This document shows positions 1 through 64,000 of a stretch of DNA of 64,000 nucleotides, piece after piece. The DNA is taken from assembly GCA_964536975.1 (NCBI GenBank), contig CAZHYS010000001.1, positions 34,329 to 98,328 on the forward strand, given 5' to 3'. The position numbers were made by a program, and so were the translations under genes. Within the stretch, counting starts at the first letter, position 1, and each line of letters opens with the position of its first letter. The stretch comes from an uncultured Gammaproteobacteria bacterium (lineage in GTDB: Bacteria > Patescibacteriota > Patescibacteriia > 2-01-FULL-39-33). The notes under the pieces were generated by a model, which made no database searches, was not told where the DNA came from, and saw nothing but the letters and a program-made list of their open reading frames with translations.

Positions 1-40
1 CTTGGGAAAAGCGGGCTCAAGATATTTTAAATTTGCTCAA

Positions 41-2908
41 ATGATCAAAAAATATTTTTATTCTTTGCGGAGGATATTTTATCGCTTGCCGTTGGCTTGG
101 CGTTTTGTTTTGGTCGCAGCCGTTTTGGCGGTTTTCTTAGTTTTTAGCCAGTTTTCTTTAGTTTTGGTTCGTGACGGAAAAATGGCTGCCATCAGGACGC
201 CGCTGGGACGGGCGCTTTTGACGCCCTATCACGCCGTAAAGAAGATTCCGGATCTTTGGTATGTTTTTTATTTTTTCAAGCATAGCGACTTGCCGGTCTA
301 CGAGCTGACAATAGATTCCAAAGATTTGAAGTTTTTAAATGAAAATTTGCCGGAAGCTTACGCCGAAGGCAGCCGGCTCACCGAAGAATACCGCCAGCCG
401 GTATCGGCGGTTTTCAGCTATCAGGGCAAGGAGTACAAAGTGAAAGTCAATTATCGCGGTTATGTCGGCAATCATTGGGCCAATCCCAAAAAATCCTGGG
501 ACATTGATTTTAAGAAAGGCAATTCCTTCAATGGTTTGGACGGCCTCAAATTGATTATCCCGGAAGATCGGGGAATTGTTTTGGAATATCTCAATCATTA
601 TCGGGCGAAGAAAATGGGGCTTTATCCGCTTCAGAGTTATTTTGCGGTATTAAAGGTGAACGGCCGCAACAATGGCGTTTATTTTGTCAATGAGCCTTGG
701 GATAAGGAATATTTGGCGAAGTATGAATTGTTGGATGAAACTGACATGTTTGCTTATGATGACAATTGGGAAAGAACGGATCGGGAGTTTGATTCTTTTG
801 AACAATTGGCGCTCTACGAAAAGCAAGCTGACAATCCTTTTGATCCATTTTCCAGTTTTTCGCCGCTGGACAAATTTTTTGATTTGGTTAATAACCGGCC
901 GGCGGATGTCTTTGCCAAAGAAATAGTAAAAATCGTGGATCTTGACAGTTTTTTGAATTGGCAAGCGATGCACATTTTGGGCAACAGCCCGCACAATGTT
1001 TATCGGAATATCAGATTTTTTGTTAATCGCGAGACCGGCAAACTGGTTTTTGTCCCCTGGGATGTCAATATCGTTGACCCGGATTCCGGACTGGAAAAAG
1101 TTACCAGTGATTTTTACGGCAAAATGATGCTGGTTGATGACTTCGCCTTTAAGCGGAATAAGATTTTATGGAATTATGTCAGCGCTGAAAATAATTTGGC
1201 CGATGATTTGAAATATTATGACGAGGCTTTTAAAGAGATTAAGCCGGCTCTCGCTCGGGATCGGCTGAAAGTGGAAAGCACCTGGTGGTTTTTTCGGAGT
1301 TATCGCGAAATCAGAGAACAGCTAATCGCTAATTTTGAAAATGTTAAAAATATTTTGAGCGATGCCCGGGCGGCGGCGGTTGTGTATTGGCAAAACGGCG
1401 CGCCGGTTTATTTTGATGTTGCCAATGACAAGGCGCCGGAAATTTCGTTAAAAACGGTGGCGCTGGAAGGCGTTAACCAGCCGATTAGTTTCGAAATTTA
1501 CGCCGACACCAACAGCGACGGCCTCTTTGACGCCGGTGATAAGATGTTGAAGGCTTCCGCTATAACCGAAGATAATAAATCCGCTGTTGAGCTGGCCGAT
1601 CAGATTATAAGCGCCAAGAGAACAATCAACCAATCCAATCAAGCGGGAGTTTGGGACACGATTGCTTATTCGCCAGGCAGCCGCCGATTTTTTATCAAAA
1701 TAAAAGATGCCGGTGAAATCAAAGATTTGAAGATAGAGCTGGCCAACGCGCTGTCCGGCGCCAAGGTTGAGCCGAAGGTTCAAAATATCAACAATGACAG
1801 CTATCAATATCTCTCTCTGATTGATCAGTCAGTGGCTGATTTTATCAGTCAGAATTATTCTTTTCAAAAAACCGGCGAGAATGAGCTACTGCTGCCCGCC
1901 GGCAATTATGTTTTTATCAGGGATGTAATCATTCCTCAAAAGACGAGGCTTACCATTGCCGCCGGCGCCAAAATTAATTTGGGTTCGGGCGTGTCTATCA
2001 TCAGCTACAGCCCGGTGAAAATTGCCGGCCGGCCGGAATCGCCGGTAATTTTTGACGCGATTGATCCGGATGCCCCTTGGGGAAGCTTCGGCATCAGCGA
2101 GGCGCCGCAAGAAAGCGAGATCAATTACGCGATTTTTAAGAATGGCCGTGACGACCACATCAATGGCGTTTATTACAGCGGCATGGTATCAATTTATCTT
2201 TCGGACGTGGTGGTTGTCGGCTGCCAATTTTCCGGCGCCAACGCCGACGATGCCATTAATTTTAAAAAGAGCAAAGTGCGTGTCGTCAAGTCAGTCTTTT
2301 CCGACAACAGCGCCGACGCGATTGATTTTGATTACATCAAAGACGGGTCGGTTTCGGAAAGCGAATTTTTTAGAAACGGCAATGATGCCATTGATTTGAG
2401 CGGCTCATCCGTGCGGATAGAAAATAATTATATTGAAAAATCCGGCGATAAATGCATCAGCATCGGCGAACAATCCATTGGTCCGGTTATTTATAATAAT
2501 ATTTTAAACGGTTGCAACATCGGCATTGAAGTTAAAGACGGTTCGGAAGTTTTCGCCAGCAATAACGTCATTGTAAATAATAGCATCGGCATCAACGGTT
2601 ATCGCAAAAAAGCGATTTTCCCTAATGGTTTTATTCAAGTTTACAACACCATCGTTTGGGGTAACAAGGAGTTGACCAAGGCCGACGATACCATTGCTAT
2701 TGATTTTTTTAATTCCGATTTGAGCCAAACCGATGGCCAAAATGGCAATTTTAGCGCTGAACCGCCTTTTGGCAACCCAAGCCGGAAAGACTTTACAATT
2801 AGGGCCGAAAATGGTAATATTTTATTTGCCAGCGGCGGCGAAGTTTCTATTCTTAAAGAAAAATTAGGCCTAGAGCAGAACCAAGCCCCGGTCGGTTTAA
2901 ACAGGTAA
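41..2908 (+). CDS. CotH kinase-like protein with N-terminal membrane anchor and C-terminal right-handed beta-helix (pectin-lyase-like) repeats; ORF is open to window edge (pos 2), ATG at 41 is first in-frame Met
   Basis: N-terminal hydrophobic anchor (LAWRFVLVAAVLAVFLVF); central region resembles CotH family (spore-coat-protein-H-like atypical kinase); C-terminal third has repeated NxxIxxNxxGI / GCNIGIEV / NNSIGINGY parallel beta-helix repeats. Confidence 0.6.
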   Translation: MIKKYFYSLRRIFYRLPLAWRFVLVAAVLAVFLVFSQFSLVLVRDGKMAAIRTPLGRALLTPYHAVKKIPDLWYVFYFFKHSDLPVYELTIDSKDLKFLNENLPEAYAEGSRLTEEYRQPVSAVFSYQGKEYKVKVNYRGYVGNHWANPKKSWDIDFKKGNSFNGLDGLKLIIPEDRGIVLEYLNHYRAKKMGLYPLQSYFAVLKVNGRNNGVYFVNEPWDKEYLAKYELLDETDMFAYDDNWERTDREFDSFEQLALYEKQADNPFDPFSSFSPLDKFFDLVNNRPADVFAKEIVKIVDLDSFLNWQAMHILGNSPHNVYRNIRFFVNRETGKLVFVPWDVNIVDPDSGLEKVTSDFYGKMMLVDDFAFKRNKILWNYVSAENNLADDLKYYDEAFKEIKPALARDRLKVESTWWFFRSYREIREQLIANFENVKNILSDARAAAVVYWQNGAPVYFDVANDKAPEISLKTVALEGVNQPISFEIYADTNSDGLFDAGDKMLKASAITEDNKSAVELADQIISAKRTINQSNQAGVWDTIAYSPGSRRFFIKIKDAGEIKDLKIELANALSGAKVEPKVQNINNDSYQYLSLIDQSVADFISQNYSFQKTGENELLLPAGNYVFIRDVIIPQKTRLTIAAGAKINLGSGVSIISYSPVKIAGRPESPVIFDAIDPDAPWGSFGISEAPQESEINYAIFKNGRDDHINGVYYSGMVSIYLSDVVVVGCQFSGANADDAINFKKSKVRVVKSVFSDNSADAIDFDYIKDGSVSESEFFRNGNDAIDLSGSSVRIENNYIEKSGDKCISIGEQSIGPVIYNNILNGCNIGIEVKDGSEVFASNNVIVNNSIGINGYRKKAIFPNGFIQVYNTIVWGNKELTKADDTIAIDFFNSDLSQTDGQNGNFSAEPPFGNPSRKDFTIRAENGNILFASGGEVSILKEKLGLEQNQAPVGLNR

Positions 2909-2911
2909 TTT

Positions 2912-3664
2912 ATGGCTAAACCCACCCTTCATTTTCAGCGTTACGAATTTAAATATTTTTTGCCCAAAAGCAAGGCCGACAAGATTATTCCCGCTCTTCT
3001 TAGCTATATGGAATGGGATCCCTACATCAAGGGCTCGGGTAGGGATTATTATCCGGTTTTGTCGCTTTATTTTGACAGTCCGGATTTTGGCTGTTTTTGG
3101 GACAAAGAAAGCGGCATTGCTGACAGGAAAAAGCTGCGTTTTCGTTTTTATCAGCAGGAGGTCGAAGGAGCCCCGATTTTTTTGGAGATAAAAAGGAAAA
3201 AAGACGCTTTGATAATCAAGGATCGGATAAAAATAGAGCCGGCTGATTGTGATGGGAATAAACTGGATGATAAATTAAGAACGCTTTTTTCGGCGGATCC
3301 GGACAATGATTTTTTGCGGGAGCTTATTTGGTTCAAGCGGCGCAATGTCCTGCGGCCAAAGATTTTTGTTTCTTATAACCGTAAAGCGCTGGTGGGCAAG
3401 ATAGACAAAAAGTTTCGCGTTACCTTTGATTATGATATCAAAGCGGCCGTTTCCAAGAGCATAAATTACGACGGCCGTTTGCGGGAAATTTATCCTGATG
3501 GCGTAGTATTGGAAGTGAAGTATAATAATGTTTTGCCTTTTTGGTTTCAGGAAATTATTCAGAAGTACCAGCTGGAGCGTTTGGCTTTTTCCAAATATTG
3601 CAATGCGGTGCGGCGCTTAGTGCCGGACTTTGATGATAATAATTATTCTCTAAAATTAAAATAA
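2912..3664 (+). CDS. VTC-domain (polyphosphate polymerase / CYTH-like) protein
   Basis: About 250 aa soluble protein immediately after CotH; 'FQRYEFKYFL', 'RFRFY', 'LEIKRK' pattern typical of bacterial VTC-domain proteins that co-occur with CotH and DUF4956. Confidence 0.55.
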   Translation: MAKPTLHFQRYEFKYFLPKSKADKIIPALLSYMEWDPYIKGSGRDYYPVLSLYFDSPDFGCFWDKESGIADRKKLRFRFYQQEVEGAPIFLEIKRKKDALIIKDRIKIEPADCDGNKLDDKLRTLFSADPDNDFLRELIWFKRRNVLRPKIFVSYNRKALVGKIDKKFRVTFDYDIKAAVSKSINYDGRLREIYPDGVVLEVKYNNVLPFWFQEIIQKYQLERLAFSKYCNAVRRLVPDFDDNNYSLKLK

Positions 3665-3676
3665 ATACCTAAAACT

Positions 3677-4363
3677 ATGATCTCCGATCTATTTAATCTG
3701 TCTTTTGGATCGCACACCCTAAATTGGCAGGCCATTATCGGCAGCATTGTTTTGTCATTCGTTCTTTCTTTGATCGTTGCCATCGCCTACAAGAATACCC
3801 ATCGGGGCCTTTCTTATTCGCAGTCTTTTACCACGGCGTTGATTTTCATCGGTACCTTGGTGGCGATTATAATTATGGTTATCGGCAATAGCTTGGCTGC
3901 CGCTTTTGGCGCTTTCGGCGTGTTTTCCATGGTTCGTTTTCGGACGGCGATCAAAGATACTAAGGATGTTGTTTTTATTTTACTGGTGGTCGCGATCGGC
4001 CTGGCGGTCGGAACAATGAATTATTTTATTGCCATTGTCGCCACGCTATTTTCCATCGGCGCGATTTATGCCTTATCCAGGCTGAATTTTGGTTCAATTA
4101 GAAAGTATGATTTTGTCTTGACTTTTACCGCCGAAGTCAGTAATTTTTCCAATGATAAAATGCGGGAAGTTTTTAATCAGTATCTTAAGAGTGATAATTT
4201 GTTGAATGTGACCGCCAAAGAAGGCGGACGGTTTATTGATTACGGCTTCAATGTCAAATTCATCAAGACTGACGAGATGCAAAAATTTGTTGCCGCCTTA
4301 AGTCAAATTCCGGGTGTGAGCGACTTGGAGGTGATTAGCGCCAAAAATGATATTGAATATTAA
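3677..4363 (+). CDS. DUF4956-like integral membrane protein
   Basis: Four predicted TM helices then a soluble C-terminal domain; conserved CotH-VTC-DUF4956 gene order. Confidence 0.5.
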   Translation: MISDLFNLSFGSHTLNWQAIIGSIVLSFVLSLIVAIAYKNTHRGLSYSQSFTTALIFIGTLVAIIIMVIGNSLAAAFGAFGVFSMVRFRTAIKDTKDVVFILLVVAIGLAVGTMNYFIAIVATLFSIGAIYALSRLNFGSIRKYDFVLTFTAEVSNFSNDKMREVFNQYLKSDNLLNVTAKEGGRFIDYGFNVKFIKTDEMQKFVAALSQIPGVSDLEVISAKNDIEY

Positions 4364-6296
4364 AATGGCTTTTTTGAAAAATATATATTTCCGGTTGGTC
4401 TCTCTTTTTTTCCGTCTTGGCGCCCATAAGCGTCTGCCCGTTTTGCTTTATCATTCAATTGCTGATGACGGCGGCCGTCTTTCTATGAGCGCGGCGGAAT
4501 TTGAGAAGCAGCTGGCTTGGCTCAAGGCAAACGGCTATCAGTCCGTCTTGCCGGATCAAGTGGATGGATTTTTGCAGTCCAAAAAAATTCCCGCTCGTCG
4601 AGTGGTGATTTCTTTTGATGACGGCTTCAAGGATAATTATCACACGGCCTTGCCCCTTTTGGAAAAATACGGGTTTAGAGCCGCTTTTTTTATCGCCGCC
4701 AAATTCGTCGGCGGCAAAGCGGATTATTGCCGGGATTCTCTTGACCGAAACAGGCCGATGATGAGCGCGGAAGAAATAAAGGATTTAAAAGCGCGCGGAC
4801 ATTTTGTCGGCAATCATTTCTATTCCCATCGCAATTTAAGCGAGCTGGCTGCCGCGGAAGTTGCCGCCGAATTTGAAGCGGGGGAGAATTTTTTATCAAA
4901 CTTATTATCAGCCGGAGAAGCGGCCAAGTTTGTCGCTTATCCGCGCAATCGCCTTAATGATACGGTGCTGGCAGTAATGAAAGAGCGGGGGGTGAGGCTC
5001 GCTTTCGCCGGCCAGCCGGGGCTGGTAGACAAAAATTCCTCGTCTCTGATGTTGCCCAGGATTGAACCTGGATCCGGTAAGCCATTGGCTGTTTTCAAAG
5101 CCGAGTTGGCCCCAGGCCATTATTGGTTGAAAAATATTTTTAATTTTTTCAGGAAAAATTTCGGCCGGGGCGGGTTTTATTTTTTTTCTATTCTGGTTTT
5201 TCTTAGAATTATATTTTTGTTTATTTCCTTGGCCGGTTGGCCGGCCGGAACCGGCTTAGCCGATTCGTGGTGGACGACCTATGGCGGCGATGAACTGGGC
5301 TATTATAATTCCGCCGCCGCCCTTTTGCGGGGGGAATTCTTGCCCAAAGCGCATCCCTTGGGTTACCCTCTTTTTTTGGCGCCCTTCATAAAATTTTTCA
5401 ATTTCGATTCCTTCCTGGCGCTTTCTTCCTTCAATGTGTTTTTTGGCGGAGTCATTTTGTCTGTTTTGGCTGCCGGCCTGGTTTACTTATTGGGTTTAAG
5501 GATTTTGAAAAATAAATTTTCAGCTTATTTGCTTTCCCTGTTATTCTGTATTTATCCTTATTTTTTCTTTTTTATCTTCAAGGTGTTTTCCGGCCACGAC
5601 GCGGTTATGAACCAATTTGTCAGCAGTCGTTTCGGCCAGTTGATGTTTTATTTCGTCGCCTCTGACCCTTGGTCTCTTATTTTAATGTTGATTTCTCTGC
5701 TTTGGTTCCTGGATATCTTTAAAAATAAGAAAGAAGCGGGAAATTTCGGCCTGGGGTTTGTTTCTTCCTGGGCGGCGATTTCCAGGATTCAAAACGCCGC
5801 TATTTTGCCTTTATATTTTTTATTTTTTATTCTTGCCAAAAGGTATCGATCCGCGGCCGTATTTTTTGCCGGTTCTTTGCCGCTATTGTTTTTTCAAGCC
5901 TGGGCGAACCTGGCCGGACAGGGGTCATTATGGAGCACCGTCTACGGCCTCAAAAAGGGCTCTGATTTGTCAATCCCAATGATTAGTTGGTTTTATCCCC
6001 TAAGAGTGATAAAATACCCCTTAGACCATGGGCCGCTCCTGTTGGTAATTTTAGTGGTTTTTTTAGCTCTGATTTTTTTGGGCGGTCGCCGGTTGATAAA
6101 AAGAGACCGTTTATCCGGGTGGATTATTATTGCTTATCTTTTATCTAATTCCATTCCCTTATTGCTTTTGGAGCCGACCATGAGGAACCCCCGTTATTTT
6201 TTACCGGTGATTCCGGTGGTTTTTCTTCTGTTGTTTGTCGGTTTGGAAAATTTATCAATATTTTTAAAAGAAAAAATATGGCTGACAAAAAAATAA
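4347..6296 (+). CDS. Polysaccharide deacetylase (NodB homology) domain fused to a multi-pass GT-C/ArnT/PMT-like membrane domain
   Basis: N-terminus 'VVISFDDGFKDNYHTALPLLEKYGFRAAFF', 'HFYSHRNL' (NodB motifs); C-terminal 400 aa has at least 9 hydrophobic helices, Phe/Leu-rich. Confidence 0.65.
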   Translation: MILNIKMAFLKNIYFRLVSLFFRLGAHKRLPVLLYHSIADDGGRLSMSAAEFEKQLAWLKANGYQSVLPDQVDGFLQSKKIPARRVVISFDDGFKDNYHTALPLLEKYGFRAAFFIAAKFVGGKADYCRDSLDRNRPMMSAEEIKDLKARGHFVGNHFYSHRNLSELAAAEVAAEFEAGENFLSNLLSAGEAAKFVAYPRNRLNDTVLAVMKERGVRLAFAGQPGLVDKNSSSLMLPRIEPGSGKPLAVFKAELAPGHYWLKNIFNFFRKNFGRGGFYFFSILVFLRIIFLFISLAGWPAGTGLADSWWTTYGGDELGYYNSAAALLRGEFLPKAHPLGYPLFLAPFIKFFNFDSFLALSSFNVFFGGVILSVLAAGLVYLLGLRILKNKFSAYLLSLLFCIYPYFFFFIFKVFSGHDAVMNQFVSSRFGQLMFYFVASDPWSLILMLISLLWFLDIFKNKKEAGNFGLGFVSSWAAISRIQNAAILPLYFLFFILAKRYRSAAVFFAGSLPLLFFQAWANLAGQGSLWSTVYGLKKGSDLSIPMISWFYPLRVIKYPLDHGPLLLVILVVFLALIFLGGRRLIKRDRLSGWIIIAYLLSNSIPLLLLEPTMRNPRYFLPVIPVVFLLLFVGLENLSIFLKEKIWLTKK

Positions 6297-7162
6297 AATT
6301 CAGTGTCATTATTCCGGTTTTTAATGAGAGTGAGATAATCGGCCGCGTCATTGGCGAGCTGGGTTCTTTTTTGGAGAGTAATTATTCGGGGGATTACGAA
6401 ATTATCGCCGTCAACGACGGTTCGCGCGACGAATCATTGATGGTCTTGGAAAAGATAACTGCCTCTAATTTTTATTTTTTGAACAACATCTACAATAAAG
6501 GCTATGGCTCGTCCTTGAAGCGGGGCGCCAAGGAGGCGAGGGGTGAATGGCTGGTTTTTTATGACGGTGACGGCCAGCACACTCCCTTGGAATTGAAAAA
6601 ATTGCTTGATAATCTTGATAACTGCGATATGGCCGTCGGGGCGCGGAAGAAATACAATGGCCCGAAGTGGCGTCAGCCGGGAAAAAGGTTTATCTCCGCT
6701 TTGTCCAACTATTTGGTGAAATTCAAAATCCCGGATATTAATTCCGGCTTGCGGGTTGTCCGTAAGGAATGTTTTGACCGTTTTTCCCATCTTTATCCCA
6801 AAGGATTTTCTTTGAGCACGACCATCACCCTGGCCTTTCTGAAAGAGGGTTATACGGTTAAATATATTCCTGTTAATGTTGAAAGCCGGGTGGGGAAGAG
6901 TTCGGTGAAAATCGCCGACGGGTTTAATACGGTCAACTTAATCGTCAAATTGATAATGCTTTTTGCCCCATTAAGGATTTTTTTTCCCGCTTTTGTCGTT
7001 GTTTTTATCCTGTGCCTGGTCTCTTTATTTGTTGATTTGTTTGTTTACAGCTTTAATTTGAGCGAAAGCACGCTCATTCTTTTACTTAGCTCGATTTTGT
7101 TTTTATTTCTAGGTTTGATCGCCGATCAAATCGCCTCGCTCCGGCGGGAAATTAAGTCATAA
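6278..7162 (+). CDS. GT2 glycosyltransferase, polyprenyl-phosphate sugar synthase type (DPM1/ArnC/GtrB-like) with C-terminal TM helices
   Basis: 'FSVIIPVFNESEII...YEIIAVNDGSRDES', 'FYDGDGQH' DxD region, two C-terminal TM helices. Confidence 0.75.
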   Translation: MADKKIKFSVIIPVFNESEIIGRVIGELGSFLESNYSGDYEIIAVNDGSRDESLMVLEKITASNFYFLNNIYNKGYGSSLKRGAKEARGEWLVFYDGDGQHTPLELKKLLDNLDNCDMAVGARKKYNGPKWRQPGKRFISALSNYLVKFKIPDINSGLRVVRKECFDRFSHLYPKGFSLSTTITLAFLKEGYTVKYIPVNVESRVGKSSVKIADGFNTVNLIVKLIMLFAPLRIFFPAFVVVFILCLVSLFVDLFVYSFNLSESTLILLLSSILFLFLGLIADQIASLRREIKS

Positions 7163-7189
7163 CCGTCGCAGAAAGAATAAATTTAGCTT

Positions 7190-8911
7190 ATGAAAATTTT
7201 AGGCATTCACAATGGTCATGACGCCGGCGCCGCCCTGATTGAAGACGGCCGAGTTTTGGCGGCGGTCAACGAAGAGCGGATGAACCGGAAAAAGATGTAT
7301 TGGGGCGATCCGGTCTTGGCGATTGAAGAAGTTTTGCGGATTTCCAAAGTTAATCCGAAAGATATTGATTTTGTCGCTGTTTCCGGCATTACCAAGGGGG
7401 GCGGAATCAGCCCTGAGTTTGATCGAGTCAAGCCGATTAAAAAACTCGCCGACTATCTTTCTTTCATTCCATTTTTTAGAGGCCACTTGATAAAAAATAT
7501 TTATTGCTTTATTTTTTCCCGCCTAAGGAATGAAAAAAGCTTAACGGTGATAATCAGGGAAAAAATAAATTCTTCAGCGCCGTTGGAGTTTATTGAACAT
7601 CATGAGAGCCATGCCGCCGGAGCTTATTATTTTTCTCAATTCGGCGATAAACCGGAAGAAGATATTTTGATCGTTACGGTTGATTCGGCCGGCGACGGAT
7701 TATGTGCCACCATTTCGGTCGTGGAAAACGGACTAGTCAAGAGAAAAAATGAAACGGTTTTTTTCCATTCTCCGGGAGCGATTTATTCTTATGTCACGCA
7801 TAATCTTGGCTTCAAATATGGCCGGCATGAGGGGAAGATAACCGGCTTGGCCGCTTATGGCGATTCGGCTAAAACAGTCGGCATTTTCAGGAATATCTTA
7901 TCAGTGGATAAGGAAAAATTGGAATTTCGTTCGCGATTGGGGTGCTGGGGGAGACCCGGAGCGAGACGGCTCCATCTTTTGATGCAAGCGAAGAAGCGGG
8001 AAGATATCGCGGCCGGCGTTCAGAAAATAATTGAAGAGGTGACGGCCGATTTGGTTGAGGCGGCGGCCAATCGTTATAATAAAAAATTTGTTTGCTTAGC
8101 CGGCGGATTATTCGCCAATGTCAAGCTCAATCAGCGGATTTTGGAAATACCGAAAGTGAAAGATATTTATATCCATCAAAATATGGGCGATGGCGGCCAG
8201 GCGTTGGGCGCGGCTGTTTCCCTTTATGCCAAAAATAAAAATGGAATAAAACCGCTGGCCCTGAGCCATGTATATTTGGGCTCTGATTATGGCGACAGCG
8301 CGATCGTTGAGGCGCTTCAGGCCAGCAGTTTGGTTTTCAAAAAAGCGGATGACATTCATCGTCAAGTAGCGGAATTGCTAGCGGCGGGAAAAATTGTTGC
8401 CCGTTTTGCCGGCGCGATGGAGTATGGCCCGCGAGCGCTGGGCCATCGCAGCATTCTTTATCAAACCAGCGACAAGACAGTCAATGATTGGCTTAATAAG
8501 AAGTTAAAGAGAACGGAGTTTATGCCCTTCGCCCCGATTATTTTAAGAGAACGGGCAAATGAATATTTTGAAAATTTTGATCAGGACTGCTCCCACGCCG
8601 CCGATTTTATGACCGTCACTTATAATGTTTCCAAACAATGCGACGCTGATTCCCCGGCTATTACCCATATTGATAAAACCGCCCGGCCGCAAACCGTTGA
8701 TGCTGAAAATAATCATGATTCTTATCGCATCCTGGAAGAATATGAAAGGTTGACGGGCAAGCCGATACTTATCAATACCAGTTTTAACATGCACGAGGAG
8801 CCGATTGTCCGGACGCCGTCAGAGGCGATAGAAGCTTTTAGGGCAAGCGGATTGGATGTCTTGGCCATTGGCGACTATTTGGTTCTCGCCGCTGAAAATA
8901 AAATAAAATAA
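7190..8911 (+). CDS. Carbamoyltransferase, NodU/CmcH/TobZ family
   Basis: N-terminus 'MKILGIHNGHDAGAALIEDGRVLAAVNEER' (Kae1/YgjD-like carbamoyltransferase N domain), about 570 aa, C-terminal carbamoyltransferase domain. Confidence 0.8.
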   Translation: MKILGIHNGHDAGAALIEDGRVLAAVNEERMNRKKMYWGDPVLAIEEVLRISKVNPKDIDFVAVSGITKGGGISPEFDRVKPIKKLADYLSFIPFFRGHLIKNIYCFIFSRLRNEKSLTVIIREKINSSAPLEFIEHHESHAAGAYYFSQFGDKPEEDILIVTVDSAGDGLCATISVVENGLVKRKNETVFFHSPGAIYSYVTHNLGFKYGRHEGKITGLAAYGDSAKTVGIFRNILSVDKEKLEFRSRLGCWGRPGARRLHLLMQAKKREDIAAGVQKIIEEVTADLVEAAANRYNKKFVCLAGGLFANVKLNQRILEIPKVKDIYIHQNMGDGGQALGAAVSLYAKNKNGIKPLALSHVYLGSDYGDSAIVEALQASSLVFKKADDIHRQVAELLAAGKIVARFAGAMEYGPRALGHRSILYQTSDKTVNDWLNKKLKRTEFMPFAPIILRERANEYFENFDQDCSHAADFMTVTYNVSKQCDADSPAITHIDKTARPQTVDAENNHDSYRILEEYERLTGKPILINTSFNMHEEPIVRTPSEAIEAFRASGLDVLAIGDYLVLAAENKIK

Positions 8912-9855
8912 TGGCTGGAAATTACAAAAAAATATTTTCTCAATTTTTTTCTTATTCCTTGGCGATTATTATTTTTTTAATCCTAGTCAGGATTGTTTGG
9001 CATGATTGGCAAGAGATAACCAACTATAGTTTTATCTTCAATCCATTTAATTTACTTTTTGCTTTAATTTTTGGAATACTCAATGTCTACGCCTTGGCCG
9101 CGCTGTGGCGTTACCTTTTTGGGATCGTTGAAAAGGGGACTGTCTTGAGCGGTTGGGCCGGTTTTCGTATTTTTTTCTATGCTTGGTTTTCCCGTTATTT
9201 ACCCGGCCGGTTCTGGGCTCCGCTAAGCAAAATTTATATCGGCGCCAAAGAGGGTGTAGGCAAAAAATCGCTTGGCCTTGCTTCTGTTTTGGAGCTTTTG
9301 CTCTCCACGGCCAGCCAATTTATCTTGGTCTGGATTATTCTGGTTTTTATTTTCCGCGATCGCTTTCCGATTTTTTATTATACCATCGCCTTCGTCGCCG
9401 GCATGATAGCGATGATTTTTCTGCTTCATCCTCGCGTCCTGTCCTCAATTATCAATTTCGGGTTGAAAAAAATAAAGAAGAATCAGATTGACGTAAAGAA
9501 TTTTCCCGGCTATGGCGGATTAGTCAAGGTGACGGCATTATATTTTCTGCCGAACTTTTTTGTGGCCCTGTCTTTTGTTTTTTTGGCTCGGTCATTTTAT
9601 GATTTTACTTTTTCCCAGTCTATTTTTATGGTTGCTTCTTTTATTTTGGCTAATTTTTTGTCAAAGGTGGCTTTTTTTGTGCCGGTCGGCATCGGAGTCA
9701 GGGAGGGGCTTCTGGTCGCCATCCTGCAATTTTTTCTTCCGCTTTCCCTGGCGACGATGGTTTCCCTTTTATCTCGGGTTTGGTTTATTGCCCTTGATTG
9801 CCTGATTCTTGGCGGTGTTTTCTTGGCAGATAGATATTTTGTTGTTAAAAAATAA
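8911..9855 (+). CDS. Flippase-like / lysylphosphatidylglycerol-synthase-TM-region family membrane protein
   Basis: 314 aa, about 8 TM helices, commonly partnered with DPM-like GT2 genes. Confidence 0.45.
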   Translation: MAGNYKKIFSQFFSYSLAIIIFLILVRIVWHDWQEITNYSFIFNPFNLLFALIFGILNVYALAALWRYLFGIVEKGTVLSGWAGFRIFFYAWFSRYLPGRFWAPLSKIYIGAKEGVGKKSLGLASVLELLLSTASQFILVWIILVFIFRDRFPIFYYTIAFVAGMIAMIFLLHPRVLSSIINFGLKKIKKNQIDVKNFPGYGGLVKVTALYFLPNFFVALSFVFLARSFYDFTFSQSIFMVASFILANFLSKVAFFVPVGIGVREGLLVAILQFFLPLSLATMVSLLSRVWFIALDCLILGGVFLADRYFVVKK

Positions 9856-9863
9856 TTTTAAAT

Positions 9864-10751
9864 ATGGCCTATCTATTGAAAATATTTTTTAAAAAAGGGC
9901 TCAAGGAGCCGGGCAAGATTGTCGCCAACCTGAAGAATGTTTACCGTAATTTTTTTGTTGGCACGATGGTTGTTTCCTATCCCAAAACCGGCCGAACCTG
10001 GTTCCGGGTAATGCTGGGGAAATTTTTGGCGGACACCTACGCGCTTGATTCTGGTTTGCTGCTAAAAACTTATGAGCTTTCCCGAGCCGCCAAATTAGCG
10101 CCGATTAATTTTTCCCACGGCGGACGGTTTAATTTGATGGATGGCGGAGATTGGAAAAAGCTGCGGTTTAATCGGCGGTTATACCGGAATAAAAAAGTGA
10201 TTTTTATTATCCGCGATATCAGGGATACGCTGGTCTCTTCCTTTTTTCAAGAGAGCAAGCGCAACAAGGTATACGGCGGCGATATTAAGGATTTCTTGCG
10301 GGATGATAATTTGGGCATCAAAAAAATCATTTCTTTTTACCGCCTTTGGTTCAAGAATCAAAATCAGCCGAAAGCGTTTCTGCTTTTGCGATACGAGGAG
10401 ATGAGAAAAAATCCGGCTCTATCTCTCCGCCAGGCGGCGGAATTCATCGGTGTCGGCAATATCAGCGAAGAGAATATCGCGGCGGCGGTTGATTTTGCTT
10501 CTTTTGAAAATATGAAAAAAATGGAATCCCAGAGCGAGTTCAATGACAGTATGCTAAAGACCGGCCAGAGCGGTGACAGTGAAGCGTCCAAGGTGAGAAA
10601 AGGGAAAATCGGCGGTTTCAAAGAATATTTGGATGAAGACGACTTGCGTTTTATTGACGAGGCCTTAAGAGAACAGGCGGCGGAGGATTGCGATTGGTAT
10701 TTTTATCAAGAAAATAATCACGATGAATCAAATGGAACAGACAAATTATAA
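9864..10751 (+). CDS. PAPS-dependent sulfotransferase
   Basis: 5'-PSB-like motif 'YPKTGRTWFRVML' and 3'-PB-like 'RDIRDTLVSSF'; about 295 aa. Confidence 0.7.
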   Translation: MAYLLKIFFKKGLKEPGKIVANLKNVYRNFFVGTMVVSYPKTGRTWFRVMLGKFLADTYALDSGLLLKTYELSRAAKLAPINFSHGGRFNLMDGGDWKKLRFNRRLYRNKKVIFIIRDIRDTLVSSFFQESKRNKVYGGDIKDFLRDDNLGIKKIISFYRLWFKNQNQPKAFLLLRYEEMRKNPALSLRQAAEFIGVGNISEENIAAAVDFASFENMKKMESQSEFNDSMLKTGQSGDSEASKVRKGKIGGFKEYLDEDDLRFIDEALREQAAEDCDWYFYQENNHDESNGTDKL

Positions 10752-11427
10752 TACCTTTTCTTCGTCCTTGGCGCAGAAAGAATATGATAAATCATATCTC
10801 AAGGATTATGAGAAGATTGTTTTGAAAAAATATTTTCGGCCGGGGATGAAGGTGCTGGATCTTGGTTGCGGTGCCGGTCGGACAACGCAATTTATTAAGG
10901 ATTTTGGCTGTGAAGTGATTGGAGTAGATATTTCCAGGGAGCTTATTGATTTGGCCAAGGTCAGATATCCGAATATTGATTTTCGCGTCGGCAACGCCGC
11001 TGCTCTTGATTTTTCGCCCGATTGCTTTGATATTGTTTTCTTTTCTTTTAACGGGATTGATTACCTCTATCCCAGGGAAAGGCGGTTGGCGGCGGTTGGC
11101 GATATTGGGAGAGTCTTGAAAAAAGGCGGGTTGTTTATTTATTCGTCTCATAACAAATTCAATCTGCCTCGCAATGGTTTTGCCGTTAAGACTTTTTTGG
11201 AAAATATTTTTACGCTTAAAATATTTGGCGACTATCGGCTTGAACGGCATGCCATGGGTGATTTGGTTACTTATTATGGCAGTGTTCAAAGCGAAAATAG
11301 CGACTTAAAAAAAAAGAACTTTTTGCTGCTTGAAGCGATTGGAGTGGGCCGTTTTCGTAAAATAAAAAACAGATTTTTACTTTCTTTTTTTTCCAAACAC
11401 ATAATGTATATCGCTAAAAAATCATGA
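10723..11427 (+). CDS. Class I SAM-dependent methyltransferase
   Basis: Motif I 'VLDLGCGAGRTTQFI', motif II 'IVFFSFNGIDY'. Confidence 0.75.
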   Translation: MNQMEQTNYNTFSSSLAQKEYDKSYLKDYEKIVLKKYFRPGMKVLDLGCGAGRTTQFIKDFGCEVIGVDISRELIDLAKVRYPNIDFRVGNAAALDFSPDCFDIVFFSFNGIDYLYPRERRLAAVGDIGRVLKKGGLFIYSSHNKFNLPRNGFAVKTFLENIFTLKIFGDYRLERHAMGDLVTYYGSVQSENSDLKKKNFLLLEAIGVGRFRKIKNRFLLSFFSKHIMYIAKKS

Positions 11428-13490
11428 TTTTTGAAAAGAAAAAATTATTTTGGCGCTCCATTCGTTATATTTTAGAACCCTGGCCCGACTGGGAAGCTCT
11501 GAAAAAGAAATATTCGGCTATTTTTATTTTGAGCTATGACAAAAAAGAATTGGCCGGTTTTTCCGTCAAGGAGAAACAAACGCCGGTAATCTATTTGGAC
11601 AAAAGCCTGGAAGAAATTTTTCACGACTTCAATGATACGACCAGGAACGAAATCAGAAAAACTCTGGACGATAAGATAAAAGATTTGAGGTTTGTCAGCG
11701 ACGATTCCGATTTGGCGGCTAATTACCGCCTTAGCCGAGATTTTGAAAAAAGCCAAGGCCGCCGGCCCGATCCCATCAGCCAATATCGCGGTTGCAAGAT
11801 TTTTTCCGCGTATTACCGGGATGAATTAATTTCCAGTGTCATTTGTTTTGACGCGGATAGGGTATTGCGAGCCAAGGCCATTTGTTCCAGGCGCTTGACG
11901 GTTGAGGACAAAGAAAAATATAAGATAATTTCCCACGCGACTAGGCGGCTTATTTATGAAATTTGCCGCTTTGGCTGGGAAAATGGCTATGAACTGGTCG
12001 ATCTCGGCTCGGTTAATTTCAACAAGCCGAATTTGGCGAAATTTAAAATGAGCTTCACCAGCGACCTGAAGCCGGAGCATACTTATACCTGGAAGAGCCG
12101 ACAATTTTTAATTTATGAGCGAATGACAAAATTTTTTAAAAAAATAAAATCACTCCCGATTAAATTGTTGAATATCAGGAAGAAGAAATTTGTAAAAGAC
12201 GCCGCTGTCCTTCAGGTTGGCTCATTTTTTTCCACCGGACTTTCTTTCTTGGCGTCAATCGTTTATGCGCGAATCTTAGGCATTGACGGTTACGCTGATT
12301 ACTCCTTGATTTTCATTTTTGTGGGCGTAATCAGCATTTTTATGGATTGGGGAACCAACCAGACTACGATTATGTTTTTGGCCGAAGCCTATGCCCAGGG
12401 CGACCGGAAGAAGTTTCTTGATGTCTTGTCGTATTATATAAAATTGACTCTGGCTATTTCTCTGGTTGTCGGCGTGGCGATAGTGGCTGTTTCGCCGCTA
12501 CTCACCGGCCGTTTTTACAATAGCCGGGAAATCGGCAATCTTGCCAGAGTGATTATTTTGTCGGATGTTTTGAAGGTTTTCTTTGGCATGTATACCATTG
12601 TTCTTCAGGCGGTTAGAAGAATAAAAAAGCTTACAGTGGTTGAAAATATAAATAAGATATTTTATGTCGCCATACCGGCAACCCTGGTTATTTTTGGTTT
12701 TGGGTTGCGGGGATTGGTTTGGGGCCATTTATTGAACGCGGCGATTTTTGCCGTTTTCGCCTGGGTGGCTTATGCCCGGCTATGCCGTCAGGATAATTTT
12801 TTGCCGGCGTGGCGCAAGATTATCTCTAATCGAGTAGAAATAAAAAGATTCATTTATTTTTTTAAATTCGGTTTCCTGATTGCCGTGGATAAGAATTTGG
12901 GAAGTTTGTATTCAACCTTGCCATTGTTCTTCCTTGGTATGTTTAATAAAGAAGCTGTCGCCTGGGTCAAAATCGCCATTGCTTATGCCGGCCTTCCCCT
13001 GATGCTCATTGGTCCCATTTCCCGCCTCCTAATGGTCCAGTTGCCAAAATCAAAAGTTTACAGTCTGGCAATTTTGAAGCGCGATTTTATTCGCTCGGCC
13101 TTAGGCAGCGTGGCCATTTGTTTTGTCGTCGCCGTAATGTTGATGCCCTTGGCTCAATTTTTAGTTCCCTTGGTCTATGGCCAAGAATATTTGCCGGCGG
13201 TTAATTTTTCCTATTTATTTTTAGTTGCTTCAATCGTGACGGCGCTTGGTGTTGGCAGTGGCTCTCTTTTTAGGGTTTTGCATCTAATGAAAAAATCCAT
13301 CGCCATCAACATTGCTTTACTTGCCGCCGGCTCGGCAATCACCATTTATTTTTTAATAGAGTTGCCTTTATCTTTGTCCATTTGTGCTGTTGCGTTGTGG
13401 TTGCCCTTGGCGACATTGGTGGTTTTCACTTATTTGACCAGAAAATTAAATAAAATGATAAAAGCCGGCCAAGAAGAAGTCATTCACTAA
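11424..13490 (+). CDS. FemAB/GNAT-fold acyltransferase-like N-terminal domain fused to Wzx/MOP-type polysaccharide flippase
   Basis: N-terminal about 250 aa soluble domain; C-terminal about 430 aa with about 12 TM helices typical of 'polysaccharide biosynthesis protein' (Wzx) family. Confidence 0.5.
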   Translation: MIFEKKKLFWRSIRYILEPWPDWEALKKKYSAIFILSYDKKELAGFSVKEKQTPVIYLDKSLEEIFHDFNDTTRNEIRKTLDDKIKDLRFVSDDSDLAANYRLSRDFEKSQGRRPDPISQYRGCKIFSAYYRDELISSVICFDADRVLRAKAICSRRLTVEDKEKYKIISHATRRLIYEICRFGWENGYELVDLGSVNFNKPNLAKFKMSFTSDLKPEHTYTWKSRQFLIYERMTKFFKKIKSLPIKLLNIRKKKFVKDAAVLQVGSFFSTGLSFLASIVYARILGIDGYADYSLIFIFVGVISIFMDWGTNQTTIMFLAEAYAQGDRKKFLDVLSYYIKLTLAISLVVGVAIVAVSPLLTGRFYNSREIGNLARVIILSDVLKVFFGMYTIVLQAVRRIKKLTVVENINKIFYVAIPATLVIFGFGLRGLVWGHLLNAAIFAVFAWVAYARLCRQDNFLPAWRKIISNRVEIKRFIYFFKFGFLIAVDKNLGSLYSTLPLFFLGMFNKEAVAWVKIAIAYAGLPLMLIGPISRLLMVQLPKSKVYSLAILKRDFIRSALGSVAICFVVAVMLMPLAQFLVPLVYGQEYLPAVNFSYLFLVASIVTALGVGSGSLFRVLHLMKKSIAINIALLAAGSAITIYFLIELPLSLSICAVALWLPLATLVVFTYLTRKLNKMIKAGQEEVIH

Positions 13491-13500
13491 TTAAGTTTTT

Positions 13501-14910
13501 TTGATTATGCCCGAAGCGATACTTATTAACCGACCGCTACACCTGGATAAAAGATTGCCGATCCCCAGTCGAAAATGGCAGCCTTTGGATTTGCTTTACG
13601 TTGGCACTTTTTTGAAAAATAACGGCCTGACGGTGGAAATTATTGACGCCAGGGCGCTTGATTATTCGGTGGCAGATATAAAAAGAATATTAGCCCAAAA
13701 GCAGCCGAAAATTGTTTTAATCGCCAGCGATCCCTATGATCTTTATCAATGCCCCAGTATTTTAATGGATAGCTTTTATCAAACCATTGAAGCGGTTCAG
13801 CAGACGCCGTCAGTCAAGCATATTTTAGCAATCGGTCCGCAAGCCGCCATATTTGATCAGGAATTATTAAACAAGACTGCCCTTGGCTATATCATCAAAG
13901 GCAACAACCCAATCGCCGCCGCTAATTTGATTCTTGATTTAAGCAAGAATCAACTTGATGATTTGGCCGGTAAATATGCCAATTTGAGCTGCAAAAAAAT
14001 AGACGGGACTGTAAATATCGGCGTCCTGCAGAATCTGGAGGATTTGGATAAATTGCCGATCGGGGATTATTCCTTATTGCCGATGGAAAAATATAGCCCG
14101 CGGATGGAATTTTTTCGGCCGGATAATTTTTCCATAATGTTTACCAGTTGCGGTTGTCCTTATAATTGCAAGTTTTGCTTCAAGGAATTAATCGGTTCAA
14201 AAGTAAATTCAATGAGCTTGCCGAGATTTAAGCAGGAGCTGGATGTTTTGGTTGGGGAGTATTTCATAAAGAATATTTATTTTATTGACGACTTTTTTAC
14301 CTTTGATCGCGAACGTGTCAAGCAGATCTGCCGGATAATCAAAGAAGAGAACGCCGATATCCAATGGGGGTGTCAAACTCGGCCGGAAAGAGTGGATGAG
14401 GAGTTGTTAAAAATAATGAAGGACAGCGGCTGCATTTATATCTCTTACGGCATTGAGAGCGGCAGCCAGGCGATTGTTTCCTCCAGCGGCAAGGGGTTAA
14501 ATCTTGAAGAAGCCGCCAAGAATTATAAGCTGACAAAAAAAATCGGCATTGAGGCTCACAGCAATATGATGTATGGCTATCCCGAGGAAACAGCCAAGGA
14601 TTTCAACCAGACCATTGATTTGCAGATCGAGCTCAACGATTTTTCCTTTCCTTGCGGTCTTTGCTTTTTTCCCCAAACAAAATATTATAACGAGCTGCTG
14701 CCGGGGAAAAGCCCGGAAGAGGCGCGAAAAATATCGGTTGATTTGGGACTAAGCCGGTTAACGCGCGAGACCATTGAGGCGGGATTGGCAAAGTTGGTTT
14801 TCTTTAAAAGGATTAGGGAGAAAAAAATAGATTTCAAAACTTTTTATTTTTTGTTAAAATATATTTTTCCGGCATTGGTTAAAAAAACTAAACAGCTTAT
14901 TAAAAAATAA
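13501..14910 (+). CDS. B12-binding domain radical SAM protein
   Basis: N-terminal Rossmann-like B12-binding region; CxxxCxxC 'CPYNCKFC' radical SAM motif. Confidence 0.75.
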   Translation: MIMPEAILINRPLHLDKRLPIPSRKWQPLDLLYVGTFLKNNGLTVEIIDARALDYSVADIKRILAQKQPKIVLIASDPYDLYQCPSILMDSFYQTIEAVQQTPSVKHILAIGPQAAIFDQELLNKTALGYIIKGNNPIAAANLILDLSKNQLDDLAGKYANLSCKKIDGTVNIGVLQNLEDLDKLPIGDYSLLPMEKYSPRMEFFRPDNFSIMFTSCGCPYNCKFCFKELIGSKVNSMSLPRFKQELDVLVGEYFIKNIYFIDDFFTFDRERVKQICRIIKEENADIQWGCQTRPERVDEELLKIMKDSGCIYISYGIESGSQAIVSSSGKGLNLEEAAKNYKLTKKIGIEAHSNMMYGYPEETAKDFNQTIDLQIELNDFSFPCGLCFFPQTKYYNELLPGKSPEEARKISVDLGLSRLTRETIEAGLAKLVFFKRIREKKIDFKTFYFLLKYIFPALVKKTKQLIKK

Positions 14911-14914
14911 AGTT

Positions 14915-15568
14915 ATGTATATTCCCCAACCGGATAGGATTCTGCTAAAAGAACAAATCAAGAAATACGCGCGCCATATTCATGGCCGGGTGCTGGATGT
15001 CGGCGCCGGCGGTTTTAGCCGTTATCAAAATTTTTTTGATTACAGCCAGTATGTTAAAATGGATGTTTTTGAAGACAAAAATATTGACGTGGTCGGATCG
15101 GCGGATGATATTCCTTTTGTCGACGAGAGCTTTGACTCAATTATTTCAACCCAAGTCCTAGAAGACGTTAAGGATATTTTCAAATCAGCGCGAGAATTTT
15201 ATAGGGTTTTAAAACCGGGCGGCACCGCTTTGATTACCACTACCTTTCTGGTTTCGGTCTGCGATGAGCCGGATAATTTTTGGCGCTTTACCGGTTATGG
15301 CTTGGAATACTTATACAAGAATACCGGGTTTGAGATTGTAGCCAAAGAAAGACGGGGCGGATTTTTTTCCGTCCGGGCGCAAAGCAATCTGCGCTATCTG
15401 ATTGAGAGGCTTAATTTGTATTCTCATCGGTGGACAAAAGTTTTTAATCCGGTATTTAAAGCATACGGTTTGATTGCCATTTGGTTGGACAAAATTGATC
15501 GCAGTCCCGTTAACCAGAAATTTTCGCTTGGCTGGGGGATTGTAATAAGAAAACCGGAGTTAAAATAA
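14915..15568 (+). CDS. Class I SAM-dependent methyltransferase
   Basis: 'VLDVGAGG' motif I, 'LKPGGTALI' post-I. Confidence 0.7.
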   Translation: MYIPQPDRILLKEQIKKYARHIHGRVLDVGAGGFSRYQNFFDYSQYVKMDVFEDKNIDVVGSADDIPFVDESFDSIISTQVLEDVKDIFKSAREFYRVLKPGGTALITTTFLVSVCDEPDNFWRFTGYGLEYLYKNTGFEIVAKERRGGFFSVRAQSNLRYLIERLNLYSHRWTKVFNPVFKAYGLIAIWLDKIDRSPVNQKFSLGWGIVIRKPELK

Positions 15569-15576
15569 AATATTTT

Positions 15577-16335
15577 GTGACAAATTCAAAAATAATTTTT
15601 ACCACCAGTTGGGACGACGGCCATGTCCTGGATTTGAGATTGGCTGATTTGCTTGACCGTTACGGCATCAAGGGCACTTTTTATATCGCTCGCGAAACCA
15701 AGGATCGTTTGAGCGAGAACGATATAAAAAATATCGCCGCTCGCCATGAAATCGGCGCGCATACCATCACCCACCGCAATTTAAATGAGATTTCTATTAC
15801 TGAAGCAGGGCAGGAAATTAATGAGTCAAAAGAATGGCTGGAGGGGGTTGTCGGATCCGCGCCAAAAGTTTTTTGTTATCCGCGAGGGAGCTACAACGAG
15901 GAAGTGAAAAAAATAGTTCAAGCGGCAGGATTTGTCGGCGCGAGGACAGTTGAAAGAAATATCGGTTCCGGCGGTGATAACTTCGCCCTGCCGGTCACTT
16001 TGCAGGTTTATCCTTTTCCTTGGCGGATGAGGGATAGCCGCCGTCTCCATCTGTCGCGGCATCTTTGGGAACCGCTTTTTGGCCACCGGAGCCAGATTAA
16101 AAATCTTTCCTTGCCAATGACAAGCTGGCTAAATTGGAACGCGCTGGCGGAAAATATTTTATTATCACCAAATAATGGCAGCTATTTCCACTTATGGGGA
16201 CACTCATGGGAGATTGAGAAGTACGACCTTTGGGAGAAATTGGAAAAATTTTTACAGTTTGCCGCCAACCGGAAAGAAATTATTTTTTTGACCAACAGTG
16301 AAACAGTAGAATATTATGAAAATTTTAATTCTTAG
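15577..16335 (+). CDS. Polysaccharide deacetylase (NodB family), GTG start
   Basis: 'FTTSWDDGHVLDLRLADLLDRYGIKGTFYI', 'HTITHRNL'. Confidence 0.75.
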   Translation: MTNSKIIFTTSWDDGHVLDLRLADLLDRYGIKGTFYIARETKDRLSENDIKNIAARHEIGAHTITHRNLNEISITEAGQEINESKEWLEGVVGSAPKVFCYPRGSYNEEVKKIVQAAGFVGARTVERNIGSGGDNFALPVTLQVYPFPWRMRDSRRLHLSRHLWEPLFGHRSQIKNLSLPMTSWLNWNALAENILLSPNNGSYFHLWGHSWEIEKYDLWEKLEKFLQFAANRKEIIFLTNSETVEYYENFNS

Positions 16336-17557
16336 CGACGGTTTTCCGCCGGCTGGCGGCGGTGGAGCCGAAATAATCGCCCTTCGTTTTTCCCAAGGCC
16401 TGATCGCTTCCGGCCATGAGGTAAAAGTTTTTTCCACTTGCCAGCAGCCAGCGGCGGCGGGGCAAACTGTTGTTGATGGCGTTGAGGTGATTCGTCATTA
16501 TTGCGATTATGATTTACGTTGGCGCGGTATTGTAGCCTTGAAAAACAAAAGATGCCTCAAGCCACTAAACAATTTATTGGCTGATTATCGGCCGGATATC
16601 GTCCACGCTCATAATGTCCACGCGTATATTTCTTACGCTTCTTTGAAGTTGGCCAAAAAAAAAGGAGCCAAGGTTTTTCTGACCGCTCATGACGTTGACG
16701 CTTTCCATCAGGACAAGTTTTTTTCTTTCATTGACCAGTTGAATCCGTCTGTTCCAAAGACTTTTAATTATCGTTTGGGTTTTTGGGAAAGTCTGCGGCA
16801 GTTGAAAAAAACAAAAAATCCTTTGCGTAATTTGATGGTTAGACATTATCTGTCTTTTGTTGACAAAATTTTTTCGGTCAGTGAGGCGCTCAAGGAGGCC
16901 TTGACGCAAAATGGCATCAAAAATACAGAAGTGGTTTATAACGGTTTCGCGCCGATGTCGCTGGTCAAAAATGCTAGGGAAACAGTTGGCGTTAAGTATG
17001 GTTTGGGAGTGGGGACAGGCATAATATTTATGGCGGGCCGTTTCGGTAGTTTGAAGGGCGGCAATTTATTGGTGCCGTTAATAAAAGCGCTTAAAGAGCG
17101 GGGAAACGACTTTGTGATGGCGGTGGCAGCCAAAAAAGGCGGCTACAGTGAAAAAATAATGGCTCAAGCAGAAAAAGAAGGCTTGTCTCATCAGTTGCTT
17201 TTTACTGGCTGGCTTCATGAGGACGCCTTGGCCGAATGGTATTCGGCCTGCGATATTTGTCTGGTCCCTTCGGTTTGCTTTGATTCTTTCCCCAATAATA
17301 ATCTAGAGGCGATGGCTTATGGCAAGCCGGTAGTCGGCACTTGTTTTGGTGGAACCAGAGAGGCGGTTGTTGATGGACAAACTGGCTTCATTGTCAATCC
17401 TTATGACATAGAAAAAATGGCCGAGATAATAAGCGGAATTTTGGTGGATAAAAATAAGGCGCGCCAGTTGGGTGCGGCCGGGTACCAGAGATGGAAAGAT
17501 AATTTTACCCTTGATAAACAAGTAGCTCGGACACTGGAGTTTTACTCTAATTCGTAA
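16316..17557 (+). CDS. GT4 glycosyltransferase
   Basis: GT-B fold, EX7E region 'FPNNNLEAMAYGKPVV', 'GGAEI' N-terminal motif. Confidence 0.8.
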   Translation: MKILILSDGFPPAGGGGAEIIALRFSQGLIASGHEVKVFSTCQQPAAAGQTVVDGVEVIRHYCDYDLRWRGIVALKNKRCLKPLNNLLADYRPDIVHAHNVHAYISYASLKLAKKKGAKVFLTAHDVDAFHQDKFFSFIDQLNPSVPKTFNYRLGFWESLRQLKKTKNPLRNLMVRHYLSFVDKIFSVSEALKEALTQNGIKNTEVVYNGFAPMSLVKNARETVGVKYGLGVGTGIIFMAGRFGSLKGGNLLVPLIKALKERGNDFVMAVAAKKGGYSEKIMAQAEKEGLSHQLLFTGWLHEDALAEWYSACDICLVPSVCFDSFPNNNLEAMAYGKPVVGTCFGGTREAVVDGQTGFIVNPYDIEKMAEIISGILVDKNKARQLGAAGYQRWKDNFTLDKQVARTLEFYSNS

Positions 17558-18624
17558 TTTTTCAGATAGTCAGTGGCGGCCTTTTGCCAAGTGAAATTTT
17601 CAGCGAATTTTTTAGCCGCCGTGCCCATGCTTTTTTTCTTTTCTTCATCTGTCAAGATGGAGATTATTTTTTCTGCCAGAATTTCGGCGTTATTTTGTTC
17701 TATTAGGTAGCCAGTTTGATTATCAATGATTGCGTCTTCGGCACCGCAATTTTTTGAGCCGATTGCCGGCACGCCAAATAAACCCGCTTCAATATAGCTG
17801 AGGCCGAAACCTTCAAAGTGCCGGCCGTCATTAATTGACGGCATGATATAAAGCGACGCATGACGATAAATCTCCGCCAGTTTGTCATCACCGATGTCAC
17901 TAAACCAAATGACGTCATCAGCGAGACCATTGTCGTCGATTATTTGTTGCAATTTCTCGCGGTATGGTTTGTTGAATTGGTAGCCGACGATAACATACTT
18001 AAGAAAGGGGATTACTTTTTTAACCGCCGTCAAAGCGGTCAGTGAGATATGGTATCCCTTTCTCGGCTTGACATCACCAACAGTCAAAAGATAATTTTCT
18101 GGCAAGTTTAATTCGGAAGAAGATAAAGACAGGATGTTATTTTCCACTCCCAAGTGAACCACAGCGATATTGTTCAGCTCAAATTTTTGGCGAACCCTTT
18201 CCGCGGTATATCGGCTGATAGCAAAGATTTTTTGCGAGTTCCTAAGGGATTTTTTCATCAGCCACGACAGAAAAAAATTTTTTCCCGGGGTGATACTGTA
18301 TGTGCCAATGGCGCTTATAAAAAATTTTTTGCCCTTGCCAACGGTTGCCAACCAAGCGATAATGCCATAAGGATAAACATCTAAAGCGTGTACAACATCA
18401 AATGATTTGGCGACTTTTCTGATCACCAAAGCATTTTTAAGCAGTGCCACAATTGATCGCCAACTTTTTCCAGTCGCCAAAGCAAAATCGCCACTGTTAT
18501 CTTCGGCGGCGATTTTTACTTCCTGGCTGGTTTGTTTTTTTAATTCAGCGGATATTTTAGCTGAATATCTGGCCCAGCCGCCATAGCCATCGCGAATTGA
18601 ATAGGTGATAATCAATATTTTCAT
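17542..18624 (-). CDS. GT4 glycosyltransferase
   Basis: 'GGWARY' N-terminus, 'EGFGLSYIEAGLFGVPAIGS' EX7E region. Confidence 0.8.
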   Translation of the reverse strand: MKILIITYSIRDGYGGWARYSAKISAELKKQTSQEVKIAAEDNSGDFALATGKSWRSIVALLKNALVIRKVAKSFDVVHALDVYPYGIIAWLATVGKGKKFFISAIGTYSITPGKNFFLSWLMKKSLRNSQKIFAISRYTAERVRQKFELNNIAVVHLGVENNILSLSSSELNLPENYLLTVGDVKPRKGYHISLTALTAVKKVIPFLKYVIVGYQFNKPYREKLQQIIDDNGLADDVIWFSDIGDDKLAEIYRHASLYIMPSINDGRHFEGFGLSYIEAGLFGVPAIGSKNCGAEDAIIDNQTGYLIEQNNAEILAEKIISILTDEEKKKSMGTAAKKFAENFTWQKAATDYLKNYELE

Positions 18625-18683
18625 AATCCATCTGCGATTTAAGTTGCCGCTCCGCCGAACGGTCGGCTGCGGTAATTTTATAT

Positions 18684-20021
18684 TTACTGTCCTTTGCCAC
18701 CCAAAACAACCTTGATGGTTTTGAGCATTATACTGGTATCGAGAAAGAGGGAACGATTTTTCAGATAATACAAATCGTATTTTATTTTTTCCAGGGTTTC
18801 CTCTTTTGAACCGCCATAGCTGGGGCCGTTCAGCTGCGCCCAGCCGGTTAGCCCCGGTTTCACCAGTAGCCGTTCCCGATAGAAGGGGATTTCCTTTTCC
18901 AGTATTTCAATAAACTCCGGCCGTTCCGGACGCGGGCCGACAAAACTCATTTCGCCGCGCAAGACATTAAGAAGCTGCGGAATTTCATCAATTCTTGTTT
19001 TGCGCATCAGCCGGCCGAAGCGGGTGATGCGGGGGTCGTCCTTGATCGCCCATTGTGGCCCGTTTTTCTCCGCGCCAACAATCATGGAGCGGAATTTTAC
19101 CGCCAAAAACGGCTGGCCATTTTTGCCTGTGCGGACTTGTTTGAATAATACCGGTCCAGAGCCGTCAAATTTGATTAATAGAGCAATAAACGGTAGAAAT
19201 GGAGAGGTAGCAATAAGTCCCAGGGATGCTAAAATAATATCAAAAAATCTTTTTATAATTTCGTAATTTTTTTTGGAATGTTCTGAGAGATTTTCCAGGA
19301 ACCAGCCGTGTTCGATATTTTCAATAGGAATTTTATTGGTTACCTGTTCATAGAGTCCGCTGATATTGCAGACGGTAATGCCCAAAGCAAAGCAGCCGAA
19401 TATTTTTTTTATCACCTCCTGGTTGTTTTTAAACTCATCCTCGCCAGCCAGAATATCAATATTATTTTTCCGGCAGTATACTTCCAGATTGTCTGGTAGG
19501 GTAGGAATGATTTCCGCGCTGTAACCCAATTGCGGCCTTTTTTGAATTTCCGCCGCCAGAAGCTTGGCCAGTGGCGAATCGCCGACAATCAGAACTTTAT
19601 TGGTGATGGCCGTTGATTTTATAAAGTTGTAAAAAATTGTTCGCCAGCCGAATAGTAGAATTAAAGAAGCGGCCACCTGGATTATTAATACTCGTTGTGG
19701 CCTGATACTATCCAGAAACGGCGTGAAGAAATAAAACATTGCCACCGCAATAAATAAATTTACGGCAAACAACTTAATAATAGTATTAGCCAGATTGCTG
19801 GCATTATAACTTATCTTCAAATCATAAAAATCATTAATAAAGAACACTATTAGCCAGACAATAAAAACCAAAGAAAACGGCTTTAGATGCCTGTCCCAAT
19901 TGCCGCTTAGGCTGTCTGATCCGTAACGTAGGATTAGGGTCAGCCACAAAGCCAAATAAAGGAAAATAACGTCCCCGATTAGCAAGATTATTTTTTTTGT
20001 TTTGATGATAAAATCGGACAT
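18684..20021 (-). CDS. Priming polyprenyl-phosphate sugar phosphotransferase (WbaP/bacterial sugar transferase family)
   Basis: N-terminal TM helices, CoA-binding-like middle region, C-terminus 'KFRSM...PQLLNVLRGEMSFVGPRPE...VKPGLTGWAQLNG'. Confidence 0.8.
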   Translation of the reverse strand: MSDFIIKTKKIILLIGDVIFLYLALWLTLILRYGSDSLSGNWDRHLKPFSLVFIVWLIVFFINDFYDLKISYNASNLANTIIKLFAVNLFIAVAMFYFFTPFLDSIRPQRVLIIQVAASLILLFGWRTIFYNFIKSTAITNKVLIVGDSPLAKLLAAEIQKRPQLGYSAEIIPTLPDNLEVYCRKNNIDILAGEDEFKNNQEVIKKIFGCFALGITVCNISGLYEQVTNKIPIENIEHGWFLENLSEHSKKNYEIIKRFFDIILASLGLIATSPFLPFIALLIKFDGSGPVLFKQVRTGKNGQPFLAVKFRSMIVGAEKNGPQWAIKDDPRITRFGRLMRKTRIDEIPQLLNVLRGEMSFVGPRPERPEFIEILEKEIPFYRERLLVKPGLTGWAQLNGPSYGGSKEETLEKIKYDLYYLKNRSLFLDTSIMLKTIKVVLGGKGQ

Positions 20022-20123
20022 AGTAAAAAAAGTAATTATTTAAAGGATACAATAAAATTGAAAAAAAATCAAGTTTTTTCGTCACTTCCTTTTTCGGGTT
20101 TTTTGTGATAAAATTGCCAAGTA

Positions 20124-21047
20124 ATGCGTATTACTTTTAATATGGGCAATTATAATTTTAATTATCTGAGCAGTTTGGAGGCGGAGAGCATCTATATCAT
20201 CAGGGAGGCCTGGGCGGAATTTAAGAATCCGGTTATGCTTTATTCAATCGGCAAAGATTCTTCGGTTCTTGTCCATCTGGCCAAGAAAGCTTTTTTTCCG
20301 GCGCCGCTTCCCTTTCCCCTGCTTCATATTGATACCGGTTTTAAGTTTAGAGAAATGATTGAATTTCGGGACTGCTATACCAAGAAAATCGGCGCCAAGC
20401 TTATTGTTTATCAGAACCGTGAATCCAGAGCGCTGGATTTTAAAGCTGAAGACGCGGCGACAGACAGCTATATTTATTACAAGAAAACCAAACCGCTCTT
20501 GGAAGCGATTGCTCATTATGGCTTTGATGCCGCTATTGGCGGTTCGCGGCGTGAAGAAGAAAAATCTCGCGCCAAAGAAAGGATCTTTTCTGTCCGGCGG
20601 GAGCAAGGAGGTTGGGACCCCAAAAATCAGCGGCCGGAATTATGGAATTTGTACAATCCATGTCTCTCCGCCGGCGAGACAATGCGGGTCTTTCCTTTAT
20701 CTAATTGGACGGAAGCCGACATCTGGGCTTATATTAAACAAGAGAATATAGAAGTGGTCCCCCTTTATTTTTCCCAGGTCAGAAAAGTCGTTAAAAGAAA
20801 CGGCATTTATATTCGGCTAGATGAGTTTACCCAGCCACGAGAAGGGGAAGAGGTATTGGAAATGGAGTGTCGCTATCGGACTCTTGGCTGCTCGCCTTCT
20901 ACTGGAGCGGTACCATCAACGGCAAAAAATTTAGATGATATTTTAGATGAAGTTTTGGCGGCCGAAAATTCTGAACGAGAAACAAGAGCGATTGACGCAA
21001 CTTCCGCGGCAGCAATGGAGGAAAAGAAAAAAGAAGGATATTTCTAA
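20124..21047 (+). CDS. cysD: Sulfate adenylyltransferase subunit 2
   Basis: 'LEAESIYIIREAWAEFKNPVMLYSIGKDSSV' PAPS-reductase-like fold typical of CysD. Confidence 0.85.
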   Translation: MRITFNMGNYNFNYLSSLEAESIYIIREAWAEFKNPVMLYSIGKDSSVLVHLAKKAFFPAPLPFPLLHIDTGFKFREMIEFRDCYTKKIGAKLIVYQNRESRALDFKAEDAATDSYIYYKKTKPLLEAIAHYGFDAAIGGSRREEEKSRAKERIFSVRREQGGWDPKNQRPELWNLYNPCLSAGETMRVFPLSNWTEADIWAYIKQENIEVVPLYFSQVRKVVKRNGIYIRLDEFTQPREGEEVLEMECRYRTLGCSPSTGAVPSTAKNLDDILDEVLAAENSERETRAIDATSAAAMEEKKKEGYF

Positions 21048-21052
21048 AATCA

Positions 21053-22894
21053 ATGAATCAAATTACAAATTCAGACAAAGAAATTTTGCGGTTAGTCATC
21101 GCCGGCAGCGTTGATGATGGCAAGTCCACCCTGATCGGGAGATTATTTTTTGATTTGGATGAGATTTATAATGATCAACTGAATTCATTGCGAGAGTTGA
21201 GTCGGAAGCAGGGATTTGATGGATTAGATTTTTCCTTGTTTACCGATGGTTTGTCCGCCGAACAAGAGCAAAAAATTACCATTGATGTGGCTTATCGTTA
21301 TTTTTCTACTGATCGGCGCCGTTATATTATTGCTGATGTTCCGGGCCACGAACAATACACCCGTAACATGATCACAGGGGCATCCAATGCCAATCTGGCT
21401 TTGATTTTGGTTGATGCCAGAAAAGGATTGTTGCCGCAGTCGCGCCGCCATTTATCAATCGCCGCCCTGTTGGGAATAAAGCATATTTTAGTAGTGATAA
21501 ACAAAATGGACTTGGTTGGTTATCAAGAAAGCCGCTTTATTGAAATCAGGGAAGGTTTCTCTGATTATGCGGCTAAGCTAGGAATTTCTGATTTACAGTT
21601 CACCCCCATTTCCGCCACTACTGGCGAGATGGTTGTCAATCGAGGAGAGAATATGGGCTGGTATCAGGGACCGACGGTATTAAGCTATTTGGAAAACGTT
21701 TCTATCGCTGGTGACTATAACTTAATTGATTTTCGTTTTTCAATTCAGGGAGTAGTGCGCCCCAATCAAGATTTTCGCGGTTATCTCGGCCGAGTCTTGA
21801 GTGGTGAGATAAAAATCGGAGAAGAAATATTGATTTTGCCTTCCAGCCGCCGGACAAAAATCAAATCAATTATTTATGACGAAAAAGATCAGTCAGATGC
21901 GGTTGTGCCGCAATCAGTTTTATTGTCTTTTACCGATGAGGTTGACGCTAGTCGCGGCGATGTTGTGGCGCGGATTAATAATTTACCCGATGTCGCCAGT
22001 GAATTTGACGCTGATATCTTTTGGCTTTCATCAATGCCGCTTGATCCAGCCAGAAGCTATCTAATAAAACATTGTGCCATTAAGACCCGTTGTGTGGCGG
22101 AAAAAATCTATTATCGTCTTAATATCGAAACTCTGCATCGGGAAAACGCCGACAGATTGGAGATGAATGAAATTGGGAAGTTAAAGATAAAAACCGTCCA
22201 GCCGCTCGTCTTTGATGCTTACAAGCAAAATCGCCAAACCGGCTGTTTCATTTTGATAGATGAGATTAGCGGTGAAACAGTAGCGGCGGGAATAATTATC
22301 AAAAAAACCGTTTCTGCCAGCTCCTCGGCCGAGTCATTGGTTTCTAATTTATCATGGAAGGCGGATCATGACGGAGCGGTGATATGGTTTACCGGTTTGT
22401 CTGGATCCGGCAAGAGCACGATTGCTGATGAAACTTATCAGCGTCTAAAATCATCCGGCTATAAGGCAGAACGGCTTGATGGCGATTTATTGAGAGAATT
22501 TTTATGTCGCGATCTTGGTTTTTCTAAGGAAGACCGCGACAAAAACATTGAACGGGCAGCTTTTATCGCCGGCCTTTTGGCTAAACACGGGATTATTGTG
22601 CTGGCAACATTCATTTCACCTTATTATAAACATCGATCCTTGGCGAGGCAATTGGCCAGTGAAAAATTTTTGGAGATTTTTGTTGACACCTCATTAGCCG
22701 AATGTGAACGGCGCGACGTCAAGGGGCTTTATCAAAAAGCCAAGCGCGGCGAGATAGAAAATTTTACCGGCGTTAGTGATGTTTATGAAGCGCCGAAAAA
22801 TCCTGACTTAGTGTTGGCGACGGAAAAATCATCTTTGGCTGAATGCGTGGAAAAGACACTCCTTCTATTAAAGGAGAGGGGAATTATCAAATAA
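21053..22894 (+). CDS. cysNC: Bifunctional sulfate adenylyltransferase subunit 1 / adenylylsulfate kinase (CysN-CysC fusion)
   Basis: GTPase motifs 'AGSVDDGKST', 'DVPGHEQY', 'NKMD'; C-terminal APS kinase P-loop 'WFTGLSGSGKSTIA'. Confidence 0.85.
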   Translation: MNQITNSDKEILRLVIAGSVDDGKSTLIGRLFFDLDEIYNDQLNSLRELSRKQGFDGLDFSLFTDGLSAEQEQKITIDVAYRYFSTDRRRYIIADVPGHEQYTRNMITGASNANLALILVDARKGLLPQSRRHLSIAALLGIKHILVVINKMDLVGYQESRFIEIREGFSDYAAKLGISDLQFTPISATTGEMVVNRGENMGWYQGPTVLSYLENVSIAGDYNLIDFRFSIQGVVRPNQDFRGYLGRVLSGEIKIGEEILILPSSRRTKIKSIIYDEKDQSDAVVPQSVLLSFTDEVDASRGDVVARINNLPDVASEFDADIFWLSSMPLDPARSYLIKHCAIKTRCVAEKIYYRLNIETLHRENADRLEMNEIGKLKIKTVQPLVFDAYKQNRQTGCFILIDEISGETVAAGIIIKKTVSASSSAESLVSNLSWKADHDGAVIWFTGLSGSGKSTIADETYQRLKSSGYKAERLDGDLLREFLCRDLGFSKEDRDKNIERAAFIAGLLAKHGIIVLATFISPYYKHRSLARQLASEKFLEIFVDTSLAECERRDVKGLYQKAKRGEIENFTGVSDVYEAPKNPDLVLATEKSSLAECVEKTLLLLKERGIIK

Positions 22895-23037
22895 TGCTGG
22901 CTCTCTTTTTTTTGACAACCGCGGACGGCTAAATTGACAACAACTCATTATATTTTCCGGTCTTGACAAAAATTGACCGAAAATTGTTTTAAAATTATAA
23001 TTAAATCAGTAAGCATCTGATCAGGACTAATATCTAA

Positions 23038-24708
23038 ATGAAAAAATATCTTTTATTTTTTTTATTGTTGCTGTCGGTAGTTTTTTTGCCGACACTGGAG
23101 GCGGCGGCCTATGTGCCTTCCGACCCGCTTTATCCGTCGCAGGCGTATCTAAGTCAGATTTACGCTCCTTCGGCCTGGGAAGAGGCGCGAGGCAAGGGAG
23201 TGGTGGTGGCGGTTTTGGACTCTGGCGTTGATGTTGATCATCCTGATCTGGAGTTTAATATCTGGAAGAATTCCGATGAGAAGGCCGGCGACGGAATTGA
23301 CAATGACAATAACGGTTATATTGATGATATAAATGGTTGGGATTTTGTTGCCGAAGCCGCCGATCCTCGGCCCAAGCTTGACGAAGGATATTCTATGGCT
23401 GGTGTCAACCATGGCACAGCGATCGCCGGACTAATTGGCGCGGTGGCCAATAACGGCAAAGGCATTGCTGGTGTCGCTTTTTATTCCAAGATAATGCCGA
23501 TCAGAATTTTGGGCAGTGATGGCACTGGCGATGTCGCCAATCTGATCAAAGCCATTCGTTATGCCGTCAACAATGGCGCCGATATTATTAACCTAAGTCT
23601 AGTGGGCTATGACTACAGTGCCGAATTGCAGGAGGCGGTTATCTGGGCGAAGAACAAGGGCGTTTTAATTGTTGCTTCGGCCGGCAATAGCAGCGAGAAT
23701 GGGGGAATAGATTTGGACAATCAGCCGGCTTATCCGGCTTGCTATGGTGATAATCAGACAAATAATTTGGTTATCGCGGTTTCAGCGGTTGATGGGGCGG
23801 ACAAAAAATCATCCTTCACCAACTATGGCCATTGCATTGATGTCAGTGCGCCCGGCCAGAGCTTGGTGAGTTTGGCTCATTATGACCCGGCCAATGGTTT
23901 TAACAATTATTATTCTTATGATTGGCAGGGGACGTCTTTTTCCGCCGCGTTAGTTTCCGGCCTGGCCGCGCTTATTAAGTCAAAAGATCTTTCCTTATCG
24001 CCAGCCGAGATCGCGGAAATATTATTGCTTGGCACCGACGATATCTATACTTGGAATCCAAGCTTTATGGACGAGTTGGGAACCGGCCGAATAAATGCCG
24101 GCTTGGCGCTCGGCAGCGACTTGATTTCTGGTAACGGTTATCTGGCCAAACTGGCAAGCGGGCCGGCAGTATATTTTGTAGACGGCCGAGGTCAACGGCA
24201 CCTTTTTTCCAACGAGGCGACTTATTGGAGTTGGCATCAGGGCTCTTGGTCAAAACAGGATATCAAAACTATTTCCCAAGATGAGTTTGACAGTTTGGAG
24301 GCTGGTGTCAATATTACCGTCCGCCCGGGAACCAATTTGATCAGATTTGAAAACAGTCCGCGGGTGTACGCCGTCGGGACAGAAAGAGATATCTATTATC
24401 TTGATACGGAAATGGCAGCGCGTCTCTACGGCGCCGATTATCTCTCCCGCACGGTTGTCGTTCAGAATGCCTTTGAGACAGATTATGATAGAATGGGTCA
24501 ATGGTTGAATATTTTTTATCCACCCGCGACGATTATTGCCGTTGGCTCTGATCGGTATTATATTGACGGATTGACAAGGCGGCCGGTCAGTGAAGCGATT
24601 TTTACGGCCAATAAATTTGATGCTAATTATGTGATTGGCGACCCGGACGACTCTTTTAATTATCAGAATGGCTTGGATTTGGGAATATTGCCGACTTATG
24701 AAATATAG
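23038..24708 (+). CDS. Secreted S8 (subtilisin-like) serine peptidase with C-terminal extra domain
   Basis: Signal peptide; catalytic Asp 'VAVLDSGVD', His 'HGTAIAG', Ser 'GTSFSAALVSG'. Confidence 0.8.
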   Translation: MKKYLLFFLLLLSVVFLPTLEAAAYVPSDPLYPSQAYLSQIYAPSAWEEARGKGVVVAVLDSGVDVDHPDLEFNIWKNSDEKAGDGIDNDNNGYIDDINGWDFVAEAADPRPKLDEGYSMAGVNHGTAIAGLIGAVANNGKGIAGVAFYSKIMPIRILGSDGTGDVANLIKAIRYAVNNGADIINLSLVGYDYSAELQEAVIWAKNKGVLIVASAGNSSENGGIDLDNQPAYPACYGDNQTNNLVIAVSAVDGADKKSSFTNYGHCIDVSAPGQSLVSLAHYDPANGFNNYYSYDWQGTSFSAALVSGLAALIKSKDLSLSPAEIAEILLLGTDDIYTWNPSFMDELGTGRINAGLALGSDLISGNGYLAKLASGPAVYFVDGRGQRHLFSNEATYWSWHQGSWSKQDIKTISQDEFDSLEAGVNITVRPGTNLIRFENSPRVYAVGTERDIYYLDTEMAARLYGADYLSRTVVVQNAFETDYDRMGQWLNIFYPPATIIAVGSDRYYIDGLTRRPVSEAIFTANKFDANYVIGDPDDSFNYQNGLDLGILPTYEI

Positions 24709-25129
24709 TTTAAGACAAATATTTTTTTTCCTGCTTGGCTGGATCCTGCTTAGGCAATTTGTCAAATTTTGCCTGGTTGGCTTTACTAATCTATTGGTTG
24801 ATTTTTCAATTTATTGGTTGTTGACTAGGGTTTTTGACTGTTTTTATATTGTCGCGGCAATACTTTCTTTTCTAGTGGCGGTAACTTGGAGTTTTTTTAT
24901 CAATCGCCGCTGGACCTTTCGGCATTTTTGCGGTGACATCAAAATTCAATATCTAAAATTTTTTACCGCCAATCTGATCAGTCTGGGCTTAAATTTGCTT
25001 ATTTTTTACGCGCTGGTGGAATACGGCCAGCTGAATGATTTATTAGCTAAGCTTATCGTGGCAATAATTGTCGCTTTTTTCAATTTTGCCATCAATCGTT
25101 TTTGGACCTTCCGTCGGGAAAATCCTTGA
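24698..25129 (+). CDS. GtrA-family membrane protein
   Basis: 'FVKFCLVGFTNLLVDFSIYWLL', four TM helices, about 140 aa. Confidence 0.7.
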   Translation: MKYSLRQIFFFLLGWILLRQFVKFCLVGFTNLLVDFSIYWLLTRVFDCFYIVAAILSFLVAVTWSFFINRRWTFRHFCGDIKIQYLKFFTANLISLGLNLLIFYALVEYGQLNDLLAKLIVAIIVAFFNFAINRFWTFRRENP

Positions 25130-25203
25130 TTTTTCCGGTTGTTTTTGGTCGGTTTTTTTGGTACAATGTTGATAACTTTTTAAGATTAATTTAACTTTTA
25201 TTT

Positions 25204-26214
25204 ATGCCCAAAGAAGTGATTTTTGACAAGAAAAATATCTTAGTGGCTGGCGGCGCGGGATTCATCGGCTCTCACCTTTGTGATGAATTGGTCAATGGAA
25301 ACAAGGTAATCTGCTTGGACAATTTATTGACTGGCGATGACGCTAATATCGCCCATTTGCTTCAAAATCCCGATTTCAAATTCATCAACCACGATATTAC
25401 GGTGTCAATTGACCTAGCCAAGCAGCCCGAGCTCCGCGACTTTAAAGTGGAATTTCAAGGATTGCAGGAGATTTACTTTTTGGCATCGCCGGCTTCTCCG
25501 CGAGACTATGAGCGTTATCCGATAGAGACAATGGCCGCCAATTCTCTCGGCTTGAAAAATGCTTTGGATATGGCGGTAAAATACAAAGCGCAGTTTTTGT
25601 ATGTTTCCGGCCCGGCGGTTTATGGAGCGCCAGAAAGCAAAAAGCCGATCCGGGAAGATTATGTCGGCCGAGTTGACCAATTATCCGCTCGCGCTTGCTA
25701 CGCCGAAGCGCAGAGATTTGGCGAAACGCTGGTCAATAACTATCGCCTCAAAGAGAACATTGACGCCAAAATAGTCAGGGTGTCCAATTGTTATGGTCCG
25801 CGAATGCGTTTGGATGACGGCCGGCTTATTCCTGACATTGTCCGGCTGGCGGTCAAGGGTGAGCCAATAAATTTGGCCGGTCGAGCCAAGGATAAAGGCG
25901 CTTATTTTTTCATTTCTGATCTTATTAGGGCGCTAATCAAGGCGATGGAAGTCCCCGAATGGGGGCCGTTTAATTTGGCTTCAGAGTGGGAAATGACAAT
26001 GAAGGAAGTCGCGGAAAAAATCATTAAGACAGCCGGATCCGTTTCGGTCATAAGTTATCAAGAGTCAGGCGATACGTCTGTTCAGCCGATGCTGGATATT
26101 TCCACCGCCAAAGAAAAACTCGGCTGGTTTCCGGTAGTCTTGTTTGACGAGGGAATAAAGGCGACAGTGGATTATTTGAGCGCTCAAAAAGATATTTTGC
26201 GGCCGAAAGAATAA
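25204..26214 (+). CDS. UDP-glucuronate decarboxylase (UXS)-like extended SDR with substituted catalytic residues
   Basis: 'ILVAGGAGFIGSHL' Rossmann; near-collinear with UXS through 'ARACYAEAQRFGE' and 'GPRMRLDDGR', but expected T/E/K positions read G/A/Q. Confidence 0.7.
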   Translation: MPKEVIFDKKNILVAGGAGFIGSHLCDELVNGNKVICLDNLLTGDDANIAHLLQNPDFKFINHDITVSIDLAKQPELRDFKVEFQGLQEIYFLASPASPRDYERYPIETMAANSLGLKNALDMAVKYKAQFLYVSGPAVYGAPESKKPIREDYVGRVDQLSARACYAEAQRFGETLVNNYRLKENIDAKIVRVSNCYGPRMRLDDGRLIPDIVRLAVKGEPINLAGRAKDKGAYFFISDLIRALIKAMEVPEWGPFNLASEWEMTMKEVAEKIIKTAGSVSVISYQESGDTSVQPMLDISTAKEKLGWFPVVLFDEGIKATVDYLSAQKDILRPKE

Positions 26215-26233
26215 TTTTTTAATTTTTTTACTT

Positions 26234-26268
26234 CCCAAAATGCCCCCGATCACCGGGGGCGTTTTGGG
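26234..26268 (+). terminator. Hairpin downstream of UXS-like gene
   Basis: 'cccaaaatgcccccgatcaccgggggcgttttggg'. Confidence 0.5.
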
Positions 26269-26313
26269 ATTAGTTGGGTTGTTTTTTATCTTTAAAAATG
26301 TCATAATTCAGTT

Positions 26314-26973
26314 ATGAAAACACTGGTTATAATACCCGCCAAAGATGAAGCGGAAAAAATTTTTTCAGTCGTTGAAGGAGTTCATCAAAACGGTTTTGAA
26401 GTCTTGGTCGTGGATGACGGCTCTTGCGATAACACCGGTGAATTGGCCAAGTCTGCCGGAGCAAGAGTGGTCCGCCATCCCATCAATCGCGGCCAGGGCG
26501 CGGCAATAAAAACAGGAATTGATTATGCCTTGAAAATGGATTATGATGCGGCGGTTTTTTTTGATGCCGACGGCCAAATGACGGCAGCGGAGATAAGTAA
26601 AATCCTTATTCCTCTTGAAAAAGGCAGTCAGGTGGCGCTGGGATCGCGTTTTTTGGGCTTAGCCGAAAACATTCCCTGGTCCAAGTGGCTGACTTTGCGT
26701 CTGGCTTTGATTTTTACCCGGCTCAACACCGGCCTCCGGCTTACTGATACCCACAATGGTTTTCAAGCTTGGTGCCGCGATGCGCTTTTAAAAATCAATT
26801 TGACTCAAGATCGCCAGGCCTATGCCTCGCAGCTACTTCAAGAAATTGCTCGCAATAAAATAGCTTATCAGGAAGTGCCAGTTACTATTGTTTACACCGA
26901 TTATTCCAAGCGTAAAGGGCAGAGCATTTTCAATGCTTTCAATATTTTGTGGGATTTAATCATAAAAAAATAA
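26314..26973 (+). CDS. GT2 glycosyltransferase (DPM1-like)
   Basis: 'VIIPAKDEAEKI...VLVVDDGSCDNT', 'FFDADGQ'. Confidence 0.75.
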   Translation: MKTLVIIPAKDEAEKIFSVVEGVHQNGFEVLVVDDGSCDNTGELAKSAGARVVRHPINRGQGAAIKTGIDYALKMDYDAAVFFDADGQMTAAEISKILIPLEKGSQVALGSRFLGLAENIPWSKWLTLRLALIFTRLNTGLRLTDTHNGFQAWCRDALLKINLTQDRQAYASQLLQEIARNKIAYQEVPVTIVYTDYSKRKGQSIFNAFNILWDLIIKK

Positions 26974-26977
26974 TTTT

Positions 26978-27310
26978 ATGCTCATCCAGTTGATTTTGGT
27001 CGCGGCAATCATTCTTATTATTCTCCGGCTCATAATTCAGCTTAAGCGCCAAAGAATCTCTGGCGGAGAATTTGCCGGCTGGATTATCATCTGGCTGGCG
27101 GCAGCAGTAGTCATTTTGTTCCCGGATATAACCAGTTTTTTGGCGATAAAAGTCGGCGTTACCCGCGGCGTAGATTTGGTGATCTATGTTTCGGTGGTAT
27201 TGGTATTTTATTTGCTATTTAAGCTGTTGATGCGGATTGAAAAAATAGAAAGGGATATTACCGAACTGTGCCGCCGGATCGCCTTGGGTGATAAAGAAAA
27301 AAAAGATTGA
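26978..27310 (+). CDS. DUF2304-like small membrane protein
   Basis: 110 aa, two TM helices plus charged tail, classic GT2 partner position. Confidence 0.5.
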   Translation: MLIQLILVAAIILIILRLIIQLKRQRISGGEFAGWIIIWLAAAVVILFPDITSFLAIKVGVTRGVDLVIYVSVVLVFYLLFKLLMRIEKIERDITELCRRIALGDKEKKD

Positions 27311-28188
27311 CTATGTGTCCTATTTGCTTGGGCCAATCAAAGCTTTATCTTGATTACCAAAAAATCAGCAAGGGTGATTATCGTCTCTGGCGATGTGAAA
27401 AATGCGGCTTGATTTATACCGAGCCGTTGCCGTCACCCGGCTTCCTGGCGGATTTTTATCAGACTTATGACAGTTTTGGCGCTCAAGACAATTATTATAG
27501 AGATTTAAAAAATTATGGTAAAACGCGAGCGGGTCGGGAATTGACCCAAGAATTTTCCCGATTAGCCAAGCAGTATGGCTTCCATCGCGACCGGAAAATT
27601 TTGGACTTGGGGAGTGGCGGCGGAATGTTTTTGGACATCGCTACCCGGGCAGGGTTTACGGCATTGGGAGTAGAAGTCAGCTATCCGGCCGCGGAATTCG
27701 CTATAAATAATTTTGGCGTGGACTGCATGGTTGGCGATGTCTCGTCGTTTGAAACAGCAGAAAAATTTGGCGCGGTGTTCATGTGGGATTTATTGGAGCA
27801 TTTGCCGCGGCCAGATGAACTTTTGGTCAAAATCAGCGGCTGGCTCGATCGGGGCGGCTATCTGATTTTTGAAACGCCAAACAGTGAAGCATTGATAAAT
27901 AAAATTATAATTTTGTTGTTAAAATTAGGCATTACTTGGCCGGCTGGCTGGATGTTCGGCTATCATCATTTGTTTTGGCATTCGCGGCAGTCGTTGGAAT
28001 TGATGCTGACGCGTTGTCATTTTGAAATTTTGGAAGTAAGATTATCAAATACTTTGCCGGAACGGATCTTTCCTTGGAGCTTGAAATTTTTTCTTCCTCG
28101 CTTGGCTCTTATCGCCGTAAACGCGGCCGCCGCGGTAGTCGGCCGAAAAAATAAGATATTAATAATCGCCAGAAAAAGTGAAAACTAA
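27307..28188 (+). CDS. SAM-dependent methyltransferase with N-terminal Cys4 zinc-ribbon
   Basis: 'CPICLG...CEKCG'; motif I 'ILDLGSGGGMF'. Confidence 0.7.
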   Translation: MTMCPICLGQSKLYLDYQKISKGDYRLWRCEKCGLIYTEPLPSPGFLADFYQTYDSFGAQDNYYRDLKNYGKTRAGRELTQEFSRLAKQYGFHRDRKILDLGSGGGMFLDIATRAGFTALGVEVSYPAAEFAINNFGVDCMVGDVSSFETAEKFGAVFMWDLLEHLPRPDELLVKISGWLDRGGYLIFETPNSEALINKIIILLLKLGITWPAGWMFGYHHLFWHSRQSLELMLTRCHFEILEVRLSNTLPERIFPWSLKFFLPRLALIAVNAAAAVVGRKNKILIIARKSEN

Positions 28189-29233
28189 TCCCAAAATTAC
28201 TATTGTTATTGTCACCCACAATGCCAGGCACTATATCCAAGATTGTTTGGAGAGTGTCTGGCATCAGAATTATCCGTCAGCTGCGGTCAGGGTAGTGGTG
28301 GTGGATAATGATTCATCTGATAGCACGGTCGGGTTTATCCGCGAGGTTTTTCCGTGGGTTAAAGTGATAGAAAATCGGACCAACCGCGGCTTTGCCGAGG
28401 CCAATAATCAGGGATATTTTTTGGCGTTGAAGAACGGCTCGGAGTATCTGGCTCTCCTCAATCAAGATACAATCGTCTCCCGCGACTGGCTGAGGCGATT
28501 GGTTGACGCGATATCCTCGCGGCCAAAAATTGCCGGTGTTCAGCCGAAAATCCTGCTTCATCCCGAAACTAGCCTGATCAACAGCTTTGGCAATAGTTTG
28601 CATTTTTTAGGATTCGCTTATTGCAATAAATACCGCCAGCCGGACAAGGAACGGGAAACGGCGCCGTTTGAAGTGTCTTACCTTTCCGGCGCCGCTTGCC
28701 TTTTGAAAATGTCTACGCTCAGAGAAACCGGCCTATTTGATGAGCGGCTGTTTATGTATCATGAGGATGTTGATCTTGGTTGGCGCCTGCGTCTTTATGG
28801 CCAGCGGCTGCTGGTTGATCCATTGGCAGTCGTTTATCACAAATATTCCTTTAGTAAAGCCAAGTACAAGTTCTATTACATGGAACGTAACCGGCTAGTT
28901 GTGACTTTGGAGATTTATCATTTGGCGACGCTGATTTTGTTTTTTCCGGCGTGGTTGGCGATGGAGGCGGGGATTATCGCTTTGGCCGTTAAAAACGGTT
29001 GGTGGAGAGAAAAACTTAAAGGTTATCGCTGGGTAATATTTCATTGGCCGTCCATCCTGAGCCGGCGGCTGGATTATCAATTCAAATTGCGCCGCGTCAA
29101 GGATCGGGAGATTTTGCGATTATTCACCGGCTCAATTAAGTTTCAGGAAGTCAGTTATTGGCCGTTGACTTTGGTTATTAATCCACTGATGGAGCTTTAT
29201 TTCTGGCTGGCAAAAAAAATAATTTTTTGGTAA
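28178..29233 (+). CDS. GT2 glycosyltransferase (rhamnosyltransferase-like)
   Basis: 'ITIVIVTHNARHYIQDCLESV...VVVVDNDSSDST', 'GACLLKMSTL'. Confidence 0.75.
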   Translation: MKTNPKITIVIVTHNARHYIQDCLESVWHQNYPSAAVRVVVVDNDSSDSTVGFIREVFPWVKVIENRTNRGFAEANNQGYFLALKNGSEYLALLNQDTIVSRDWLRRLVDAISSRPKIAGVQPKILLHPETSLINSFGNSLHFLGFAYCNKYRQPDKERETAPFEVSYLSGAACLLKMSTLRETGLFDERLFMYHEDVDLGWRLRLYGQRLLVDPLAVVYHKYSFSKAKYKFYYMERNRLVVTLEIYHLATLILFFPAWLAMEAGIIALAVKNGWWREKLKGYRWVIFHWPSILSRRLDYQFKLRRVKDREILRLFTGSIKFQEVSYWPLTLVINPLMELYFWLAKKIIFW

Positions 29234-29265
29234 CTTGTCTTTCAGGTAGGCTTGGTTGTGGACTA

Positions 29266-29300
29266 AACAAAAAACAACCCCGAATATTCGGGGTTGTTTT
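29266..29300. terminator. Bidirectional hairpin terminator between convergent genes
   Basis: 'aaaaaacaaccccgaatattcggggttgtttt'. Confidence 0.7.
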
Positions 29301-29309
29301 GTATCATGA

Positions 29310-30017
29310 TTAATTTTCGTATCCGGTAAAATTTTCTTTTTTTATTCTTTCCGGCGGCACGCCGATTTCAACCAAGGCGCCAACAGCGGCCTCAACCATG
29401 GCCGCCGGTCCGGCGATCATATAGCAATCAGATCGCGTGTTGGTCCGATTACTGATGAGATTGGCGCTGATTTTTCTTTTTTCTCCCGGCCAATTTTTTT
29501 CTTCGGTCATTGTAAAAACAATTTCTATGTTTGGGTTGTTTTTTGCTAACTCGGTCAATTCGTCAAAAAAGGCGGTTGATCCTCGGTTGCGGTTGGAATA
29601 AATCAAGACGATTCGGTGGCCGGTTTTTTCGGCCGCGACATATTTTATCATACTCATAAAAGGCGTGATGCCGATTCCGCCGGCGATAAATGCCAGTCGG
29701 CAGCCGGTTTCGGCGGGTAGGATAAAATCTCCGCCAACATTACCAACTTCCACTTCTTCGCCCAAGGCCATTTCCGCCAAGGTTTTTTTGAATCCGCTGC
29801 CAGTCAACCGGGTGGCGATGGTTATTAAGCCGCTTTCTTGCGGTGTGGAAACAATTGAAAAAATTCTATTATTGCCGCGCGAGTCGGAGTATTTCAATTG
29901 CGGTATTGTCATAGTCAGATATTGTCCGGGCAAAAAAGACAAGGTTTCTTTTGCGCCAAAACTCGCCGCCAATGTATCGCGGGCGATAATTTTTTTGTCT
30001 TTGAGTATTGCTATCAT
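29310..30017 (-). CDS. FAD/NAD(P)-binding oxidoreductase (ferredoxin-NADP reductase / PyrK-like fold)
   Basis: 'RIFSIVSTP' FAD-binding, 'FIAGGIGITPFMSM' NAD-binding; start set at Met 30017 to avoid overlap. Confidence 0.6.
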   Translation of the reverse strand: MIAILKDKKIIARDTLAASFGAKETLSFLPGQYLTMTIPQLKYSDSRGNNRIFSIVSTPQESGLITIATRLTGSGFKKTLAEMALGEEVEVGNVGGDFILPAETGCRLAFIAGGIGITPFMSMIKYVAAEKTGHRIVLIYSNRNRGSTAFFDELTELAKNNPNIEIVFTMTEEKNWPGEKRKISANLISNRTNTRSDCYMIAGPAAMVEAAVGALVEIGVPPERIKKENFTGYEN

Positions 30018-30018
30018 A

Positions 30019-30495
30019 TTAGGCAGTAAAGCCCCTAATAGCGTTGCCGATGAAATAACTGGCGACAATCACCAAAATAGCAATGATAAGATGCTCGGCA
30101 ATTACTGGCAGGGGATGGTGATGATTATTTTTGGCCATCAGATAGTTGGCGATTATTAGGACCAGAATTCCCCAACCAATGCAGATGCCGACCGCTATTG
30201 GCAGAGAAAAGGCAAGAATTGGCACGACAAAAGTCAAGGCAAAAATAAATTTTGCCAAGAAAGTGAAAATAGTTGCTTGCCAGATTTCTTTGGCCGAGTG
30301 GACATTTTCTGCTTCTTCGGATACATGGATGCCCAGCGCGTCCGATAGAGCGTCGGACACGGCGATGATGATAATGCCGCCAATGACGACCAGCGCCGAC
30401 TGAGTGCCGGAATTAAGTCCGACAATAAGTCCCAGGGTTGTGATAATGCCGGAGGTAAGCCCGAAGCCCACTCCTTTTTTGACGGAGAGATTCAT
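30019..30495 (-). CDS. Small integral membrane protein (possibly VIT1/CCC1-like)
   Basis: 158 aa, 4-5 TM helices, Gly-rich; family assignment tentative. Confidence 0.4.
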   Translation of the reverse strand: MNLSVKKGVGFGLTSGIITTLGLIVGLNSGTQSALVVIGGIIIIAVSDALSDALGIHVSEEAENVHSAKEIWQATIFTFLAKFIFALTFVVPILAFSLPIAVGICIGWGILVLIIANYLMAKNNHHHPLPVIAEHLIIAILVIVASYFIGNAIRGFTA

Positions 30496-30516
30496 GGGAA
30501 TTTTTGGTTAAGTAAA

Positions 30517-31119
30517 TTATAATAACCTATTTTTTTGCAAGAAGCTTTTTATCGCCAGAAATATCTTTTTGTGTCCTTGAGAATTAGAATGCAGGCCGTC
30601 ATCCAAGTCATCAATAGTCAAAAGATCAAAAATTTCCAAAAAATAGACTTGGTTTTTCTCGGAAAGCTCTTTCAGTTTTTGGTTGTATAAAGAAAGATGT
30701 TTGTTAAAATAGTGATAATCCGTTTCCCAGGGAATCGGCGCGGCCTTTGATTCGTCAACTTTTTTACAGCCGCAAAAAACTATTTTATCGGTAAACTTTT
30801 TTGACTTATCTATGAGCTGCTGGATATTCTTTTCAAATTCCTCAGCGGCGACCATTTGCCGGTTTTGCGATTTTATGAAGATGGAGTCATTGTCGCCGAT
30901 TGAAAAAATAATAACCGCCGGCTGCCTAGCTTCTGCTTCCACATCAAACCTGGCCAATAATTCTCTGGTCGTATCTCCGGAGACGCCAAGATTGTAGACA
31001 AACATGTCTTTGTCTTGGGAATCAATAAATAATCGCAAACGATTGACCCAGCCGCCTTTTTCTTTGTCCCACGCGCCCCAGGTTGAGCTGGCGCCAAAAA
31101 TGCAAATATTCTGTTCCAT
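30517..31119 (-). CDS. SGNH/GDSL hydrolase
   Basis: 'ICIFGASSTWGAWD' block I, 'GDND' block III, 'DGLHSN' block V. Confidence 0.75.
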   Translation of the reverse strand: MEQNICIFGASSTWGAWDKEKGGWVNRLRLFIDSQDKDMFVYNLGVSGDTTRELLARFDVEAEARQPAVIIFSIGDNDSIFIKSQNRQMVAAEEFEKNIQQLIDKSKKFTDKIVFCGCKKVDESKAAPIPWETDYHYFNKHLSLYNQKLKELSEKNQVYFLEIFDLLTIDDLDDGLHSNSQGHKKIFLAIKSFLQKNRLL

Positions 31120-31133
31120 GCGATAGTATTACT

Positions 31134-32459
31134 TTAATAAATATCCGAATATTTTTTTCTTTCCCAATCAGTCACTTGTGTAGCAAATTCATTCCACTCT
31201 TTATTTTTGACATAGAGATATTTTTCCAACAAATCTCGGCCAAGCACCTTTTCAATCAGCGGATCTCTCGCCATCTCGCCGAGCGCTTCTTTGAGCGAAG
31301 TCGGCAAAGTGTCAATATTTTTCCGACTCAAATCGTCGCCGTCAAAATCATAAACATTTTCTTCTACTGCTTCCGGCGCTGCTGATTTTTCTCGGATTCC
31401 TTCCAGGCCGCTGGCAATCATCACGGCGAAGGCCAGATAGGGATTGCAAGTCGGGTCGGGACAGCGCAATTCTATCCGGGCGGCATCTTGCTTGTCGGCG
31501 TGAAAGCGGGGGACGCGGATAAGCGCCGAGCGGTTCATTCCCGCCCAAGTGATATACACCGGCGCTTCAAAGCCGGAAACCAGCCGCTTGTAGGAATTGA
31601 CCGTCGGGCACAAAATGGCGCTCATTGCTTTGATGTGCTTCATCTGTCCGGCGATAAAGCGGTAGGCGGTTTCCGACAGCCGGTATTTGTTGTCTTTATT
31701 ATAGAACAAATTCTGGTTTTTTTCTTTGTCAAACAGGCTCTGATGGATGTGCATGCCCGAGCCGGCCGCGTTCATGATCGGCTTGGGAATAAAAGTCGCT
31801 TTAAGACCGTGCCGCTGGGCAATTTTTTTGACCGTGTATTTCAGCGTCAGAACTTTGTCGGCGATATTCAGCGCGTTGCCATATTTGAAATCTATCTCGT
31901 ATTGCCCTTGGCCGACCTCGTGGTGGGAAGTCTCCACTTCAATGCCGAATTGTTGCAAGGCGGAGGCAACCTCTTTAATGAATTTATAGCCCTCATGGGA
32001 AGAAAAATCAAAATAGCCGCTGTAATCAATCGGCGCGTCTTGGCCGCCATCATCCTTAAACAAATAAAACTCCGCCTCCGGGCCGACCTTCGCTTCGTAT
32101 CCAGCCGCTGTCGCGTCGGCGATGATTTTTTTCAGAATAAAACGCGGGTCGCCGGCAAACGGCTGTCCGTCCGGGCTATAAATGTCACAGATTATTCGCG
32201 CGGTTTTGCCGTTTTCCGCCAGCCAGGGCACGGGCGAATAAGTGGCCAGATCCGGTTTCAAAAATAAATCGCTTTCTTGAATGCGGGCAAATCCTTCTAC
32301 TGACGAGCCATCAAACCAGACGCCGTTTTCAATGGCGTTTTTGGCGCCGGCCGCCGGGATGATTATTTCTTTGACGACTCCCAATAAATCGGTAAATTGC
32401 AGGGTAATGAATTCAATTCCATCCTCCTTAAGACGAGACAAGATTTCTTCAGTGCTCAT
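31134..32459 (-). CDS. glnA: Glutamine synthetase type I
   Basis: 441 aa; GS beta-grasp N-terminus 'IEFITLQFTDLLGVVKEI', 'NGSGMHIHQSL'. Confidence 0.85.
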   Translation of the reverse strand: MSTEEILSRLKEDGIEFITLQFTDLLGVVKEIIIPAAGAKNAIENGVWFDGSSVEGFARIQESDLFLKPDLATYSPVPWLAENGKTARIICDIYSPDGQPFAGDPRFILKKIIADATAAGYEAKVGPEAEFYLFKDDGGQDAPIDYSGYFDFSSHEGYKFIKEVASALQQFGIEVETSHHEVGQGQYEIDFKYGNALNIADKVLTLKYTVKKIAQRHGLKATFIPKPIMNAAGSGMHIHQSLFDKEKNQNLFYNKDNKYRLSETAYRFIAGQMKHIKAMSAILCPTVNSYKRLVSGFEAPVYITWAGMNRSALIRVPRFHADKQDAARIELRCPDPTCNPYLAFAVMIASGLEGIREKSAAPEAVEENVYDFDGDDLSRKNIDTLPTSLKEALGEMARDPLIEKVLGRDLLEKYLYVKNKEWNEFATQVTDWERKKYSDIY

Positions 32460-32515
32460 ACTTTGACGAAAATGTTTTAAAAATATTATACTTAAACCAT
32501 ACTAATCTTACTTTA

Positions 32516-33682
32516 ATGGAAGCAAAAAATCAACTTCCCCGGGTCGCCATTGTCGTTTGCGCTTGGCCGCCCCAGGGCGGCGGTATCGGCAATAATGCCT
32601 ACTATCACGCTAAGCGCCTGCCTGCCCTCGGCTACCGGACGACGGTATTCACGCCGGATTTTCCCAAGATCAAAAAACTCAAAGCGGAAAGATTTTCGCT
32701 GGAATATCTGCCGGTCGTTCTGCCGCTCGGTAAGGCGGGGTTTCTTTTTTCGCTAATGAAAAAATTGGCGGATTTTGACATCATTCATCTTTACTATCCG
32801 TTTTTTGGCACTGACCTGATCGTTTGGTGGTTTAAGATTTTTAATCGCCGGCCAAAATTGGTACTGCATTATGAAATGGATCCGGTCGGCCGCGGCGGCA
32901 AGAAGATTCTTTTTTGGATTTATATCAAATTATTTCTCGGAGTAGTCGTAAAAGCCAGCGACGCGGTCGGTGTTCTGTCGTGGGACAATGCCAGGAATTC
33001 TTATCTCAAAAAATATCTCAAGAAATATCCGCGGAAATTCGTTCATCTGCCCAACGGCGTGGATGTTAATATCTTTCGACCCGGCCTGAAATATTCAGCG
33101 CTCAAAGATGGGCTGGGCATTGCCGCCGGGGAAAAAGTGATTGCTTTTGCCGGCGGCTTGGGGCGACTTCATTTTTTCAAGGGCGTGGATGTCTTGTTGC
33201 GGGCGTTTAAAAAATTGCCCGGCCGGAGAAACAAATTGCTCATCATCGGCGATGGCGATAAGCGGGCTGATTACGAAAATTTGGCGCGAGAGCTCGGCTT
33301 GGCTGATCGGGTGATTTTTACCGGCTGGGTGGCCAATGAAGATTTGCCTGGCTACTACAATCTGGCGGATGTTTTTGTCCTGCCGTCTACGGCGCGGACA
33401 GAAAGCTTTGGTATTGTCGCGGCCGAAGCCCAGGCCTGCGGCGTGCCGGCGATTGTCAGTGATTGGCCGGGAGCACGGGAGACGATTATTGACGGTCAGA
33501 CCGGCCTTTTGGCTCGGCCGAAAGACGAAGACGACTTGGCGGCCAAGATTTCCCGATTGCTGGCCGACAAAGATTTGCGGCGGGAAATGTCTCTGGCCGG
33601 CCGTCGGCGAGTGGAGGAGTCGTATGATTGGGACAAAGTGATCAAAAAGATAGACGAGGTTTATAGAAAATTATTGAACTAA
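32516..33682 (+). CDS. GT4 glycosyltransferase
   Basis: 'GGGIG' N-terminus, 'ESFGIVAAEAQACGVPAIVS' EX7E. Confidence 0.8.
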   Translation: MEAKNQLPRVAIVVCAWPPQGGGIGNNAYYHAKRLPALGYRTTVFTPDFPKIKKLKAERFSLEYLPVVLPLGKAGFLFSLMKKLADFDIIHLYYPFFGTDLIVWWFKIFNRRPKLVLHYEMDPVGRGGKKILFWIYIKLFLGVVVKASDAVGVLSWDNARNSYLKKYLKKYPRKFVHLPNGVDVNIFRPGLKYSALKDGLGIAAGEKVIAFAGGLGRLHFFKGVDVLLRAFKKLPGRRNKLLIIGDGDKRADYENLARELGLADRVIFTGWVANEDLPGYYNLADVFVLPSTARTESFGIVAAEAQACGVPAIVSDWPGARETIIDGQTGLLARPKDEDDLAAKISRLLADKDLRREMSLAGRRRVEESYDWDKVIKKIDEVYRKLLN

Positions 33683-33687
33683 TAGGC

Positions 33688-33748
33688 CGTACCCTCCCCT
33701 TTTACAACCTGCCTGCCGGTAGGCAGGGGGGAGGGTCAGGGAGGGGTA
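33688..33748. repeat. GC-rich palindromic mini-repeat, copy A (intergenic)
   Basis: 'accctcccct...ggggagggtcagggaggggt'; shares 'cctcccc/ggggagg...agggggt' core with copies at 38451, 51594, 63493. Confidence 0.7.
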
Positions 33749-33817
33749 ATTGAGGTAAGATTAAAAGGAAACCAAAAGAGCAAAATATTATTTATAATCA
33801 TAAAAATTTGAAGTCAT

Positions 33818-34222
33818 ATGATATCTTCTAGTATTAATTTCAAAGCATTGATTTTATGGCTGACCGCGGTCGTTTGGATGGGATTGATTTTTTATCTTTC
33901 CTCCATTCCCAGTTTTCCGGTGGATTTGACGGACGAAGGATATGATATCACTTCTTCCATTGTCCATGTGGTGATTTATTTTGTCTTGGCTTGGCTGTTT
34001 ATTGCCGCTTTGCGGTCGTCCGGCGTCAGAGCCGGCCGCGCTTTTTTTGGCGGATTTCTTTTGGCCATTGTTTACGGCGCGACAGACGAATGGCACCAGT
34101 CTTTTGTTATTGGCCGCGAAGCGCACTTGAGCGATTGGCTGCTGGACGTCGCTGGCGCTTATATAATTTTGAGTTTTTATACCTATCGCCACCGCCGGAA
34201 AAATCAGTTAAAATCGCATTGA
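33818..34222 (+). CDS. VanZ-family membrane protein
   Basis: 'GATDEWHQSFVIGREAHLSDWLLDVAGA' VanZ-like motif, four TM helices. Confidence 0.7.
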   Translation: MISSSINFKALILWLTAVVWMGLIFYLSSIPSFPVDLTDEGYDITSSIVHVVIYFVLAWLFIAALRSSGVRAGRAFFGGFLLAIVYGATDEWHQSFVIGREAHLSDWLLDVAGAYIILSFYTYRHRRKNQLKSH

Positions 34223-34353
34223 CATTTTCCTCTTTTGGCGTTAAGATATGGCGATTGGGAGGAAATGTTCCTTTCACTACGCAATATGGGAAACAATCAC
34301 TATCCGCTTGGCGCGGCTGGTGAGGTAACAGGGAAAATAGGAGGATAGGTTCT

Positions 34354-34926
34354 ATGTCCGAGGGAAAAGATGGTGCAAGTAACGCGCAGGGAAATCAAGA
34401 TGGAAGATTGGCTCCGGCAGAATACATTAAGGGTATCTTTGCGCAGTTTGAGCAAGAACCACAAGATGAAAGGAGAAAGATCTCCAGTTTATTGGTTGGT
34501 GCCATTGGAGACAAAAGAGCAGCACAGGAGGAGGCGTTGGCCGCCATGCAGGCGGCTTGCTTCGTTGATGTGTTTCAGTTGTTGGTTAAGGAGGGGGTTC
34601 TAAACAAAATCCACTCGGAACGGGATCCGGTCGGGGAATGTGATGAACCGGGTTGGCGTGCCCACTACCTGCTGACTCATGGCAGAATTCCGGTATTTCC
34701 TCTTGAGGAAAGGTTTACGGGCCGGGAGCACGACGAAAGCGAGTTCAAACAGCCACGATGGCTGCAGATAGTGATGGATGAATTGCGAGGTAGGGATTGG
34801 GATCCTTCCATTCTGGTTTATGTTTTTGCCGAATCTGGTATCGGCAATCATCGCATGGTTGATTTATGCGTCGCCGACCCGAGACAGCCGGCCACGGAAC
34901 AACCAGGGAAGCAAGAAGGAGAATGA
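34354..34926 (+). CDS. Hypothetical protein (orphan; higher-GC block)
   Basis: Strong RBS AGGAGG upstream; no recognisable domain. Confidence 0.55.
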   Translation: MSEGKDGASNAQGNQDGRLAPAEYIKGIFAQFEQEPQDERRKISSLLVGAIGDKRAAQEEALAAMQAACFVDVFQLLVKEGVLNKIHSERDPVGECDEPGWRAHYLLTHGRIPVFPLEERFTGREHDESEFKQPRWLQIVMDELRGRDWDPSILVYVFAESGIGNHRMVDLCVADPRQPATEQPGKQEGE

Positions 34927-35378
34927 CAATGCCAACTAGAGAATTGCTAAAAGTGGTAGCTCGGGGGGCATCTCGACCCGCCAGTACCAGAAGAAGCAGA
35001 AGGCCGGTCAAAGACATTGACCCGGCTGTTACGACTAGTCAGTACTTTTGGCCATTTTTTAGTCCTGATGCGGCCGCGCAGTTTCCTAGTAATCTGGAAG
35101 TCAACGACAAGATCAATATGCTTGAGTGGCTATTGGCCATCGCCAAAGCCATGCGGGAAAAGACCGAGACGGGATATCGGGCCGATAAGCCCTTAACCAT
35201 CATCAACCCAAGTCTCGGTGGCGTGGGACGAATTCCGGAATCGGTTAAGGAAATTCTCCAAGCCAGCGGTTGGCCAGTGGAGGAGAAAGAAGGTGGAGAA
35301 TATACCACCCACATTATCTTGACGCCGATCGGCTTGGCTGAACCAAAACAACAAGAGGAGAAAGGAGATGGAGTATGA
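34923..35378 (+). CDS. Hypothetical protein (orphan)
   Basis: RBS 'AAGGAGAATGACAATG'; translationally coupled to neighbours. Confidence 0.5.
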   Translation: MTMPTRELLKVVARGASRPASTRRSRRPVKDIDPAVTTSQYFWPFFSPDAAAQFPSNLEVNDKINMLEWLLAIAKAMREKTETGYRADKPLTIINPSLGGVGRIPESVKEILQASGWPVEEKEGGEYTTHIILTPIGLAEPKQQEEKGDGV

Positions 35379-35716
35379 GTGGGACTATTAACTCAAAGCC
35401 CAATCTGCCAACGGAACTATTTCCGGCGTCGTGGGTTGTCCGTAACAGTGGGGCGGAGGGCTGCAAAATTATCGTGGACATTTTGGCCATACTATGGATT
35501 CTCGCTGAGAGGTTGCTGTATGAGGCAACCCAGGACTACAAAGGAGAAAAGCCTGTCCGTCTCCCGCCTCTCCCGGATGACATGTCAAAACTGTGGGATC
35601 AGCTGAACATCCCGACGCTGTTTGCTCAGCGATTCGGCTGGTTCGCGGAAATGCAAGAGGACGGCAGCATTCTCTTGACGCCGATAACGATCGAGCCAGA
35701 GGATTTGGAGCCATGA
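35375..35716 (+). CDS. Hypothetical protein (orphan)
   Basis: RBS GGAGAAAGGAG; ATGA overlap with upstream gene. Confidence 0.5.
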   Translation: MSGTINSKPNLPTELFPASWVVRNSGAEGCKIIVDILAILWILAERLLYEATQDYKGEKPVRLPPLPDDMSKLWDQLNIPTLFAQRFGWFAEMQEDGSILLTPITIEPEDLEP

Positions 35717-35739
35717 CGATCGGCTCCGCTTTAGATATT

Positions 35740-35776
35740 CGCCCCGACGCGCAGTTTGCGTCGGGGTTCTTTTTTA
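35740..35776 (+). terminator. Rho-independent terminator
   Basis: 'cgccccgacgcgcagtttgcgtcggggttctttttt' GC stem + T-run. Confidence 0.7.
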
Positions 35777-35804
35777 TAAAATTTTAATCTGTGATTTTTC
35801 ACCC

Positions 35805-35833
35805 TTGACTATTTGCTGTATTTTTGTTAAACT
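35805..35833 (+). promoter_or_regulatory. Sigma70-like promoter (TTGACT-17-TAAACT)
   Basis: -35 TTGACT at 35805, 17-nt spacer, -10 TAAACT at 35828; about 60 nt upstream of next ORF. Confidence 0.5.
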
Positions 35834-35891
35834 AAGAAGTTGAAAGTCGTTCCTTAAACCATGGATGGAACATTATTGGGAGGGCCTGATT

Positions 35892-36215
35892 ATGTCGAGA
35901 AGAATGATTGTTTGTTCCGATGAAGATCGCCAAACGATTGGGATCAGTGATCTTTTGGCAATCAACTTTGACGGCGGGTTAGTCGTTTTTCAAGGTCAGC
36001 GTTGGCGAGTCAAAGTTCGTCCGCCCGGAAGCGATAAGGGGAGCTGGCAGCATGTCGCTTTTTTCTTTGATGAGGAGAAGGCGAATGAATGTCGCGATTG
36101 GATTAATCGTTTGGATCCCCATTGGGAGGCCGAGGTGGTGGAATTGGGAAAAACCGCGCGGGAAATCGCCGGACACAATAGTAATCGGAAAGGAGAGAGG
36201 TGTCATGTCGGATAA
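35892..36215 (+). CDS. Hypothetical protein (orphan)
   Basis: RBS GGGAGGG 7 nt upstream of ATG 35892. Confidence 0.5.
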   Translation: MSRRMIVCSDEDRQTIGISDLLAINFDGGLVVFQGQRWRVKVRPPGSDKGSWQHVAFFFDEEKANECRDWINRLDPHWEAEVVELGKTAREIAGHNSNRKGERCHVG

Positions 36216-36945
36216 GAAAAGATTTCGGAGGGTGTTGATCGTTGGTCGGGTCGTGGATGGCGACGAAAAGCTACTCGAGGTGGTTAAGTCGTCTCTGGGT
36301 GAATGGTATAAGACTCGTTTTCTCGAAGTCCTTTTGCTTGCGGTTTTGCAGGCAGAGAGAAAAGAGGTAGATTGCGTCGTTTTGTCCTTGATTGAGTCAC
36401 CTTGGACAACACGTGAACGGCAAGTTATTATACCAACCTTTAAGTGTTTTGACTCAGGTGCACCCGAAGAGGCTTTGCCGGACAACGGTCTTCGGGCGGC
36501 GATCGCGGTCAGGTCCATTAACCCGAGCTTGCCGATCGTACTGATCGTGCCGACAGAGGAGATCGCGGCCGAGCTGAAAGAGTATTGCGACGGCAATTCA
36601 ATCCAACTCTTTGCCAAGCCATTTGATCCGAAGGTGTTAGCCAAAGCGATTGAAAGAGAGACAGAGCGCGGGGAGACCTTCAACCTTCATCTTTCAGATG
36701 GACTTTGGGGCCTTTCTTACCACGCTGCTACTGATCACGGGACACGAATTTTGGACGAACTTCCTCCCGGTCGGCATGTCGCCTTGAGGGTTCCCGATCC
36801 ATTCGGCCAAGGCGATGCGTGTTTGGTGGTACCCGGGTCTGACTGGTTCTTGCCAGAGGCAATGCTCCAGTTCTACGCCGATGGTAACATTGGATTCGCC
36901 GGGGCGTATCCTCTTGTGGAAATCAAACCGGCGAAAACAGTATGA
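36205..36945 (+). CDS. Receiver (REC)-like domain protein with uncharacterised C-terminal domain
   Basis: 'RVLIVGRVVDGDEK...VDCVVLSL...PIVLIVP...FAKPFDPKVLAKAIE' resembles CheY-like receiver (KPF motif); RBS GGAGAGAGG. Confidence 0.45.
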   Translation: MSDKKRFRRVLIVGRVVDGDEKLLEVVKSSLGEWYKTRFLEVLLLAVLQAERKEVDCVVLSLIESPWTTRERQVIIPTFKCFDSGAPEEALPDNGLRAAIAVRSINPSLPIVLIVPTEEIAAELKEYCDGNSIQLFAKPFDPKVLAKAIERETERGETFNLHLSDGLWGLSYHAATDHGTRILDELPPGRHVALRVPDPFGQGDACLVVPGSDWFLPEAMLQFYADGNIGFAGAYPLVEIKPAKTV

Positions 36946-37080
36946 CGTCGTTGACTGTCGGCGCGCAAGCGAACGCGTGCCGGCAGTTTTTTTGTTTGTC
37001 ATATCCAATTATAATTTAATAAAACTTTCAATCTCCAATAATTGTATTTTTGCATCCCTATGCGACCATTAATAAATATT

Positions 37081-37160
37081 GTGCTAATTTTATGCGAAAG
37101 CGAGCGCTAAAAATTTTCGCAAGCGAAGCGTCAGAAAATTTTAGCGAGCGAAGCATAAAA
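37081..37160. repeat. Iteron-like tandem direct repeats (about 25-bp unit x3) followed by palindrome gccacttttctagaaaagtggc (37196-37217)
   Basis: 'gcgaaagcgagcgctaaaaatttt / cgcaagcgaagcgtcagaaaatttt / agcgagcgaagcataaaattt'. Confidence 0.6.
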
Positions 37161-37367
37161 TTTAGCCATGATTTATTACCGGTCGCGACTTTTGCGCCAC
37201 TTTTCTAGAAAAGTGGCATAAAAAAATAATTTATTTTTAAAATAAGATCGCCACGTCTACCACGGCACCCATATCCACCACAGGCGGACATGCCCTCATA
37301 TTCCATTTCCTAATTCCTAACTCCCTCCCCATTTCTCTTTTCTTCCAAAATAAGTTAAAATAGCCGT

Positions 37368-38636
37368 ATGAAAATCGTTGTTATTCATCCAATTTTTCAG
37401 CCGGAAACTCGCGGCGGCGCCGAGGTCGCCGTTGATAATATTGTCAACGGTCTTCTTGCCGCCGGCCACAATGTCGTCGTAATTTGCGTTGGCCGGAAAG
37501 ACGTTTCCGAAATCTCGGCTAATTATTTTCCCGATCAAAATGAAAGTTTGACGGTTTACCGTATCAAGCCGTTTAATCTTTTCAATTTTTTGGATATCAA
37601 TTCCCAGCCGGCTTGGCGCCGTTTGCCCTGGCACATTATTGATATGTTCAATATCAATCAGGCGTGGCGAGTCAAAGATATTTTATGCCAAGAAAATCCG
37701 GATTTGGTATTGACGCACAATCTCAAGGGCCTCGGCTACCTGATTCCTCGCGCCATTAAAAAATTAAAATTAAAACACGCCCATACCATTCACGATATGC
37801 AATTGTTGCATCCGTCCGGCCTGCTCGTAGAGACGGGGCATGCCCCGTCTCTACCAGTGGCCATTTATCGCTGGTTTTGCCGCTGGCTATTTGGTTCGCC
37901 GGAGACAGTGGCGTTTCCTTCCGAGTATATCAAAGCGGTTTACGAGCGTTACGGTTTTTTCAAAAAATCTTATAAGGTAGTCATCGGCAATCCGATTCAA
38001 TTTCCAATTTTTAATTTAAAATTTTCAAAAAAAACCGAAATTCTAAATTCTAAATTTCAAATTCTTTTCCTCGGTCAGGTGGAGGCCTACAAAGGCATTT
38101 TTGAGCTCATTGAGGCGCTAAAAGGGGTAACGGGCGATTGGGCACTGAATGTCGTGGGCGATGGCAAGGCCTTGCCAAAGGCCAAAATTTTGGCCCAGGA
38201 GGCCACTCCTGATGCCCTTTCTGGGGCTCTGGCTGGCCCCAGGATCAAGTTTTGGGGGCGCCTTGGCCAATCAGAGCTGGAGGAGAAAATCTGGCCGCGA
38301 ACAAATATTTTGGTCAACCCCAGCCTCACTAATGAAAGTTTTGGCATGGTGGTGGTTGAAGCGTATGCCCATGGCGTGCCGGCGCTGGTTTCGGGTAGGG
38401 GCGCTCTGCCGGAATTGGTGCGAGAAGGGGAGACAGGGTTTGTTGTTTCTTCCTCCCCCTTTAAAAGAGGGAGGCTGGGAGGGGGTGATTCCGCAGAATC
38501 ATGGCGGGAGAAAATAGATTGGTGTTTGACGCACCGCCGCGAGATAGAGGGGATGAGAGAGAAATGTATAAAAGAAGCGGAGAAGTATAAATTGGAAAAT
38601 TATTTGAATAGATTATTAAATTATATCAATAATTAA
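37368..38636 (+). CDS. GT4 glycosyltransferase (carries in-frame mini-repeat insertion)
   Basis: 'GGAEV' N-terminus, 'ESFGMVVVEAYAHGVPALVS' EX7E; insertion 'SSPFKRGRLGGGDSAES' encoded by GC-rich palindromic element. Confidence 0.75.
   Translation: MKIVVIHPIFQPETRGGAEVAVDNIVNGLLAAGHNVVVICVGRKDVSEISANYFPDQNESLTVYRIKPFNLFNFLDINSQPAWRRLPWHIIDMFNINQAWRVKDILCQENPDLVLTHNLKGLGYLIPRAIKKLKLKHAHTIHDMQLLHPSGLLVETGHAPSLPVAIYRWFCRWLFGSPETVAFPSEYIKAVYERYGFFKKSYKVVIGNPIQFPIFNLKFSKKTEILNSKFQILFLGQVEAYKGIFELIEALKGVTGDWALNVVGDGKALPKAKILAQEATPDALSGALAGPRIKFWGRLGQSELEEKIWPRTNILVNPSLTNESFGMVVVEAYAHGVPALVSGRGALPELVREGETGFVVSSSPFKRGRLGGGDSAESWREKIDWCLTHRREIEGMREKCIKEAEKYKLENYLNRLLNYINN
38451..38487. repeat. GC-rich palindromic mini-repeat, copy B (in-frame inside GT4 CDS)
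   Basis: 'tcctccccctttaaaagagggaggctgggagggggt'. Confidence 0.75.
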
Positions 38637-38691
38637 AATAACGCTCCGACAAAAACTGTTGTCGGAGCGTTTCCTCTTGCGCGCGAATGTG

Positions 38692-39327
38692 CTATGCTTT
38701 TTTTCGCCGTTTGGCGACTGCCAATCCGGCGAGACCCAGACCGAGCAGTGTCATCGTCGCCGGCTCGGGGACGATTGAGGCCGGGCCCGTGGCAGTGATG
38801 GAGATATGACTGACCCTATCTGCCATTAGTAGCGGGTCGTCGTAGATAATTGGCGACTCTTGTCCGTAGTAGTTGATATTGAAGTCAACTGTCCACCCGG
38901 GCAACGATGACGAGACGGAATCCAAATGGTAGTCCAGCCGGTATCCTCCCCAGATATCGTCCGGGTGGTTATATTCAAATACCCGCGCCGTGATCTCATC
39001 AAACTCCGCCGTCCTTCCGGCCAGTAGTCCCCAAATCTCATTATCACGAAACTCCAGCAGGCCGTTCCCAAGAGTCACATCATATGTCCTGGTGCCGGCC
39101 ACATCTGATACGAGTTCAATGTCGATCAAGTCGGCAGTAAAATCATAGTCGGCGCTTTGGATTCCCATCCCCACCGACTCTCGGACGGAGTAGAACCACT
39201 CGCCCGAATCAATATTACCTCCGCCATAGCCGGCCCCTGACCAGTGGTAGGTGATCATATCCGCGGACGCGATGCCGCAGAAAATAGTCATGACCGCCGT
39301 GGTTGCAAAGAACATACTGCTTCTCAT
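38692..39327 (-). CDS. Secreted PEP-CTERM sorting-domain protein
   Basis: Signal peptide 'MRSSMFFATTAVMTIFCGIASA'; C-terminus 'VPEPATMTLLGLGLAGLAVAKRRKKA' (PEP + TM + basic tail); GC noticeably higher than neighbours. Confidence 0.75.
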   Translation of the reverse strand: MRSSMFFATTAVMTIFCGIASADMITYHWSGAGYGGGNIDSGEWFYSVRESVGMGIQSADYDFTADLIDIELVSDVAGTRTYDVTLGNGLLEFRDNEIWGLLAGRTAEFDEITARVFEYNHPDDIWGGYRLDYHLDSVSSSLPGWTVDFNINYYGQESPIIYDDPLLMADRVSHISITATGPASIVPEPATMTLLGLGLAGLAVAKRRKKA

Positions 39328-39434
39328 CCAAAAACCTCCTTATTTTGGTTGTTTCTCGGTTTCAGTATTGCGGTATAATAATAGCATGTTATTATAATCC
39401 TGTCAAGCATTTTTAAAATAAATGATTTATTTTT

Positions 39435-39462
39435 TTGACATTTTATATTTATATGGTATAAT
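39435..39462 (+). promoter_or_regulatory. Near-consensus sigma70 promoter (TTGACA-16-TATAAT)
   Basis: TTGACA 39435-39440, 16-nt AT-rich spacer, TATAAT 39457-39462; followed by a 36-codon ORF and hairpin ccttgcaagtcgcaagg before MFS gene. Confidence 0.5.
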
Positions 39463-39729
39463 ACATTTACCATTAGATTTTATTAATATGGAACAAAAAT
39501 TTAAACAAATTCACTTGGCCTACAGAACCGATCGCGGCATGGATGTCGTCTCCGGCGTCTTTTCTTATGGTTTGGCCAAGGCAGTGTTTAAATTTTGAAT
39601 AATTCCCAACTTCAAATAATCAAAAACTTCCTCGGCCAGACCGCCGAGTTTTTTGTTTTTCGCCGGTCGGGATTGCACCTTACAACCGTCCTTGCAAGTC
39701 GCAAGGGCCAAACAGCAGGAGGAAGTGAC

Positions 39730-40926
39730 ATGGATACGAAACAGGCGCAAAGAAATGTGGCGTTGTATTACTTTTTTCAGCTTCTGCGGGAGCCGTTGTT
39801 CTGGGGACCGATTCTAATAAGTTATATCATGGCGGTTTCGCGAATGACGCTGTCGGAGATTTACGCGATGGAGGCGATCTGTCTGGTCGGAATAATGCTT
39901 TTGGAAGTGCCTTCCGGCGCGCTGGCCGATTTGCTCGGCCGCCGCCGGACCATCTTTATCGGCTCGGCGTTGTTTATCGCCGACAATCTGGTTTTTGCCT
40001 TGGCCGATAGCAAGCTGATGATTTGGTCAGCTAATCTGATTTGGGTCGTCGGTTTTTCTCTGGTATCCGGCGCGGACAGCTCACTGCTTTATGACAGCCT
40101 GAAAGTGCTGGGACAAGAAGACGATTACAAAAAGATAGAAGGCCGTTCCACTGCCTATCGTTTTTTGCTAGCGGCGGCGTGTTCGGTTTTTGTCGGCTAT
40201 CTGACCAGTTACAGCTGGCGCTTGCCGGTCGGATTGGGAGTTGTTTTTATCGCCGCCAATTGTCTAGTGACTTGGTTTTTTGTTGAGCCGCCATTTGCCG
40301 GCGGCAAGAAATACAGCGCCGCCGGACATTGGCAATTGATGAAGTTGAGTGTGTTATTTGTCGCTAATCATCGCCCGGTCAAATGGGTGATCGTTTTTTC
40401 GGTTCTGGTGGGGGTGGTGTCCAAGATTTGGTTTTTCACCTACAACCCCTATTTTGAACTAGTCGGATTGCCGCTTCATTATTACGGCTGGTTGTTTTTC
40501 GGGCTCAATTTGGTCGCGGCGTTTTTTTGCCATCAGGCCGATCGCTTGTATAGAAGGCTGGGCGACTTCGGCAGTATCGTGATGATGCTCTCGGCAGTCA
40601 GTTTGCCGATTTTGGCGATGGGCCTTGTCGTCTCTAAGCCGCTGGCGCTGTTGGTGATTATGCAGAATGTGGCGCGCGGTTATTACAACCCGTTCATTGG
40701 CCACTTTCTCCATCGTTATCTGGACTCGGCCAATCGGGCGACGGTCGTCTCTATTAAGTCGGCAGTCCGCGGCTTGGGGGAATTCGTCATGCTCGGCGCT
40801 TTCGGGCTCTTGCTCAAGGCAGTATCATTGCCGGTCGGGTTGGAAATTTTGGGAGGAATTTCCCTGGCCGGCGGCGTTTGGCTGATTGTTTCGTATCGAC
40901 GGATTTTCGTTGATACAACCGATTAA
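39730..40926 (+). CDS. MFS transporter
   Basis: 12 TM helices, 'GALADLLGRRR' MFS motif A-like; start chosen at ATG with AGGAGG RBS (ORF opens at 39595). Confidence 0.7.
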   Translation: MDTKQAQRNVALYYFFQLLREPLFWGPILISYIMAVSRMTLSEIYAMEAICLVGIMLLEVPSGALADLLGRRRTIFIGSALFIADNLVFALADSKLMIWSANLIWVVGFSLVSGADSSLLYDSLKVLGQEDDYKKIEGRSTAYRFLLAAACSVFVGYLTSYSWRLPVGLGVVFIAANCLVTWFFVEPPFAGGKKYSAAGHWQLMKLSVLFVANHRPVKWVIVFSVLVGVVSKIWFFTYNPYFELVGLPLHYYGWLFFGLNLVAAFFCHQADRLYRRLGDFGSIVMMLSAVSLPILAMGLVVSKPLALLVIMQNVARGYYNPFIGHFLHRYLDSANRATVVSIKSAVRGLGEFVMLGAFGLLLKAVSLPVGLEILGGISLAGGVWLIVSYRRIFVDTTD

Positions 40927-41060
40927 AATCCGTTCGCGCCGCTCAAGTCTCATCGGAGATTTGGGCGGCTTTTTTATTGCTGTTAAAGTGGAAATTAAGA
41001 GAATCAGTCTTGGGATAAGTGCCGAAAGTTAAAAAATAATTTTTTAATAAAAAAATAAAC

Positions 41061-41107
41061 CCCCGCTCCGATTCTTTCCCGAGACAGTCGAGAAAGTCGG
41101 AGCGGGG
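41061..41107 (-). terminator. Hairpin terminator between convergent MFS and ankyrin genes
   Basis: 'ccccgctccga...tcggagcgggg' stem with A-run on + strand (T-run on - strand) at 41041-41060. Confidence 0.55.
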
Positions 41108-41123
41108 CGTGGAGTGGGGGCAG

Positions 41124-41900
41124 TTATTCGTGGCCGCCATGGCGTTTGAGGAAATTGACGACCCGGGCAAGATAGGCATCGGTTCCAGTGAAGAATAATC
41201 CGGGGTTGGCGGCAGTATTGACAGCCAGCGCAAGAGGCGTTTTACCGTTCGTAGTCCGGCTGTTGATTGGGATGCCGGCCTTTACCAGCATTCTTGAAGC
41301 CGCCAATTTGCAACTTTCGGCGGCGGCATGAAGGGCGTTATAGCCGCGGCCATCTTTGGCTTGCAACTCTGCGCCGCTACGCAACAAAATGCGCATTGCT
41401 TTTGTTTGGTTGCATCTAGCCGCGAAGTGAAGCAGTGTCTCTTTTCGGTTGGTGTCGCCATTGACGACAGTGGCATTGACGTCGGCTCCGTGTTTAATCA
41501 GCAGGCGCAGAGTGCTCTGGTCATGATTGGCTATCGCGCATTGGAGGAGTTGGCCAGAGTTTTTGACTTTAGCGCCACACGCGATGAGCCGGCGGCAGAA
41601 GTCGGTTTTTTTCTTAGACACGGCGTAGCCGAGCAGGGTTGTTGCCGCCGGAGCATAAAGGTTGGTCATCAGCGGTACGATGTTGTCGTTGATGTTATCC
41701 AAACAAAACGGCAAAATCGCCTCAAATGACTCATTGTCTCCGCGCTCAATTGCCATCATCAAAATATGGGCGGGTGTGTTGCCGGTCAGTTTCTCCACGG
41801 CTTTTTGGAGACACTGATACTGTACGACCTTCTCGATAAGTATGGCGATCTTGTCAAGAAGCTCCTCCTTAATAGGTGGCTTTTTTTTGGTTGTCTTCAT
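41124..41900 (-). CDS. Ankyrin-repeat protein
   Basis: Several 33-aa repeats 'LLHFAARCNQTKAMRILLRSGAELQAKDGRGYNALHAAA', 'TPLALAV'. Confidence 0.75.
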   Translation of the reverse strand: MKTTKKKPPIKEELLDKIAILIEKVVQYQCLQKAVEKLTGNTPAHILMMAIERGDNESFEAILPFCLDNINDNIVPLMTNLYAPAATTLLGYAVSKKKTDFCRRLIACGAKVKNSGQLLQCAIANHDQSTLRLLIKHGADVNATVVNGDTNRKETLLHFAARCNQTKAMRILLRSGAELQAKDGRGYNALHAAAESCKLAASRMLVKAGIPINSRTTNGKTPLALAVNTAANPGLFFTGTDAYLARVVNFLKRHGGHE

Positions 41901-42059
41901 TTCCCTTCTTCCTCCTTTACCAAGGGTTTGGCCAGTCGGCCGTTATTCCCAAGTAATGAAAAAGTGCGAAAAATTCTGTCCCAAGCTTACCAAGAATATC
42001 AGTTTTTGTCAATCTTTTGACTTATTGAGCCAAGAAGACTAAAATAATAAAGAAGTTAA

Positions 42060-43133
42060 ATGTTTTACATTATGGAACTCCTTCTTATTATTCTGACCGC
42101 AGTTTTGATTGCCGGCGTCATCGGTTTGTTTTTATTTTTTAATAAAAAATTTGCCGAGCTCACCGGCGCCAAAAAAGACGATCAATCGTTTTTGATGCTT
42201 CAAGAGCGGATCAAAGAGCTCAATCAGACAATGGACAACAAACTGGCTGAGTCAACCCGGCAGATTCAGATGCATTTCGGCCAGAGCGCCAAAATCATTG
42301 AGTCGGTGACCGAGAAGCTCACCAAACTGGATGAGACCAATCGTCAGGTGGTCAACTTTGCTGATCAACTCCAGCGTTTGCAGGATATTCTCAAAAATCC
42401 CAAACAGCGCGGCATTTTCGGCGAGTATCAATTGGAGATGCTGCTCAAAAACGCTTTTCAGCCCAATCAGTACAAGATGCAATATTCGCTCGGCAAAGAT
42501 TCCAAGACCGGCCAGGATTTGATCGTTGATGCTGTTTTGTTTCTCGGCGATAAGGTCATTCCGATTGATTCCAAATTTTCTCTGGAAAATTACAACAAGA
42601 TAATAGAAGAGAATGATCCGGCCAAGCGCGAGCAATTGGAGTTGGCGTTCAAAAACGATCTCAAAAAGAGGATTGACGAAACCGCCAAGTACATCCGGCC
42701 GGACAAGGGGACGCTGGATTTCGCTTTTATGTTTATTCCGGCGGAGGGAATCTTTTATGATCTGCTCATCAACAAAGTCGGCGTCATCAAGGTGAACACT
42801 CGTGATTTGATTGACTATGCCGTCAATGAGAAAAAGGTCCATATCGTCTCGCCGACTACTTTTTATGTGACGCTCCAATCGCTCTGGCATGGCATGCGCG
42901 CCTTCCAGATCCAGGAGCAGACCAAGGAAATTTTGAAAAACGTCGGCCAATTGGACAAACATTTGAAATCTTACGAAGAATTTTTGCAGAAGCTCGGCGG
43001 GCATTTGGGGACGACGGTCAATATGTACAACAGCGCGTATCAAGAATTCAAAAAAATAGACAAAGATGTGGTTCGCCTGGTCGGCGGTGACAGCAAGGTT
43101 GACCCGTTGCAGATTGACAAGCCGCAGGCGTAA
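42060..43133 (+). CDS. rmuC: DNA recombination protein RmuC
   Basis: N-terminal TM helix, long coiled-coil, C-terminal 'FAFMFIPAEGIFYDLL' RmuC nuclease-like domain. Confidence 0.7.
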   Translation: MFYIMELLLIILTAVLIAGVIGLFLFFNKKFAELTGAKKDDQSFLMLQERIKELNQTMDNKLAESTRQIQMHFGQSAKIIESVTEKLTKLDETNRQVVNFADQLQRLQDILKNPKQRGIFGEYQLEMLLKNAFQPNQYKMQYSLGKDSKTGQDLIVDAVLFLGDKVIPIDSKFSLENYNKIIEENDPAKREQLELAFKNDLKKRIDETAKYIRPDKGTLDFAFMFIPAEGIFYDLLINKVGVIKVNTRDLIDYAVNEKKVHIVSPTTFYVTLQSLWHGMRAFQIQEQTKEILKNVGQLDKHLKSYEEFLQKLGGHLGTTVNMYNSAYQEFKKIDKDVVRLVGGDSKVDPLQIDKPQA

Positions 43134-43153
43134 TTGTTTTCGCGTCGCTTATC

Positions 43154-44506
43154 ATGCCGCTTAACGCCGCGCCAATGACGATAAAAAACACAAAACCGAC
43201 AATCATTTTGACGCTTTTTGTCGTCGCCAGTTTTTGTTTATTTTTGCTTCTCAATATCCGCGCGCCGCTCAAAATCCAGGGTGACGGCGTTTTTTATTAT
43301 TCTTGGCTTCATTCGGCGGCGTGGGACAAAGATTTGGATTTTTCCAATCAGTTGGCGCATTTTGCCGACTATGATTTTTTCAGCCGGAAATTCACCGAAG
43401 AAAATGTTAGGACTGCCATCGGAATGACCCCCAATCCGTATGCGCTTGGGACAGCCATAATGTGGTTGCCCTTTGTCGCTGTCGCGCATTTTTTGACTTT
43501 ATTTTGGCCGGGAGATTTTTTGACCGATGGTTATTCTTATTTTTATGTCTTGGCGGTGAACTTTGCCTCGTGGTTTTATGGTCTAGCGGCTCTGTGGCTA
43601 TTGTGGCGGATGCTGAAAAATTTTTTTAGCGAGCGAGCGGCGCTACTGTCATCTCTGTCATTGTGGCTGGCGACGCCCTGGGTGTATTATCAATTTTTTG
43701 AGCCGTCAATGTCGCATTCGGCCTCGTTGTTTCTGTCAGCGGCCTGGCTTTGGCTGCTGGTAGAATTGTGGCGGGGGAGACGAATCGGAAAATTGAGATT
43801 CGTCACGATAGTTTTTCTGCTGGTCGCCGTCCGCTGGCAGAATGTTTTATTTCTCATCGCTTTTTTGCCGTTTGCCGGCCGATTATCCAAACCGCAAATT
43901 CCTTCGCCGACGCAGGATTTTATTTGGCCGCGATTGGGGGAGTCAGGGCAATGGAAATCGGCAATCAAGGATTTGATAATTTTGTTATTGCCGCTCGTGG
44001 CGTTTATTTTTCTGCAAGCGGCTGTCTGGAAAACGATTTATGGCGAATATTTTTTGGTCCCGCAAGGGCATACTTTTGTCCGGCCGGAGTTTCACGGGCT
44101 TTATACTTTGTTTTCTACTGACCGCGGCTTGCTGTTGTGGTCGCCGGTGCTAGTCGCGGCTTTTGTCGGCCTGGCTTGGCTGTGGCAAAAATCAAAATTT
44201 TGGACAATCATCGTTTTTTCGGTTTTCGCGTTGCAGTGGCTGATAAACAGCTCGCTCAATGACTTGGGCGGAGGCGACGCTTTTGGCGGCCGGCGGTTTA
44301 TTGAGACTTTGCCGTTTTTGGCTTTACCTCTCTCGGCTTTGTTGGACCGATTCAAAAAGATATATCTTCCGGCGGTTGCCGTAGTGATCATCTTGATCTT
44401 TTGGAATCTGCTTCTCATTCAAAATTATCGGCTGGGCAATATTCCCCATTCGGGGGAATTTGAAATCAGGCGATCTTTAATTGATGCATTGTCTCTTGAC
44501 AATTGA
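43154..44506 (+). CDS. Multi-pass membrane protein, possible GT-C-fold glycosyltransferase
   Basis: 450 aa, about 10 TM helices, Trp/Phe-rich loops; no firm family. Confidence 0.4.
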   Translation: MPLNAAPMTIKNTKPTIILTLFVVASFCLFLLLNIRAPLKIQGDGVFYYSWLHSAAWDKDLDFSNQLAHFADYDFFSRKFTEENVRTAIGMTPNPYALGTAIMWLPFVAVAHFLTLFWPGDFLTDGYSYFYVLAVNFASWFYGLAALWLLWRMLKNFFSERAALLSSLSLWLATPWVYYQFFEPSMSHSASLFLSAAWLWLLVELWRGRRIGKLRFVTIVFLLVAVRWQNVLFLIAFLPFAGRLSKPQIPSPTQDFIWPRLGESGQWKSAIKDLIILLLPLVAFIFLQAAVWKTIYGEYFLVPQGHTFVRPEFHGLYTLFSTDRGLLLWSPVLVAAFVGLAWLWQKSKFWTIIVFSVFALQWLINSSLNDLGGGDAFGGRRFIETLPFLALPLSALLDRFKKIYLPAVAVVIILIFWNLLLIQNYRLGNIPHSGEFEIRRSLIDALSLDN

Positions 44507-44518
44507 ATTTCGCCACCT

Positions 44519-44930
44519 TTGTCATTGCGAGTCCGCCGCGGCGGATATGGCAATCCCATATTGATTAAGAGTAACCATTCTAAAAACATGGGATCGCCAC
44601 AGTCGTCCGCTTTCGTATTAACAAAATCGTCCTCCCTCGCGATGACACAGTCTTTCGGGTTACCGACTATTCCGAGTTCCGTAGAGACGTCCCGAGCGTT
44701 CGGGGCGTCTCTACAATTATTACTGATTACTTGTTACTTATTACGGTTTCATAGACTTTATGAACTTTACGGACTTTATAGACTTTTGACTACTAAAATT
44801 CCATGTTATGCGTTACGTGATTTCCGAGTTACGAGTCGCGAGTTCCGGGTTGCGGATAGACGCGATAAATCGCGTCTCTACAAATCCCTACATCCTAATT
44901 CCTAATTCCTAATCCCTGTGCTATAATATA
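44519..44930. repeat. Composite intergenic repeat block (palindromic 'gtcattgcgag...cgcgatgacaca', 'ccgagttacgagtcgcgagttccg', 'cctaattcctaa' arrays)
   Basis: Related copies at 50100-50310 and 62150-62300; ORF 44519..44905 here is repeat-derived. Confidence 0.6.
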
Positions 44931-44936
44931 CTCATT

Positions 44937-45899
44937 ATGGAAGGTGAAATCAAAAAATTTTTACGCCGTTTGTCACAGGAATTTTTTTTGTTCGCGCCGC
45001 AGAAAAACGGCCGGATTTTAAAGATCAAAGAAGTCCGCGACATTGACGATATTGATTGGTCGGGAGCGATTCCGCAAAACACTTGGAAGGAGCTATTTTT
45101 GCCGGCGAGAGAAAAACTTTTTGACATCTCGGCCGATCGGCTTGTTTCAGCTGGAAAGAGCGGGCCGAAAGTTGCCGCTATTGGGGTCAATGTCGTTGAC
45201 CTCAAAGCAATTACCTTGTTTGAGTTGGTATTTAGCCGCGATGTTTATTATCAGGCGCGTCGGCGCAATACTCTGATTGTCGGTTATAGCTCATCGTGGC
45301 CCAATGATTACAAAAAATACAAAGTCTTCAGCCACAATTTTGAAGAGGATATTTTGGAACACTTGATTTTTGATATTTTTATCGCTCATTTTGCCGACGG
45401 CCGATTGAAGATTTATTCCGGTTCGGAAAAGGGCCAGCGGGCGCTGGAATCTGGCGGCATCAAAAATTATGAACACATAGAATTTGCCGGACCGATTTCC
45501 GAAAAGGGTCCGGACAAAAGGATGTTGCTGCTCAAGAAAAAAATGGAATCGTCAGAAGGCAGAAAAGTTTGGGATGAATTAGGCAAGACTTGCATCGCTT
45601 GCGGCAAATGTTCCATCGCTTGTCCGACTTGTTTCTGCTTTGACTTGGAAGACAAAATGGATCCGGACAATTCCGGCCGGAATAGAAAATGGGGCAACTG
45701 TTTTTATAATGATTTTTCACTGGTGGCCGGCGGCGGCAAAGAGCTGGACACAGTCAAGAAAAAAATATTTTTTTGGTATTTTCACAAGTTCGTCCGCATT
45801 CCTTTTGAATATATGATTCCCGGCTGTGTCGGCTGCGGCCGGTGCAGCCGCGCCTGCCCGGTCGGGATAAAGATAGAAGAAGTGTTAAAGAAAATTTAA
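44937..45899 (+). CDS. hydB: [NiFe] hydrogenase group 3b-like beta subunit (4Fe-4S dicluster; HydB/AsrA-like)
   Basis: 'CIACGKCSIACPTCFCF' and 'CVGCGRCSRACPVG' ferredoxin-type motifs; first gene of B-G-D-A order. Confidence 0.65.
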   Translation: MEGEIKKFLRRLSQEFFLFAPQKNGRILKIKEVRDIDDIDWSGAIPQNTWKELFLPAREKLFDISADRLVSAGKSGPKVAAIGVNVVDLKAITLFELVFSRDVYYQARRRNTLIVGYSSSWPNDYKKYKVFSHNFEEDILEHLIFDIFIAHFADGRLKIYSGSEKGQRALESGGIKNYEHIEFAGPISEKGPDKRMLLLKKKMESSEGRKVWDELGKTCIACGKCSIACPTCFCFDLEDKMDPDNSGRNRKWGNCFYNDFSLVAGGGKELDTVKKKIFFWYFHKFVRIPFEYMIPGCVGCGRCSRACPVGIKIEEVLKKI

Positions 45900-45914
45900 A
45901 GCTAAAAATGAAAA

Positions 45915-46289
45915 ATGCAAAATAACAGCGCAAAATTTAAAATTGATCTGAAAAAGAGGTCATATCTATATGCTTTGGATATCATAAAATTTTTAGACAA
46001 TTTAGATAAAAAAGATTTTTTCGTTGAGGTGATTATTAAACAACTTTTAAGAAGTGCTACAAGTATCGGCGCCAATATTATTGAGGCCCAAGCCGGAAGC
46101 AGTAAGAAAGATTTTACTAATTTTTTCAGTTATGCCTTAAAATCAGCAAATGAAAGTAAATTTTGGCTGGCTCTGCTTAGGGATTCAGCCAAGTCTAAGA
46201 GAAATGAAGTAGATGATTTGCTGGCGGAGACAAACGAAATAGCAAATATTCTCGGTTCCAGTATTTTGACTTTGAAAGGCAAAAGGTGA
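45915..46289 (+). CDS. Four-helix-bundle protein (23S rRNA intervening-sequence protein family)
   Basis: 'LLRSATSIGANIIEAQAGSSKKDF' signature. Confidence 0.7.
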   Translation: MQNNSAKFKIDLKKRSYLYALDIIKFLDNLDKKDFFVEVIIKQLLRSATSIGANIIEAQAGSSKKDFTNFFSYALKSANESKFWLALLRDSAKSKRNEVDDLLAETNEIANILGSSILTLKGKR

Positions 46290-46369
46290 TTTATATTTTA
46301 AGTTTTTATTTTTAATTTTTCATTTTGCGTTTTTCGCTTTACGCTTTCCGCTTTACGTCTTACGTTTTT

Positions 46370-47188
46370 ATGCTCAACATCTACCAACCCCATCAAGCCA
46401 AGATCGTTTCGGCGGTTCAAGAATCAATTGACACTTGTCTTTTTAGATTCAAATTTGTTGACCTTGGCGTCCAGGACGATTTCCGTTTTTTGCCCGGCCA
46501 ATTTGTCCAAATCGGTTTGCCCGGTTGGGGAGAATGTCCGATTAGCATTTGTTCATCGTCTGCCGATAGCGAAGATTTTTTTGAATTGGCCATTAGGGAT
46601 GTCGGGACACTCACTCACAAATTGAATAGCTTGAGGGCCGGCGATATCGTTGATGTGCGCGGGCCGTTTGGCAATGGTTTTGACGCGGACTTATTCAAAG
46701 GCAAGCCGCTACTGCTCATTGGCGGCGGTTGCGGTTTTATTCCTTTGCGGTCGCTAATAATTGATCATCTTCATAGTCGGCTGAAGAATACCAGCCTGCA
46801 GATTCTTTATGGTTGCGCCAGTGAAAGCACGATGCTGTTTAAAAAAGATCACGCCGCTTGGAATCGGCGCGCCGAGCTGAAAGTCATCTTGGAGCATCCA
46901 TCAAAGGAATGGAGGGGCGAGCGGGGATTGGTCACGGACCTAATCGGCAAAATAAAAATTACCAGCGATACGGTCGCGGTGCTGGTCGGGCCGCCGGTAA
47001 TGTACAAATTCGTCATCAAAGAACTCAAAAAAAAGAAAATCAGCGCGGAAAATATTTTTGTGTCGCTGGAAAAAAGAATGTATTGCGGCGTCGGCGTTTG
47101 CCAGCATTGCGCCATTGGTCCGTTTTATGTCTGTAAAGATGGCCCGGTTTTCCGGTGGTTAGATATTGAAAAGTATTATAGTCAATAA
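46370..47188 (+). CDS. hydG: Hydrogenase gamma subunit (FAD/NAD(P)-binding + C-terminal 2Fe-2S; HydG/AsrB-like)
   Basis: 'FLPGQFVQIGLPGWGECPISICS', 'LLLIGGGCGFIPLRS', C-terminus 'CGVGVCQHCAIGPFYVCKDGPVF'; ORF opens at 46325 within repeat-like sequence. Confidence 0.65.
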   Translation: MLNIYQPHQAKIVSAVQESIDTCLFRFKFVDLGVQDDFRFLPGQFVQIGLPGWGECPISICSSSADSEDFFELAIRDVGTLTHKLNSLRAGDIVDVRGPFGNGFDADLFKGKPLLLIGGGCGFIPLRSLIIDHLHSRLKNTSLQILYGCASESTMLFKKDHAAWNRRAELKVILEHPSKEWRGERGLVTDLIGKIKITSDTVAVLVGPPVMYKFVIKELKKKKISAENIFVSLEKRMYCGVGVCQHCAIGPFYVCKDGPVFRWLDIEKYYSQ

Positions 47189-47236
47189 AGTCAAAAGTCA
47201 AAAGTCTATAAAGTCCGTAAAGTCCATAAAGTCAAA
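47182..47236. repeat. Inverted-repeat partner of 44748-44793 (about 38 bp core, 1 mismatch)
   Basis: 'agtcaaaagtctataaagtccgtaaagtccataaagtc' is reverse complement of 'gactttatgaactttacggactttatagacttttgact'. Confidence 0.7.
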
Positions 47237-47321
47237 TTGACAAATTGTTATATTGTTAAATTGTCCGCTGCCGTTTTAAAATTAAAAATTGTTTTGAAAT
47301 TTTAAATTTAAAATTGGAAAT

Positions 47322-47362
47322 TTTATTAGACATTAGAAATTAGACATTAGAAATTTTATTAG
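47322..47362. repeat. 'tagaaatt/tagacatt' repeat array; inverted partner at 52751-52781, related copy 57310-57350
   Basis: 'ttttattagacattagaaattagacattagaaattttattag' vs 'tctaatttctaatgtctaatttctaataaaa'. Confidence 0.65.
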
Positions 47363-47436
47363 TCCCTAATCGCTAAATGCTACTTGCTATACGCCATAAG
47401 CCATAAGCTATTCGCTATTTGCCATAAGCCATTCCT

Positions 47437-48687
47437 ATGTGTCTTACTATCCCTCTCCAAATCAAAAATATTTCCAACGGCCGGGCCGAGCTGTCCGATG
47501 GCCGTCTGGTTGTCGCGCCGTTAATCTCTGATTTGAAAAAAGGGGATTGGGTGCTCCACACTGGCGATTTTTTGATAAAAAAAATAGAGGCCGAAGAAGC
47601 TCGGGAGATTCTGGAACTGATTGATTCGTATCCCGGAATTAATTTGGATGAATTTCCGCCGAAGTTCAAAAATATTTTGGAGTCAACCGCCGAGCGGGAA
47701 TTGTCCGCGCAGGAGATTGAATACTTGCTCGGCATTGAAGACGAGCAGCTGCTCCGGGCGATTTATTCCCAAGCCAATACGATTAGAAAATTGAGCATCA
47801 AGGATCATATTTGCATCCACGGCATTATTGAGTTTTCCAATCATTGCCGCAACAACTGTTTGTATTGCGGATTGCGGAGTGACAATGATATCCGGCGTTA
47901 TCGGATGAGCGTGGAGGAGATTGTTGATCGGGCGGTTTGGGCGGCCGAAGATAAGGGCTATAAAATTCTGGTACTGCAGTCGGGTGAGGACGAATATTAT
48001 GATGAAGAAAGATTATTGCAAATCGTGAGAGGCATCAAATCCCGTTGCCGAGTATTTATCTATTTGAGCATCGGCGACAAGCCAATGGAGACTTACGCCA
48101 AATTGAAAGTAGCGGGCGCGAGCGGGGTATTGTATCGGTTTGAAACTTCCAATAGCGAATTGTATGCAAAATTGCATCCAGGCGACAACTTGGCGGAGCG
48201 ACTGGACAACATCAGAAAAATGAAAGCGCTCGGCTACATCATTTCTTCCGGGCCGATCATCGGTTTGCCCGGCCAGACCATTAAGGATTTGGCGAATGAT
48301 GTGGAGCTGATGCGGGGGTTGGGCGTATTTATGCCGTCAATGGGGCCGTTTATTCCGGCCGGCGGGACGCCGCTGGAGCAGGCAAAGAGCGGTGATTTTG
48401 AACTGTCGCTCAAAATGATCGCGGTGACGCGGCTGGCAATGCCCAAGGCGCGGATTCCGGTGACGACGGCGATGGAGACAATCGGCCCGGCCGATGCCCG
48501 CCATTTGGCGTTTATGGCCGGCGCTAATAGCGTGATGTTCAATCTGACGCCGGAAAAATACCGCAAGGATTATTTTATTTATAACAACAAATTTTTTGAT
48601 CGTGAAAGAAGATACGAGAAATGGGCACTATTTAAGGGAGAGCTTAGTTATAAAATGTTGGAAGACGAGATTGGAGTGAAAATATAG
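47437..48687 (+). CDS. HypC-like domain fused to BioB/HydE-family radical SAM domain
   Basis: N-terminus 'MCLTIPLQIKNI...GDWVLHTGDFLIKKIEAEEAREILELI' collinear with HypC/HupF; 'CRNNCLYCG' CxxxCxxC plus BATS-like region. Confidence 0.65.
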   Translation: MCLTIPLQIKNISNGRAELSDGRLVVAPLISDLKKGDWVLHTGDFLIKKIEAEEAREILELIDSYPGINLDEFPPKFKNILESTAERELSAQEIEYLLGIEDEQLLRAIYSQANTIRKLSIKDHICIHGIIEFSNHCRNNCLYCGLRSDNDIRRYRMSVEEIVDRAVWAAEDKGYKILVLQSGEDEYYDEERLLQIVRGIKSRCRVFIYLSIGDKPMETYAKLKVAGASGVLYRFETSNSELYAKLHPGDNLAERLDNIRKMKALGYIISSGPIIGLPGQTIKDLANDVELMRGLGVFMPSMGPFIPAGGTPLEQAKSGDFELSLKMIAVTRLAMPKARIPVTTAMETIGPADARHLAFMAGANSVMFNLTPEKYRKDYFIYNNKFFDRERRYEKWALFKGELSYKMLEDEIGVKI

Positions 48688-48782
48688 TTAAAATAATGAT
48701 AAAATTAAAGGGATTCCTCCGCTTTCGGTCGGAATGACAATGGGAACAGTAAATCATAAAGAATGTTTGTAATTTTTACAAT

Positions 48783-49595
48783 ATGAAATTGAAAAGTAAA
48801 ATCAAAAAACCGCGGATTGCGATTATCGGCCTTACTTCGTGCGAGGGTTGCCAATTTGTGATGCTGGATCAGGGCAAGAAATTTTTGGATTGGCTGGACA
48901 AAGTGGAAATGGAGGAGTTCCGTTTGATAGAGGACGAGCCAATGTTGGCGTCGCATTACGATATTTGTTTTGTGGAAGGCAATCCTGTCACTCGCGCCAA
49001 CATCAAATTGCTCAAAGAGATGCGGCAGAAATCGGACAAACTAGTGGTAGTTGGCAATTGCGCCGCCTTGGGCGGGGTGTGGGAGCTCAAAAATTACGCT
49101 TCCAAAACCAAAGCGATCAGGGCGGTGTACAAAAAATTGAAAGTCCCGAATCCCGACATCAAAGAAGTGGACAATTTTGTCAAAGTGGATTATGTCATTC
49201 CCGGCTGTCCGATTGACGGGGATGAATTTATTGAGCTGGCCAATCAGCTTTTGGCCAAGAAGACTTTCCGTCTCTCGCAAAATCCGGTTTGCGATGAATG
49301 TCAAAAAGCCGGTTATGAGTGCCTGCTCCAAAAAGGTGAGATTTGTCTCGGACCGATTACGCTCGGCGGTTGTCATGCGGTCTGCTTGAAATCAAAACAG
49401 GCCTGCTGGGGTTGTCGCGGGTTGTTTGATGGCGCGCAAGTGGAAAATTTTATGGAATATCTGCTGAAAAATTTTTCTCGCGAACAAGTCTATCGGGTAA
49501 TGGAGGTATTTGGCGCGCGCGATACGATTTTGAAGCGATTGAAAGAAATGCAGGCGGGAGAGGATGAAAAATCAAAAATAAAATTTAAAAAATAA
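48783..49595 (+). CDS. hydD: [NiFe] hydrogenase small (delta) subunit
   Basis: 'RIAIIGLTSCEGCQFVML', 'VVVGNCAALGGV', 'GCP' motifs of NuoB/HydD-type small subunits; Cys-rich C-terminus. Confidence 0.7.
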   Translation: MKLKSKIKKPRIAIIGLTSCEGCQFVMLDQGKKFLDWLDKVEMEEFRLIEDEPMLASHYDICFVEGNPVTRANIKLLKEMRQKSDKLVVVGNCAALGGVWELKNYASKTKAIRAVYKKLKVPNPDIKEVDNFVKVDYVIPGCPIDGDEFIELANQLLAKKTFRLSQNPVCDECQKAGYECLLQKGEICLGPITLGGCHAVCLKSKQACWGCRGLFDGAQVENFMEYLLKNFSREQVYRVMEVFGARDTILKRLKEMQAGEDEKSKIKFKK

Positions 49596-49596
49596 T

Positions 49597-49636
49597 TCAC
49601 GTCAGTACGCGCGTACTGACGTTCGTACTGACGTCA
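49597..49636. promoter_or_regulatory. 24-bp perfect palindrome 'acgtcagtacgcgcgtactgacgt' plus extra half-site
   Basis: Immediately upstream of AbrB-like small ORF; candidate operator or hairpin. Confidence 0.5.
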
Positions 49637-49641
49637 AATAT

Positions 49642-49809
49642 ATGATAAAATACATTAGAAAGCTGCAAAAAGCGAGCACCCACAGCTACGTTATCACAAT
49701 TCCCAAGGAGTTGATAGAAAAGTTTCGTTGGAAAGAAAGACAGAAATTGGAAATCGCTTGCGACGGCAAAACCGCCAAATTGACAATTAAGGATTGGCGT
49801 AAAAAATAA
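49642..49809 (+). CDS. AbrB/MazE (SpoVT-AbrB) family small DNA-binding protein, 55 aa
   Basis: 'THSYVITIPKELIEKFRWKERQKLEI...KLTI' swapped-hairpin-like; below ORF-track size cut-off. Confidence 0.45.
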   Translation: MIKYIRKLQKASTHSYVITIPKELIEKFRWKERQKLEIACDGKTAKLTIKDWRKK

Positions 49810-49820
49810 TCGGCAAAAAT

Positions 49821-50075
49821 ATGTCGGTAGAAATCTTAGAACAGCCGCAAATAGATCGGCTGGATTTGGAGCATCGGGATTACCTCCAGCGCGAAGTGAT
49901 GCGGCAAATGCTCGGAGAAGAGCCGGGTTATGAAACTCAGCTTGACTGGGTACTTAAATACGGCAAAAAAGTCAGTGATTTGATTGATTTTCACGAGCAT
50001 GACGAAATTAGGGGCTTGGCCATGGATGGCAATTATGAAGAGGCGGCGCAGAGATTAATTGAGTTGTTGGATTGA
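49821..50075 (+). CDS. Hypothetical acidic 84-aa protein
   Basis: ORF only. Confidence 0.4.
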   Translation: MSVEILEQPQIDRLDLEHRDYLQREVMRQMLGEEPGYETQLDWVLKYGKKVSDLIDFHEHDEIRGLAMDGNYEEAAQRLIELLD

Positions 50076-50384
50076 TGGGGGATGGAATACTGGGATCGTA
50101 GGCAGTAATCAGTAATTGGTAACGGGATTTTGGTTCGGAACTCGTAACTCGCGACTCGTAACTCGGAATAGTCCGTGATGTGGAGTACTGCGTCATCCCG
50201 AGCGAAGTCGAGGGATCCCTCCACGGAGTTTACCCTGAGCGTAGTCGAAGGGATCGGGATGACAAAATGGAAATGGGATTGCTTCGTCCGCTTGAGGCGT
50301 CCTCGCAATGACAGTGCTAAGCGGATTGGAAATTTATTGTAAATTTTAAATTGAAAACTTGTGGTGAACGAAGCTGAACCATTA

Positions 50385-50642
50385 AAAATTTGTAGCTATG
50401 CGCATCCAAATTAATCATATTGGCAAGATGTCCGCCTTCGCTCCGTTGAGCTTTGGCGAGACGAATATTTAGATAATTAATTATTTTTTTAAAATTTGTA
50501 GCTATGCGCATCCAAATTAATCATATTGGCAAGATGTCCGCCTTCGCTCCGTTGAGCTTTGGCGAGACGAATATTTAGATAATTAATTATTTTTTTAAAA
50601 TTTGTAGCTATGCGCATCCAAATTAATCATATTGGCAAGATG
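50385..50642 (+). repeat. 106-bp tandem direct repeat (about 2.3 copies), each copy containing the first 33 nt of hydA and its upstream region
   Basis: 'aaaatttgtagctatgcgcatccaaattaatcatattggcaagatg' recurs with ATGs at 50398, 50504, 50610; first two copies continue 'tccgccttcgctccgttgagctttggcgagacgaatatttag'. Confidence 0.85.
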
Positions 50643-51941
50643 GAGGGGCACGCTGATTTTGTGGCCGAGATTTTGCGTGGCGATGTAAAATCAGCCAAAA
50701 TCATCACCACCGAAGGCGCGCGGCTGATTGAAGGCATCTTGATCGGTCGGCATTTTTCCGAGGCGCCGATAATCACCTCTCGCATTTGTGGCATTTGTCC
50801 GGTCGTCCACAAATTGTCATCAATCAAAGCGATTGAAAACGCCTTTGACATTACGCCCAGAGAACAAATCGTCAAACTCCGCAAATTGATCAATTTGGCG
50901 CAAGTCATCCATAGTCACGCGCTTCATCTTTTCTTCTTGTCTTTGCCGGATTTTTTTGACATTGAAAACGATCTCAACTTTGTCAAAAAATATCCTCGCG
51001 AAACAGGGTGCGCCATCAAGACGAGGGATTGGGCGCTCAAAATCATTGAGGTCGTCGGCGGCCGGGCCGTTCATCCGATTGCCTGCGAGGTCGGCGGTTT
51101 CAAAGTTTGGCCGGAAAAAAACGAATTGAAAAATCTAGCCGATCAATACGAAACGATTTTGAAAAATGCTTTGAGTCTGGTCAATTTTGCCATCACGATA
51201 AAATATCCGAGGTTTCGCCGGCCAACCGCGTTTGTCAGCTTGACAAACAAAGACGAGTACGCGCTGTACGACGGCGATGTCAAAATAACAGAACCGGACG
51301 GCGGGAGCCGGATAATCAAAGCGGAAAGATATACCAAAAATATCAAAGAGATAGAGGAGCCGTATCGGGCGGCTAAGTCGGCGACTTTAGACGGCAAGCC
51401 GTTTATGGTCGGCGCTTTGGCGCGAATAAACAATAATCGCGACCAGCTCAATCCGTTGGCCAAGGGATTGCTCAAAGGATTAAATTGGAGATTTCCGCAG
51501 TACAACACTTTTGAAAACATTACCGCTCAGGCGATTGAAATAGTCCATTGCATTGAAGAGGCAAAGAAGATTTTGGATGATTTGGTGTCTGACTCCTCCA
51601 CCTTACGGAGGGGGAGGCTGGGAGGGGGTAAAACGCAAAAGGAAGAACAGCTATCATTGGATGTCATCGCCGGCGCCAATCCACTCGGCCGGGAAGCAAT
51701 AGGCGTAGACGCGATTGAAGCGCCGCGGGGCACCTTGTATCATTATTACAAGATCGATAAGAATGGCTATATCGCTGATTGCAACATTATCACGCCGACC
51801 GTTTCTTATCTGAAAAATTTGGAAGCGGATGTTTTGGCCTATCTCCCCAACGTGATGAAACTGCCTACCAAAAAACGGGCGATCAAAATCCGTGGCCTTA
51901 TCCGCGCTTACGATCCGTGTATTGCGTGTGCGACACACTGA
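50610..51941 (+). CDS. hydA: [NiFe] hydrogenase large (alpha) subunit, group 3b-like, without C-terminal processing extension
   Basis: N-terminal 'RICGICPVVH' and C-terminal 'DPCIACATH' nickel-binding motifs; protein ends at the His. Confidence 0.8.
   Translation: MRIQINHIGKMEGHADFVAEILRGDVKSAKIITTEGARLIEGILIGRHFSEAPIITSRICGICPVVHKLSSIKAIENAFDITPREQIVKLRKLINLAQVIHSHALHLFFLSLPDFFDIENDLNFVKKYPRETGCAIKTRDWALKIIEVVGGRAVHPIACEVGGFKVWPEKNELKNLADQYETILKNALSLVNFAITIKYPRFRRPTAFVSLTNKDEYALYDGDVKITEPDGGSRIIKAERYTKNIKEIEEPYRAAKSATLDGKPFMVGALARINNNRDQLNPLAKGLLKGLNWRFPQYNTFENITAQAIEIVHCIEEAKKILDDLVSDSSTLRRGRLGGGKTQKEEQLSLDVIAGANPLGREAIGVDAIEAPRGTLYHYYKIDKNGYIADCNIITPTVSYLKNLEADVLAYLPNVMKLPTKKRAIKIRGLIRAYDPCIACATH
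51594..51629. repeat. GC-rich palindromic mini-repeat, copy C (in-frame inside hydA)
   Basis: 'tcctccaccttacggagggggaggctgggagggggt' encodes 'SSTLRRGRLGGG'. Confidence 0.75.
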
Positions 51942-51945
51942 AATG

Positions 51946-52056
51946 GCATATGGCTAATAGCTTATAGCATATAGCTTATAGCTTATAGCTTATAGCTTAT
52001 AGCTTATAGCATATAGCATATAACATATAGCTTATAGCATATAGCATATGGTATAT
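51946..52056. repeat. Microsatellite (agcttat / agcatat heptamer array)
   Basis: 'agcttatagcttatagcttatagcttatagcttatagcatatagcatat'; reverse-complement motif 'ccataagc' arrays at 47385-47430 and 52455-52480. Confidence 0.85.
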
Positions 52057-52081
52057 AATGAATAAATTATAATGATACTTC

Positions 52082-52435
52082 ATGTTTAGGTTTGAAAGTT
52101 TGGAAATATGGCAGGAAGCCATTAAATTTTCTAATTTAATTTATAATATAACAGGAAAGTTTCCCAAAGAAGAATTATTTGGATTGGCCAGTCAATTAAA
52201 TAGAGCGGCGGTTTCGGTTTCTGCAAATATAGCCGAAGGATCAGCAGCTGCCTCGGTAAAAGAATTTACTATGTTTCTTGGCTTTTCAATCCGCTCGGGA
52301 GTTGAAGTTATTTCGGAATTATTTATCGCAAAGGAGAGGGGATATATTAAAGATCAAGAATTTCAAGAATTATATTCTATCGGGGAAATATTAATAAAAA
52401 GAATAACTTTTTTCAAAAACAATTTAAAAAAATAG
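52082..52435 (+). CDS. Four-helix-bundle protein (23S rRNA IVS protein family)
   Basis: 'LASQLNRAAVSVSANIAEGSAAASVKEF'. Confidence 0.7.
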   Translation: MFRFESLEIWQEAIKFSNLIYNITGKFPKEELFGLASQLNRAAVSVSANIAEGSAAASVKEFTMFLGFSIRSGVEVISELFIAKERGYIKDQEFQELYSIGEILIKRITFFKNNLKK

Positions 52436-52485
52436 GCAGATGTCATGTGTTATGAGCCATATGCCATTAGCCATAAGCTAATTTT

Positions 52486-52740
52486 ATGCACGATTTCCAT
52501 CTCGCCGACCAAATCTACAAGACGATTATGGATTACGCGGCGAAAAACAACCTGAAAAAAATCACCAAAGCGACGATTGAACTCGGCTCAATTGTGGAGC
52601 ATGGCGAAGAAATTTTGCCGGAGAATTTGGTTTTTAACATTAAGATGTTGGCCGAAGGCGGACTAGCGGAAGGCCTGGAAGTGTCTGTCGCCAAAATCGC
52701 CGGCGACAGTTGGATACTTAAGGAGATAGAAGGAGAATAG
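52486..52740 (+). CDS. HypA-like N-terminal domain protein lacking Zn-finger
   Basis: 'MHDFHLADQIYKTIMDYAAKNNLKKITKATIELGSI' resembles HypA MHE N-terminus; no Cys in 84 aa. Confidence 0.4.
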   Translation: MHDFHLADQIYKTIMDYAAKNNLKKITKATIELGSIVEHGEEILPENLVFNIKMLAEGGLAEGLEVSVAKIAGDSWILKEIEGE

Positions 52741-52869
52741 GAATGAAGTTTCTAATTTCTAATGTCTAATTTCTAATAAAATTCAAATTTTTAAATTTTA
52801 TTTGTTTTTTTGTAGTTTTTGATTTTGAATTTTATGCGGCTATCTTAATCTATGTTATAATATGTTCAG

Positions 52870-54045
52870 ATGAAAATAAAATCCATTCGCCAAGTTAAGA
52901 ATCTGCGAGGCAAGCGCGTACTCATTCGCGTTGATTTCAACGTGCCGCTTGGCGCCAATGGCAAAGTTGATCCCGAAGAAGAGTACCGGATCATTCAGAG
53001 CTTGCCGACGATAAAATATTTGATCAAGAAAAAAGCCAAAGTAATCATCATGGCTCATTTGGGCCGGCCGGATGGCAGGGTGGTGGAAAAATTCCGCTTG
53101 GATCCGGTGGCGGCTCGCTTGGCGCGGCTATTGGGTAAAAGCATTTACAAAAGCGACATCGTCATCGGCAAGGATGTGGAAAAAAAGATTGCCGAGATGA
53201 AAAAGGGCGACGTCTTGATGCTGGAGAATGTCCGGTTTGATCGTCGCGAAGAGACGGGAAACAAGACCTTTGCCAGACAGCTGGCTAAGCTTGGTGATAT
53301 TTTCGTCAACGACGGGTTTGCTGTATCTCATCGCGAGCATGTTTCAGTGGCGACAATCCAAAATTATCTCCCTAGCTACGGCGGTTTCCTTTTGGAACAA
53401 GAAATTGATAACTTGAGCGGAGTTTTTGATCGATCGCCCAAGCCGCTGGTGGCCGTTATCGGCGGCGCCAAAATTTCCACCAAAATAAAAGTCATCGGCA
53501 GATTTTTGGATTCGGCTGATTATGTCCTCCTCGGCGGCGCGCTGGCCAACACTGTTCTAAAAGCGCTTGGCGTGGCTGTCGGCAAATCAATGATTGAGCC
53601 CAAGATGGTAGATGAAATAAGAAAAATAAAATTGACTGATGATCAGTTGCGCGTGCCGGTGGACGGAATTTTCGCGTCCAGCTTCAAGGCCATCAAGGGC
53701 CGAATTGACGCGCTCGGCGATATCCGCAAAAACGAGGTGATTTTGGATATCGGGCCGGATACGATAGAATTATATCGGCATATCATCAGTCAAGCCAAGA
53801 CGATCGTGTGGAACGGGCCGATGGGACTGGTTGAAACGCCGTTTTTTGCCCGCGGCACCAGGGAGCTGATCAAGATTTTGGCCGCTTCCAAAGCCAAGAC
53901 TATCGTCGGCGGCGGCGAGACAGTGCAACTGATTCGGAAAATGGGTTTGGAAAAAAAGTTTACCTTTATTTCCACCGGCGGCGGCGCGATGCTGGAATTT
54001 TTGGAAGGGAAGAAGCTACCAGGGCTTAAAAAAATAGTTTCTTGA
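52870..54045 (+). CDS. pgk: Phosphoglycerate kinase
   Basis: 'VLIRVDFNVPL', 'MAHLGRP', 'GGGA' hinge motifs. Confidence 0.9.
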   Translation: MKIKSIRQVKNLRGKRVLIRVDFNVPLGANGKVDPEEEYRIIQSLPTIKYLIKKKAKVIIMAHLGRPDGRVVEKFRLDPVAARLARLLGKSIYKSDIVIGKDVEKKIAEMKKGDVLMLENVRFDRREETGNKTFARQLAKLGDIFVNDGFAVSHREHVSVATIQNYLPSYGGFLLEQEIDNLSGVFDRSPKPLVAVIGGAKISTKIKVIGRFLDSADYVLLGGALANTVLKALGVAVGKSMIEPKMVDEIRKIKLTDDQLRVPVDGIFASSFKAIKGRIDALGDIRKNEVILDIGPDTIELYRHIISQAKTIVWNGPMGLVETPFFARGTRELIKILAASKAKTIVGGGETVQLIRKMGLEKKFTFISTGGGAMLEFLEGKKLPGLKKIVS

Positions 54046-54268
54046 TAAAATTTTTAATTTTTATTTTTCAATCCGTCACCGTGGATAATTATCAGTTTTT
54101 AAAAAATAATTATTGTTTAATTGTCCCCACCACAGGCGGGCAGGCGCCGCGGCGGATTGTAAAATTGTTTGGTACCCCCAATTATAGAAGCGGCATAAAA
54201 ACAATATAACAATATAGCCATTTAGCAACTTTTATTATAACAACTAAATAATAAATTAACAGACTCCT

Positions 54269-55078
54269 ATGAATGAAAATTTTTCCGGTGGTACCCCCAA
54301 GTATCACGTCAAATTGGTTTTTTCAGTGTTCGCGATAATCGTGATGATCTTTTTGTCCGCTTATCTCGTCAGCCTGACGCGAAACGCCTGGGAAAATTAC
54401 AATTATATCGGTAAGAGTCCCGAATACCAGGATCGGGTCAGTGTTTCCGGCCTTGGCGAGGTGACTGCCAAACCGGATGTGGCGTTGGTAAATGTCGGCA
54501 TTATCACCCAGAAGTCAACTGTGGAAGAAGCGCAGACGGAAAATAACAACAAAATGAACGCGATTATCACCGAGCTAAAGGGCCAGTACAAGATTGCCGA
54601 AGAAGATATTAAAACCAGTTATTATCAGATTAACCCTCGTTATGATTGGACCGAAGGTCGCCAAAGGATAATTGGTTATGAAGTTAGCCAGTCAGTGGAG
54701 GTGAAGGTGCGGAATTTTGACAATATCGGCAAGATTGTTTCCATGGCCGGTGAAAAAGGCGCCAATAGCGTCAGTGGTCCGAATTTTACTATTGATGATC
54801 CGGAAGTTTACAAAGCTGAAGCAAGAAAAGAGGCGATCGCTCAAGCCAAGGAAAAGGCCAAGTCATTGGCCGATGAAGTCGGTATCAATCTTGGTCGGAT
54901 AGTCGGCTTTTCCGAGGATATGGCCACGCCGTCATATTATGCCGGCGATTACGCTTACGGAATGGGTAGTTCAGTGGAGGAAAAAGCACTTTCTTCGGCG
55001 GTGCCGCAAGCAGATATCCAATCCGGCAGCCAGGAGGTCAAGGTCAATGTGTATATCACTTACGAGATTGGGAAATAG
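54269..55078 (+). CDS. SIMPL-domain (DUF541) protein with N-terminal TM anchor
   Basis: 'VSGLGEVTAKPDVALVNVGI...AEEDIKTSYYQINPRYDW' SIMPL pattern. Confidence 0.6.
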   Translation: MNENFSGGTPKYHVKLVFSVFAIIVMIFLSAYLVSLTRNAWENYNYIGKSPEYQDRVSVSGLGEVTAKPDVALVNVGIITQKSTVEEAQTENNNKMNAIITELKGQYKIAEEDIKTSYYQINPRYDWTEGRQRIIGYEVSQSVEVKVRNFDNIGKIVSMAGEKGANSVSGPNFTIDDPEVYKAEARKEAIAQAKEKAKSLADEVGINLGRIVGFSEDMATPSYYAGDYAYGMGSSVEEKALSSAVPQADIQSGSQEVKVNVYITYEIGK

Positions 55079-55095
55079 TTTTTCAAACCAACTTT

Positions 55096-55125
55096 TAAAA
55101 ACAGTCCGCCGCGGCGGACTGTTTT
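55096..55125 (+). terminator. Rho-independent terminator
   Basis: 'aaaaacagtccgccgcggcggactgttttt'. Confidence 0.7.
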
Positions 55126-55218
55126 TAAAATCCAATGCTTTTGTGTTATAATAAATCTGCTATTTTTATCCTAGTGGATATTTTTTAATATTATAAATAA
55201 ATAAGTAAAAAATCGTTT

Positions 55219-56466
55219 ATGTCAAAGATCAAGTCAATCAAGGGTCGGGAAATATTGGATTCTCGGGGTAATCCGACTGTAGAAGTGGAAGTGGTCTTGT
55301 CGAGTGGCAAGAAGGCCTGGGCGGCAGTACCCAGTGGCGCCTCCACTGGCAGCTATGAAGCACTGGAGCTTCGTGATGGCGATAAAAAAAGATACGGTGG
55401 CAAGGGAGTCTTGAAAGCGGTCAAAAATATCAATGAAAAAATAGCCCCCAAACTGAAAGGAATGGAAGTGGCCAAACAAAGGGAAATTGATAAAATGATG
55501 CTTGATCTTGATGGCACGGAAAACAAATCAAAATTGGGCGCCAACGCCATTTTGGGCGTATCATTGGCAGTGGCGCGAGCCGCGGCGATTGACGCCAAAA
55601 AGCCGCTTTATGCTTATCTCAATAAGAAATTCTGGTCCAAGAAAAAGATGTCTTTTCCGGTGCCGATGATGAATATTATGAATGGCGGCGCTCATGCCGG
55701 CTGGTCCATTGATATCCAGGAGTTTATGGTCACCCCTCAGCAGAATAATGTCAAAGAAGCAGTGCGTTGCGGCGCGGAAATTTTTCACGCTTTGAAAAAG
55801 ATTTTGAAAGACAAGGGCTATCAGACCACGGTTGGCGATGAGGGCGGTTATGCGCCGAAATTGCCCGGCAATGAACAGGCGCTCAAGGTGATCTTGGAGG
55901 CGATTGCCGCTGCTGGCTATAAAGCAGGCAAAGACGTCAAAATCGCCATTGATGCCGCTTCCTCAGAATTCCATAAGGACGGCGTTTATGATATGGTGGC
56001 GGACAAGAAAAAGAGAAGCGCCGCGGATATGGTGGCAATGTATGGCGATTGGATTACTCGTTATCCGATTGAGTCATTGGAAGACGGCTTAGCTGAAGAT
56101 GATTGGGACGGTTGGAAGACCTTGACCGGCAAGCTCGGCAAAAAAATCGCTTTGGTCGGCGATGACTTGTTTGTGACCAATGTCAAGAGATTGAAAAAGG
56201 GCATAGAACAGGAAGTCGGCAATGCCATTCTGATAAAATTGAACCAAATCGGCAGCTTGACTGAAACTGTGGAAGCGATCAAGCTGGCGCAGGAGCATGG
56301 TTACAAGATCGCTGTGTCGCACAGGAGCGGCGAAACGGTTGATGACTTTATTTCTGATCTGTCTGTCGCTTGCGGCGCCGAGTATATCAAGACTGGCTCG
56401 CTTTGCCGCAGCGAACGCATCGCCAAATACAATCGGCTGATGGAAATTTGGGATGAAATAAAGTAA
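55219..56466 (+). CDS. eno: Enolase
   Basis: '[22 protein letters not shown]', 'SHRSGETED'-like '[11 protein letters not shown]'. Confidence 0.9.
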
Positions 56467-56472
56467 GGCCGC

Positions 56473-57297
56473 ATGGAAAAATATTGTTTTTTAAATGGTC
56501 GGACCGTGTCTTTGAAAAACGCGAAAATACCGATAGATGACATCGGCGTTTTGCGCGCTTATGGCGTTTTTGATTTTCTTCGCACTTATCATGGTCGGCT
56601 GTTTCTTTTTCGTGAACATTGGCAACGGTTTTGCCGATCGGCCAAGACATTGGGTGTAAAAATTCCGACTTCGGAGGCGCAGACCAAGAAGATAGTTTAT
56701 GATTTGATGAAGAAAAATGAGCTGTCAGATGCGACTGCCCGTCTGGTCTTGACTGGCGGCTCAAGTCGAGATGGCATGCATTTTGGCGATAGCCAGCCGA
56801 ACTTTTTCATTCTGCTTGGCAAAATTCCGCCGCGAAAAGAGAAGGATTATATCAATGGCGTGGAATTATTACCGGTAGAACATCAACGGGAATTTCCGAT
56901 CGCCAAATCAAATAGTTATTTGACCTCCATAAAATTCAAAAATTTTCCCCATTCAGATAAAATATTGGATTTGCTGTATTGCGACGATGGAAAAATCTTG
57001 GAGGGATCGACTTGCAATTTCTTTCTGATCAAGGGAAATAATTTGATCACAGCCAAGGATGGCATTTTGTCTGGTGTAACGAGAAATTTTGTCATCAAGC
57101 TGGCCAAGAAGAAAATGAAGGTGAAGGAAAGAGAGGTCTTGTTTGAAGAATTAAAACAGGCCGATGAGACGTTTATTACTACCACCACCAAAGAAATCCT
57201 GCCTGTGGTCAAAGTGGGAAAAGTCAAAGTCGGCTCTGGGAAAGTAGGTGAGAAGACAAAAATGTTGATGGGATTGTTTAGAGAAGCGGTTGGATAG
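56473..57297 (+). CDS. Class IV (fold type IV) PLP-dependent aminotransferase (BCAT/DAAT/ADCL family)
   Basis: About 270 aa; 'YGVFDFLRTY', 'EGSTCNFF', 'GVTR' motifs. Confidence 0.65.
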   Translation: MEKYCFLNGRTVSLKNAKIPIDDIGVLRAYGVFDFLRTYHGRLFLFREHWQRFCRSAKTLGVKIPTSEAQTKKIVYDLMKKNELSDATARLVLTGGSSRDGMHFGDSQPNFFILLGKIPPRKEKDYINGVELLPVEHQREFPIAKSNSYLTSIKFKNFPHSDKILDLLYCDDGKILEGSTCNFFLIKGNNLITAKDGILSGVTRNFVIKLAKKKMKVKEREVLFEELKQADETFITTTTKEILPVVKVGKVKVGSGKVGEKTKMLMGLFREAVG

Positions 57298-57373
57298 AAA
57301 ATTGTAATTATTAATTAGAAATTAGGATTTAGAAATTAGAAATTTAATGAGTAATTATTTTTTTTAAAATCCA

Positions 57374-58933
57374 ATGTCTTATAAAATCAGAAATAATTCA
57401 GAAACAAAAAAGGTTGTCCTGCTCATCCTTGACGGCTGGGGTTTGGGCGAGCAAAACGAAGGCAATCCGATTTATCTTGCCAAGACGCCTTTCATTGACT
57501 CGCTTTATCGCGATTATCCCTGGACAACTATTTGCGCCTCCGGCAAATGCTCCGGTTTGCCGCCGAATCAAGTCGGCAACAGTGAAGCCGGACATATCAA
57601 TCTTGGCGCGGGCCGGATAGTTGATCAGGACGTGGTTAAGATTTCCAAACAGATAAATACCGGCGAGTTTTTCAAAAATCCTGCCTTTTTGGCGGCGATA
57701 AATCACGCCCGCAAAAATAGAGCCGCCATTCATCTGATGGGGATGCTGTCTAACGGCCAGAGTCCGCATAGCGACCCCGATCATTTGCTGGCGCTACTCA
57801 CGTTATTGAGAACCAAGAGAGTAAAAGATATTTATTTGCATCTTTTTACTGACGGCCGCGATTCGCCGCCGCGTTCTTCGCTCAAATCAATGATGGCACT
57901 AGAAAGATTTTTGAAGCCAAATGAAGTCATTGCCACGGTAATAGGCCGGTTTTACGCTATGGACAGGAAGAAGTCCTGGGAGCGGACGCTGTGGGCGTAT
58001 GACGCGATGACATCCGGCCGGGGTCATGTTGGCAAAAGCCCGCAAGCCGGCATCACGCGAGCATACAACGCCAATGTGACTGATGAATTTATTGAGCCGG
58101 TCGTGATATATAAGAGAGGCAAGGCGGTGCGGCGGATAAAAGATGGCGATAGCGTGATTTTTTTCAATTTGCGGAGCGACCGCGCCAGACAGCTGGCCAA
58201 ACCGTTTGTGCAAAAAGAATTTGAAAAGAAAAATCCCGGCGCGCCCAAGCGCAAAGAAGTTTTGCAGGATGTTTCTTTTGTCGCCATGACTGATTTTGGT
58301 CCGGACTTGGACAGTATCCTGACGGCTTACCCTTCGGAGGATTTACGCAATACTTTGCCGATGTTGCTTCATGACAAACGCCAGCTTTATATCGCTGAGA
58401 GCGAAAAATACGCCCACGTCACTTTCTTTTTCAATGGCGGTTACGCTGATCCCGTGGCGGGCGAGAGGAGAGTCAAGATTCCTTCGCCGAAGGTGAAGTC
58501 TTATGATCAAACGCCGGCAATGTCTATGCCCAAAGTCGCCCAAAAACTAATTGCCAGCCTCAAAACCAGTGATTTTATCTGCGCTAACTTTGCTTGTCCG
58601 GACATGGTCGGGCATACCGGCAACATTAAAGCAGGAATAAAAACCGCCGAAGCAGTTGACAAATACGTCAAAAAAGTGGCTCAAGCTTGCATCAGAAATA
58701 AGGCTATCTTGATTATTACCGCCGATCATGGTAATCTTGAGCTTATGCTGAATATTGAAACAAACGAAATAATTACCGAGCACACGACCAATCCGGTGCC
58801 GCTAATTATTATTGATAAAAAGTTTAAAAACAAAAGGATAAAACGGGGCTATCTCGGCGATATCGCGCCGACTATTTTGGATATTTTTGATATTGCTAAA
58901 TCGGCTGAAATGACCAGAAGGAGCCTGCTTTAA
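57374..58933 (+). CDS. gpmI: 2,3-bisphosphoglycerate-independent phosphoglycerate mutase, paralog 1
   Basis: 'LLILDGWG', 'GNSEAGHINLGAGR', 'TADHGN'. Confidence 0.8.
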   Translation: MSYKIRNNSETKKVVLLILDGWGLGEQNEGNPIYLAKTPFIDSLYRDYPWTTICASGKCSGLPPNQVGNSEAGHINLGAGRIVDQDVVKISKQINTGEFFKNPAFLAAINHARKNRAAIHLMGMLSNGQSPHSDPDHLLALLTLLRTKRVKDIYLHLFTDGRDSPPRSSLKSMMALERFLKPNEVIATVIGRFYAMDRKKSWERTLWAYDAMTSGRGHVGKSPQAGITRAYNANVTDEFIEPVVIYKRGKAVRRIKDGDSVIFFNLRSDRARQLAKPFVQKEFEKKNPGAPKRKEVLQDVSFVAMTDFGPDLDSILTAYPSEDLRNTLPMLLHDKRQLYIAESEKYAHVTFFFNGGYADPVAGERRVKIPSPKVKSYDQTPAMSMPKVAQKLIASLKTSDFICANFACPDMVGHTGNIKAGIKTAEAVDKYVKKVAQACIRNKAILIITADHGNLELMLNIETNEIITEHTTNPVPLIIIDKKFKNKRIKRGYLGDIAPTILDIFDIAKSAEMTRRSLL

Positions 58934-58936
58934 TCT

Positions 58937-60523
58937 ATGGAAAAAGAACGTCCCAAACCGGTAGTTCTCATTATTCTTGACGGCTGGGGTATTGCGCCGC
59001 CTTCCCGGAGCAATGCCATTTCTTTGGCCAAGACCCCGGCTATTGATAATCTTATCAAGACTTATCCGGCTATGACGCTTCAGGCCTCCGGTGAAGCGGT
59101 TGGTTTGTCATGGGGAGAAATGGGCAACAGCGAAGTCGGCCATTTGAATATCGGCTCCGGCCGGTTGGTTTATCAGAATTTGCCGCGGATCAATAAAGCG
59201 ATCACCGACGGCGATTTTTTTGACAACAAAAAATTTCTCGCCGCCATTGAACATGTCCGAAAAAACAGTTCCAATCTCCACCTCGTCGGATTGGTATCTT
59301 CCGGCGGAGTACATTCATCAATTGATCATTTGTACGCCTTATTTGAGTTTTGCCGCAAAGAAAAATTGAAAGACAAGGTTTTTCTCCACGCTATTTTGGA
59401 TGGCCGCGACATGCCGTATAACTCCGGCGCTGATTTCATCAAAGAAGCGGCCGCCCGACTCAATGATTTGAAAGTGGGCCGCATCGCTTCTGTTTCCGGC
59501 CGTTTCTATGCTATGGACCGAGATAATCACTGGGAGCGCATTTCTCTCGCCTACAATGCCATGGTTCGGGGAGAGGCGGAAAGCCGTTTTGCTGATCCGG
59601 TAGAAGCGGTCCGGACGTCTTATGAAAAGAAAATTTATGATGAGGAATTTGTTCCGGCCGTTATCACCGAAAACGGCCAGCCAGTCGGGCGGATTAAGTC
59701 CGGTGACGCGGTGATTTTTTTCAATTTTCGCGCTGACCGCGCCCGAGAGCTGACCAAAACTTTTGTCTTGCCCGGTTTTTCCAAATTTCCGCGGGAGTAT
59801 TTGCGGAATTTGTATTTTGTGACAATGACCGAATACGAAGATGATCTGCCGGTGGAGGCGGCCTTTCCGCCGGAAACGATTGACACGCCCTTGGCCAAGG
59901 TTATCGCCGATGCCGGTTTGACCCAGCTCCATATCGCCGAGACGGAAAAATACACCCATGTCACATTTTTTTTAAATGGCGGGACAGAGACGGCATTTGC
60001 CGGCGAGGAAAGGATCTTGGTGCCTTCTCCTCGGATAAAATCCTACGCTGAAAAGCCGGAAATGGCCGCTCGGGAAATCACTCAAAAAGTAGCCAAAGAA
60101 ATTATTGATGATAAATACGATTTTATCGCGATTAATTTTGCCAATGGCGACATGGTCAGTCACACTGGCGATCTCAAAGCGACCGTCAAAGCCTGCGAGG
60201 TGGTTGATGATAGCGTGAAAAAAATCGTGGAGGCGGTTTTGGCTCATGACGGAGTGGCGATTATTACTTCTGATCACGGCAATGCCGAGGAGTTGATCAA
60301 TATGCAGTCCGGCAATATTGACAAGGAGCATAGCACCTATCCGGTGCCGTTTATTGTGGTCGGCAAACAATGGGAAGGCCGGACTGCCGGCAGTGTGGAC
60401 AGTCCGAATTCTGATTTGAGCTTGGTCAAGCCGTCAGGCCTCCTGTCCGATATCGCGCCGACAATTCTGAAAGTCATGAATCTGCCCAAACCCGAAGAAA
60501 TGACTGGCAAAAGCTTGATCTAA
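58937..60523 (+). CDS. gpmI: 2,3-bisphosphoglycerate-independent phosphoglycerate mutase, paralog 2
   Basis: 'LIILDGWG', 'GNSEVGHLNIGSGR', 'TSDHGN'. Confidence 0.8.
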   Translation: MEKERPKPVVLIILDGWGIAPPSRSNAISLAKTPAIDNLIKTYPAMTLQASGEAVGLSWGEMGNSEVGHLNIGSGRLVYQNLPRINKAITDGDFFDNKKFLAAIEHVRKNSSNLHLVGLVSSGGVHSSIDHLYALFEFCRKEKLKDKVFLHAILDGRDMPYNSGADFIKEAAARLNDLKVGRIASVSGRFYAMDRDNHWERISLAYNAMVRGEAESRFADPVEAVRTSYEKKIYDEEFVPAVITENGQPVGRIKSGDAVIFFNFRADRARELTKTFVLPGFSKFPREYLRNLYFVTMTEYEDDLPVEAAFPPETIDTPLAKVIADAGLTQLHIAETEKYTHVTFFLNGGTETAFAGEERILVPSPRIKSYAEKPEMAAREITQKVAKEIIDDKYDFIAINFANGDMVSHTGDLKATVKACEVVDDSVKKIVEAVLAHDGVAIITSDHGNAEELINMQSGNIDKEHSTYPVPFIVVGKQWEGRTAGSVDSPNSDLSLVKPSGLLSDIAPTILKVMNLPKPEEMTGKSLI

Positions 60524-60609
60524 GGCCGGTTTTGGCCGATTGTCTCGGCTTTTCGCCCCCTTTCGACGGGGTTGTTTTTTTTGGGAAAAAATGTTATTTT
60601 AATTATATT

Positions 60610-62100
60610 ATGAAAAAGATTTTTTCCAGCCGAACACTTGATTTTATTCCGGCGATGACGGTTTGGCTGACCCTTGTTGGCGTAGTGATTTTGTCATTTA
60701 TCCGTCCATTATGGGCGATTTATTTTGTTATTATCTTTGTAGTTTACTGGATTACCAGATTATTTTATATGATGGTTTGGCTGTTTATTTCTTGGTTTAG
60801 ATATTACCGCGACCATCGGATAAACTGGAGCGATAAATTAAAAACTCTGCCCAAGGATTATTGCGAGTATTACCACGTCGTCACTTATCCGACTTATAAA
60901 GAGCCATATGAAGTGGTTCGTCGATCATTTCAAAAACTGGCTGAGACAGATTATCCCAAAGACCGGATGATCATCGCTTTGGGCGGCGAGGAGCGTGATC
61001 GGGATAATTTTTTGCTTGTTGCCGAAAAAATCAAAGCTGAATTTGAAGATAAATTTTTCAAATTGCTTATCACTGTTCATCCGCCGGCGCCGGACGAGCT
61101 TCCCGGCAAAGGTTCCAATGTCAATTATATGGAACGCAATCTCCAGCGGGAGCTTGACGCCCTCGGCCTGGATTATGGCAAAGTGATCGTCTCTTGTTTT
61201 GATATTGAGACCTTGCCGCACCCGCAGTATTTTTCCTATTTGACTTATAAATACCTCACTCATCCCAATCCGGAGCGGGCAAGTTATCAGCCCCTCATTC
61301 TGTACAACAATAATATTTGGGAATCAAATCCGATTATCCGTGTCGTGGCGTCATCAACGACCTTTTGGCTATTGACCGATTTGTCTCGGCCGGAGAGGTT
61401 GCTCACTTTTTCTTCGCACAGCATGAGCTTTAAGATGCTGTCCGATGTCGGCTTTCATGACAAAACGATTGTGACTGAAGATTCGCGGATCTGTTTGCAG
61501 GGTCTGGTCAAGTATGACGGCGATTACGAAGTGGTGCCGATGTTTATCACTCTTTCAATGGACACGGTTTATATCGGATCTTTTTGGAAGAGCCTGTTTG
61601 ACCAATACAAGCAGATGCGGCGCTGGGCGTGGGGCGTGGAACATTTCCCTTGGATGTGGAAGAATTTTTTCGGGGCGGAAGCCAATCGGAAGATTCCGCT
61701 CAAGAAACGGCTGTTTTATTTCTGGAATCAGTTTGAAGGGATGTATTCTTGGGCGACTGCGCCGCTTCTTATCGCCATTGTCGGCCGTCTGCCTCTATGG
61801 CTGGCGTCTGATACTGATAGGGCGACGGCGTTTTTTCAAAACGCGCCATACACTTTGGAAAATTTGATGATGGTCGGCATGGTCGGATTAATAATTAACT
61901 CAATCCTTTACACTTTTATGTTGCCGACTCGGCCGAAGGGTTATCGCTGGTATAATTATTTGATTATGATGGCGCAATGGGTGATGTTCCCCGTGACAAT
62001 GGTGATATTCGGTTCTATTCCGTCAATAGACGCCCAGACGCGGCTAATGCTCGGCGGGAAACATCGCCTCGGTTTCTGGGTGACGAATAAGAAAGCTTGA
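60610..62100 (+). CDS. Membrane-embedded GT2 glycosyltransferase with QxxRW motif (processive synthase-like)
   Basis: N- and C-terminal TM helices; 'QMRRWAWG'; ORF opens at 60532, start set at MKKIF. Confidence 0.6.
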   Translation: MKKIFSSRTLDFIPAMTVWLTLVGVVILSFIRPLWAIYFVIIFVVYWITRLFYMMVWLFISWFRYYRDHRINWSDKLKTLPKDYCEYYHVVTYPTYKEPYEVVRRSFQKLAETDYPKDRMIIALGGEERDRDNFLLVAEKIKAEFEDKFFKLLITVHPPAPDELPGKGSNVNYMERNLQRELDALGLDYGKVIVSCFDIETLPHPQYFSYLTYKYLTHPNPERASYQPLILYNNNIWESNPIIRVVASSTTFWLLTDLSRPERLLTFSSHSMSFKMLSDVGFHDKTIVTEDSRICLQGLVKYDGDYEVVPMFITLSMDTVYIGSFWKSLFDQYKQMRRWAWGVEHFPWMWKNFFGAEANRKIPLKKRLFYFWNQFEGMYSWATAPLLIAIVGRLPLWLASDTDRATAFFQNAPYTLENLMMVGMVGLIINSILYTFMLPTRPKGYRWYNYLIMMAQWVMFPVTMVIFGSIPSIDAQTRLMLGGKHRLGFWVTNKKA

Positions 62101-62158
62101 ATTAATTTTCAATTTTCAATTTAAAATTTACAATAAATTTTCAATCTGCTTTCATGTT

Positions 62159-62300
62159 GTCATCCCGACCCCTTCGACTACGCTCAGGGTAAACTCCGTG
62201 GAGGGATCCCTCCACTCGTCCGCTTGGAGGCGTCCTCGGCCGGAATGACACAGTATCCCGAATTCCGAGTCGCTAGTCCCGGGTCCCGTTACTGGTTACT
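62159..62300. repeat. Dispersed palindromic element (inverted copy of 50188-50310 element)
   Basis: 'ttgtcatcccgaccccttcgactacgctcagggtaaactccgtggagggatccctcc...cgtccgcttggaggcgtcctcg' matches 50188-50310 in opposite orientation. Confidence 0.75.
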
Positions 62301-62441
62301 CGTCACTAATTGTCTTGCATTATTCGTATTATTAGTCCGCCTCGGGCGGATTCGTATATTAGCATCGTATTCCATTCCATTAGTATCATTAGTATAAATT
62401 AGTATATTAGCATTGTATTTAGTATATTAGCATCGTATACC

Positions 62442-63476
62442 GTGAAACTACCAAAAGTCACAATTCAAATCGTCACCTGGAATAGTCTGAAATTTTTGCC
62501 GTTTTGCCTCAAAGCGATTTTCAATCAGACTTATCGCGATTTTCAGGTACTCGTGATTGATAATAATTCCCAAGACGGAACAGTTGATTTTTTGCGCCGG
62601 AATTATCCCGAGGTGACGGTTTTTCAGAACAAAAAAAATCTCGGTTTTGCCAAGGCCAACAATCAAGGCATCAAGCTGTTCAACTCGTCTTTTGTCGTGG
62701 TTTGCAATCCTGATATCGTGATGGCGGAGACTTGGCTGGAAAAAATAATGGCCCAGGCCGAAAAAAAGCAGTACGAAGAATGCGGCAGCTTCGGCGGAAC
62801 GCTATTAAAGCTCCGGGCGATTAATTCTGATTTGGGCGAATTTGAGCAAACCAGCGCCATTGATTCGCGCGGACTGGTGATTTTCAAAAGCCATCGCATC
62901 GCCGAGATCGGCGCTGGCCAAAAAGATGACAAGATTGGCGATAGCGAGGTATTCGGCCACTCCGGCGCGCTAGTGATGTATCGGCGCTCGGCGCTGGAAG
63001 ATTGCCTCTACCGATCCAAAAGAAATCCGACCGGCGAATATTTTGACGAAGATTTTTTCTTTTACAAAGAAGACGCGGATTTGGCTTGGCGGCTTCGTTT
63101 GGCCGGCTTCAAGTCGCTGTTTGTCGCCGGCGCCCGCGCTTATCATATCCGTTCTTTGGCGGAAAACAACGCCAAGACAACAGGGGAGATTGTCAAAAAC
63201 CGGCGCCAGCAGTCGGCCCTGGCTCGCCGGCACTCCTATCGCAATCATTTGTTTGTCTTGATAAAGAACGAATCTTGGAAAAATTTATTGAGATATTTCC
63301 CGTTTATTTTTTTCTATGAATTAAAAAAAATAATTTATATCCTGATTTTTGAGTGGACCACTTTGCCGGCGATAGGCGATTTTTTCCGCCTGCTGCCGCG
63401 GATGCTTAAAAAACGCCGGAACAATCTGAAGCAGGCGCGAGTCAGTCCGCAAGAAATCAGAAAATGGATAAAATAA
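62442..63476 (+). CDS. GT2 glycosyltransferase, GTG start
   Basis: 'VTIQIVTWNSLKFL...VLVIDNNSQDGT', 'DEDFFFYKEDADLAWR'. Confidence 0.75.
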   Translation: MKLPKVTIQIVTWNSLKFLPFCLKAIFNQTYRDFQVLVIDNNSQDGTVDFLRRNYPEVTVFQNKKNLGFAKANNQGIKLFNSSFVVVCNPDIVMAETWLEKIMAQAEKKQYEECGSFGGTLLKLRAINSDLGEFEQTSAIDSRGLVIFKSHRIAEIGAGQKDDKIGDSEVFGHSGALVMYRRSALEDCLYRSKRNPTGEYFDEDFFFYKEDADLAWRLRLAGFKSLFVAGARAYHIRSLAENNAKTTGEIVKNRRQQSALARRHSYRNHLFVLIKNESWKNLLRYFPFIFFYELKKIIYILIFEWTTLPAIGDFFRLLPRMLKKRRNNLKQARVSPQEIRKWIK

Positions 63477-63492
63477 AAGCAAGCCGTTCCAT

Positions 63493-63531
63493 TCTTCCCT
63501 CTCCTTGTCTGAAGGAGGGGGTAGGGGGAGG
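63493..63531. repeat. GC-rich palindromic mini-repeat, copy D (intergenic)
   Basis: 'ccctctccttgtctgaaggagggggtagggggagg'. Confidence 0.65.
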
Positions 63532-63553
63532 TCCAAGGGAATTAAATAATTTA

Positions 63554-64000
63554 TGGAAATTTCAATTATTATCAATAATTACAAAACCAGAGGACTACTC
63601 AAGCAGTGTTTGAAGGGGATTTATCTTTATCCGCCAAAAGTTGGGTTTGAAGTAATAGTGGTGGACAATAATTCCGGCGATGGCAGCGCGGAGATGGTCA
63701 AAGAAAAGTTTCCCCAAGTGAAGCTGATAGAAGCCAAGGCCAATCTCGGCCATCACAAAGGCAACAATCTCGGCATCAGGAATTCCTCGGGAAAATATAT
63801 TTTGATTTTGAATACTGACATCGCCATTTTGGATCATTCTATTGATCGGATTTATGATTTCATGGAAGCTAATCCTGAAGCGGCCTTGGTCGGTCCCAAA
63901 CTCAAAAATCCCGATGGCTCCATCCAGATGTCATGCCTAAGGTTTCCTGGCAAATTCGTGCCTATTTACCGCCGGACATTGCTCGGCCGTCTGCCCTTTG
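63554..64000 (+). CDS. GT2 glycosyltransferase (partial, runs off window)
   Basis: 'ISIIINNYKTRGLLKQCL...VIVVDNNSGDGS', 'ILILNTD'. Confidence 0.7.

Follow-up and report, generated by a model that had tools for sequence, protein, structure and literature searches.

The 64-kb window, that is, the whole stretch of DNA analysed, appears to encode a private supply of PAPS and a sulfotransferase working inside an Arn/Gtr-like lipid-carrier module of a Patescibacteria-like bacterium, a reading to which we assign a probability of roughly 0.62 from sequence evidence. Its parts differ in strength. PAPS is very probably made here for glycan sulfation, as the original prediction had proposed, and this is supported by intact sulfotransferase motifs, intact PAPS enzymes, and the recurrent glycan context of cysD-cysNC in CPR bacteria. 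The odds that sulfation follows the specific lipid-carrier route are about even. The new element is the placement of the sulfotransferase in a conserved Arn/Gtr-like module with a GT2, a NodB-GT-C fusion, and an LPG_synthase_TM protein.

All genes named in the original prediction were recovered at the stated coordinates by Pfam, NCBIfam, and PDB searches (Table 1), including the carbamoyltransferase, three SAM methyltransferases, and the B12-binding radical SAM enzyme. The glycosyltransferase tally was lower than claimed. At least nine GT2/GT4 genes had been reported within 4347–33682, but only six were counted there (three GT2 and three GT4), along with the PGT and a single GT-C domain; nine are reached in the whole window only when those at 37368, 60532, and 62442 are added. 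The glycan content of the supposed 30-kb super-cluster held up but its continuity did not, as the subtilase and the 29310–32459 block intervene. The span consists of several modules and is not one cluster making one glycan. From 4347 to 17557, packing is tight, with neighbouring genes overlapping or at most 28 nt apart, whereas membership of the last GT4 gene (32516–33682) in the main cluster is doubtful.

Table 1. Features of the 4347–33682 span and the matches behind their assignment
Feature	Position	Strand	Evidence and remarks
NodB deacetylase fused to GT-C-fold glycosyltransferase domain	4347–6296	+	Pfam Polysacc_deac_1 E 1.4e-20
Polyprenyl-phosphate sugar synthase-type GT2 (ArnC/GtrB/DPMS class)	6278–7162	+	Pfam Glycos_transf_2 E 5.8e-26
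O-Carbamoyltransferase, carbamoyl-phosphate-dependent (NodU/TobZ/NovN family)	7190–8911	+	Carbam_trans_N/Carbam_trans_C E 9e-45/4e-60
LPG_synthase_TM polytopic membrane protein, MprF-flippase-like	8911–9855	+	Pfam PF03706 E 5.7e-11
PAPS-dependent sulfotransferase, predicted cytoplasmic	9864–10751	+	Pfam Sulfotransfer_1 E 1.7e-24
SAM methyltransferase 1	10723–11427	+	Pfam Methyltransf_25 E 7.5e-20; 29-nt overlap with sulfotransferase gene
FemAB-like domain (residues 1 to ~225) fused to Wzx/MOP flippase (~257–688)	11424–13490	+	Polysacc_synt, Polysacc_synt_3 over 257–593
B12-binding radical SAM enzyme, class-B methylase type	13501–14910	+	Radical_SAM E 2e-22; weak B12-binding match
SAM methyltransferase 2	14915–15568	+	Pfam Methyltransf_11 E 8e-13
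Second NodB-family deacetylase	15577–16335	+	Pfam E 5.3e-21; motifs WDDG, HTITH, YPR
GT4 glycosyltransferase	16316–17557	+	Pfam Glycos_transf_1 E 2e-30
GT4 glycosyltransferase	17542–18624	-	Glycos_transf_1 E 1.7e-38; shares minus-strand unit with PGT
Priming phosphoglycosyltransferase (PGT), large polytopic WbaP/WcaJ type	18684–20021	-	Bac_transf E 2.5e-68; divergent from cysD
CysD, ATP sulfurylase small subunit	20124–21047	+	NCBIfam PRK05253 432 bits (cut-off 195)
CysN-CysC fusion (ATP sulfurylase GTPase subunit and APS kinase)	21053–22894	+	PRK05506 780 bits (cut-off 715)
Subtilase	23038–24708		Interrupts glycan gene span
GtrA-family small membrane protein	24635–25129	+	Pfam GtrA_DPMS_TM E 4.8e-28; first gene of putative second polyprenyl-phosphate-sugar module
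UDP-glucuronate decarboxylase (UXS)-like SDR	25204–26214	+	Pfam Epimerase; PDB human UXS1 E 1e-61
DPMS-like GT2, catalytic domain only	26314–26973	+	Pfam E 2.7e-20; PDB DPMS 5mlz E 4e-12, plus ArnC
DUF2304 small 4-TM protein	26978–27310	+	Pfam E 3e-25; TM scan
SAM methyltransferase 3	27307–28188	+	Pfam Methyltransf_23 E 1.4e-18
GT2 glycosyltransferase	28178–29233	+	Pfam E 1.6e-21; last gene before hairpin
Strong bidirectional terminator-like hairpin	29271–29300		Terminator scan; sets off minus-strand block
FNR-like, VIT1, GDSL, glnA block	29310–32459	-	Unrelated to glycan genes; interrupts span
GT4 glycosyltransferase	32516–33682	+	Glycos_transf_1 E 1.7e-44; beyond the minus-strand block

Judged by alignment with 41 homologues, the PAPS-binding and catalytic residues of the sulfotransferase are intact. 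The 5'-PSB loop YPKTGRTW (K41, T45), H85, the 3'-PB residues R117 and S125, and the K243-x-R245-K-G247 motif are all invariant or nearly so, and the presence of both PAPS-binding motifs bears out the identity first proposed for this gene. Its closest PDB matches are plant SOT16/18 (E 2e-13), Teg12/14, StaL, and cytosolic SULTs, all small-molecule sulfotransferases. StaL and Teg12 sulfate glycopeptides, and cytosolic SULTs act on phenols and steroids. The acceptor might accordingly be a lipid, a peptide, or a small metabolite, the enzyme being merely linked physically to glycan genes; a membrane lipid or glycolipid that carries sulfate is also conceivable because LPG_synthase_TM is best known from the lysyl-PG flippase. 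However, the gene lies in a tightly packed unit whose glycan-decoration genes overlap or adjoin it, its synteny with ArnC-like GT2 and GT-C genes spans Patescibacteria, Alphaproteobacteria, and Chloroflexota, and domain searches found no NRPS, PKS, or lipid-synthesis genes nearby. A non-glycan acceptor is thus very improbable.

By motif and curated cut-off, both PAPS synthesis proteins are catalytically intact. CysD scores 425.5 bits against TIGR02039 (NCBIfam cut-off 396.6) and has the PP-loop SIGKDS, while the fusion keeps GSVDDGKS, DVPG, NKMD, and the APS-kinase P-loop GLSGSGKS. Together, CysD and CysN-CysC make PAPS, and the APS-kinase fusion commits sulfate to this sulfotransferase donor. 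The distance from cysD to the sulfotransferase gene is 9.4 kb, across a divergent promoter region, which counts against a private supply, and co-regulation of the two is at most putative. The reported absence of cysH, cysIJ, and cysK from the window was confirmed, as domain searches found none of these among the scanned ORFs of the 64 kb and a CPR CysH used as tblastn query matched only cysD itself. Additionally, cysQ was not found within the window.

The same genes could serve sulfur assimilation, with PAPS passing to a reductase and a sulfite reductase encoded elsewhere, the glycan position being incidental and the sulfotransferase sharing the pool. The inspection covered 64 kb of the genome only, and the remainder may contain cysH, sir, or cysK. 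Moreover, the CPR literature assigns sat, cysC, and cysN to sulfate reduction (PMC7906910, PMC9698310), and one Magasanikbacteria locus (L172) has a CysH-like reductase (ECGLH, CC..CxxC) directly upstream of cysD-cysNC. Against this stand, besides the missing reductive genes and the APS-kinase fusion, nine neighbourhoods retrieved for the closest CysNC relatives, all CPR-type; the closest relatives of the fusion are from Patescibacteria, at 50–61% identity. Glycan rather than amino-acid genes surround cysD-cysNC in all nine, seven have a sulfotransferase no more than 10 kb away (L172 and L175 have none nearby), and a CysQ-like PAP phosphatase occurs in four. PAP, the substrate of CysQ, is what a sulfotransferase leaves behind. 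These counts of sulfotransferase and glycan neighbours point to dedicated PAPS for glycan sulfation as a recurrent CPR pattern, and assimilation has little probability here. The "sulfate reduction" genes of the window most likely serve the sulfation of a cell-surface sugar. Among 160 loci that carry more distant relatives of the sulfotransferase, CysNC lies within 10 kb in one and an APS kinase in one, so most members of the family would depend on PAPS made elsewhere.

Conserved synteny seems to tie the sulfotransferase to an Arn/Gtr-like polyprenyl-phosphate-sugar module, and not obviously to a PGT/Wzx route. In each of the five closest relatives whose context is long enough (L088, L006, L005, L007, and L008), an LPG_synthase_TM homologue and an ArnC-like GT2 adjoin the sulfotransferase, the former directly upstream in all except L006, where it is within 7 kb. 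Four of the five loci share a GT-C protein with the window, NodB occurs in L005, L007, and the window, and L088 has an APS kinase 2.7 kb away. The L007 counterparts of the ArnC-like GT2 and of methyltransferase 1 are 56% and 41% identical, respectively. This GT2 resembles ArnC, DPMS, and GtrB over its full length, including the two C-terminal TM helices (segments at 218–288); its best PDB matches are ArnC 9hwj (E 3.7e-16, residues 7–280), DPMS 5mlz, and GtrB 5ekp. The LPG_synthase_TM protein, encoded immediately upstream of the sulfotransferase, has about eight or more TM segments and found no match in a PDB sequence search. By analogy with MprF, it is a candidate flippase for a decorated lipid-linked sugar.

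The first gene of the module starts at 4365 (643 aa) in public gene calls instead of 4347. Its NodB part (residues ~16–256; motifs SFDDG, HFYSH, and YPR) is predicted to be cytoplasmic since no TM segment precedes it. The C-terminal domain (residues ~270–649, 9–10 TM) has no Pfam match of its own; among 37 homologues, seven match PMT_2, one GT87, and one GT22, and hhalign pairs it with the PMT_2 protein of L088 at 93% probability (E 3e-7). An AF2 model of the domain (pLDDT 92.6, pTM 0.92) retrieved only GT-C proteins among the top 16 Foldseek matches in PDB, including PglB, STT3, ALG9, PimE, and Pmt4, with AftB and EmbB lower in the list. A near-invariant Asp lies in its first loop (GGDELGYY). 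By its modelled fold, the domain is a previously unclassified GT-C transferase.

In the proposed lipid-carrier route, the ArnC-like GT2 would act at the inner membrane face, attaching a sugar (probably an N-acetyl-hexosamine) to polyprenyl phosphate. The fused NodB domain would then strip the N-acyl group, in a manner likened to ArnD and NaxD, and the sulfotransferase would add sulfate from PAPS to the lipid-linked sugar. Further groups may be added by the adjacent methyltransferase, the carbamoyltransferase, and the FemAB-like domain. The TM scan found no TM segments or signal peptides in the NodB, sulfotransferase, methyltransferase, and carbamoyltransferase proteins, which fits cytoplasmic decoration before flipping; the second NodB is likewise soluble and predicted to be cytoplasmic. 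The LPG_synthase_TM protein (or Wzx) would flip the product, and outside the membrane the GT-C domain would hand the sugar to an acceptor in the envelope, for which wall polymers, lipids, and proteins are candidates. The acceptor glycan may be built by the PGT, two GT4 enzymes, and Wzx.

Among the decoration enzymes, the carbamoyltransferase matches NovN (E 1e-63), TobZ, and GdmN in PDB, and its NCBIfam NodU score of 162 bits is under the cut-off of 1000 bits. The radical SAM enzyme has only sub-threshold PhpK, HpnJ, and BchE-like matches in NCBIfam, and L171 and L076 have comparable genes. The N-terminal domain of the Wzx fusion shares 39% identity with an L007 ORF that stands alone and scores 25.9 bits for FemAB (cut-off 24), and FemAB-like genes adjoin the sulfotransferases of L168 and L174.

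The simplest reading of the original prediction was classical repeat-unit sulfation, in which, once the PGT has primed Und-P, an Und-PP-oligosaccharide is assembled by GT4/GT2 enzymes, undergoes deacetylation, sulfation, methylation, and carbamoylation while still in the cytoplasm, and is flipped by Wzx for polymerisation or ligation outside, with the ArnC-like GT2, LPG_synthase_TM, and GT-C proteins only adding a side-branch. The parts are largely at hand: a full-length WbaP/WcaJ-type PGT (377 bits for TIGR03025, cut-off 296), an adjacent pair of GT4 genes, and the Wzx-FemAB-like fusion two genes from the sulfotransferase. Furthermore, CPR sulfotransferases lie beside Wzx genes in L168, L174, and L169, where no GT-C was called, and sulfated CPS clusters of such logic have been published (PMC11641403). 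Nevertheless, domain searches found no Wzy polymerase, O-antigen ligase, or chain-length regulator in the 64-kb window, and the PGT and one GT4 belong to another transcription unit on the opposite strand. The neighbours conserved across phyla are the GT2, LPG_synthase_TM, and GT-C genes, whereas a PGT is near only one of the 160 sulfotransferase relatives. Repeat-unit sulfation is therefore unlikely, though the least so of the alternatives.

Downstream of the PAPS genes, the GtrA, UXS-like, and DPMS-like genes suggest a second carrier module. The GtrA family is a flippase-type component of lipid-carrier glycosylation. The SDR aligns with human UXS1 over its full length at 212 bits, compared with 96 bits for the next-best PDB match, and the DUF2304 protein is possibly the membrane partner of the DPMS-like GT2.

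The nearest relatives of the enolase and CysNC of the window are from CPR/Patescibacteria, and these two proteins are the whole basis on which the source is placed as a Patescibacteria (CPR)-like bacterium. They back the earlier guess of a reduced-genome bacterium, and the organism is probably tiny. The window also encodes a PEP-CTERM protein, which is unusual for CPR and counts against this assignment. Independent Logan assemblies (SRR11845623-35 and SRR31200661) contain the same cluster with identical proteins, which rules out an artefact of assembly in a single sample.

The sulfotransferase of the glycan region (295 aa) scores 87 bits with Pfam Sulfotransfer_1 (PF00685; gathering cut-off 22; E 1.7e-24), over profile positions 5–252 of 255, and has no NCBIfam match. 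The 5'-phosphosulfate-binding (PSB) loop S38-YPKTGRTW46 has its counterpart in YPKTGTTW of SOT16/18, and none of its residues S38, K41, G43, R44, T45, and W46 varies among 41 homologues. The 3'-phosphate-binding (PB) residues R117 and S125, as well as D121, lie within IIRDIRDTLVSS, while K243, R245, and G247 are found in KVRKGKIGGF; each of them is either invariant or conserved to 90% or more. In alignment, the two stretches match RD..DT.IS and RKGKVGDW of plant SOTs, and the motifs align with those of solved plant and animal sulfotransferases. H85 (FSHGG), invariant in the family alignment, is a candidate catalytic base. The original prediction had described a PAPS-dependent sulfotransferase here, to be given up if PSB and PB motifs were missing; as the motifs are present and conserved in the 41 homologues, this refutation fails.

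The enzymes of PAPS synthesis are encoded in the same region. CysD exceeds three NCBIfam cut-offs (431.8 bits vs 195, 427 vs 413, and 425.5 vs 396.6) and keeps the PP-loop SIGKDS. The cysN-cysC fusion product (CysNC) matches PRK05506 of NCBIfam at 780.4 bits (cut-off 715) and keeps the GTPase G1/G3/G4 motifs GSVDDGKS, DVPG, and NKMD in addition to the APS-kinase P-loop GLSGSGKS. CysH (PAPS/APS reductase), CysIJ/Sir, and CysK were found in none of the scanned ORFs of the 64-kb window, and tblastn with CysH from CPR (Patescibacteria) returned cysD as the sole match, at 26% identity; the absence of cysH, cysIJ, and cysK noticed earlier is thus confirmed for the window. Likewise, no CysQ-like phosphatase and no TauE/SulP-type permease were found in these 64 kb.

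The sulfotransferase family is widespread: the genome scan and the metagenome scan each gave more than 570 loci, and members occur in many phyla. All window proteins were compared by tblastn with 160 of these loci, where CysNC was found only in L148 and an APS kinase in L088; this test for nearby cysDNC is weak because the flanks were 10 kb and the window's own cysD lies 9.4 kb away from its sulfotransferase. Neighbourhoods of CysNC were therefore inspected instead, and genomic context was fetched for nine of the closest CysN-CysC relatives. Glycosyltransferases or nucleotide-sugar enzymes are encoded on the flanks of cysD-cysNC in all nine loci. Seven of them (L168, L169, L170, L171, L173, L174, and L176) also have one or two sulfotransferases (Sulfotransfer_1, _2 or _3) at a distance of no more than 10 kb, a count in which several Pfam matches are marked weak or faint and which corresponds to roughly five independent cases, the architectures of L168/L174 and L169/L176 being similar. 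With sulfotransferases near cysDNC in 7/9 CPR loci, a glycan sulfotransferase is the usual partner, and these gene contexts suggest that cysDNC of CPR mostly feed sulfotransferases in glycan clusters. Additionally, an Inositol_P (CysQ-like) gene is adjacent in four of the nine; the CysQ-like family includes the phosphatase removing PAP, the by-product of sulfotransfer. No sulfotransferase is encoded near cysD-cysNC in L175. L172 (Candidatus Magasanikbacteria, GCA_002716765.1), with none within 10 kb, is an exception to the CPR pattern, as its segment 8388–11812 holds a 222-aa CysH-like APS/PAPS reductase (C-terminal ECGLH and CC...CxxC cysteines) directly upstream of a cysD-cysNC pair that sits inside a NeuB/nonulosonic-acid sugar cluster; reductive use is thus found in at least one lineage. 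Next to cysD or cysNC, four loci (the two similar-architecture pairs) encode a small DUF2061 membrane protein, and a TauE-family permease is encoded near cysD-cysNC in L173. Both are candidate sulfate-uptake partners, and neither occurs in the window.

In previous reports, cysN, cysC, and sat of CPR have been taken as evidence of sulfate reduction or sulfur cycling (PMC7906910; PMC9698310), and a PAPS synthase in CPR has been mentioned without an acceptor (PMC12114108). No publication linking CPR/Patescibacteria with sulfotransferases was found in the searchable literature, outside which most subscription journals lie. Glycan sulfation from a dedicated PAPS supply is already known from NodPQ/NodH, sulfated capsular polysaccharide (CPS) clusters, and mycobacterial sulfolipids; its recurrence in CPR appears to be new relative to the searchable literature.

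The window itself is likely of CPR origin, judging from the relatives of two proteins only. Enolase shares 89% identity with proteins whose sole label is 'bacterium', and its named relatives (71–78% identity) come from Patescibacteria, Candidatus Buchananbacteria, Portnoybacteria, and Falkowbacteria. CysN-CysC shares 50–61% identity with a large set of fusions of about 600 aa, the named members of which are nearly all Patescibacteria (Andersenbacteria, Peregrinibacteria, Falkowbacteria, and Magasanikbacteria). The same two proteins lend support to the earlier remark that the host has a reduced genome. No rRNA, tRNA, ribosomal protein, or Rfam match was found in the window. This otherwise Patescibacterial-looking genome encodes a PEP-CTERM protein whose N-terminus carries a signal-like segment. 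The priming phosphoglycosyltransferase (PGT) scores 358.8 against the cut-off of 393 for the XrtA/PEP-CTERM EpsB_2 family, just below it, and no exosortase was seen in the window.

The gene map was drawn from the ORF list and from Pfam, NCBIfam, and PDB searches.

Features of the window on which the analysis draws, with positions and strands
Feature	Position	Strand	Remark
CotH kinase with beta-helix/NosD-like region	2-2908	+	968 aa
VTC-domain protein	2912-3664	+	
DUF4956 membrane protein	3677-4363	+	
NodB deacetylase fused to polytopic membrane domain	4347-6296	+	
GT2 (ArnC-like)	6278-7162	+	
Carbamoyltransferase	7190-8911	+	
LPG_synthase_TM membrane protein	8911-9855	+	
Sulfotransferase (Sulfotransfer_1)	9864-10751	+	
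SAM methyltransferase	10723-11427	+	
Wzx-type flippase	11424-13490	+	additional 250-aa N-terminal domain
B12-binding radical SAM	13501-14910	+	
Methyltransferase	14915-15568	+	
Second NodB	15577-16335	+	
GT4	16316-17557	+	
GT4	17542-18624	-	
PGT, WbaP/WcaJ-type	18684-20021	-	
cysD	20124-21047	+	divergent from minus-strand GT4/PGT pair
cysN-cysC fusion	21053-22894	+	
S8 subtilase	23038-24708	+	good promoter-like site of its own at 22973-23001
GtrA	24635-25129	+	
UXS-like SDR	25204-26214	+	
DPMS-like GT2	26314-26973	+	
DUF2304	26978-27310	+	
Methyltransferase	27307-28188	+	
GT2	28178-29233	+	
Terminator-like hairpin	29271-29300		bidirectional, 13-bp
FNR-like oxidoreductase, VIT1 protein, GDSL hydrolase, glutamine synthetase block	29310-32459	-	
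GT4	32516-33682		after minus-strand block
Four consecutive ORFs	34354-36945	+	190, 170, 113, and 297 aa
PEP-CTERM protein	38692-39327	-	
Polytopic protein	43154-44506	+	450 aa
NiFe hydrogenase genes	44937-52435	+	Group-3b-type
23S_rRNA_IVP-family gene	45915-46289		
HypC-radical SAM-BATS fusion	47437-48687		
Stretch without ORF of at least 100 aa	49595-50610		1 kb
23S_rRNA_IVP-family gene	52082-52435		
Enolase	55219-56466		
Two phosphoglycerate mutases	57374-60523	+	tandem; 519 and 528 aa

All genes named from the sequence alone proved to be real. The count of at least nine GT2/GT4 genes was too high, as the proposed interval holds six and nine are reached only when those at 37368, 60532, and 62442 are added. 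The span proposed for the cluster (4347–33682) takes in the named genes, but its last 4 kb are mostly unrelated housekeeping genes, with the hairpin dividing the glycan genes from the minus-strand block. According to the ORF list, plus-strand genes from 2 to 17557 overlap or are separated by at most 28 nt. The same gene order with identical proteins is found on independent Logan assemblies from five runs. The CotH/VTC/DUF4956 trio lies directly 5' of the glycan genes on the same strand (gaps 3–12 nt) and possibly shares one transcript with them; the syntenic Saccharibacteria locus L007 lacks it. The subtilase, which has an N-terminal signal/TM segment, lies between cysNC and GtrA, an order repeated on an independent Logan contig (L085). 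A suggestion from NCBIfam that the SDR is not a UXS was overturned by the PDB search.

The surroundings of the sulfotransferase resemble those of its relatives, as seen in the five closest ones with usable context. A metagenome locus (L088, 48% identity) carries a Sulfotransfer_3-like gene, an APS kinase, PMT_2 (GT-C), LPG_synthase_TM, the sulfotransferase, and GT2. A Patescibacteria MAG (L006) has LPG_synthase_TM, a methyltransferase, GT2, PMT_2, GDP-sugar enzymes, GT2, and the sulfotransferase, whereas the locus of Pelagibius (Alphaproteobacteria; L005) consists of NodB, GT2, LPG_synthase_TM, the sulfotransferase, PMT_2, and Wzy_C, and that of an Anaerolineae member (L008) of LPG_synthase_TM, the sulfotransferase, and GT2. 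In a Saccharibacteria MAG (L007), a homologue of the window's membrane domain, GT2 (56% identity), a second sulfotransferase, LPG_synthase_TM, and the sulfotransferase are accompanied by a FemAB-like ORF, NodB, a methyltransferase, GT4s, and a carbamoyltransferase. An apparent sulfotransferase-LPG_synthase_TM fusion in L005 was rejected, since its two parts stand in different reading frames and the long ORF spanning them is an artefact of GC-rich sequence. The incorporation of a sulfotransferase into an Arn/Gtr-like lipid-carrier module, kept across phyla, appears to be new relative to the searchable literature.

The best solved relatives of the ArnC-like GT2 are ArnC (E 3.7e-16, residues 7–280), DPMS, and GtrB, with full-length likeness that takes in two predicted C-terminal TM helices. 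Each of these three (DPMS being dolichol-phosphate mannose synthase) loads a sugar onto polyprenyl phosphate, and the GT2 is predicted to be a polyprenyl-phosphate sugar synthase of the same class. In place of GtrA or ArnE/F stands the LPG_synthase_TM protein, which keeps its position among the relatives and may act as the flippase for polyprenyl-linked sugars. The true GtrA is encoded 15 kb away, in a second module. The first 225 residues of the Wzx protein have their counterpart in the separate FemAB-like ORF of L007. For this N-terminal domain the PDB search gave nothing, and for the membrane domain of the NodB fusion neither did a direct Pfam scan or PDB sequence and profile searches; both domains were placed via homologues, profile comparison, and structure prediction.

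The membrane-domain family is rare (at E<1e-3, 1.8 billion representative proteins yield 70 relatives) and occurs in stand-alone (about 385 aa) and NodB-fused (about 630 aa) forms. PMT_2 is matched by 7/37 family members and other GT-C families (GT87, GT22) by two. Comparison of the family profile with the PMT_2 protein of L088 gave 93% probability (hhalign), aligning the near-invariant Asp of GGDELGYY with the first-loop acidic residue of that protein; in the GT-C domain, D56 (about Asp-315 in full-protein numbering) shows conservation of 90% or more. The AlphaFold model of the domain (pLDDT 92.6, pTM 0.92) retrieved only GT-C proteins among the top 16 Foldseek matches in the PDB (PglB, STT3, ALG9, PimE, Pmt4), led by PglB (E 6.5e-4, TMq about 0.5), with ALG3, AftB, and EmbB further down. 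This NodB-GT-C fusion family appears to be new relative to the searchable literature. By its topology (at least eight predicted TM segments; no Pfam match), the 450-aa polytopic protein encoded farther downstream looks like another GT-C-type membrane glycosyltransferase.

Both NodB proteins are predicted to have no signal peptide and no preceding TM segment, and the sulfotransferase, the methyltransferases, and the carbamoyltransferase are predicted to be soluble. PAPS, SAM, and carbamoyl phosphate are cytoplasmic. Because of these soluble enzymes, the NodB proteins without signal peptides, and the cytoplasmic donors, decoration before flipping is proposed. Enzyme families, motifs, fold, predicted topology, and conserved synteny are what the analysis establishes; substrates, step order, acceptor, and a flippase role for the LPG_synthase_TM protein are inferred. 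A carrier-linked sugar would be deacetylated and sulfated, possibly also methylated, carbamoylated or aminoacylated, before flipping; the GT-C domain would then transfer the decorated sugar. Assembly of the acceptor glycan could fall to the PGT, two GT4 enzymes, and Wzx, and GtrA, UXS, the DPMS-like GT2, and DUF2304 may together be a second carrier module, perhaps one handling a pentose. The same PGT and flippase are what recommend the main rival, classical sulfation of an Und-PP-linked repeat unit: the PGT matches Bac_transf (E 2.5e-68) and TIGR03025 above its cut-off, and the flippase is of the MOP family (Polysacc_synt and Polysacc_synt_3 on residues 257–593 of the 688-aa protein). However, Wzy_C, Wzz or GNVR had no match in the window, so that no Wzy, ligase, or chain-length regulator completes a repeat-unit route there, and the only unassigned polytopic proteins of the window are GT-C-like.

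Several known systems share parts of this arrangement. The CPS clusters of Vibrio sp. KMM 8419 and Cobetia marina KMM 1449 contain a second, dedicated set of PAPS genes with sulfotransferases (PMC11641403; PMC11766843), a combination called a "hallmark" of sulfated polysaccharide synthesis (PMC11641403). As in these clusters, the PAPS genes of the window lie with the sulfotransferase among glycan genes. However, those hosts are large-genome Gram-negative marine bacteria with ABC-transporter (Kps) or Wzx/O-antigen routes, whereas the window host is CPR-like, its cysN and cysC are fused, and its sulfotransferase sits in a GT2/NodB/flippase-like/GT-C module. The rhizobial Nod toolkit comprises NodP (a CysD homologue), NodQ (a CysN-CysC fusion), the PAPS sulfotransferase NodH, NodB, the SAM N-methyltransferase NodS, and the carbamoyltransferase NodU, acting on a HexNAc-based glycan. 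The window shares this enzymatic toolkit, but with lipid-carrier and GT-C components instead; no family matches to the acyltransferase NodA or the chitin-oligomer synthase NodC were found in the window, the NodIJ exporter is not in it, and the carbamoyltransferase reaches 162 bits against the 1000-bit NodU cut-off of NCBIfam. Membership in a Nod-factor pathway was therefore rejected, with NodA and NodC absent and scores sub-threshold, leaving a resemblance only.

Parallels are also found in lipid-carrier systems. In Arn (ArnC/ArnD/ArnEF/ArnT), Francisella FlmF2/NaxD/FlmK, and Gtr/CsbB systems, a single sugar on polyprenyl phosphate is optionally de-N-acylated in the cytoplasm, flipped, and grafted outside; the Arn and Francisella systems transfer an aminosugar to lipid A. 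The window has in common with them a GT2 of the polyprenyl-phosphate class, a predicted cytoplasmic NodB-family de-N-acylase for a lipid-linked sugar, a candidate flippase, and a GT-C protein, and a UXS/ArnA-like decarboxylase is also present as in Arn. Unlike Arn, the flippase candidate is LPG_synthase_TM rather than ArnE/F, NodB is fused to GT-C, and a sulfotransferase, a methyltransferase, and a carbamoyltransferase are added. As CPR cells are not expected to contain lipid A, the acceptor must differ as well. GtrA/GtrB/GtrC and CsbB/GtcA/YfhO (teichoic acids) combine a C55-P-sugar GT2 with a small flippase and a GT-C protein to decorate an envelope polymer outside, and such three-component glycosylation systems also work in monoderm bacteria. 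The window resembles them in its GtrA gene and DPMS-like GT2 (24635–26973), but known systems of this kind transfer unmodified Glc or GlcNAc, whereas the window sugar would first be deacetylated and sulfated.

In Mycobacterium tuberculosis, CysD/CysNC with a CysN-CysC fusion supplies PAPS to Stf sulfotransferases for sulfated envelope glycolipids (sulfolipid-1) (PMC4373884; PMC3141025). M. tuberculosis differs in that this complex also feeds reductive assimilation through CysH and that the sulfotransferases belong to other families and are unclustered with cysDNC. Metazoan NDST (heparan N-deacetylase/N-sulfotransferase) couples de-N-acetylation of a HexNAc to PAPS-dependent sulfation; it is a single Golgi protein with both activities, and its substrate is a polymer. 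The deacetylase of NDST is of a type other than NodB, and Glu serves as the base in its sulfotransferase. For the window enzymes, N-sulfation is no more than a possibility. A far-reaching reading, to which we assign a probability of roughly 15%, would see NodB, the PAPS sulfotransferase, and the lipid-carrier GT2/GT-C as a carrier-level bacterial counterpart of NDST, making an N- (or O-)sulfated aminosugar on polyprenyl phosphate that NodB-GT-C grafts onto the envelope; this would be the purpose of the widespread 'orphan' cysDNC of CPR, and the product could mediate host-cell attachment.

Much of bacterial diversity belongs to CPR/Patescibacteria, whose episymbiotic way of life is considered to depend on their surfaces; to our knowledge, next to nothing is known of their envelope glycans. 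If cysDNC feed glycan sulfotransferases in CPR, the reading of such annotations would change. The GT2/NodB/GT-C/sulfotransferase module in several phyla and the unclassified NodB-fused GT-C family are testable objects. Furthermore, bacterial carbohydrate sulfotransferases with known acceptors are, as far as we know, rare and are wanted for making sulfated glycans. The window thus provides a solid, testable lead on CPR surface chemistry rather than a categorically new system.

Some further features were observed in the window and in other loci. B12-binding radical SAM enzymes recur in sulfation/glycan clusters, including those of CPR (the window's own, L171 at 19151–20620, and L076 at about 7858–8889), with all NCBIfam matches below cut-offs; CPR bacteria are not known to make cobalamin. 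The four consecutive ORFs downstream of the glycan region have no Pfam family and a GC content of about 0.50 (glycan region: 0.42–0.45), and are possibly of foreign origin. The hydrogenase genes encode a Fer4_22 beta-like, an FAD/NAD gamma-like, a small, and a large subunit; they are interleaved with the two 23S_rRNA_IVP-family genes, and the HypC-radical SAM-BATS fusion lies among them. The two tandem phosphoglycerate mutases are cofactor-independent paralogues located beside enolase and PGK.

Follow-up and report, generated by a model that had tools for sequence, protein, structure and literature searches.

A five-gene islet of atypical composition and variable content, probably acquired, between a vanZ-like gene and a glycosyltransferase gene in an uncultured bacterial lineage

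Among the described systems, small flexible genomic islets come closest to the locus analyzed here, a 3.1-kb chromosomal segment (positions 34218-37346 of the window, i.e., of the whole 64-kb stretch of DNA) with a vanZ-like gene on its left and a GT4 glycosyltransferase gene on its right. Like those islets, it has an atypical composition, variable content at a single junction, and a short flanking repeat, is dispensable, and carries deeply diverged alleles that appear to have been reassorted by recombination. Unlike them, it has no integrase, tRNA, or mobility gene, all its genes are ORFans, and the contrast between its Shine-Dalgarno (SD)-led genes and the largely non-SD host is unusually clean. 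A second likeness, by analogy only, is to HsdS of the type I restriction-modification systems, in which conserved and hypervariable segments likewise alternate within one protein and ancient alleles are shuffled; the islet proteins show no similarity to Methylase_S and have no HsdM or HsdR neighbors, so that this likeness is one of evolutionary pattern alone. The overall explanation preferred here, to which we assign a probability of roughly 0.55, is an accessory islet that was acquired horizontally, can be dispensed with, and recombines, and that has a candidate role in conflict or recognition. That the locus is an acquired, variable accessory islet is highly probable in itself; a conflict or recognition function, suggested by sequence comparison, is a more tentative proposition.

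The five genes (34354-36945, all on the plus strand) form two operons, g1-g2-g3 and g4-g5, each with its own promoter, SD sites, and a strong terminator, and encode soluble, acidic, lineage-restricted proteins. The features of the islet and its edges are as follows.

34200-34217, plus strand: left copy of an 18-nt direct repeat, AAAATCAGTTAAAATCGC, making up the 3' end of the vanZ-like coding sequence
34219-34247, plus strand: promoter-like site P1, TTGACA-17-TAAGAT, ~100 nt upstream of g1
34354-34926, plus strand: g1, ORF of 190 aa, AGGAGG 9 nt upstream
34923 or 34929-35378, plus strand: g2, ORF of 151 or 149 aa
35375-35716, plus strand: g3, ORF of 113 aa, ATGA overlap with g2
35741-35777, plus strand: intrinsic terminator of operon 1, 11-bp GC-rich stem (35741-35767) and T-run; -21.3 kcal/mol, z -3.7
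35805-35833, plus strand: promoter-like site P2, TTGACT-17-TAAACT, TG-extended, ahead of the g4-g5 operon
35892-36215, plus strand: g4, ORF of 107 aa, GGGAGG 8 nt upstream
36205-36945, plus strand: g5, ORF of 246 aa
36953-36998, plus strand: intrinsic terminator of operon 2, 14-bp stem (36953-36988) and T-run; -28.3 kcal/mol, z -3.7
37094-37167, no strand: three imperfect ~25-nt direct repeats, GCGA[A/G]GCG...AAAATTT, 30/48 matches at shift 25
37196-37217, no strand: perfect 22-nt palindrome, GCCACTTTTCTAGAAAAGTGGC, unique in the window, chance expectation 0
37347-37364, plus strand: right-hand copy of the 18-nt repeat, AAAATAAGTTAAAATAGC; its TAAAAT box precedes the GT4 start codon by 6 nt

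The initial annotation, made from the sequence alone, had described the five-gene block as compositionally foreign, with a higher GC content, and the windowed analysis agrees. The GC content of the block is 0.507 (versus 0.449±0.022), the top value among 123 sliding 2.6-kb windows, and its tetranucleotide distance, 0.350 versus 0.203±0.028 (~+5 sd), is also the largest of the 123. A different codon choice had been proposed as well, which is only partly the case: GAG makes up 0.52 of the Glu codons versus 0.37 in the backbone (p=0.014) and AAC/Asn is shifted too (p=0.015), AAG/Lys reaches p=0.06, and CAG/Gln and GAC/Asp are used alike in block and backbone in the synonymous-codon comparison. 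These shifts are modest, and the signal resides mostly in amino acid usage (P, E, Q, W, and R raised; Y, N, F, K, and I lowered). The composition expected of an acquired islet is thereby seen in tetranucleotides, GC, and SD usage but not in GC3, which at 0.49-0.63 falls inside the backbone range. Since GC3 and most synonymous codons are host-like, any transfer would be old or from a similar donor. Backbone-like GC3 would also suit an alternative in which these are native, vertically inherited, fast-evolving, lineage-specific genes, formed in situ or very old and under weak constraint; the position of the block as the top tetranucleotide outlier counts against it.

Translation and transcription signals set the islet apart as well. 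AGGAGG, AGGAG, or GGAGG is found 7-9 nt before the start codon in all five genes, in line with the strong GGAGG-type sites noted at the outset. At the listed starts, a single backbone gene of 47 has an SD motif, a borderline one, and at most 4 of 47 have one when any start codon within the first 60 codons is allowed; the contrast of 5/5 to 4/47 corresponds to a hypergeometric p of ~5e-5 (calculated by hand from the counts). The backbone, SD-poor and with short, A/T-rich leaders, resembles non-SD “group B” genomes (PMC6028130). The only other genes that are strongly SD led at their listed starts encode PEP-CTERM and ankyrin proteins, and both are missing in L006, a relative from a separate species (GlnA 82% identical). 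The two islet promoters are of the sigma-70 type and are followed by long leaders. P1 is kept in sister strains, and L006 also has a TTGACA after its vanZ stop; the P2 segment is 93-97% identical between alleles. The succession of a terminator after the third gene and the TTGACT-17-TAAACT promoter was read correctly from the start, and this terminator is one of five strong ones in the 64 kb, four of which lie within 35.7-41 kb. Translational coupling through ATGA overlaps, proposed for the block, applies to g1/g2 and g2/g3 and not to g4/g5, which overlap by 11 nt without ATGA; the second ATG of g2 (34929) has the better SD spacing, and its use abolishes the g1/g2 overlap. The style of these SD, promoter, and terminator signals is unlike that of the backbone and speaks against a native origin of the genes.

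The vanZ/GT4 junction is filled in every relative found, and its content is variable at a conserved backbone site (the window, L002, L005, L004, L006, and L020). The flanks of L002 and L005 are 98-99% identical to the window; both lack the segment corresponding to 34346-35006, and thus g1, and retain g2-g5, the rest of the block being a mosaic of 37% to 99% identity. L004 carries only a g2::g5 fusion remnant, a deletion product without an RBS that lost g3, g4, and most of g5 together. In L006, only a g1 homolog is present at the site, in an insert whose promoter and flanking repeat are similar, and g2-g5 are absent, whereas L020 has unrelated ORFs there. The check for an empty site suggested earlier accordingly found none, and a simple, recent arrival at a formerly vacant position does not describe the islet. 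It is dispensable, g1 being lost in one strain type and a fusion remnant being left in another. The companion check for synteny gave a split answer, with g1 syntenic in a second species and g2-g5 not found in it; g1, at a minimum, is thus a long-standing occupant of the site, and that part has been vertically inherited since the split. For a native origin, the same evidence cuts both ways: in every relative the block is found at one and the same locus and g1 has its homolog there in L006, but in that species g2-g5 are missing.

Comparison of the alleles, of which there are three types in total, provides a further argument. In the flanking genes, dS between the window and its sister is 0.04-0.06. 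The sister alleles of g2, g3, and g5 are mosaics, in which flank-like segments (dS 0.06-0.25) alternate with old, variable segments with dS of 0.7-1.7, i.e., 10-40 times that of the flanks, and with ω of 0.13-0.39, indicating purifying selection. In the conserved segments, dS is 0.06-0.11. Against the L002 alleles, g2 has 83% amino acid identity (dS 0.38, ω 0.23) and g3 has 69% (dS 0.53, ω 0.39), while g4 has a flank-like dS of 0.08 with dN 0.07 and ω 0.88. In g5, variable, conserved, and hypervariable segments alternate, and its N-terminal half is hypervariable (dS 1.47). Purifying selection even in the most diverged segments indicates that the genes are real and functional. Such dS values, combined with ω well below 1, do not fit relaxed constraint after a recent split and require alleles that were imported or long maintained. 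The L002-type g2 and the window-type g5 C terminus that coexist in the single L004 locus point to reassortment. Across the three allele types, the islet alleles are, as judged from these comparisons, mosaics reassorted by recombination. The ω of g4 is what weak constraint on native genes would predict; the variable segments of the other genes are not, and on balance a native origin is improbable.

The edges of the islet are marked by the 18-nt repeat, whose copies agree at 16 of 18 positions and fall precisely on the stop of vanZ and the start of GT4. An equal match occurs in 3 of 1653 gene-end/gene-start window pairs of the same sequence (p ~0.002). In L006, a similar repeat is found at both edges of the insert, and the right-copy sequence is also present upstream of its GT4 ortholog. 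No tRNA was found in the 64-kb window, no integrase or transposase domain was found in the block with Pfam, and no donor was found either. Together with the composition, the style of the SD, promoter, and terminator signals, and the variable presence, this repeat supports the earlier proposal of a horizontally acquired cassette.

The ~25-nt repeats and the perfect 22-bp palindrome pointed out in the initial annotation are both real, the former being imperfect. A shift-25 score of 30/48 was attained in 1 of 1000 Markov shuffles; the repeats are not reported by TRF or the repeat finder, and their region can also fold into a long hairpin (z -3.6). The first unit is kept in sister strains, and the five Logan contigs that reach the region (L001-L005) all terminate there. 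Intergenic tandem repeats are abundant in the genome, with 68 TRF rows.

Three direct repeats in an AT-rich stretch beside a palindrome recall the iteron-type origins of plasmids and phages, and replication-origin iterons had in fact been suggested. Against this, the repeats are imperfect and many further intergenic tandem repeats occur in this genome, no Rep-like initiator was found among the five proteins with Pfam or NCBIfam, there is no DnaA box (up to 1 mismatch) between 28309 and 41694, the cumulative GC skew keeps rising across the site with no inflection, and there is no plasmid or phage similarity. An iteron-type origin is not supported. The other suggestion, that the repeats are an integration scar, gives way to the 18-nt direct repeat as the better candidate, if there is a scar at all.

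A broader alternative takes the islet for what remains of a prophage, a plasmid, or an integrative element, with the ~25-nt repeats and the palindrome as iterons or recombinase arm sites at its right end. These elements do lie inside the islet near that end, a direct repeat flanks the whole, the genes are compact and SD led, and L006, which is without g2-g5, is also without the ~25-nt repeats. The absence of Rep, integrase, and transposase genes, the origin-related evidence above, and the database searches weigh against it. In PHROGs, nothing scored below an E value of 0.02 (best, 0.027), none of the 50,697 phage and 72,556 plasmid records searched with blastn matched the DNA, and none of g1-g5 has relatives in IMG/VR. 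A remnant of this kind is unlikely, and neither the prophage remnant named at first nor a phage-derived cassette is supported.

The searches otherwise bore out the impression that the proteins fit no recognized family: Pfam, PADLOC, PHROGs, and NCBIfam gave no family match for any of the five, except for a sub-threshold match of g5 to Response_reg. No homolog outside the lineage was found for g1, g3, and g5 in 5.8 billion proteins, for g5 in 1.84 billion representatives, or for g1 and g4 in JGI contigs. Only two relatives of g5 were found, in the 5.8 billion proteins and in the 1.84 billion representatives; the sole homolog of g1, an acidic, soluble orphan, is encoded at the vanZ/GT4 junction of L006 (29.5% identity, E 8e-11). 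All five proteins drew 0 families from PADLOC-DB v2 at E values up to 1, which gives no support to a known antiphage defense system. The neighbors are housekeeping and envelope genes, the block being situated within a glycosylation cluster, and the defense island considered earlier finds no backing in either result.

The variability and dispensability of the locus, together with the small size, overlap, and own promoter of g4 and g5, would also be compatible with these two genes being an addiction or toxin-antitoxin-like candidate pair that persists with accessory paralogs as selfish DNA. Searches of Pfam, NCBIfam, and PADLOC returned no toxin or antitoxin family, and neither the gene sizes nor a first operon of three genes is typical, making such a pair a doubtful candidate. 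The deletion in L004 is uninformative here, since g4 and most of g5 were lost along with g3.

Weak paralogy is detectable between g2 and g3 (hhalign E 0.002, BLASTP E 0.02). The AF2 model of g3 (pLDDT 75.5) consists of a long helix followed by β-α-α-β-β and has no significant fold match, the best PDB entry in Foldseek being KhpB/EloR (E 0.26, TM 0.39). The C-terminal β-α-α-β-β unit and this best match recall the small nucleic acid-binding KH and R3H domains, as does a GGVG loop at the equivalent position in g2; however, g3 has no GxxG loop, and there is no Pfam match to KH or R3H.

The initial annotation had singled out g5 as CheY-like, and this survives only in the form of a weak, partial match. 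Pfam Response_reg (PF00072) aligns through profile positions 56-111 to g5 residues 94-150 with an E value of 0.0088 and 16.6 bits, short of the gathering score of 30.2 and of the whole (β/α)5 domain. Weak matches to VirA, NtrC, and DctD share its register, so that residues 94-155 align to β4-α4-β5-α5 of receivers and pseudo-receivers in one register, the KPF included. A small, approximate REC profile made of four receiver sequences aligns residues 101-154 only. The N-terminal half is unalignable to REC profiles, and no acidic pocket or phospho-Asp was identified in it; by eye, β3 reads VDCVVLSL, with Ser at the position of the phosphoacceptor Asp. The sister allele (P0002) has no REC match and carries Arg for the conserved Lys of the AKPFD motif. 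Overall, g5 appears to combine a weak receiver-like central segment with a β-rich C-terminal domain.

It would be a bolder step to regard g5 as a true response regulator, able to accept a phosphoryl group and fitted with a novel output domain, in a cassette that regulates the neighboring envelope glycosyltransferases. The shared register, the AKPFD motif, the alternating β/α elements of the g5 model (pLDDT 35, too poor to be relied on), and the location inside the glycosylation cluster lean that way. The low score, the half that should hold the phosphorylation site being both unrecognized and hypervariable between alleles, the sister allele, and the absence of a histidine kinase near the islet all oppose it, and this role is very improbable.

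Returning to an acquired accessory islet, its history may have begun, before the L006 species diverged, with the insertion between vanZ and GT4 of a promoter-g1-terminator unit that duplicated ~18 nt. The g2-g5 genes and the AT-rich, repeat-bearing tail would be a later addition within the present species, g2 and g3 having arisen by duplication. The proteins might act together in the cytoplasm as a module for recognition or conflict (defense, immunity, or addiction), its polymorphism, seen here in only three allele types, being upheld by frequency-dependent selection. The conserved central α/β segment of g5 (receiver-like β4-α5, phosphorylation unlikely) would serve as an interaction core, the hypervariable N-terminal segment and the β-rich C-terminal domain as specificity determinants, and g4 as a coevolving partner of g5. 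This functional proposal, drawn from the evolutionary pattern, is plausible but tentative; no domain, structure, or neighbor points to a role in defense or immunity. Its more specific version, which we consider rather improbable, is an undescribed conflict or recognition system with g4-g5 as the specificity core, g5 as a degenerate receiver-like scaffold, and g1-g3 as small α+β effectors or adaptors; the variable segments of g5 would be swapped between strains by recombination in the fashion of HsdS target recognition domains.

All five protein families of the islet are real and under selection, and no relatives outside the lineage were found for them among billions of sequences. In g4-g5, ancient polymorphism is arranged segment by segment between strains that are otherwise 98-99% identical, a pattern typical of specificity and immunity loci. 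For annotation, genes that are led by SD motifs and equipped with classic promoters and terminators mark foreign DNA when the host hardly uses SD sites, and this marker is cleaner here than GC3 or codon usage. If the islet is not a conflict system, it is an ordinary ORFan islet; if it is, this poorly known, uncultured bacterial lineage would have yielded a new system of that type.

The five-gene islet is best interpreted as an accessory islet gained long ago by horizontal transfer and since then enlarged and reshuffled. Composition, Shine-Dalgarno (SD) signals and strain variability all favor the horizontally acquired cassette proposed in the initial annotation. Its five + strand open reading frames, flanked by a vanZ-like gene and a GT4 glycosyltransferase gene, form two transcription units, g1-g2-g3 and g4-g5:

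33818-34222, vanZ-like gene (Pfam VanZ)
34219-34247, promoter TTGACA-17-TAAGAT, preceding g1-g2-g3
34354-34926, + strand, g1 (190 aa)
34923 or 34929-35378, + strand, g2 (151 or 149 aa)
35375-35716, + strand, g3 (113 aa)
35741-35767 plus a T-run, strong terminator closing g1-g2-g3
35805-35833, promoter TTGACT-17-TAAACT, preceding g4-g5
35892-36215, + strand, g4 (107 aa)
36205-36945, + strand, g5 (246 aa)
36953-36988, second terminator, closing g4-g5
37368-38636, GT4 glycosyltransferase gene

The terminator after g3 and the promoter before g4 were correctly recognized at the outset. Translational coupling through ATGA overlaps holds at g1/g2 and g2/g3, but the g4/g5 overlap is 11 nt. All five proteins are hydrophilic and acidic to near-neutral (pI 4.4-6.6).

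The block is indeed foreign in GC content (0.507 versus 0.449±0.022, the top value among 123 sliding 2.6-kb windows) and in tetranucleotide distance (0.350 versus 0.203±0.028, by far the largest in the same set). Codon choice, to which this had also been ascribed, is not the main source: GC3 of the block genes (0.49-0.63) lies inside the range of the backbone (the other genes of the window), the significant synonymous shifts are confined to GAG for Glu and AAC for Asn, and the chief compositional difference is in amino-acid usage. Expression signals separate the block from the backbone more sharply than composition does. As originally claimed, every islet gene has a strong ribosome-binding site (AGGAGG, AGGAG or GGAGG, 7-9 nt upstream, in 5/5 genes). 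An SD motif is found at the listed start of 1 of 47 backbone genes, where it is borderline, and the count rises to 4 of 47 when alternative start codons up to codon 60 are considered (hypergeometric p ~5e-5 for 5/5 versus 4/47, calculated by hand). In its SD scarcity, the backbone is similar to genomes placed in the non-SD “group B” of GeneMarkS-2, such as that of Bacteroides ovatus, in which SD-matching sequences are found in ~3% of genes (PMC6028130).

The upstream regions of backbone genes are A/T-rich and almost entirely devoid of SD motifs, and many carry TATAAT- or TAAAAT-like boxes 6-26 nt from the start codon (e.g., at 37368, 44937 and 52870), pointing to mRNAs with no leader or a very short one, or to initiation of a non-SD kind. 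SD sites are few in the backbone; one belongs to the MFS transporter gene (39595-40926), whose real start is probably codon 46 (MDTKQ...), which is preceded by AGGAGG and near which similarity to L006, the closest other species, begins. The lowest GC of the window's genes, 33%, is that of the gene at 45915-46289, which encodes a four-helix protein of the 23S rRNA intervening-sequence type. Outside the islet, a full AGGAGG at the listed start is found only in two genes, both missing from L006:

38692-39327, - strand, PEP-CTERM protein gene
41124-41900, - strand, ankyrin-repeat gene

With a GC content of 0.52-0.54 and adjoining strong terminators, these two resemble additional foreign islets, whose donor may have been similar in kind to the block's. 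The 64 kb contain five strong intrinsic terminators, four of them within 35.7-41 kb.

The site between the vanZ-like and GT4 genes, for which an empty version in relatives had been envisaged, is occupied in all relatives found. In L006, an unclassified “bacterium” metagenome-assembled genome that is the nearest species representative (GlnA 82% identical, backbone synteny kept), the sole gene between VanZ and GT4 encodes a 189-aa g1 homologue (29.5% identity, E 8e-11) with its own TTGACA promoter, GGAG motif and terminator. The junction in the more distant L020 (7254-8374) is filled by a pair of paralogous, opposite-strand ORFs of 164 aa each, which show no detectable kinship to g1-g5 and have no Pfam match; hhalign did not support their paralogy with any of the five islet families. 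Because its contents differ across genomes, the junction can be regarded as a hot spot for accessory genes, at which g1 is old and g2-g5 are confined to the window's species. An 18-nt direct repeat (16/18 matches) has one copy precisely at the vanZ stop (34200-34217) and the other shortly before the GT4 start (37347-37364); this match level is reached by 3 of 1653 comparable window pairs, and L006 has an equivalent repeat at each edge of its insert. We infer that the repeat is a junction duplicated by an old insertion. That the islet consists of native, fast-evolving genes is unlikely: the age of g1 at the site would accord with this origin, and the composition and SD signals of the block speak for acquisition.

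Searches of Pfam, PADLOC, PHROGs and NCBIfam assigned the five proteins to no family, except for a weak receiver (REC) signal in g5, and phage records, plasmid records and IMG/VR contigs showed no similarity to the islet; the suggestion of a prophage remnant or defence island thus found no support. Nothing significant was retrieved from the PDB, either by sequence search with g1, g4 and g5 or by profile search with g2, g3 and g5. A word-indexed search of 5.8 billion proteins with g5, g1 and g3 returned only the same species. JGI metagenome scans found no g4 relatives, and their g1 matches were confined to contigs of the L006 species, to which JGI contigs L069-L071 belong. Rfam gave nothing across the window, nor in the block at E values up to 1. 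Within the islet, paralogy of g2 and g3 has weak support (hhalign E 0.002, BLASTP E 0.02). Visual inspection hinted that g1 might be paralogous to either, through a common “L..GW...β-hairpin...(D/E)P” ending, but hhalign did not support this, and a local “INPSL” match between g2 and g5 (p 0.018) fails multiple testing. The AF2 model of g3 (pLDDT 75.5) has a long helix followed by β-α-α-β-β, with no significant PDB or viral fold match (best, KhpB/EloR, E 0.26).

The CheY-like receiver pattern reported in g5 survives as a weak partial match that includes the KPF motif, but membership in the REC family is not established. Residues 94-150 match Response_reg with an E value of 0.0088 and 16.6 bits (gathering score, 30.2), and weak matches to the VirA, NtrC and DctD receivers share a single register, β4-α4-β5-α5 ending in AKPFD. 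The N-terminal half is unrecognized by REC profiles and hypervariable between alleles; in the sister allele, even the weak match is gone and Arg replaces the Lys of KPF. These features make g5 at best a degenerate receiver-like protein, whose receiver-like segment is probably non-phosphorylatable. A true response regulator controlling envelope genes, for which the shared register would speak, is accordingly very improbable. When 1.84 billion representatives were searched exhaustively with a g5 profile, only its own family was recovered, plus three marginal matches (E ~2e-4) of the C-terminal domain to multi-repeat Calx-beta and SpaA β-sandwich proteins, which suggest a β-sandwich at most. For g5 itself, the AF2 model (pLDDT 35) is unusable. 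A PilZ-like C-terminus was rejected, since the RxxxR motif spotted there visually does not recur in the sister allele and Pfam gives no hit.

Only two relatives of g5 were found among the 5.8 billion proteins. They are encoded on contigs L002, L003 and L005, from three sequencing runs, whose flanks are 98-99% identical to the window and whose gene order is the same (VIT1-like, GlnA, GT4, VanZ, block). The sister-strain contigs lack 34346-35006 (g1 and the first 28 codons of g2) and likewise 30524-31128, a GDSL-lipase gene. The latter gene (30517-31119, - strand), precisely missing from L002 and L005 and also from L006, constitutes another indel at strain level, ~3 kb from the block. Identity to L005 alternates along the islet:

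Identity between the window and sister-strain contig L005
35007-35274, 91-93%
35275-35622, 68-78%
35623-36250, 89-97%
36253-36477, 64-70%
36478-36612, 96-99%
36613-36954, 37-63%
beyond 36955, 97-98%

Flanking genes differ between strains with dS of 0.04-0.06 and ω (dN/dS) of 0.06-0.17, and the conserved islet segments are flank-like (dS 0.06-0.11). In the variable segments, dS is saturated (0.7-1.7) and ω is 0.13-0.38; these segments are thus old alleles under purifying selection, joined by recombination, and neither relaxed constraint nor local hypermutation is their source. A diversity-generating retroelement or local hypermutation was rejected because synonymous sites are saturated, indels are abundant and a reverse transcriptase is absent. 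The exception is g4 (dS 0.08, dN 0.07, ω 0.88), as would be expected if constraint were relaxed or if g4 were a partner adjusting to the replacement of the g5 allele. A toxin-antitoxin-like pair is doubtful, given the lack of any matching family. In L004, a third strain type, the sole islet remnant is an in-frame g2::g5 fusion without a ribosome-binding site, made of an L002-type g2 piece and a window-type g5 C-terminus, which shows that the islet is dispensable and its alleles reassorted. As to the spread of the window-type allele, the exact g1 protein is found on six contigs, and the four listed come from four SRR118456xx runs.

Downstream of g5, the direct repeats first noticed by eye prove to be three imperfect ~25-nt units (37094-37167; score reached by 1 of 1000 shuffles), followed by a perfect and unique 22-nt palindrome (37196-37217). 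Both sit within the islet, left of the right-hand direct repeat, and are missing from L006. Their interpretation as replication-origin iterons finds no support: neither an initiator gene, a DnaA box within several kb, a GC-skew inflection nor plasmid similarity is present. A mobile-element remnant with iterons or arm sites, which the repeats and palindrome would suit, is as doubtful as the toxin-antitoxin-like pair. The units might bind a protein or, as the hairpin z of -3.6 for the region would allow, form a structured element. Tandem repeats are common in the window (68 rows, mostly intergenic). Many short ones lie between genes in 44700-52830 (e.g., 47180-47438, 50385-50642 and 51949-52057), among them 14 copies of TATAGCT and 2.4 copies of a perfect 106-bp unit between the hydrogenase-related genes. 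The five independent short-read contigs that extend this far (L001-L005, from five sequencing runs and including one 100% identical to the window) all stop at 37108-37127, in the first 25-nt units; the cause could be variation in repeat number, hairpin structure or a further copy in the genome.

The best-supported view is of an islet that is dispensable, yet whose coding sequences are maintained by selection, and that would rely for its expression on SD-dependent signals of its own, in a host largely without them. A module for recognition or conflict (defence, immunity or addiction) is a tentative reading of these sequences, with a probability of about 0.3, since it has no backing from any domain, structure or neighbour. 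Such a module would jointly explain the segment-wise ancient polymorphism among near-identical strains, the gene loss in some of them and the fast-changing small partner gene. Uncultured bacteria commonly carry ORFan islets, which makes the kind a known one; what is unusual here is the lack of relatives in the very large databases searched, the variable-conserved-variable build of the g5 alleles and the clean contrast between SD and non-SD genes.

Follow-up and report, generated by a model that had tools for sequence, protein, structure and literature searches.

Repeats of the BoxC, PIT and TMECO class were first recognised some 30 years ago. The names were introduced in that order, TMECO being applied to the repeats of E. 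coli (Bachellier et al. 1990s; Hoyne & Maher 2000, 2002; Holder et al. 2015, PMC4666352). By 2015 no function, origin or means of spread had been agreed upon, and the repeats were described as strictly intergenic (PMC4666352). The ITxF definition specifies stems 6-15 nt long that contain no more than one mismatch, triads of the C:G.G, T:A.A or T:A.T kind, and loops of 1-6 nt (Holder 2015, PMC4666352). The TMECO consensus reads CCCTCNCCC N3-6 GGGNGAGGG N3 GGGNGAGGG; triplex formation by TMECO oligonucleotides was proven in vitro by CD and NMR, and DMS footprinting in vivo saw no triplex (PMC4666352). TMECO loci are reported to be unstable, with raised numbers of indels.

The window (the whole stretch of DNA that was analysed, 64,000 nt in length) contains four elements, here designated E1 to E4, all on the + strand. 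A preliminary description had proposed a repeat family at these four loci, and each of the four was confirmed. E1 (33692..33746) is an intergenic triplex motif with eight perfect triads that starts 9 nt past the stop codon of a GT4 gene (32516-33682). It consists of a Y stem CCCTCCCC (33692-33699), a 28-nt loop 1 (33700-33727) with the nested hairpin CCTGCCTGCCGGTAGGCAGG inside, an R stem GGGGAGGG (33728-33735), the turn TCA, and a third stem GGGAGGGG (33739-33746). E4 (63497..63532) is also intergenic, starts 20 nt past the stop codon of a GT2 gene (62442-63476), and has a stem unlike the others. Its Y stem CCCTCTCCT (63497-63505) and R stem AGGAGGGGG (63513-63521) are separated by the loop TGTCTGA, and the turn TA leads to the third stem GGGGGAGGT (63524-63532). 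The position of the A in its R stem differs from that in E2 and E3, and the third stem mirrors this shift, a case of covariation.

The other two elements are 36-nt in-frame inserts. E2 (38451..38486; SSPFKRGRLGGG) lies in a GT4 gene and comprises a Y stem CCTCCCCCT (38452-38460), the loop TTAAA, an R stem AGAGGGAGG (38466-38474), the turn CTG, and a third stem GGAGGGGGT (38478-38486), giving nine triads with one mismatch. E3 (51594..51629; SSTLRRGRLGGG) lies in a NiFe hydrogenase large-subunit gene and comprises a Y stem CCTCCACCT (51595-51603), the loop TACGG, an R stem AGGGGGAGG (51609-51617), the turn CTG, and the same third stem, GGAGGGGGT (51621-51629). E2 and E3 represent one unit of 12 codons, read in the same frame and identical at 30 of 36 positions, with four of the six differences falling in or adjoining loop 1. 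The earlier observation that both copies encode RGRLGGG-type peptides in the same frame holds codon by codon for this unit. Within the window, the 17-mer GGAGGCTGGGAGGGGGT occurs exactly only at 38470-38486 and 51613-51629 (0.11 expected). E1 and E4 are more divergent, and have the architecture of E2 and E3 in common, not the sequence. A perfect version of E2 (TCCTCCCCCTTTAAAAGGGGGAGGTTGGGAGGGGGT) is carried by locus L124.

All four elements have their parts in the order C/T arm, loop, complementary G/A arm, 2-3-nt turn, and third arm mirroring the second. Y and R stems pair antiparallel in Watson-Crick fashion at 8/8 positions in E1 and at 8/9 in E2, E3 and E4; E2 and E3 have one bad triad each. 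This architecture is that of a class II purine-motif intrastrand triplex motif (BoxC / PIT / TMECO; Holder 2015, PMC4666352), with all four sites conforming to the ITxF definition at the third stem (triads, at most one mismatch), E2 and E3 falling inside its 1-6-nt loop limit (5 and 3 nt), and E4 (loop 1, 7 nt) and E1 (28 nt) falling outside it. The elements had been called palindromic; they are not plain palindromes, the 3' 'gggagggggt' being the mirror image of the G-rich arm. The window was also scanned by using an ITxF-like triad rule (three stems ≥ 8 nt long, no more than one bad triad, G/C ≥ 50%). Exactly E1-E4 and nothing else were recovered on the + strand, and no sites were found on the - strand of the window. 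Across 200 dinucleotide-preserving shuffles of the window, the mean was 0.04 sites and the maximum 1.

Mirror and direct third arms were compared in viral contigs using patterns of equal composition and equal specified bases, which gave 106 mirror stretches versus 7 direct ones. A census of 400 asymmetric Y/R hairpins, with the fetching sites left out, found a mirror arm following 71 hairpins, a direct arm following 25, and both following 22 (49 mirror-only and 3 direct-only). Within the same census, T often stood opposite A in the third arm, as the purine-motif rule permits. A 3' arm serving as a direct repeat or as an alternative hairpin partner was considered and rejected, given that direct arrangements are rare (7 vs 106).

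The host gene of E2 (37368..38636, + strand) encodes a family 4 glycosyltransferase of 422 aa (Pfam Glycos_transf_1 / Glyco_transf_4) whose homologues are from Patescibacteria, e.g. Buchananbacteria, and the element is read in this ORF as ...SSSPFKRGRLGGGDSAES.... Alignment of orthologues placed the insert in a 98% relative only and showed it to be missing at ≤ 60% identity; no GT4 relative in the protein database falls within the 60-98% identity range. We infer that E2 is a recent insertion. The host gene of E3 (50610..51941, + strand) encodes the [NiFe]-hydrogenase large subunit of 443 aa (Pfam NiFeSe_Hases), again with homologues from Patescibacteria, and the element is read as ...SSTLRRGRLGGGKTQKEEQ.... 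Here the alignment showed the insert in relatives at 83-84% identity and not at ≤ 78%; at this site orthologues carry one or two unrelated codons instead of the 36 nt. E3 would be an older copy that has been passed on by vertical descent and is decaying through point mutations. As had been anticipated, the in-frame insertions in both genes are specific to their lineages. No target-site duplication was visible at E3 in comparison with the empty-site orthologues. Neither a mobilising enzyme nor an empty/filled polymorphism among near-identical strains turned up either, so that these repeats are termed mobile in the sense of phylogenetic presence and absence only.

AlphaFold models place both inserts in predicted coil, with pLDDT < 50 at residues 365-374 for E2 and, for E3, at residues 332-340 between H302-327 and H343-355. 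The proposal that the inserts occupy loop regions is consistent with these models, which put them between regular secondary-structure elements, and in-gene copies of the E2/E3 type probably add floppy surface loops. Judging from frame and stop-codon preservation, the inserts are presumably translated.

Interruption of genes extends to other CPR members. Ten more CPR housekeeping genes were found to be interrupted (LepA, an IleRS-type synthetase, AlaRS, RecJ, UvrC, TsaD, KsgA, TrmD, and RluD-type and RsmI-type genes), with copies in several frames and both orientations. As a separate observation, the frame shared by E2 and E3 does not extend to the family as a whole: at least four combinations of frame and orientation occur in other CPR genes. 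Forty motifs were counted in 207 kb of CPR loci, the majority of them selected for containing the motif. The stems of these motifs differ (CCTCCCCC, CCCCTCTCC, CCCCCTCC, CCCTCCCC), and the third arm always covaries with them. Inverted doublets with a spacing of 15-25 nt are frequent among the CPR motifs, as in TMECO (PMC4666352).

The motif family spans many bacterial phyla and is not limited to the source genome. A 31-base version of the motif was found at at least 120 loci in genome contigs, with unrelated flanks among the matches listed; lineages among the matches listed include Proteobacteria, Clostridia, Bacteroidota, Nitrospirae, Spirochaetes, Fibrobacterota, Anaerolineae, Streptomycetaceae and many CPR. 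One Photobacterium replicon carries at least 40 copies. Further copies had been sought as a check on the preliminary description, and they exist elsewhere in very large numbers. Matches in viral contigs fall in long open frames in 61% of cases versus 83% of random positions, a crude test given that GC-rich contigs give spurious long frames. Motif orientation was balanced with respect to local GC skew (58:52), and replication-strand bias was rejected on this basis. That all four window copies lie on one strand is probably due to chance or gene orientation.

We consider it likely that E1-E4 are triplex-motif repeats of the BoxC, PIT and TMECO class, that E2 and E3 were inserted in their genes, and that the class may spread by copy-and-insert. 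As observed in the four elements, each unit opens with a C/T-rich stem at its 5' end, continues through a loop into a G/A-rich stem that pairs with the first in Watson-Crick fashion, and ends, past a turn of 2-3 nt, in a G/A(T)-rich third stem that mirrors the second. By analogy with the TMECO literature, the single-stranded DNA may form a hairpin whose major groove takes up the third stem in antiparallel orientation, giving C:G.G, T:A.A and T:A.T triads. Families of this kind are seen scattered through many bacterial phyla, and in CPR/Patescibacteria copies lie within protein-coding genes at positions that are free of such sequence in the orthologues. A copy would survive there if its length is a multiple of three, it contains no stop codon, and it falls in a tolerant surface loop; translation would then yield short, disordered loops rich in Ser/Pro/Leu...Arg/Gly/Glu. 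The weakest step is the spread itself, which we suggest could proceed at the DNA level: a non-autonomous unit would be recognised through the structure of its folded single strand, copied and inserted elsewhere. No benefit for the host proteins is implied.

The preliminary description had termed the family REP/MITE-like, a term that misses the mirror third arm and that is at odds with the missing MITE terminal inverted repeats, none of which were seen, and with the lack of a duplication at E3; no transposase was seen either. It seems unlikely that these are ordinary palindromic elements of that kind, in which the hairpin is what matters, the third arm is a mere flank, and movement is effected in trans by a transposase, for instance a RAYT or a HUH enzyme of the IS200/IS605 type. 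Their dispersed, multicopy occurrence, their inverted doublets, which resemble REPINs, and their status as insertions relative to orthologues would suit such an origin, as would an Aliivibrio copy that lies within a unit of approximately 280 nt with terminal inverted repeats. A mere flank would not be expected to follow the triad rule across stem families, with T replacing A where the rule allows, or to show a mirror-to-direct ratio of 106:7. IS200/IS605 elements show orientation bias, whereas these motifs are unbiased relative to GC skew. At 35-40 nt the unit also lies under the size of a MITE (50-500 bp), and no transposase was found near TMECO (Holder et al., PMC4666352). A very unlikely reading is that the G-rich half forms a DNA or RNA G-quadruplex with the C-rich arm as a competing switch, the elements being G4 regulatory elements. 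E1 does have four G tracts of at least three (GGGGGG A GGG TCA GGG A GGGG) and fits the canonical motif (four such tracts, short loops), and competition between G4 and triplex in vitro was noted by Holder et al. (PMC4666352) and in an archaeal study (PMC8044849). E2 and E3 do not fit that motif, with tracts of 3, 2, 3, 5 and 2, 5, 2, 3, 5, respectively. Mirror and direct arrangements have equal G4 potential, yet the mirror form is about 15 times commoner; T-for-A swaps in the third arm suit triads and not tetrads, both orientations occur inside genes, and NMR of TMECO indicated a triplex and not a G4 (PMC4666352).

More improbable still is an element acting at the RNA level, which would terminate transcription, stabilise mRNA or sequester a Shine-Dalgarno-like sequence in a hairpin, with the intragenic copies accidental. 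The sense orientation of E1 and E4 shortly past stop codons (9 and 20 nt), the GGAGG and CCUCC within the arms, and the last arm lying 6-8 nt before a start codon in some phage contigs speak for it. Against it, E1 and E4 are not followed by a U tract, both orientations relative to genes occur in phage and CPR loci, and Rfam matched nothing in the window and nothing in five viral loci with multiple copies. RNA folding, proposed earlier as a check, returned hairpins for all four elements with unremarkable z-scores, because the shuffles keep the C and G runs; the folding energies of E2 and E3 were no better than those of shuffles. Moreover, PIT elements acted neither as promoters nor as terminators, and RNA does not form purine-motif triplexes (PMC4666352). 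The idea that RGRLGGG is an ancestral or convergently selected peptide, or that the DNA similarity arose by chance, has already been refuted by alignments and shuffles and retains next to no probability. It draws on a 47%-identical GT4 homologue (P0020) with a similar peptide in the same loop, but GT4 orthologues between the host and P0020 lack the peptide and the P0020 copy is itself a well-preserved DNA motif. The same DNA unit also occurs intergenically and, in other frames, in unrelated proteins, and shuffles expect 0.04 sites. One permissive loop can be hit independently.

The BoxC/PIT/TMECO architecture is abundant in CPR, as judged from mostly motif-selected loci, and its copies are tolerated in frame inside essential CPR genes, in contrast to the strictly intergenic description (PMC4666352). 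Both the CPR range and the in-frame coding insertions appear to be unreported for the triplex-motif class. A literature search for CPR with palindromic elements returned nothing relevant, one for CPR with triplex returned top-ranked papers without the word 'triplex', and a full-text search for literal sequence words returned unrelated eukaryotic papers only. For CPR annotation, such Gly/Arg/Pro-rich inserts should be treated as repeat-derived and not as functional motifs, and they bear on marker-gene alignment and phylogeny. Insertions in conserved codons permit the exact pre-insertion sequence to be read, which intergenic copies never allowed, and this bears on the mobility question. More tentatively, and as a possibility we would not yet call probable, these motifs may routinely colonise essential genes in CPR/Patescibacteria (translation factors, aminoacyl-tRNA synthetases, repair, rRNA/tRNA-modification), and thereby be a systematic source of lineage-specific loops that offers clean empty and filled sites for reading the insertion mechanism of BoxC/PIT elements.

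Among described systems, REP/BIME/REPIN repeats resemble these elements as 20-40-nt GC-rich hairpin repeats with inverted doublets and high copy number. REPs are extragenic, have a conserved GTAG-type head, flank a RAYT gene, and have no third mirror arm; no consistent GTAG was found at the foot of the hairpins in the motif loci from genome contigs. The units are not those of MITEs in size (35-55 nt) or, at E3, in duplication. The PQS and C-rich tract repeats of Methanomicrobiaceae could likewise adopt a hairpin, an antiparallel triplex or a G4 structure, but have the C tract 3' of the G tracts, have archaeal hosts, and were reported only as intergenic copies (PMC8044849).

TMECO is closer, with a C-rich stem of approximately 9 nt, a loop, a G-rich stem, a 2-3-nt loop and a mirror G-rich stem, at most one triad mismatch, loops that vary more than stems, multicopy, dispersed occurrence with inverted pairs, and, as for the elements here, no known associated transposase. 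The stems are CCTCCCCCT, CCCTCCCC or CCCTCTCCT here versus CCCTCNCCC in TMECO, and none of the window elements matches the TMECO consensus. A TMECO-type query matched 5,409 of 5,426 E. coli genomes (median 16 places per genome) and an E2-type query matched none of the 5,426. Because the stems differ and E. coli gave no match, the E2 type is a sister family of TMECO and not TMECO itself. TMECO copies are 'always intergenic'; E2 and E3, by contrast, and many copies in CPR relatives lie inside ORFs and are apparently read through. The host here is a CPR member, and loop 1 of E1 spans 28 nt and contains a nested hairpin. The in-gene behaviour is closest to that of RPEs, which, as summarised in PMC10969869 (Ogata et al. 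2000), are approximately 100-150 bp long, are limited to Rickettsia, and encode longer conserved peptides. By that published description, RPEs have a different size and no mirror-arm triplex architecture, and the likeness is one of behaviour only: selfish-looking palindromic repeats lying in frame in unrelated housekeeping genes of a reduced-genome bacterium and encoding fold-compatible peptides.

The four GC-rich elements were located where the preliminary description had placed them, all on the + strand: E1 (33692-33746), E2 (38451-38486), E3 (51594-51629) and E4 (63497-63532). At the window's G+C content of 45%, such runs of C and G are rare. Of the four occurrences of GGGAGGGG in the window, three lie within the elements, and the 17-mer GGAGGCTGGGAGGGGGT was found exactly at E2 and E3 only, compared to 0.11 expected occurrences. 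E2 lies within a family-4 glycosyltransferase (GT4) ORF (37368-38636, + strand) and E3 within a [NiFe]-hydrogenase large-subunit ORF (50610-51941, + strand). Codon-by-codon reading (E2, TCC TCC CCC TTT AAA AGA GGG AGG CTG GGA GGG GGT; E3, TCC TCC ACC TTA CGG AGG GGG AGG CTG GGA GGG GGT) bore out that both are one 12-codon unit in an identical frame; 30 of 36 nucleotides are identical, and of the six differences, four are located in loop 1 or adjacent to it. E1 begins 9 nt 3′ of the stop codon of a glycosyltransferase gene and E4 20 nt 3′ of the stop codon of another, and these two are like E2 and E3 by design, not by sequence.

This design consists of a pyrimidine stem, a loop, a complementary purine stem, a short turn and a mirror purine stem, the 3′ G-rich segment being a mirror image, not a direct repeat, of the G-rich hairpin arm. 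The G-rich arm (A)GGGGGAGG is followed by the mirror segment GGAGGGGGT in E2 and E3, and AGGAGGGGG is followed by GGGGGAGGT in E4. Such a layout is the requirement for a single-strand intramolecular purine-motif triple helix, a fold predicted from sequence for the E elements, with putative triads C:G.G, T:A.A and T:A.T and a third strand running antiparallel to the purine strand. The window was scanned for three stems ≥ 8 nt with ≤ 1 bad triad and G/C ≥ 50%, which returned exactly E1-E4 on the + strand and no sites on the − strand. The architecture is enriched over chance, as the same scan averaged 0.04 sites over 200 dinucleotide-preserving shuffles and never found more than 1 in a shuffle.

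In IMG/VR, the mirror pattern CCTCCCCC N4-12 GGGGGAGG N1-4 GGAGGGGG matched 106 stretches and an equally specified direct pattern (ending ...GGGGGAGG) matched 7. In a sample of 400 asymmetric homopyrimidine/homopurine hairpins, from which sites used for locus fetching had been left out, a mirror arm followed 71 hairpins and a direct arm 25, with both after 22 (mirror-only, 49; direct-only, 3). The third arm in this sample often carried T opposite a duplex A:T, which is permitted by the purine-motif rule. CPR loci contained the stem families CCTCCCCC, CCCCTCTCC, CCCCCTCC and CCCTCCCC, and the third arm covaried with each.

The same architecture was described by Holder et al. in 2015 as class II purine-motif intrastrand triplex motifs (PMC4666352). 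BoxC repeats of E. coli were discovered in the 1990s, and Hoyne and Maher found them again in 2000 and 2002 under the name PIT elements. Holder et al. called the pattern CCCTCNCCC N3-6 GGGNGAGGG N3 GGGNGAGGG TMECO and counted 3,610 copies in 262 proteobacterial genomes, with five pairs in inverted configuration in E. coli MG1655 (PMC4666352). TMECO oligonucleotides formed very stable triplexes in vitro by CD and NMR; in vivo, no triplex was detected by DMS footprinting (PMC4666352). A TMECO-type query matched 5,409 of 5,426 complete E. coli genomes (median 16 places per genome) and an E2-type query matched none of the 5,426, so the window elements belong to the same structural class but to a different sequence family. 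G/C-rich intrastrand triplex repeats, the class to which they belong, are known but poorly understood.

E2 and E3 proved to be insertions, as judged by their lineage-specific presence in homologue alignments. The 13-residue GT4 segment SSSPFKRGRLGGG was missing from all homologues of ≤ 60% identity and present in the only close relative (98% identical), where the DNA copy is the perfect motif TCCTCCCCCTTTAAAAGGGGGAGGTTGGGAGGGGGT; E2 has since gained one mismatch. A well-preserved copy was present independently in the E2 loop of a 47%-identical GT4 homologue (P0020), and another homologue (P0006) carried a copy in a different loop of the enzyme. Other low-complexity inserts occupied four variable loops in P0005, P0011, P0013, P0042 and P0073 of GT4 alignment A1 (HPAFAGHG(A/V)PSL, SLRAKRSNL…ARGPRNDN, PLPRGGRGGV and LPPPRPAFANASADCPPLPTGQAG); this variety suggests that CPR genes receive insertions from several distinct families of small repeats.

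The NiFe insert is found at the same codon positions in relatives of 83-84% identity (SSSLRMGRLGGG and SSPLRRGKIGGG), in which it diverges at approximately the flank rate, and it is absent in relatives of ≤ 78% identity. In a codon-aware alignment, two empty-site orthologues had one or two unrelated codons in place of the 36-nt E3, and no target-site duplication was visible. In AlphaFold models, as the preliminary description had proposed, both inserts are predicted to be loops, in coil with pLDDT < 50 between well-predicted elements: strand 357-360 and helix 375-388 for GT4, and helices 302-327 and 343-355 for NiFe.

Several other repeats were observed in the window. A 106-nt unit in about 2.5 tandem copies (50382-50642) repeats the NiFe large-subunit gene start (ATGCGCATCCAAATTAATCATATTGGCAAGATG, MRIQINHIGKM) together with 16 nt upstream; copies 1-2 run into a short ORF (…MSAFAPLSFGETNI*) and copy 3 is the real gene. 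An inverted repeat of about 220 nt (50136-50357 and 62104-62300; 67-nt core 94% complementary, 39-nt arm 95%) encloses about 11.8 kb, from upstream of this gene to upstream of a GT2 gene, and holds another palindromic module, gtcatcccgagcgaagtcgagggatccctccac…gggatgac. Short tandem arrays fill intergenic regions (51943-52071, 47322-47360, 52742-52798, 57295-57348 and 44754-44791/47196-47233), including a 7-nt TTATAGC array directly 3′ of the NiFe stop codon and TAGAAATTAGACAT-type and GACTTTAT-type arrays at several sites in both orientations.

CPR loci, each fetched for one motif only, contained 40 motifs in 207 kb, many as inverted doublets that overlap or lie 15-25 nt apart. All ten motif-bearing long ORFs checked with Pfam were housekeeping genes, and in each the domain matches flanked the insert on both sides or the insert split a domain. 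These encode LepA (three motifs; L143 1525-3531, a Falkowbacteria locus), IleRS-type synthetase, AlaRS, RecJ, UvrC, TsaD (two motifs), KsgA, TrmD, RluD-type pseudouridine synthase (two motifs) and RsmI-type methylase. Two of the three inserts in the essential LepA gene are paired as an inverted doublet located between the GTPase domain and domain 2. CPR inserts were found in several frames and in either orientation (peptides such as LPLAKGEVGRG, SSPLTRGRGEG, PPPDLPLVKGEG and HPLPTSPLAKGEG), so a common frame, as in E2 and E3, is not a family rule. In the motif of the Saccharibacteria UvrC gene (L186 3778-3838) and in E1 (loop 1 at 33700-33727), loop 1 is long and itself a hairpin, perhaps because another small palindrome has inserted into it.

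The motif is widespread across bacteria. The strict 31-base E2-type pattern (CCTCCCCCTT N1-8 AAGGGGGAGG N1-4 GGGAGGGGGT) matched at least 120 loci in the species-representative genome set and none in viral contigs, where a loose pattern matched at least 120 stretches, in contigs of 39-74% G+C and often with several copies per contig. The strict matches listed had unrelated flanks and included Alpha-, Beta- and Gammaproteobacteria (Cellvibrio, Aeromonas, Oceanimonas, Aliivibrio, Marinomonas), Clostridia, Streptomycetaceae, Bacteroidota, Nitrospirae, Spirochaetes, Fibrobacterota and Anaerolineae; at least 14 of the 80 loci listed were CPR (Buchanan-, Falkow-, Nomura- and Saccharibacteria, Paceibacterota, Minisyncoccia). 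The plasmid collection held copies in Photobacterium (at least 40 on a single replicon), Aeromonas, Deinococcus, Rahnella and Shewanella, none under annotated features, the Photobacterium record being without annotation. In Aliivibrio sifiae (L188, ~6690-6990), an intergenic unit of ~280 nt edged by terminal inverted repeats (GAGACTATACGC…GCTAACTAGA) contains an E2-type motif together with another C/G hairpin; this locus, with conserved flanks, was matched again in L197, L214 and L233, one titled Aliivibrio.

The elements may be non-autonomous units that spread as DNA by copying and insertion and are recognised via their folded single-stranded form. Genic copies would persist only where their length is divisible by three, no stop codon is introduced and the loop is tolerant; they would then be translated as disordered loops and decay neutrally. 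An IS200/IS605-like or cut-and-paste mechanism found no support, in that motif orientation showed no bias relative to GC skew (58:52) and E3 lacked a target duplication, neither test being strong. TMECO has no associated transposase and is linked to local genomic variability; Holder et al. left open where it came from and how it spreads (PMC4666352).

An RNA-level role is unlikely because genes carry the motif in both orientations, E1 and E4 are not followed by a U tract, PIT elements have no promoter or terminator activity (PMC4666352) and RNA does not form purine-motif triplexes (PMC4666352). The G-rich arms could instead act as G-quadruplexes, which is disfavoured by the preference for the mirror arrangement and by T-for-A substitutions in the third arm.

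Of the REP/MITE-like family landing in ORFs that had been proposed, the dispersed repeats and in-frame loop insertions were retained, and the REP/MITE identity was replaced by the triplex repeat class. Within the searchable literature, three features appear to be new: the host range and density in CPR, the existence of distinct stem families and the frequent in-frame occupation of essential genes. A related archaeal repeat has its arms in the opposite order to the E elements (PMC8044849). In E. coli MG1655, TMECO is "always located intergenically" (PMC4666352), whereas CPR copies lie in frame inside essential genes, an occupation paralleled by the Rickettsia palindromic elements (PMC10969869).
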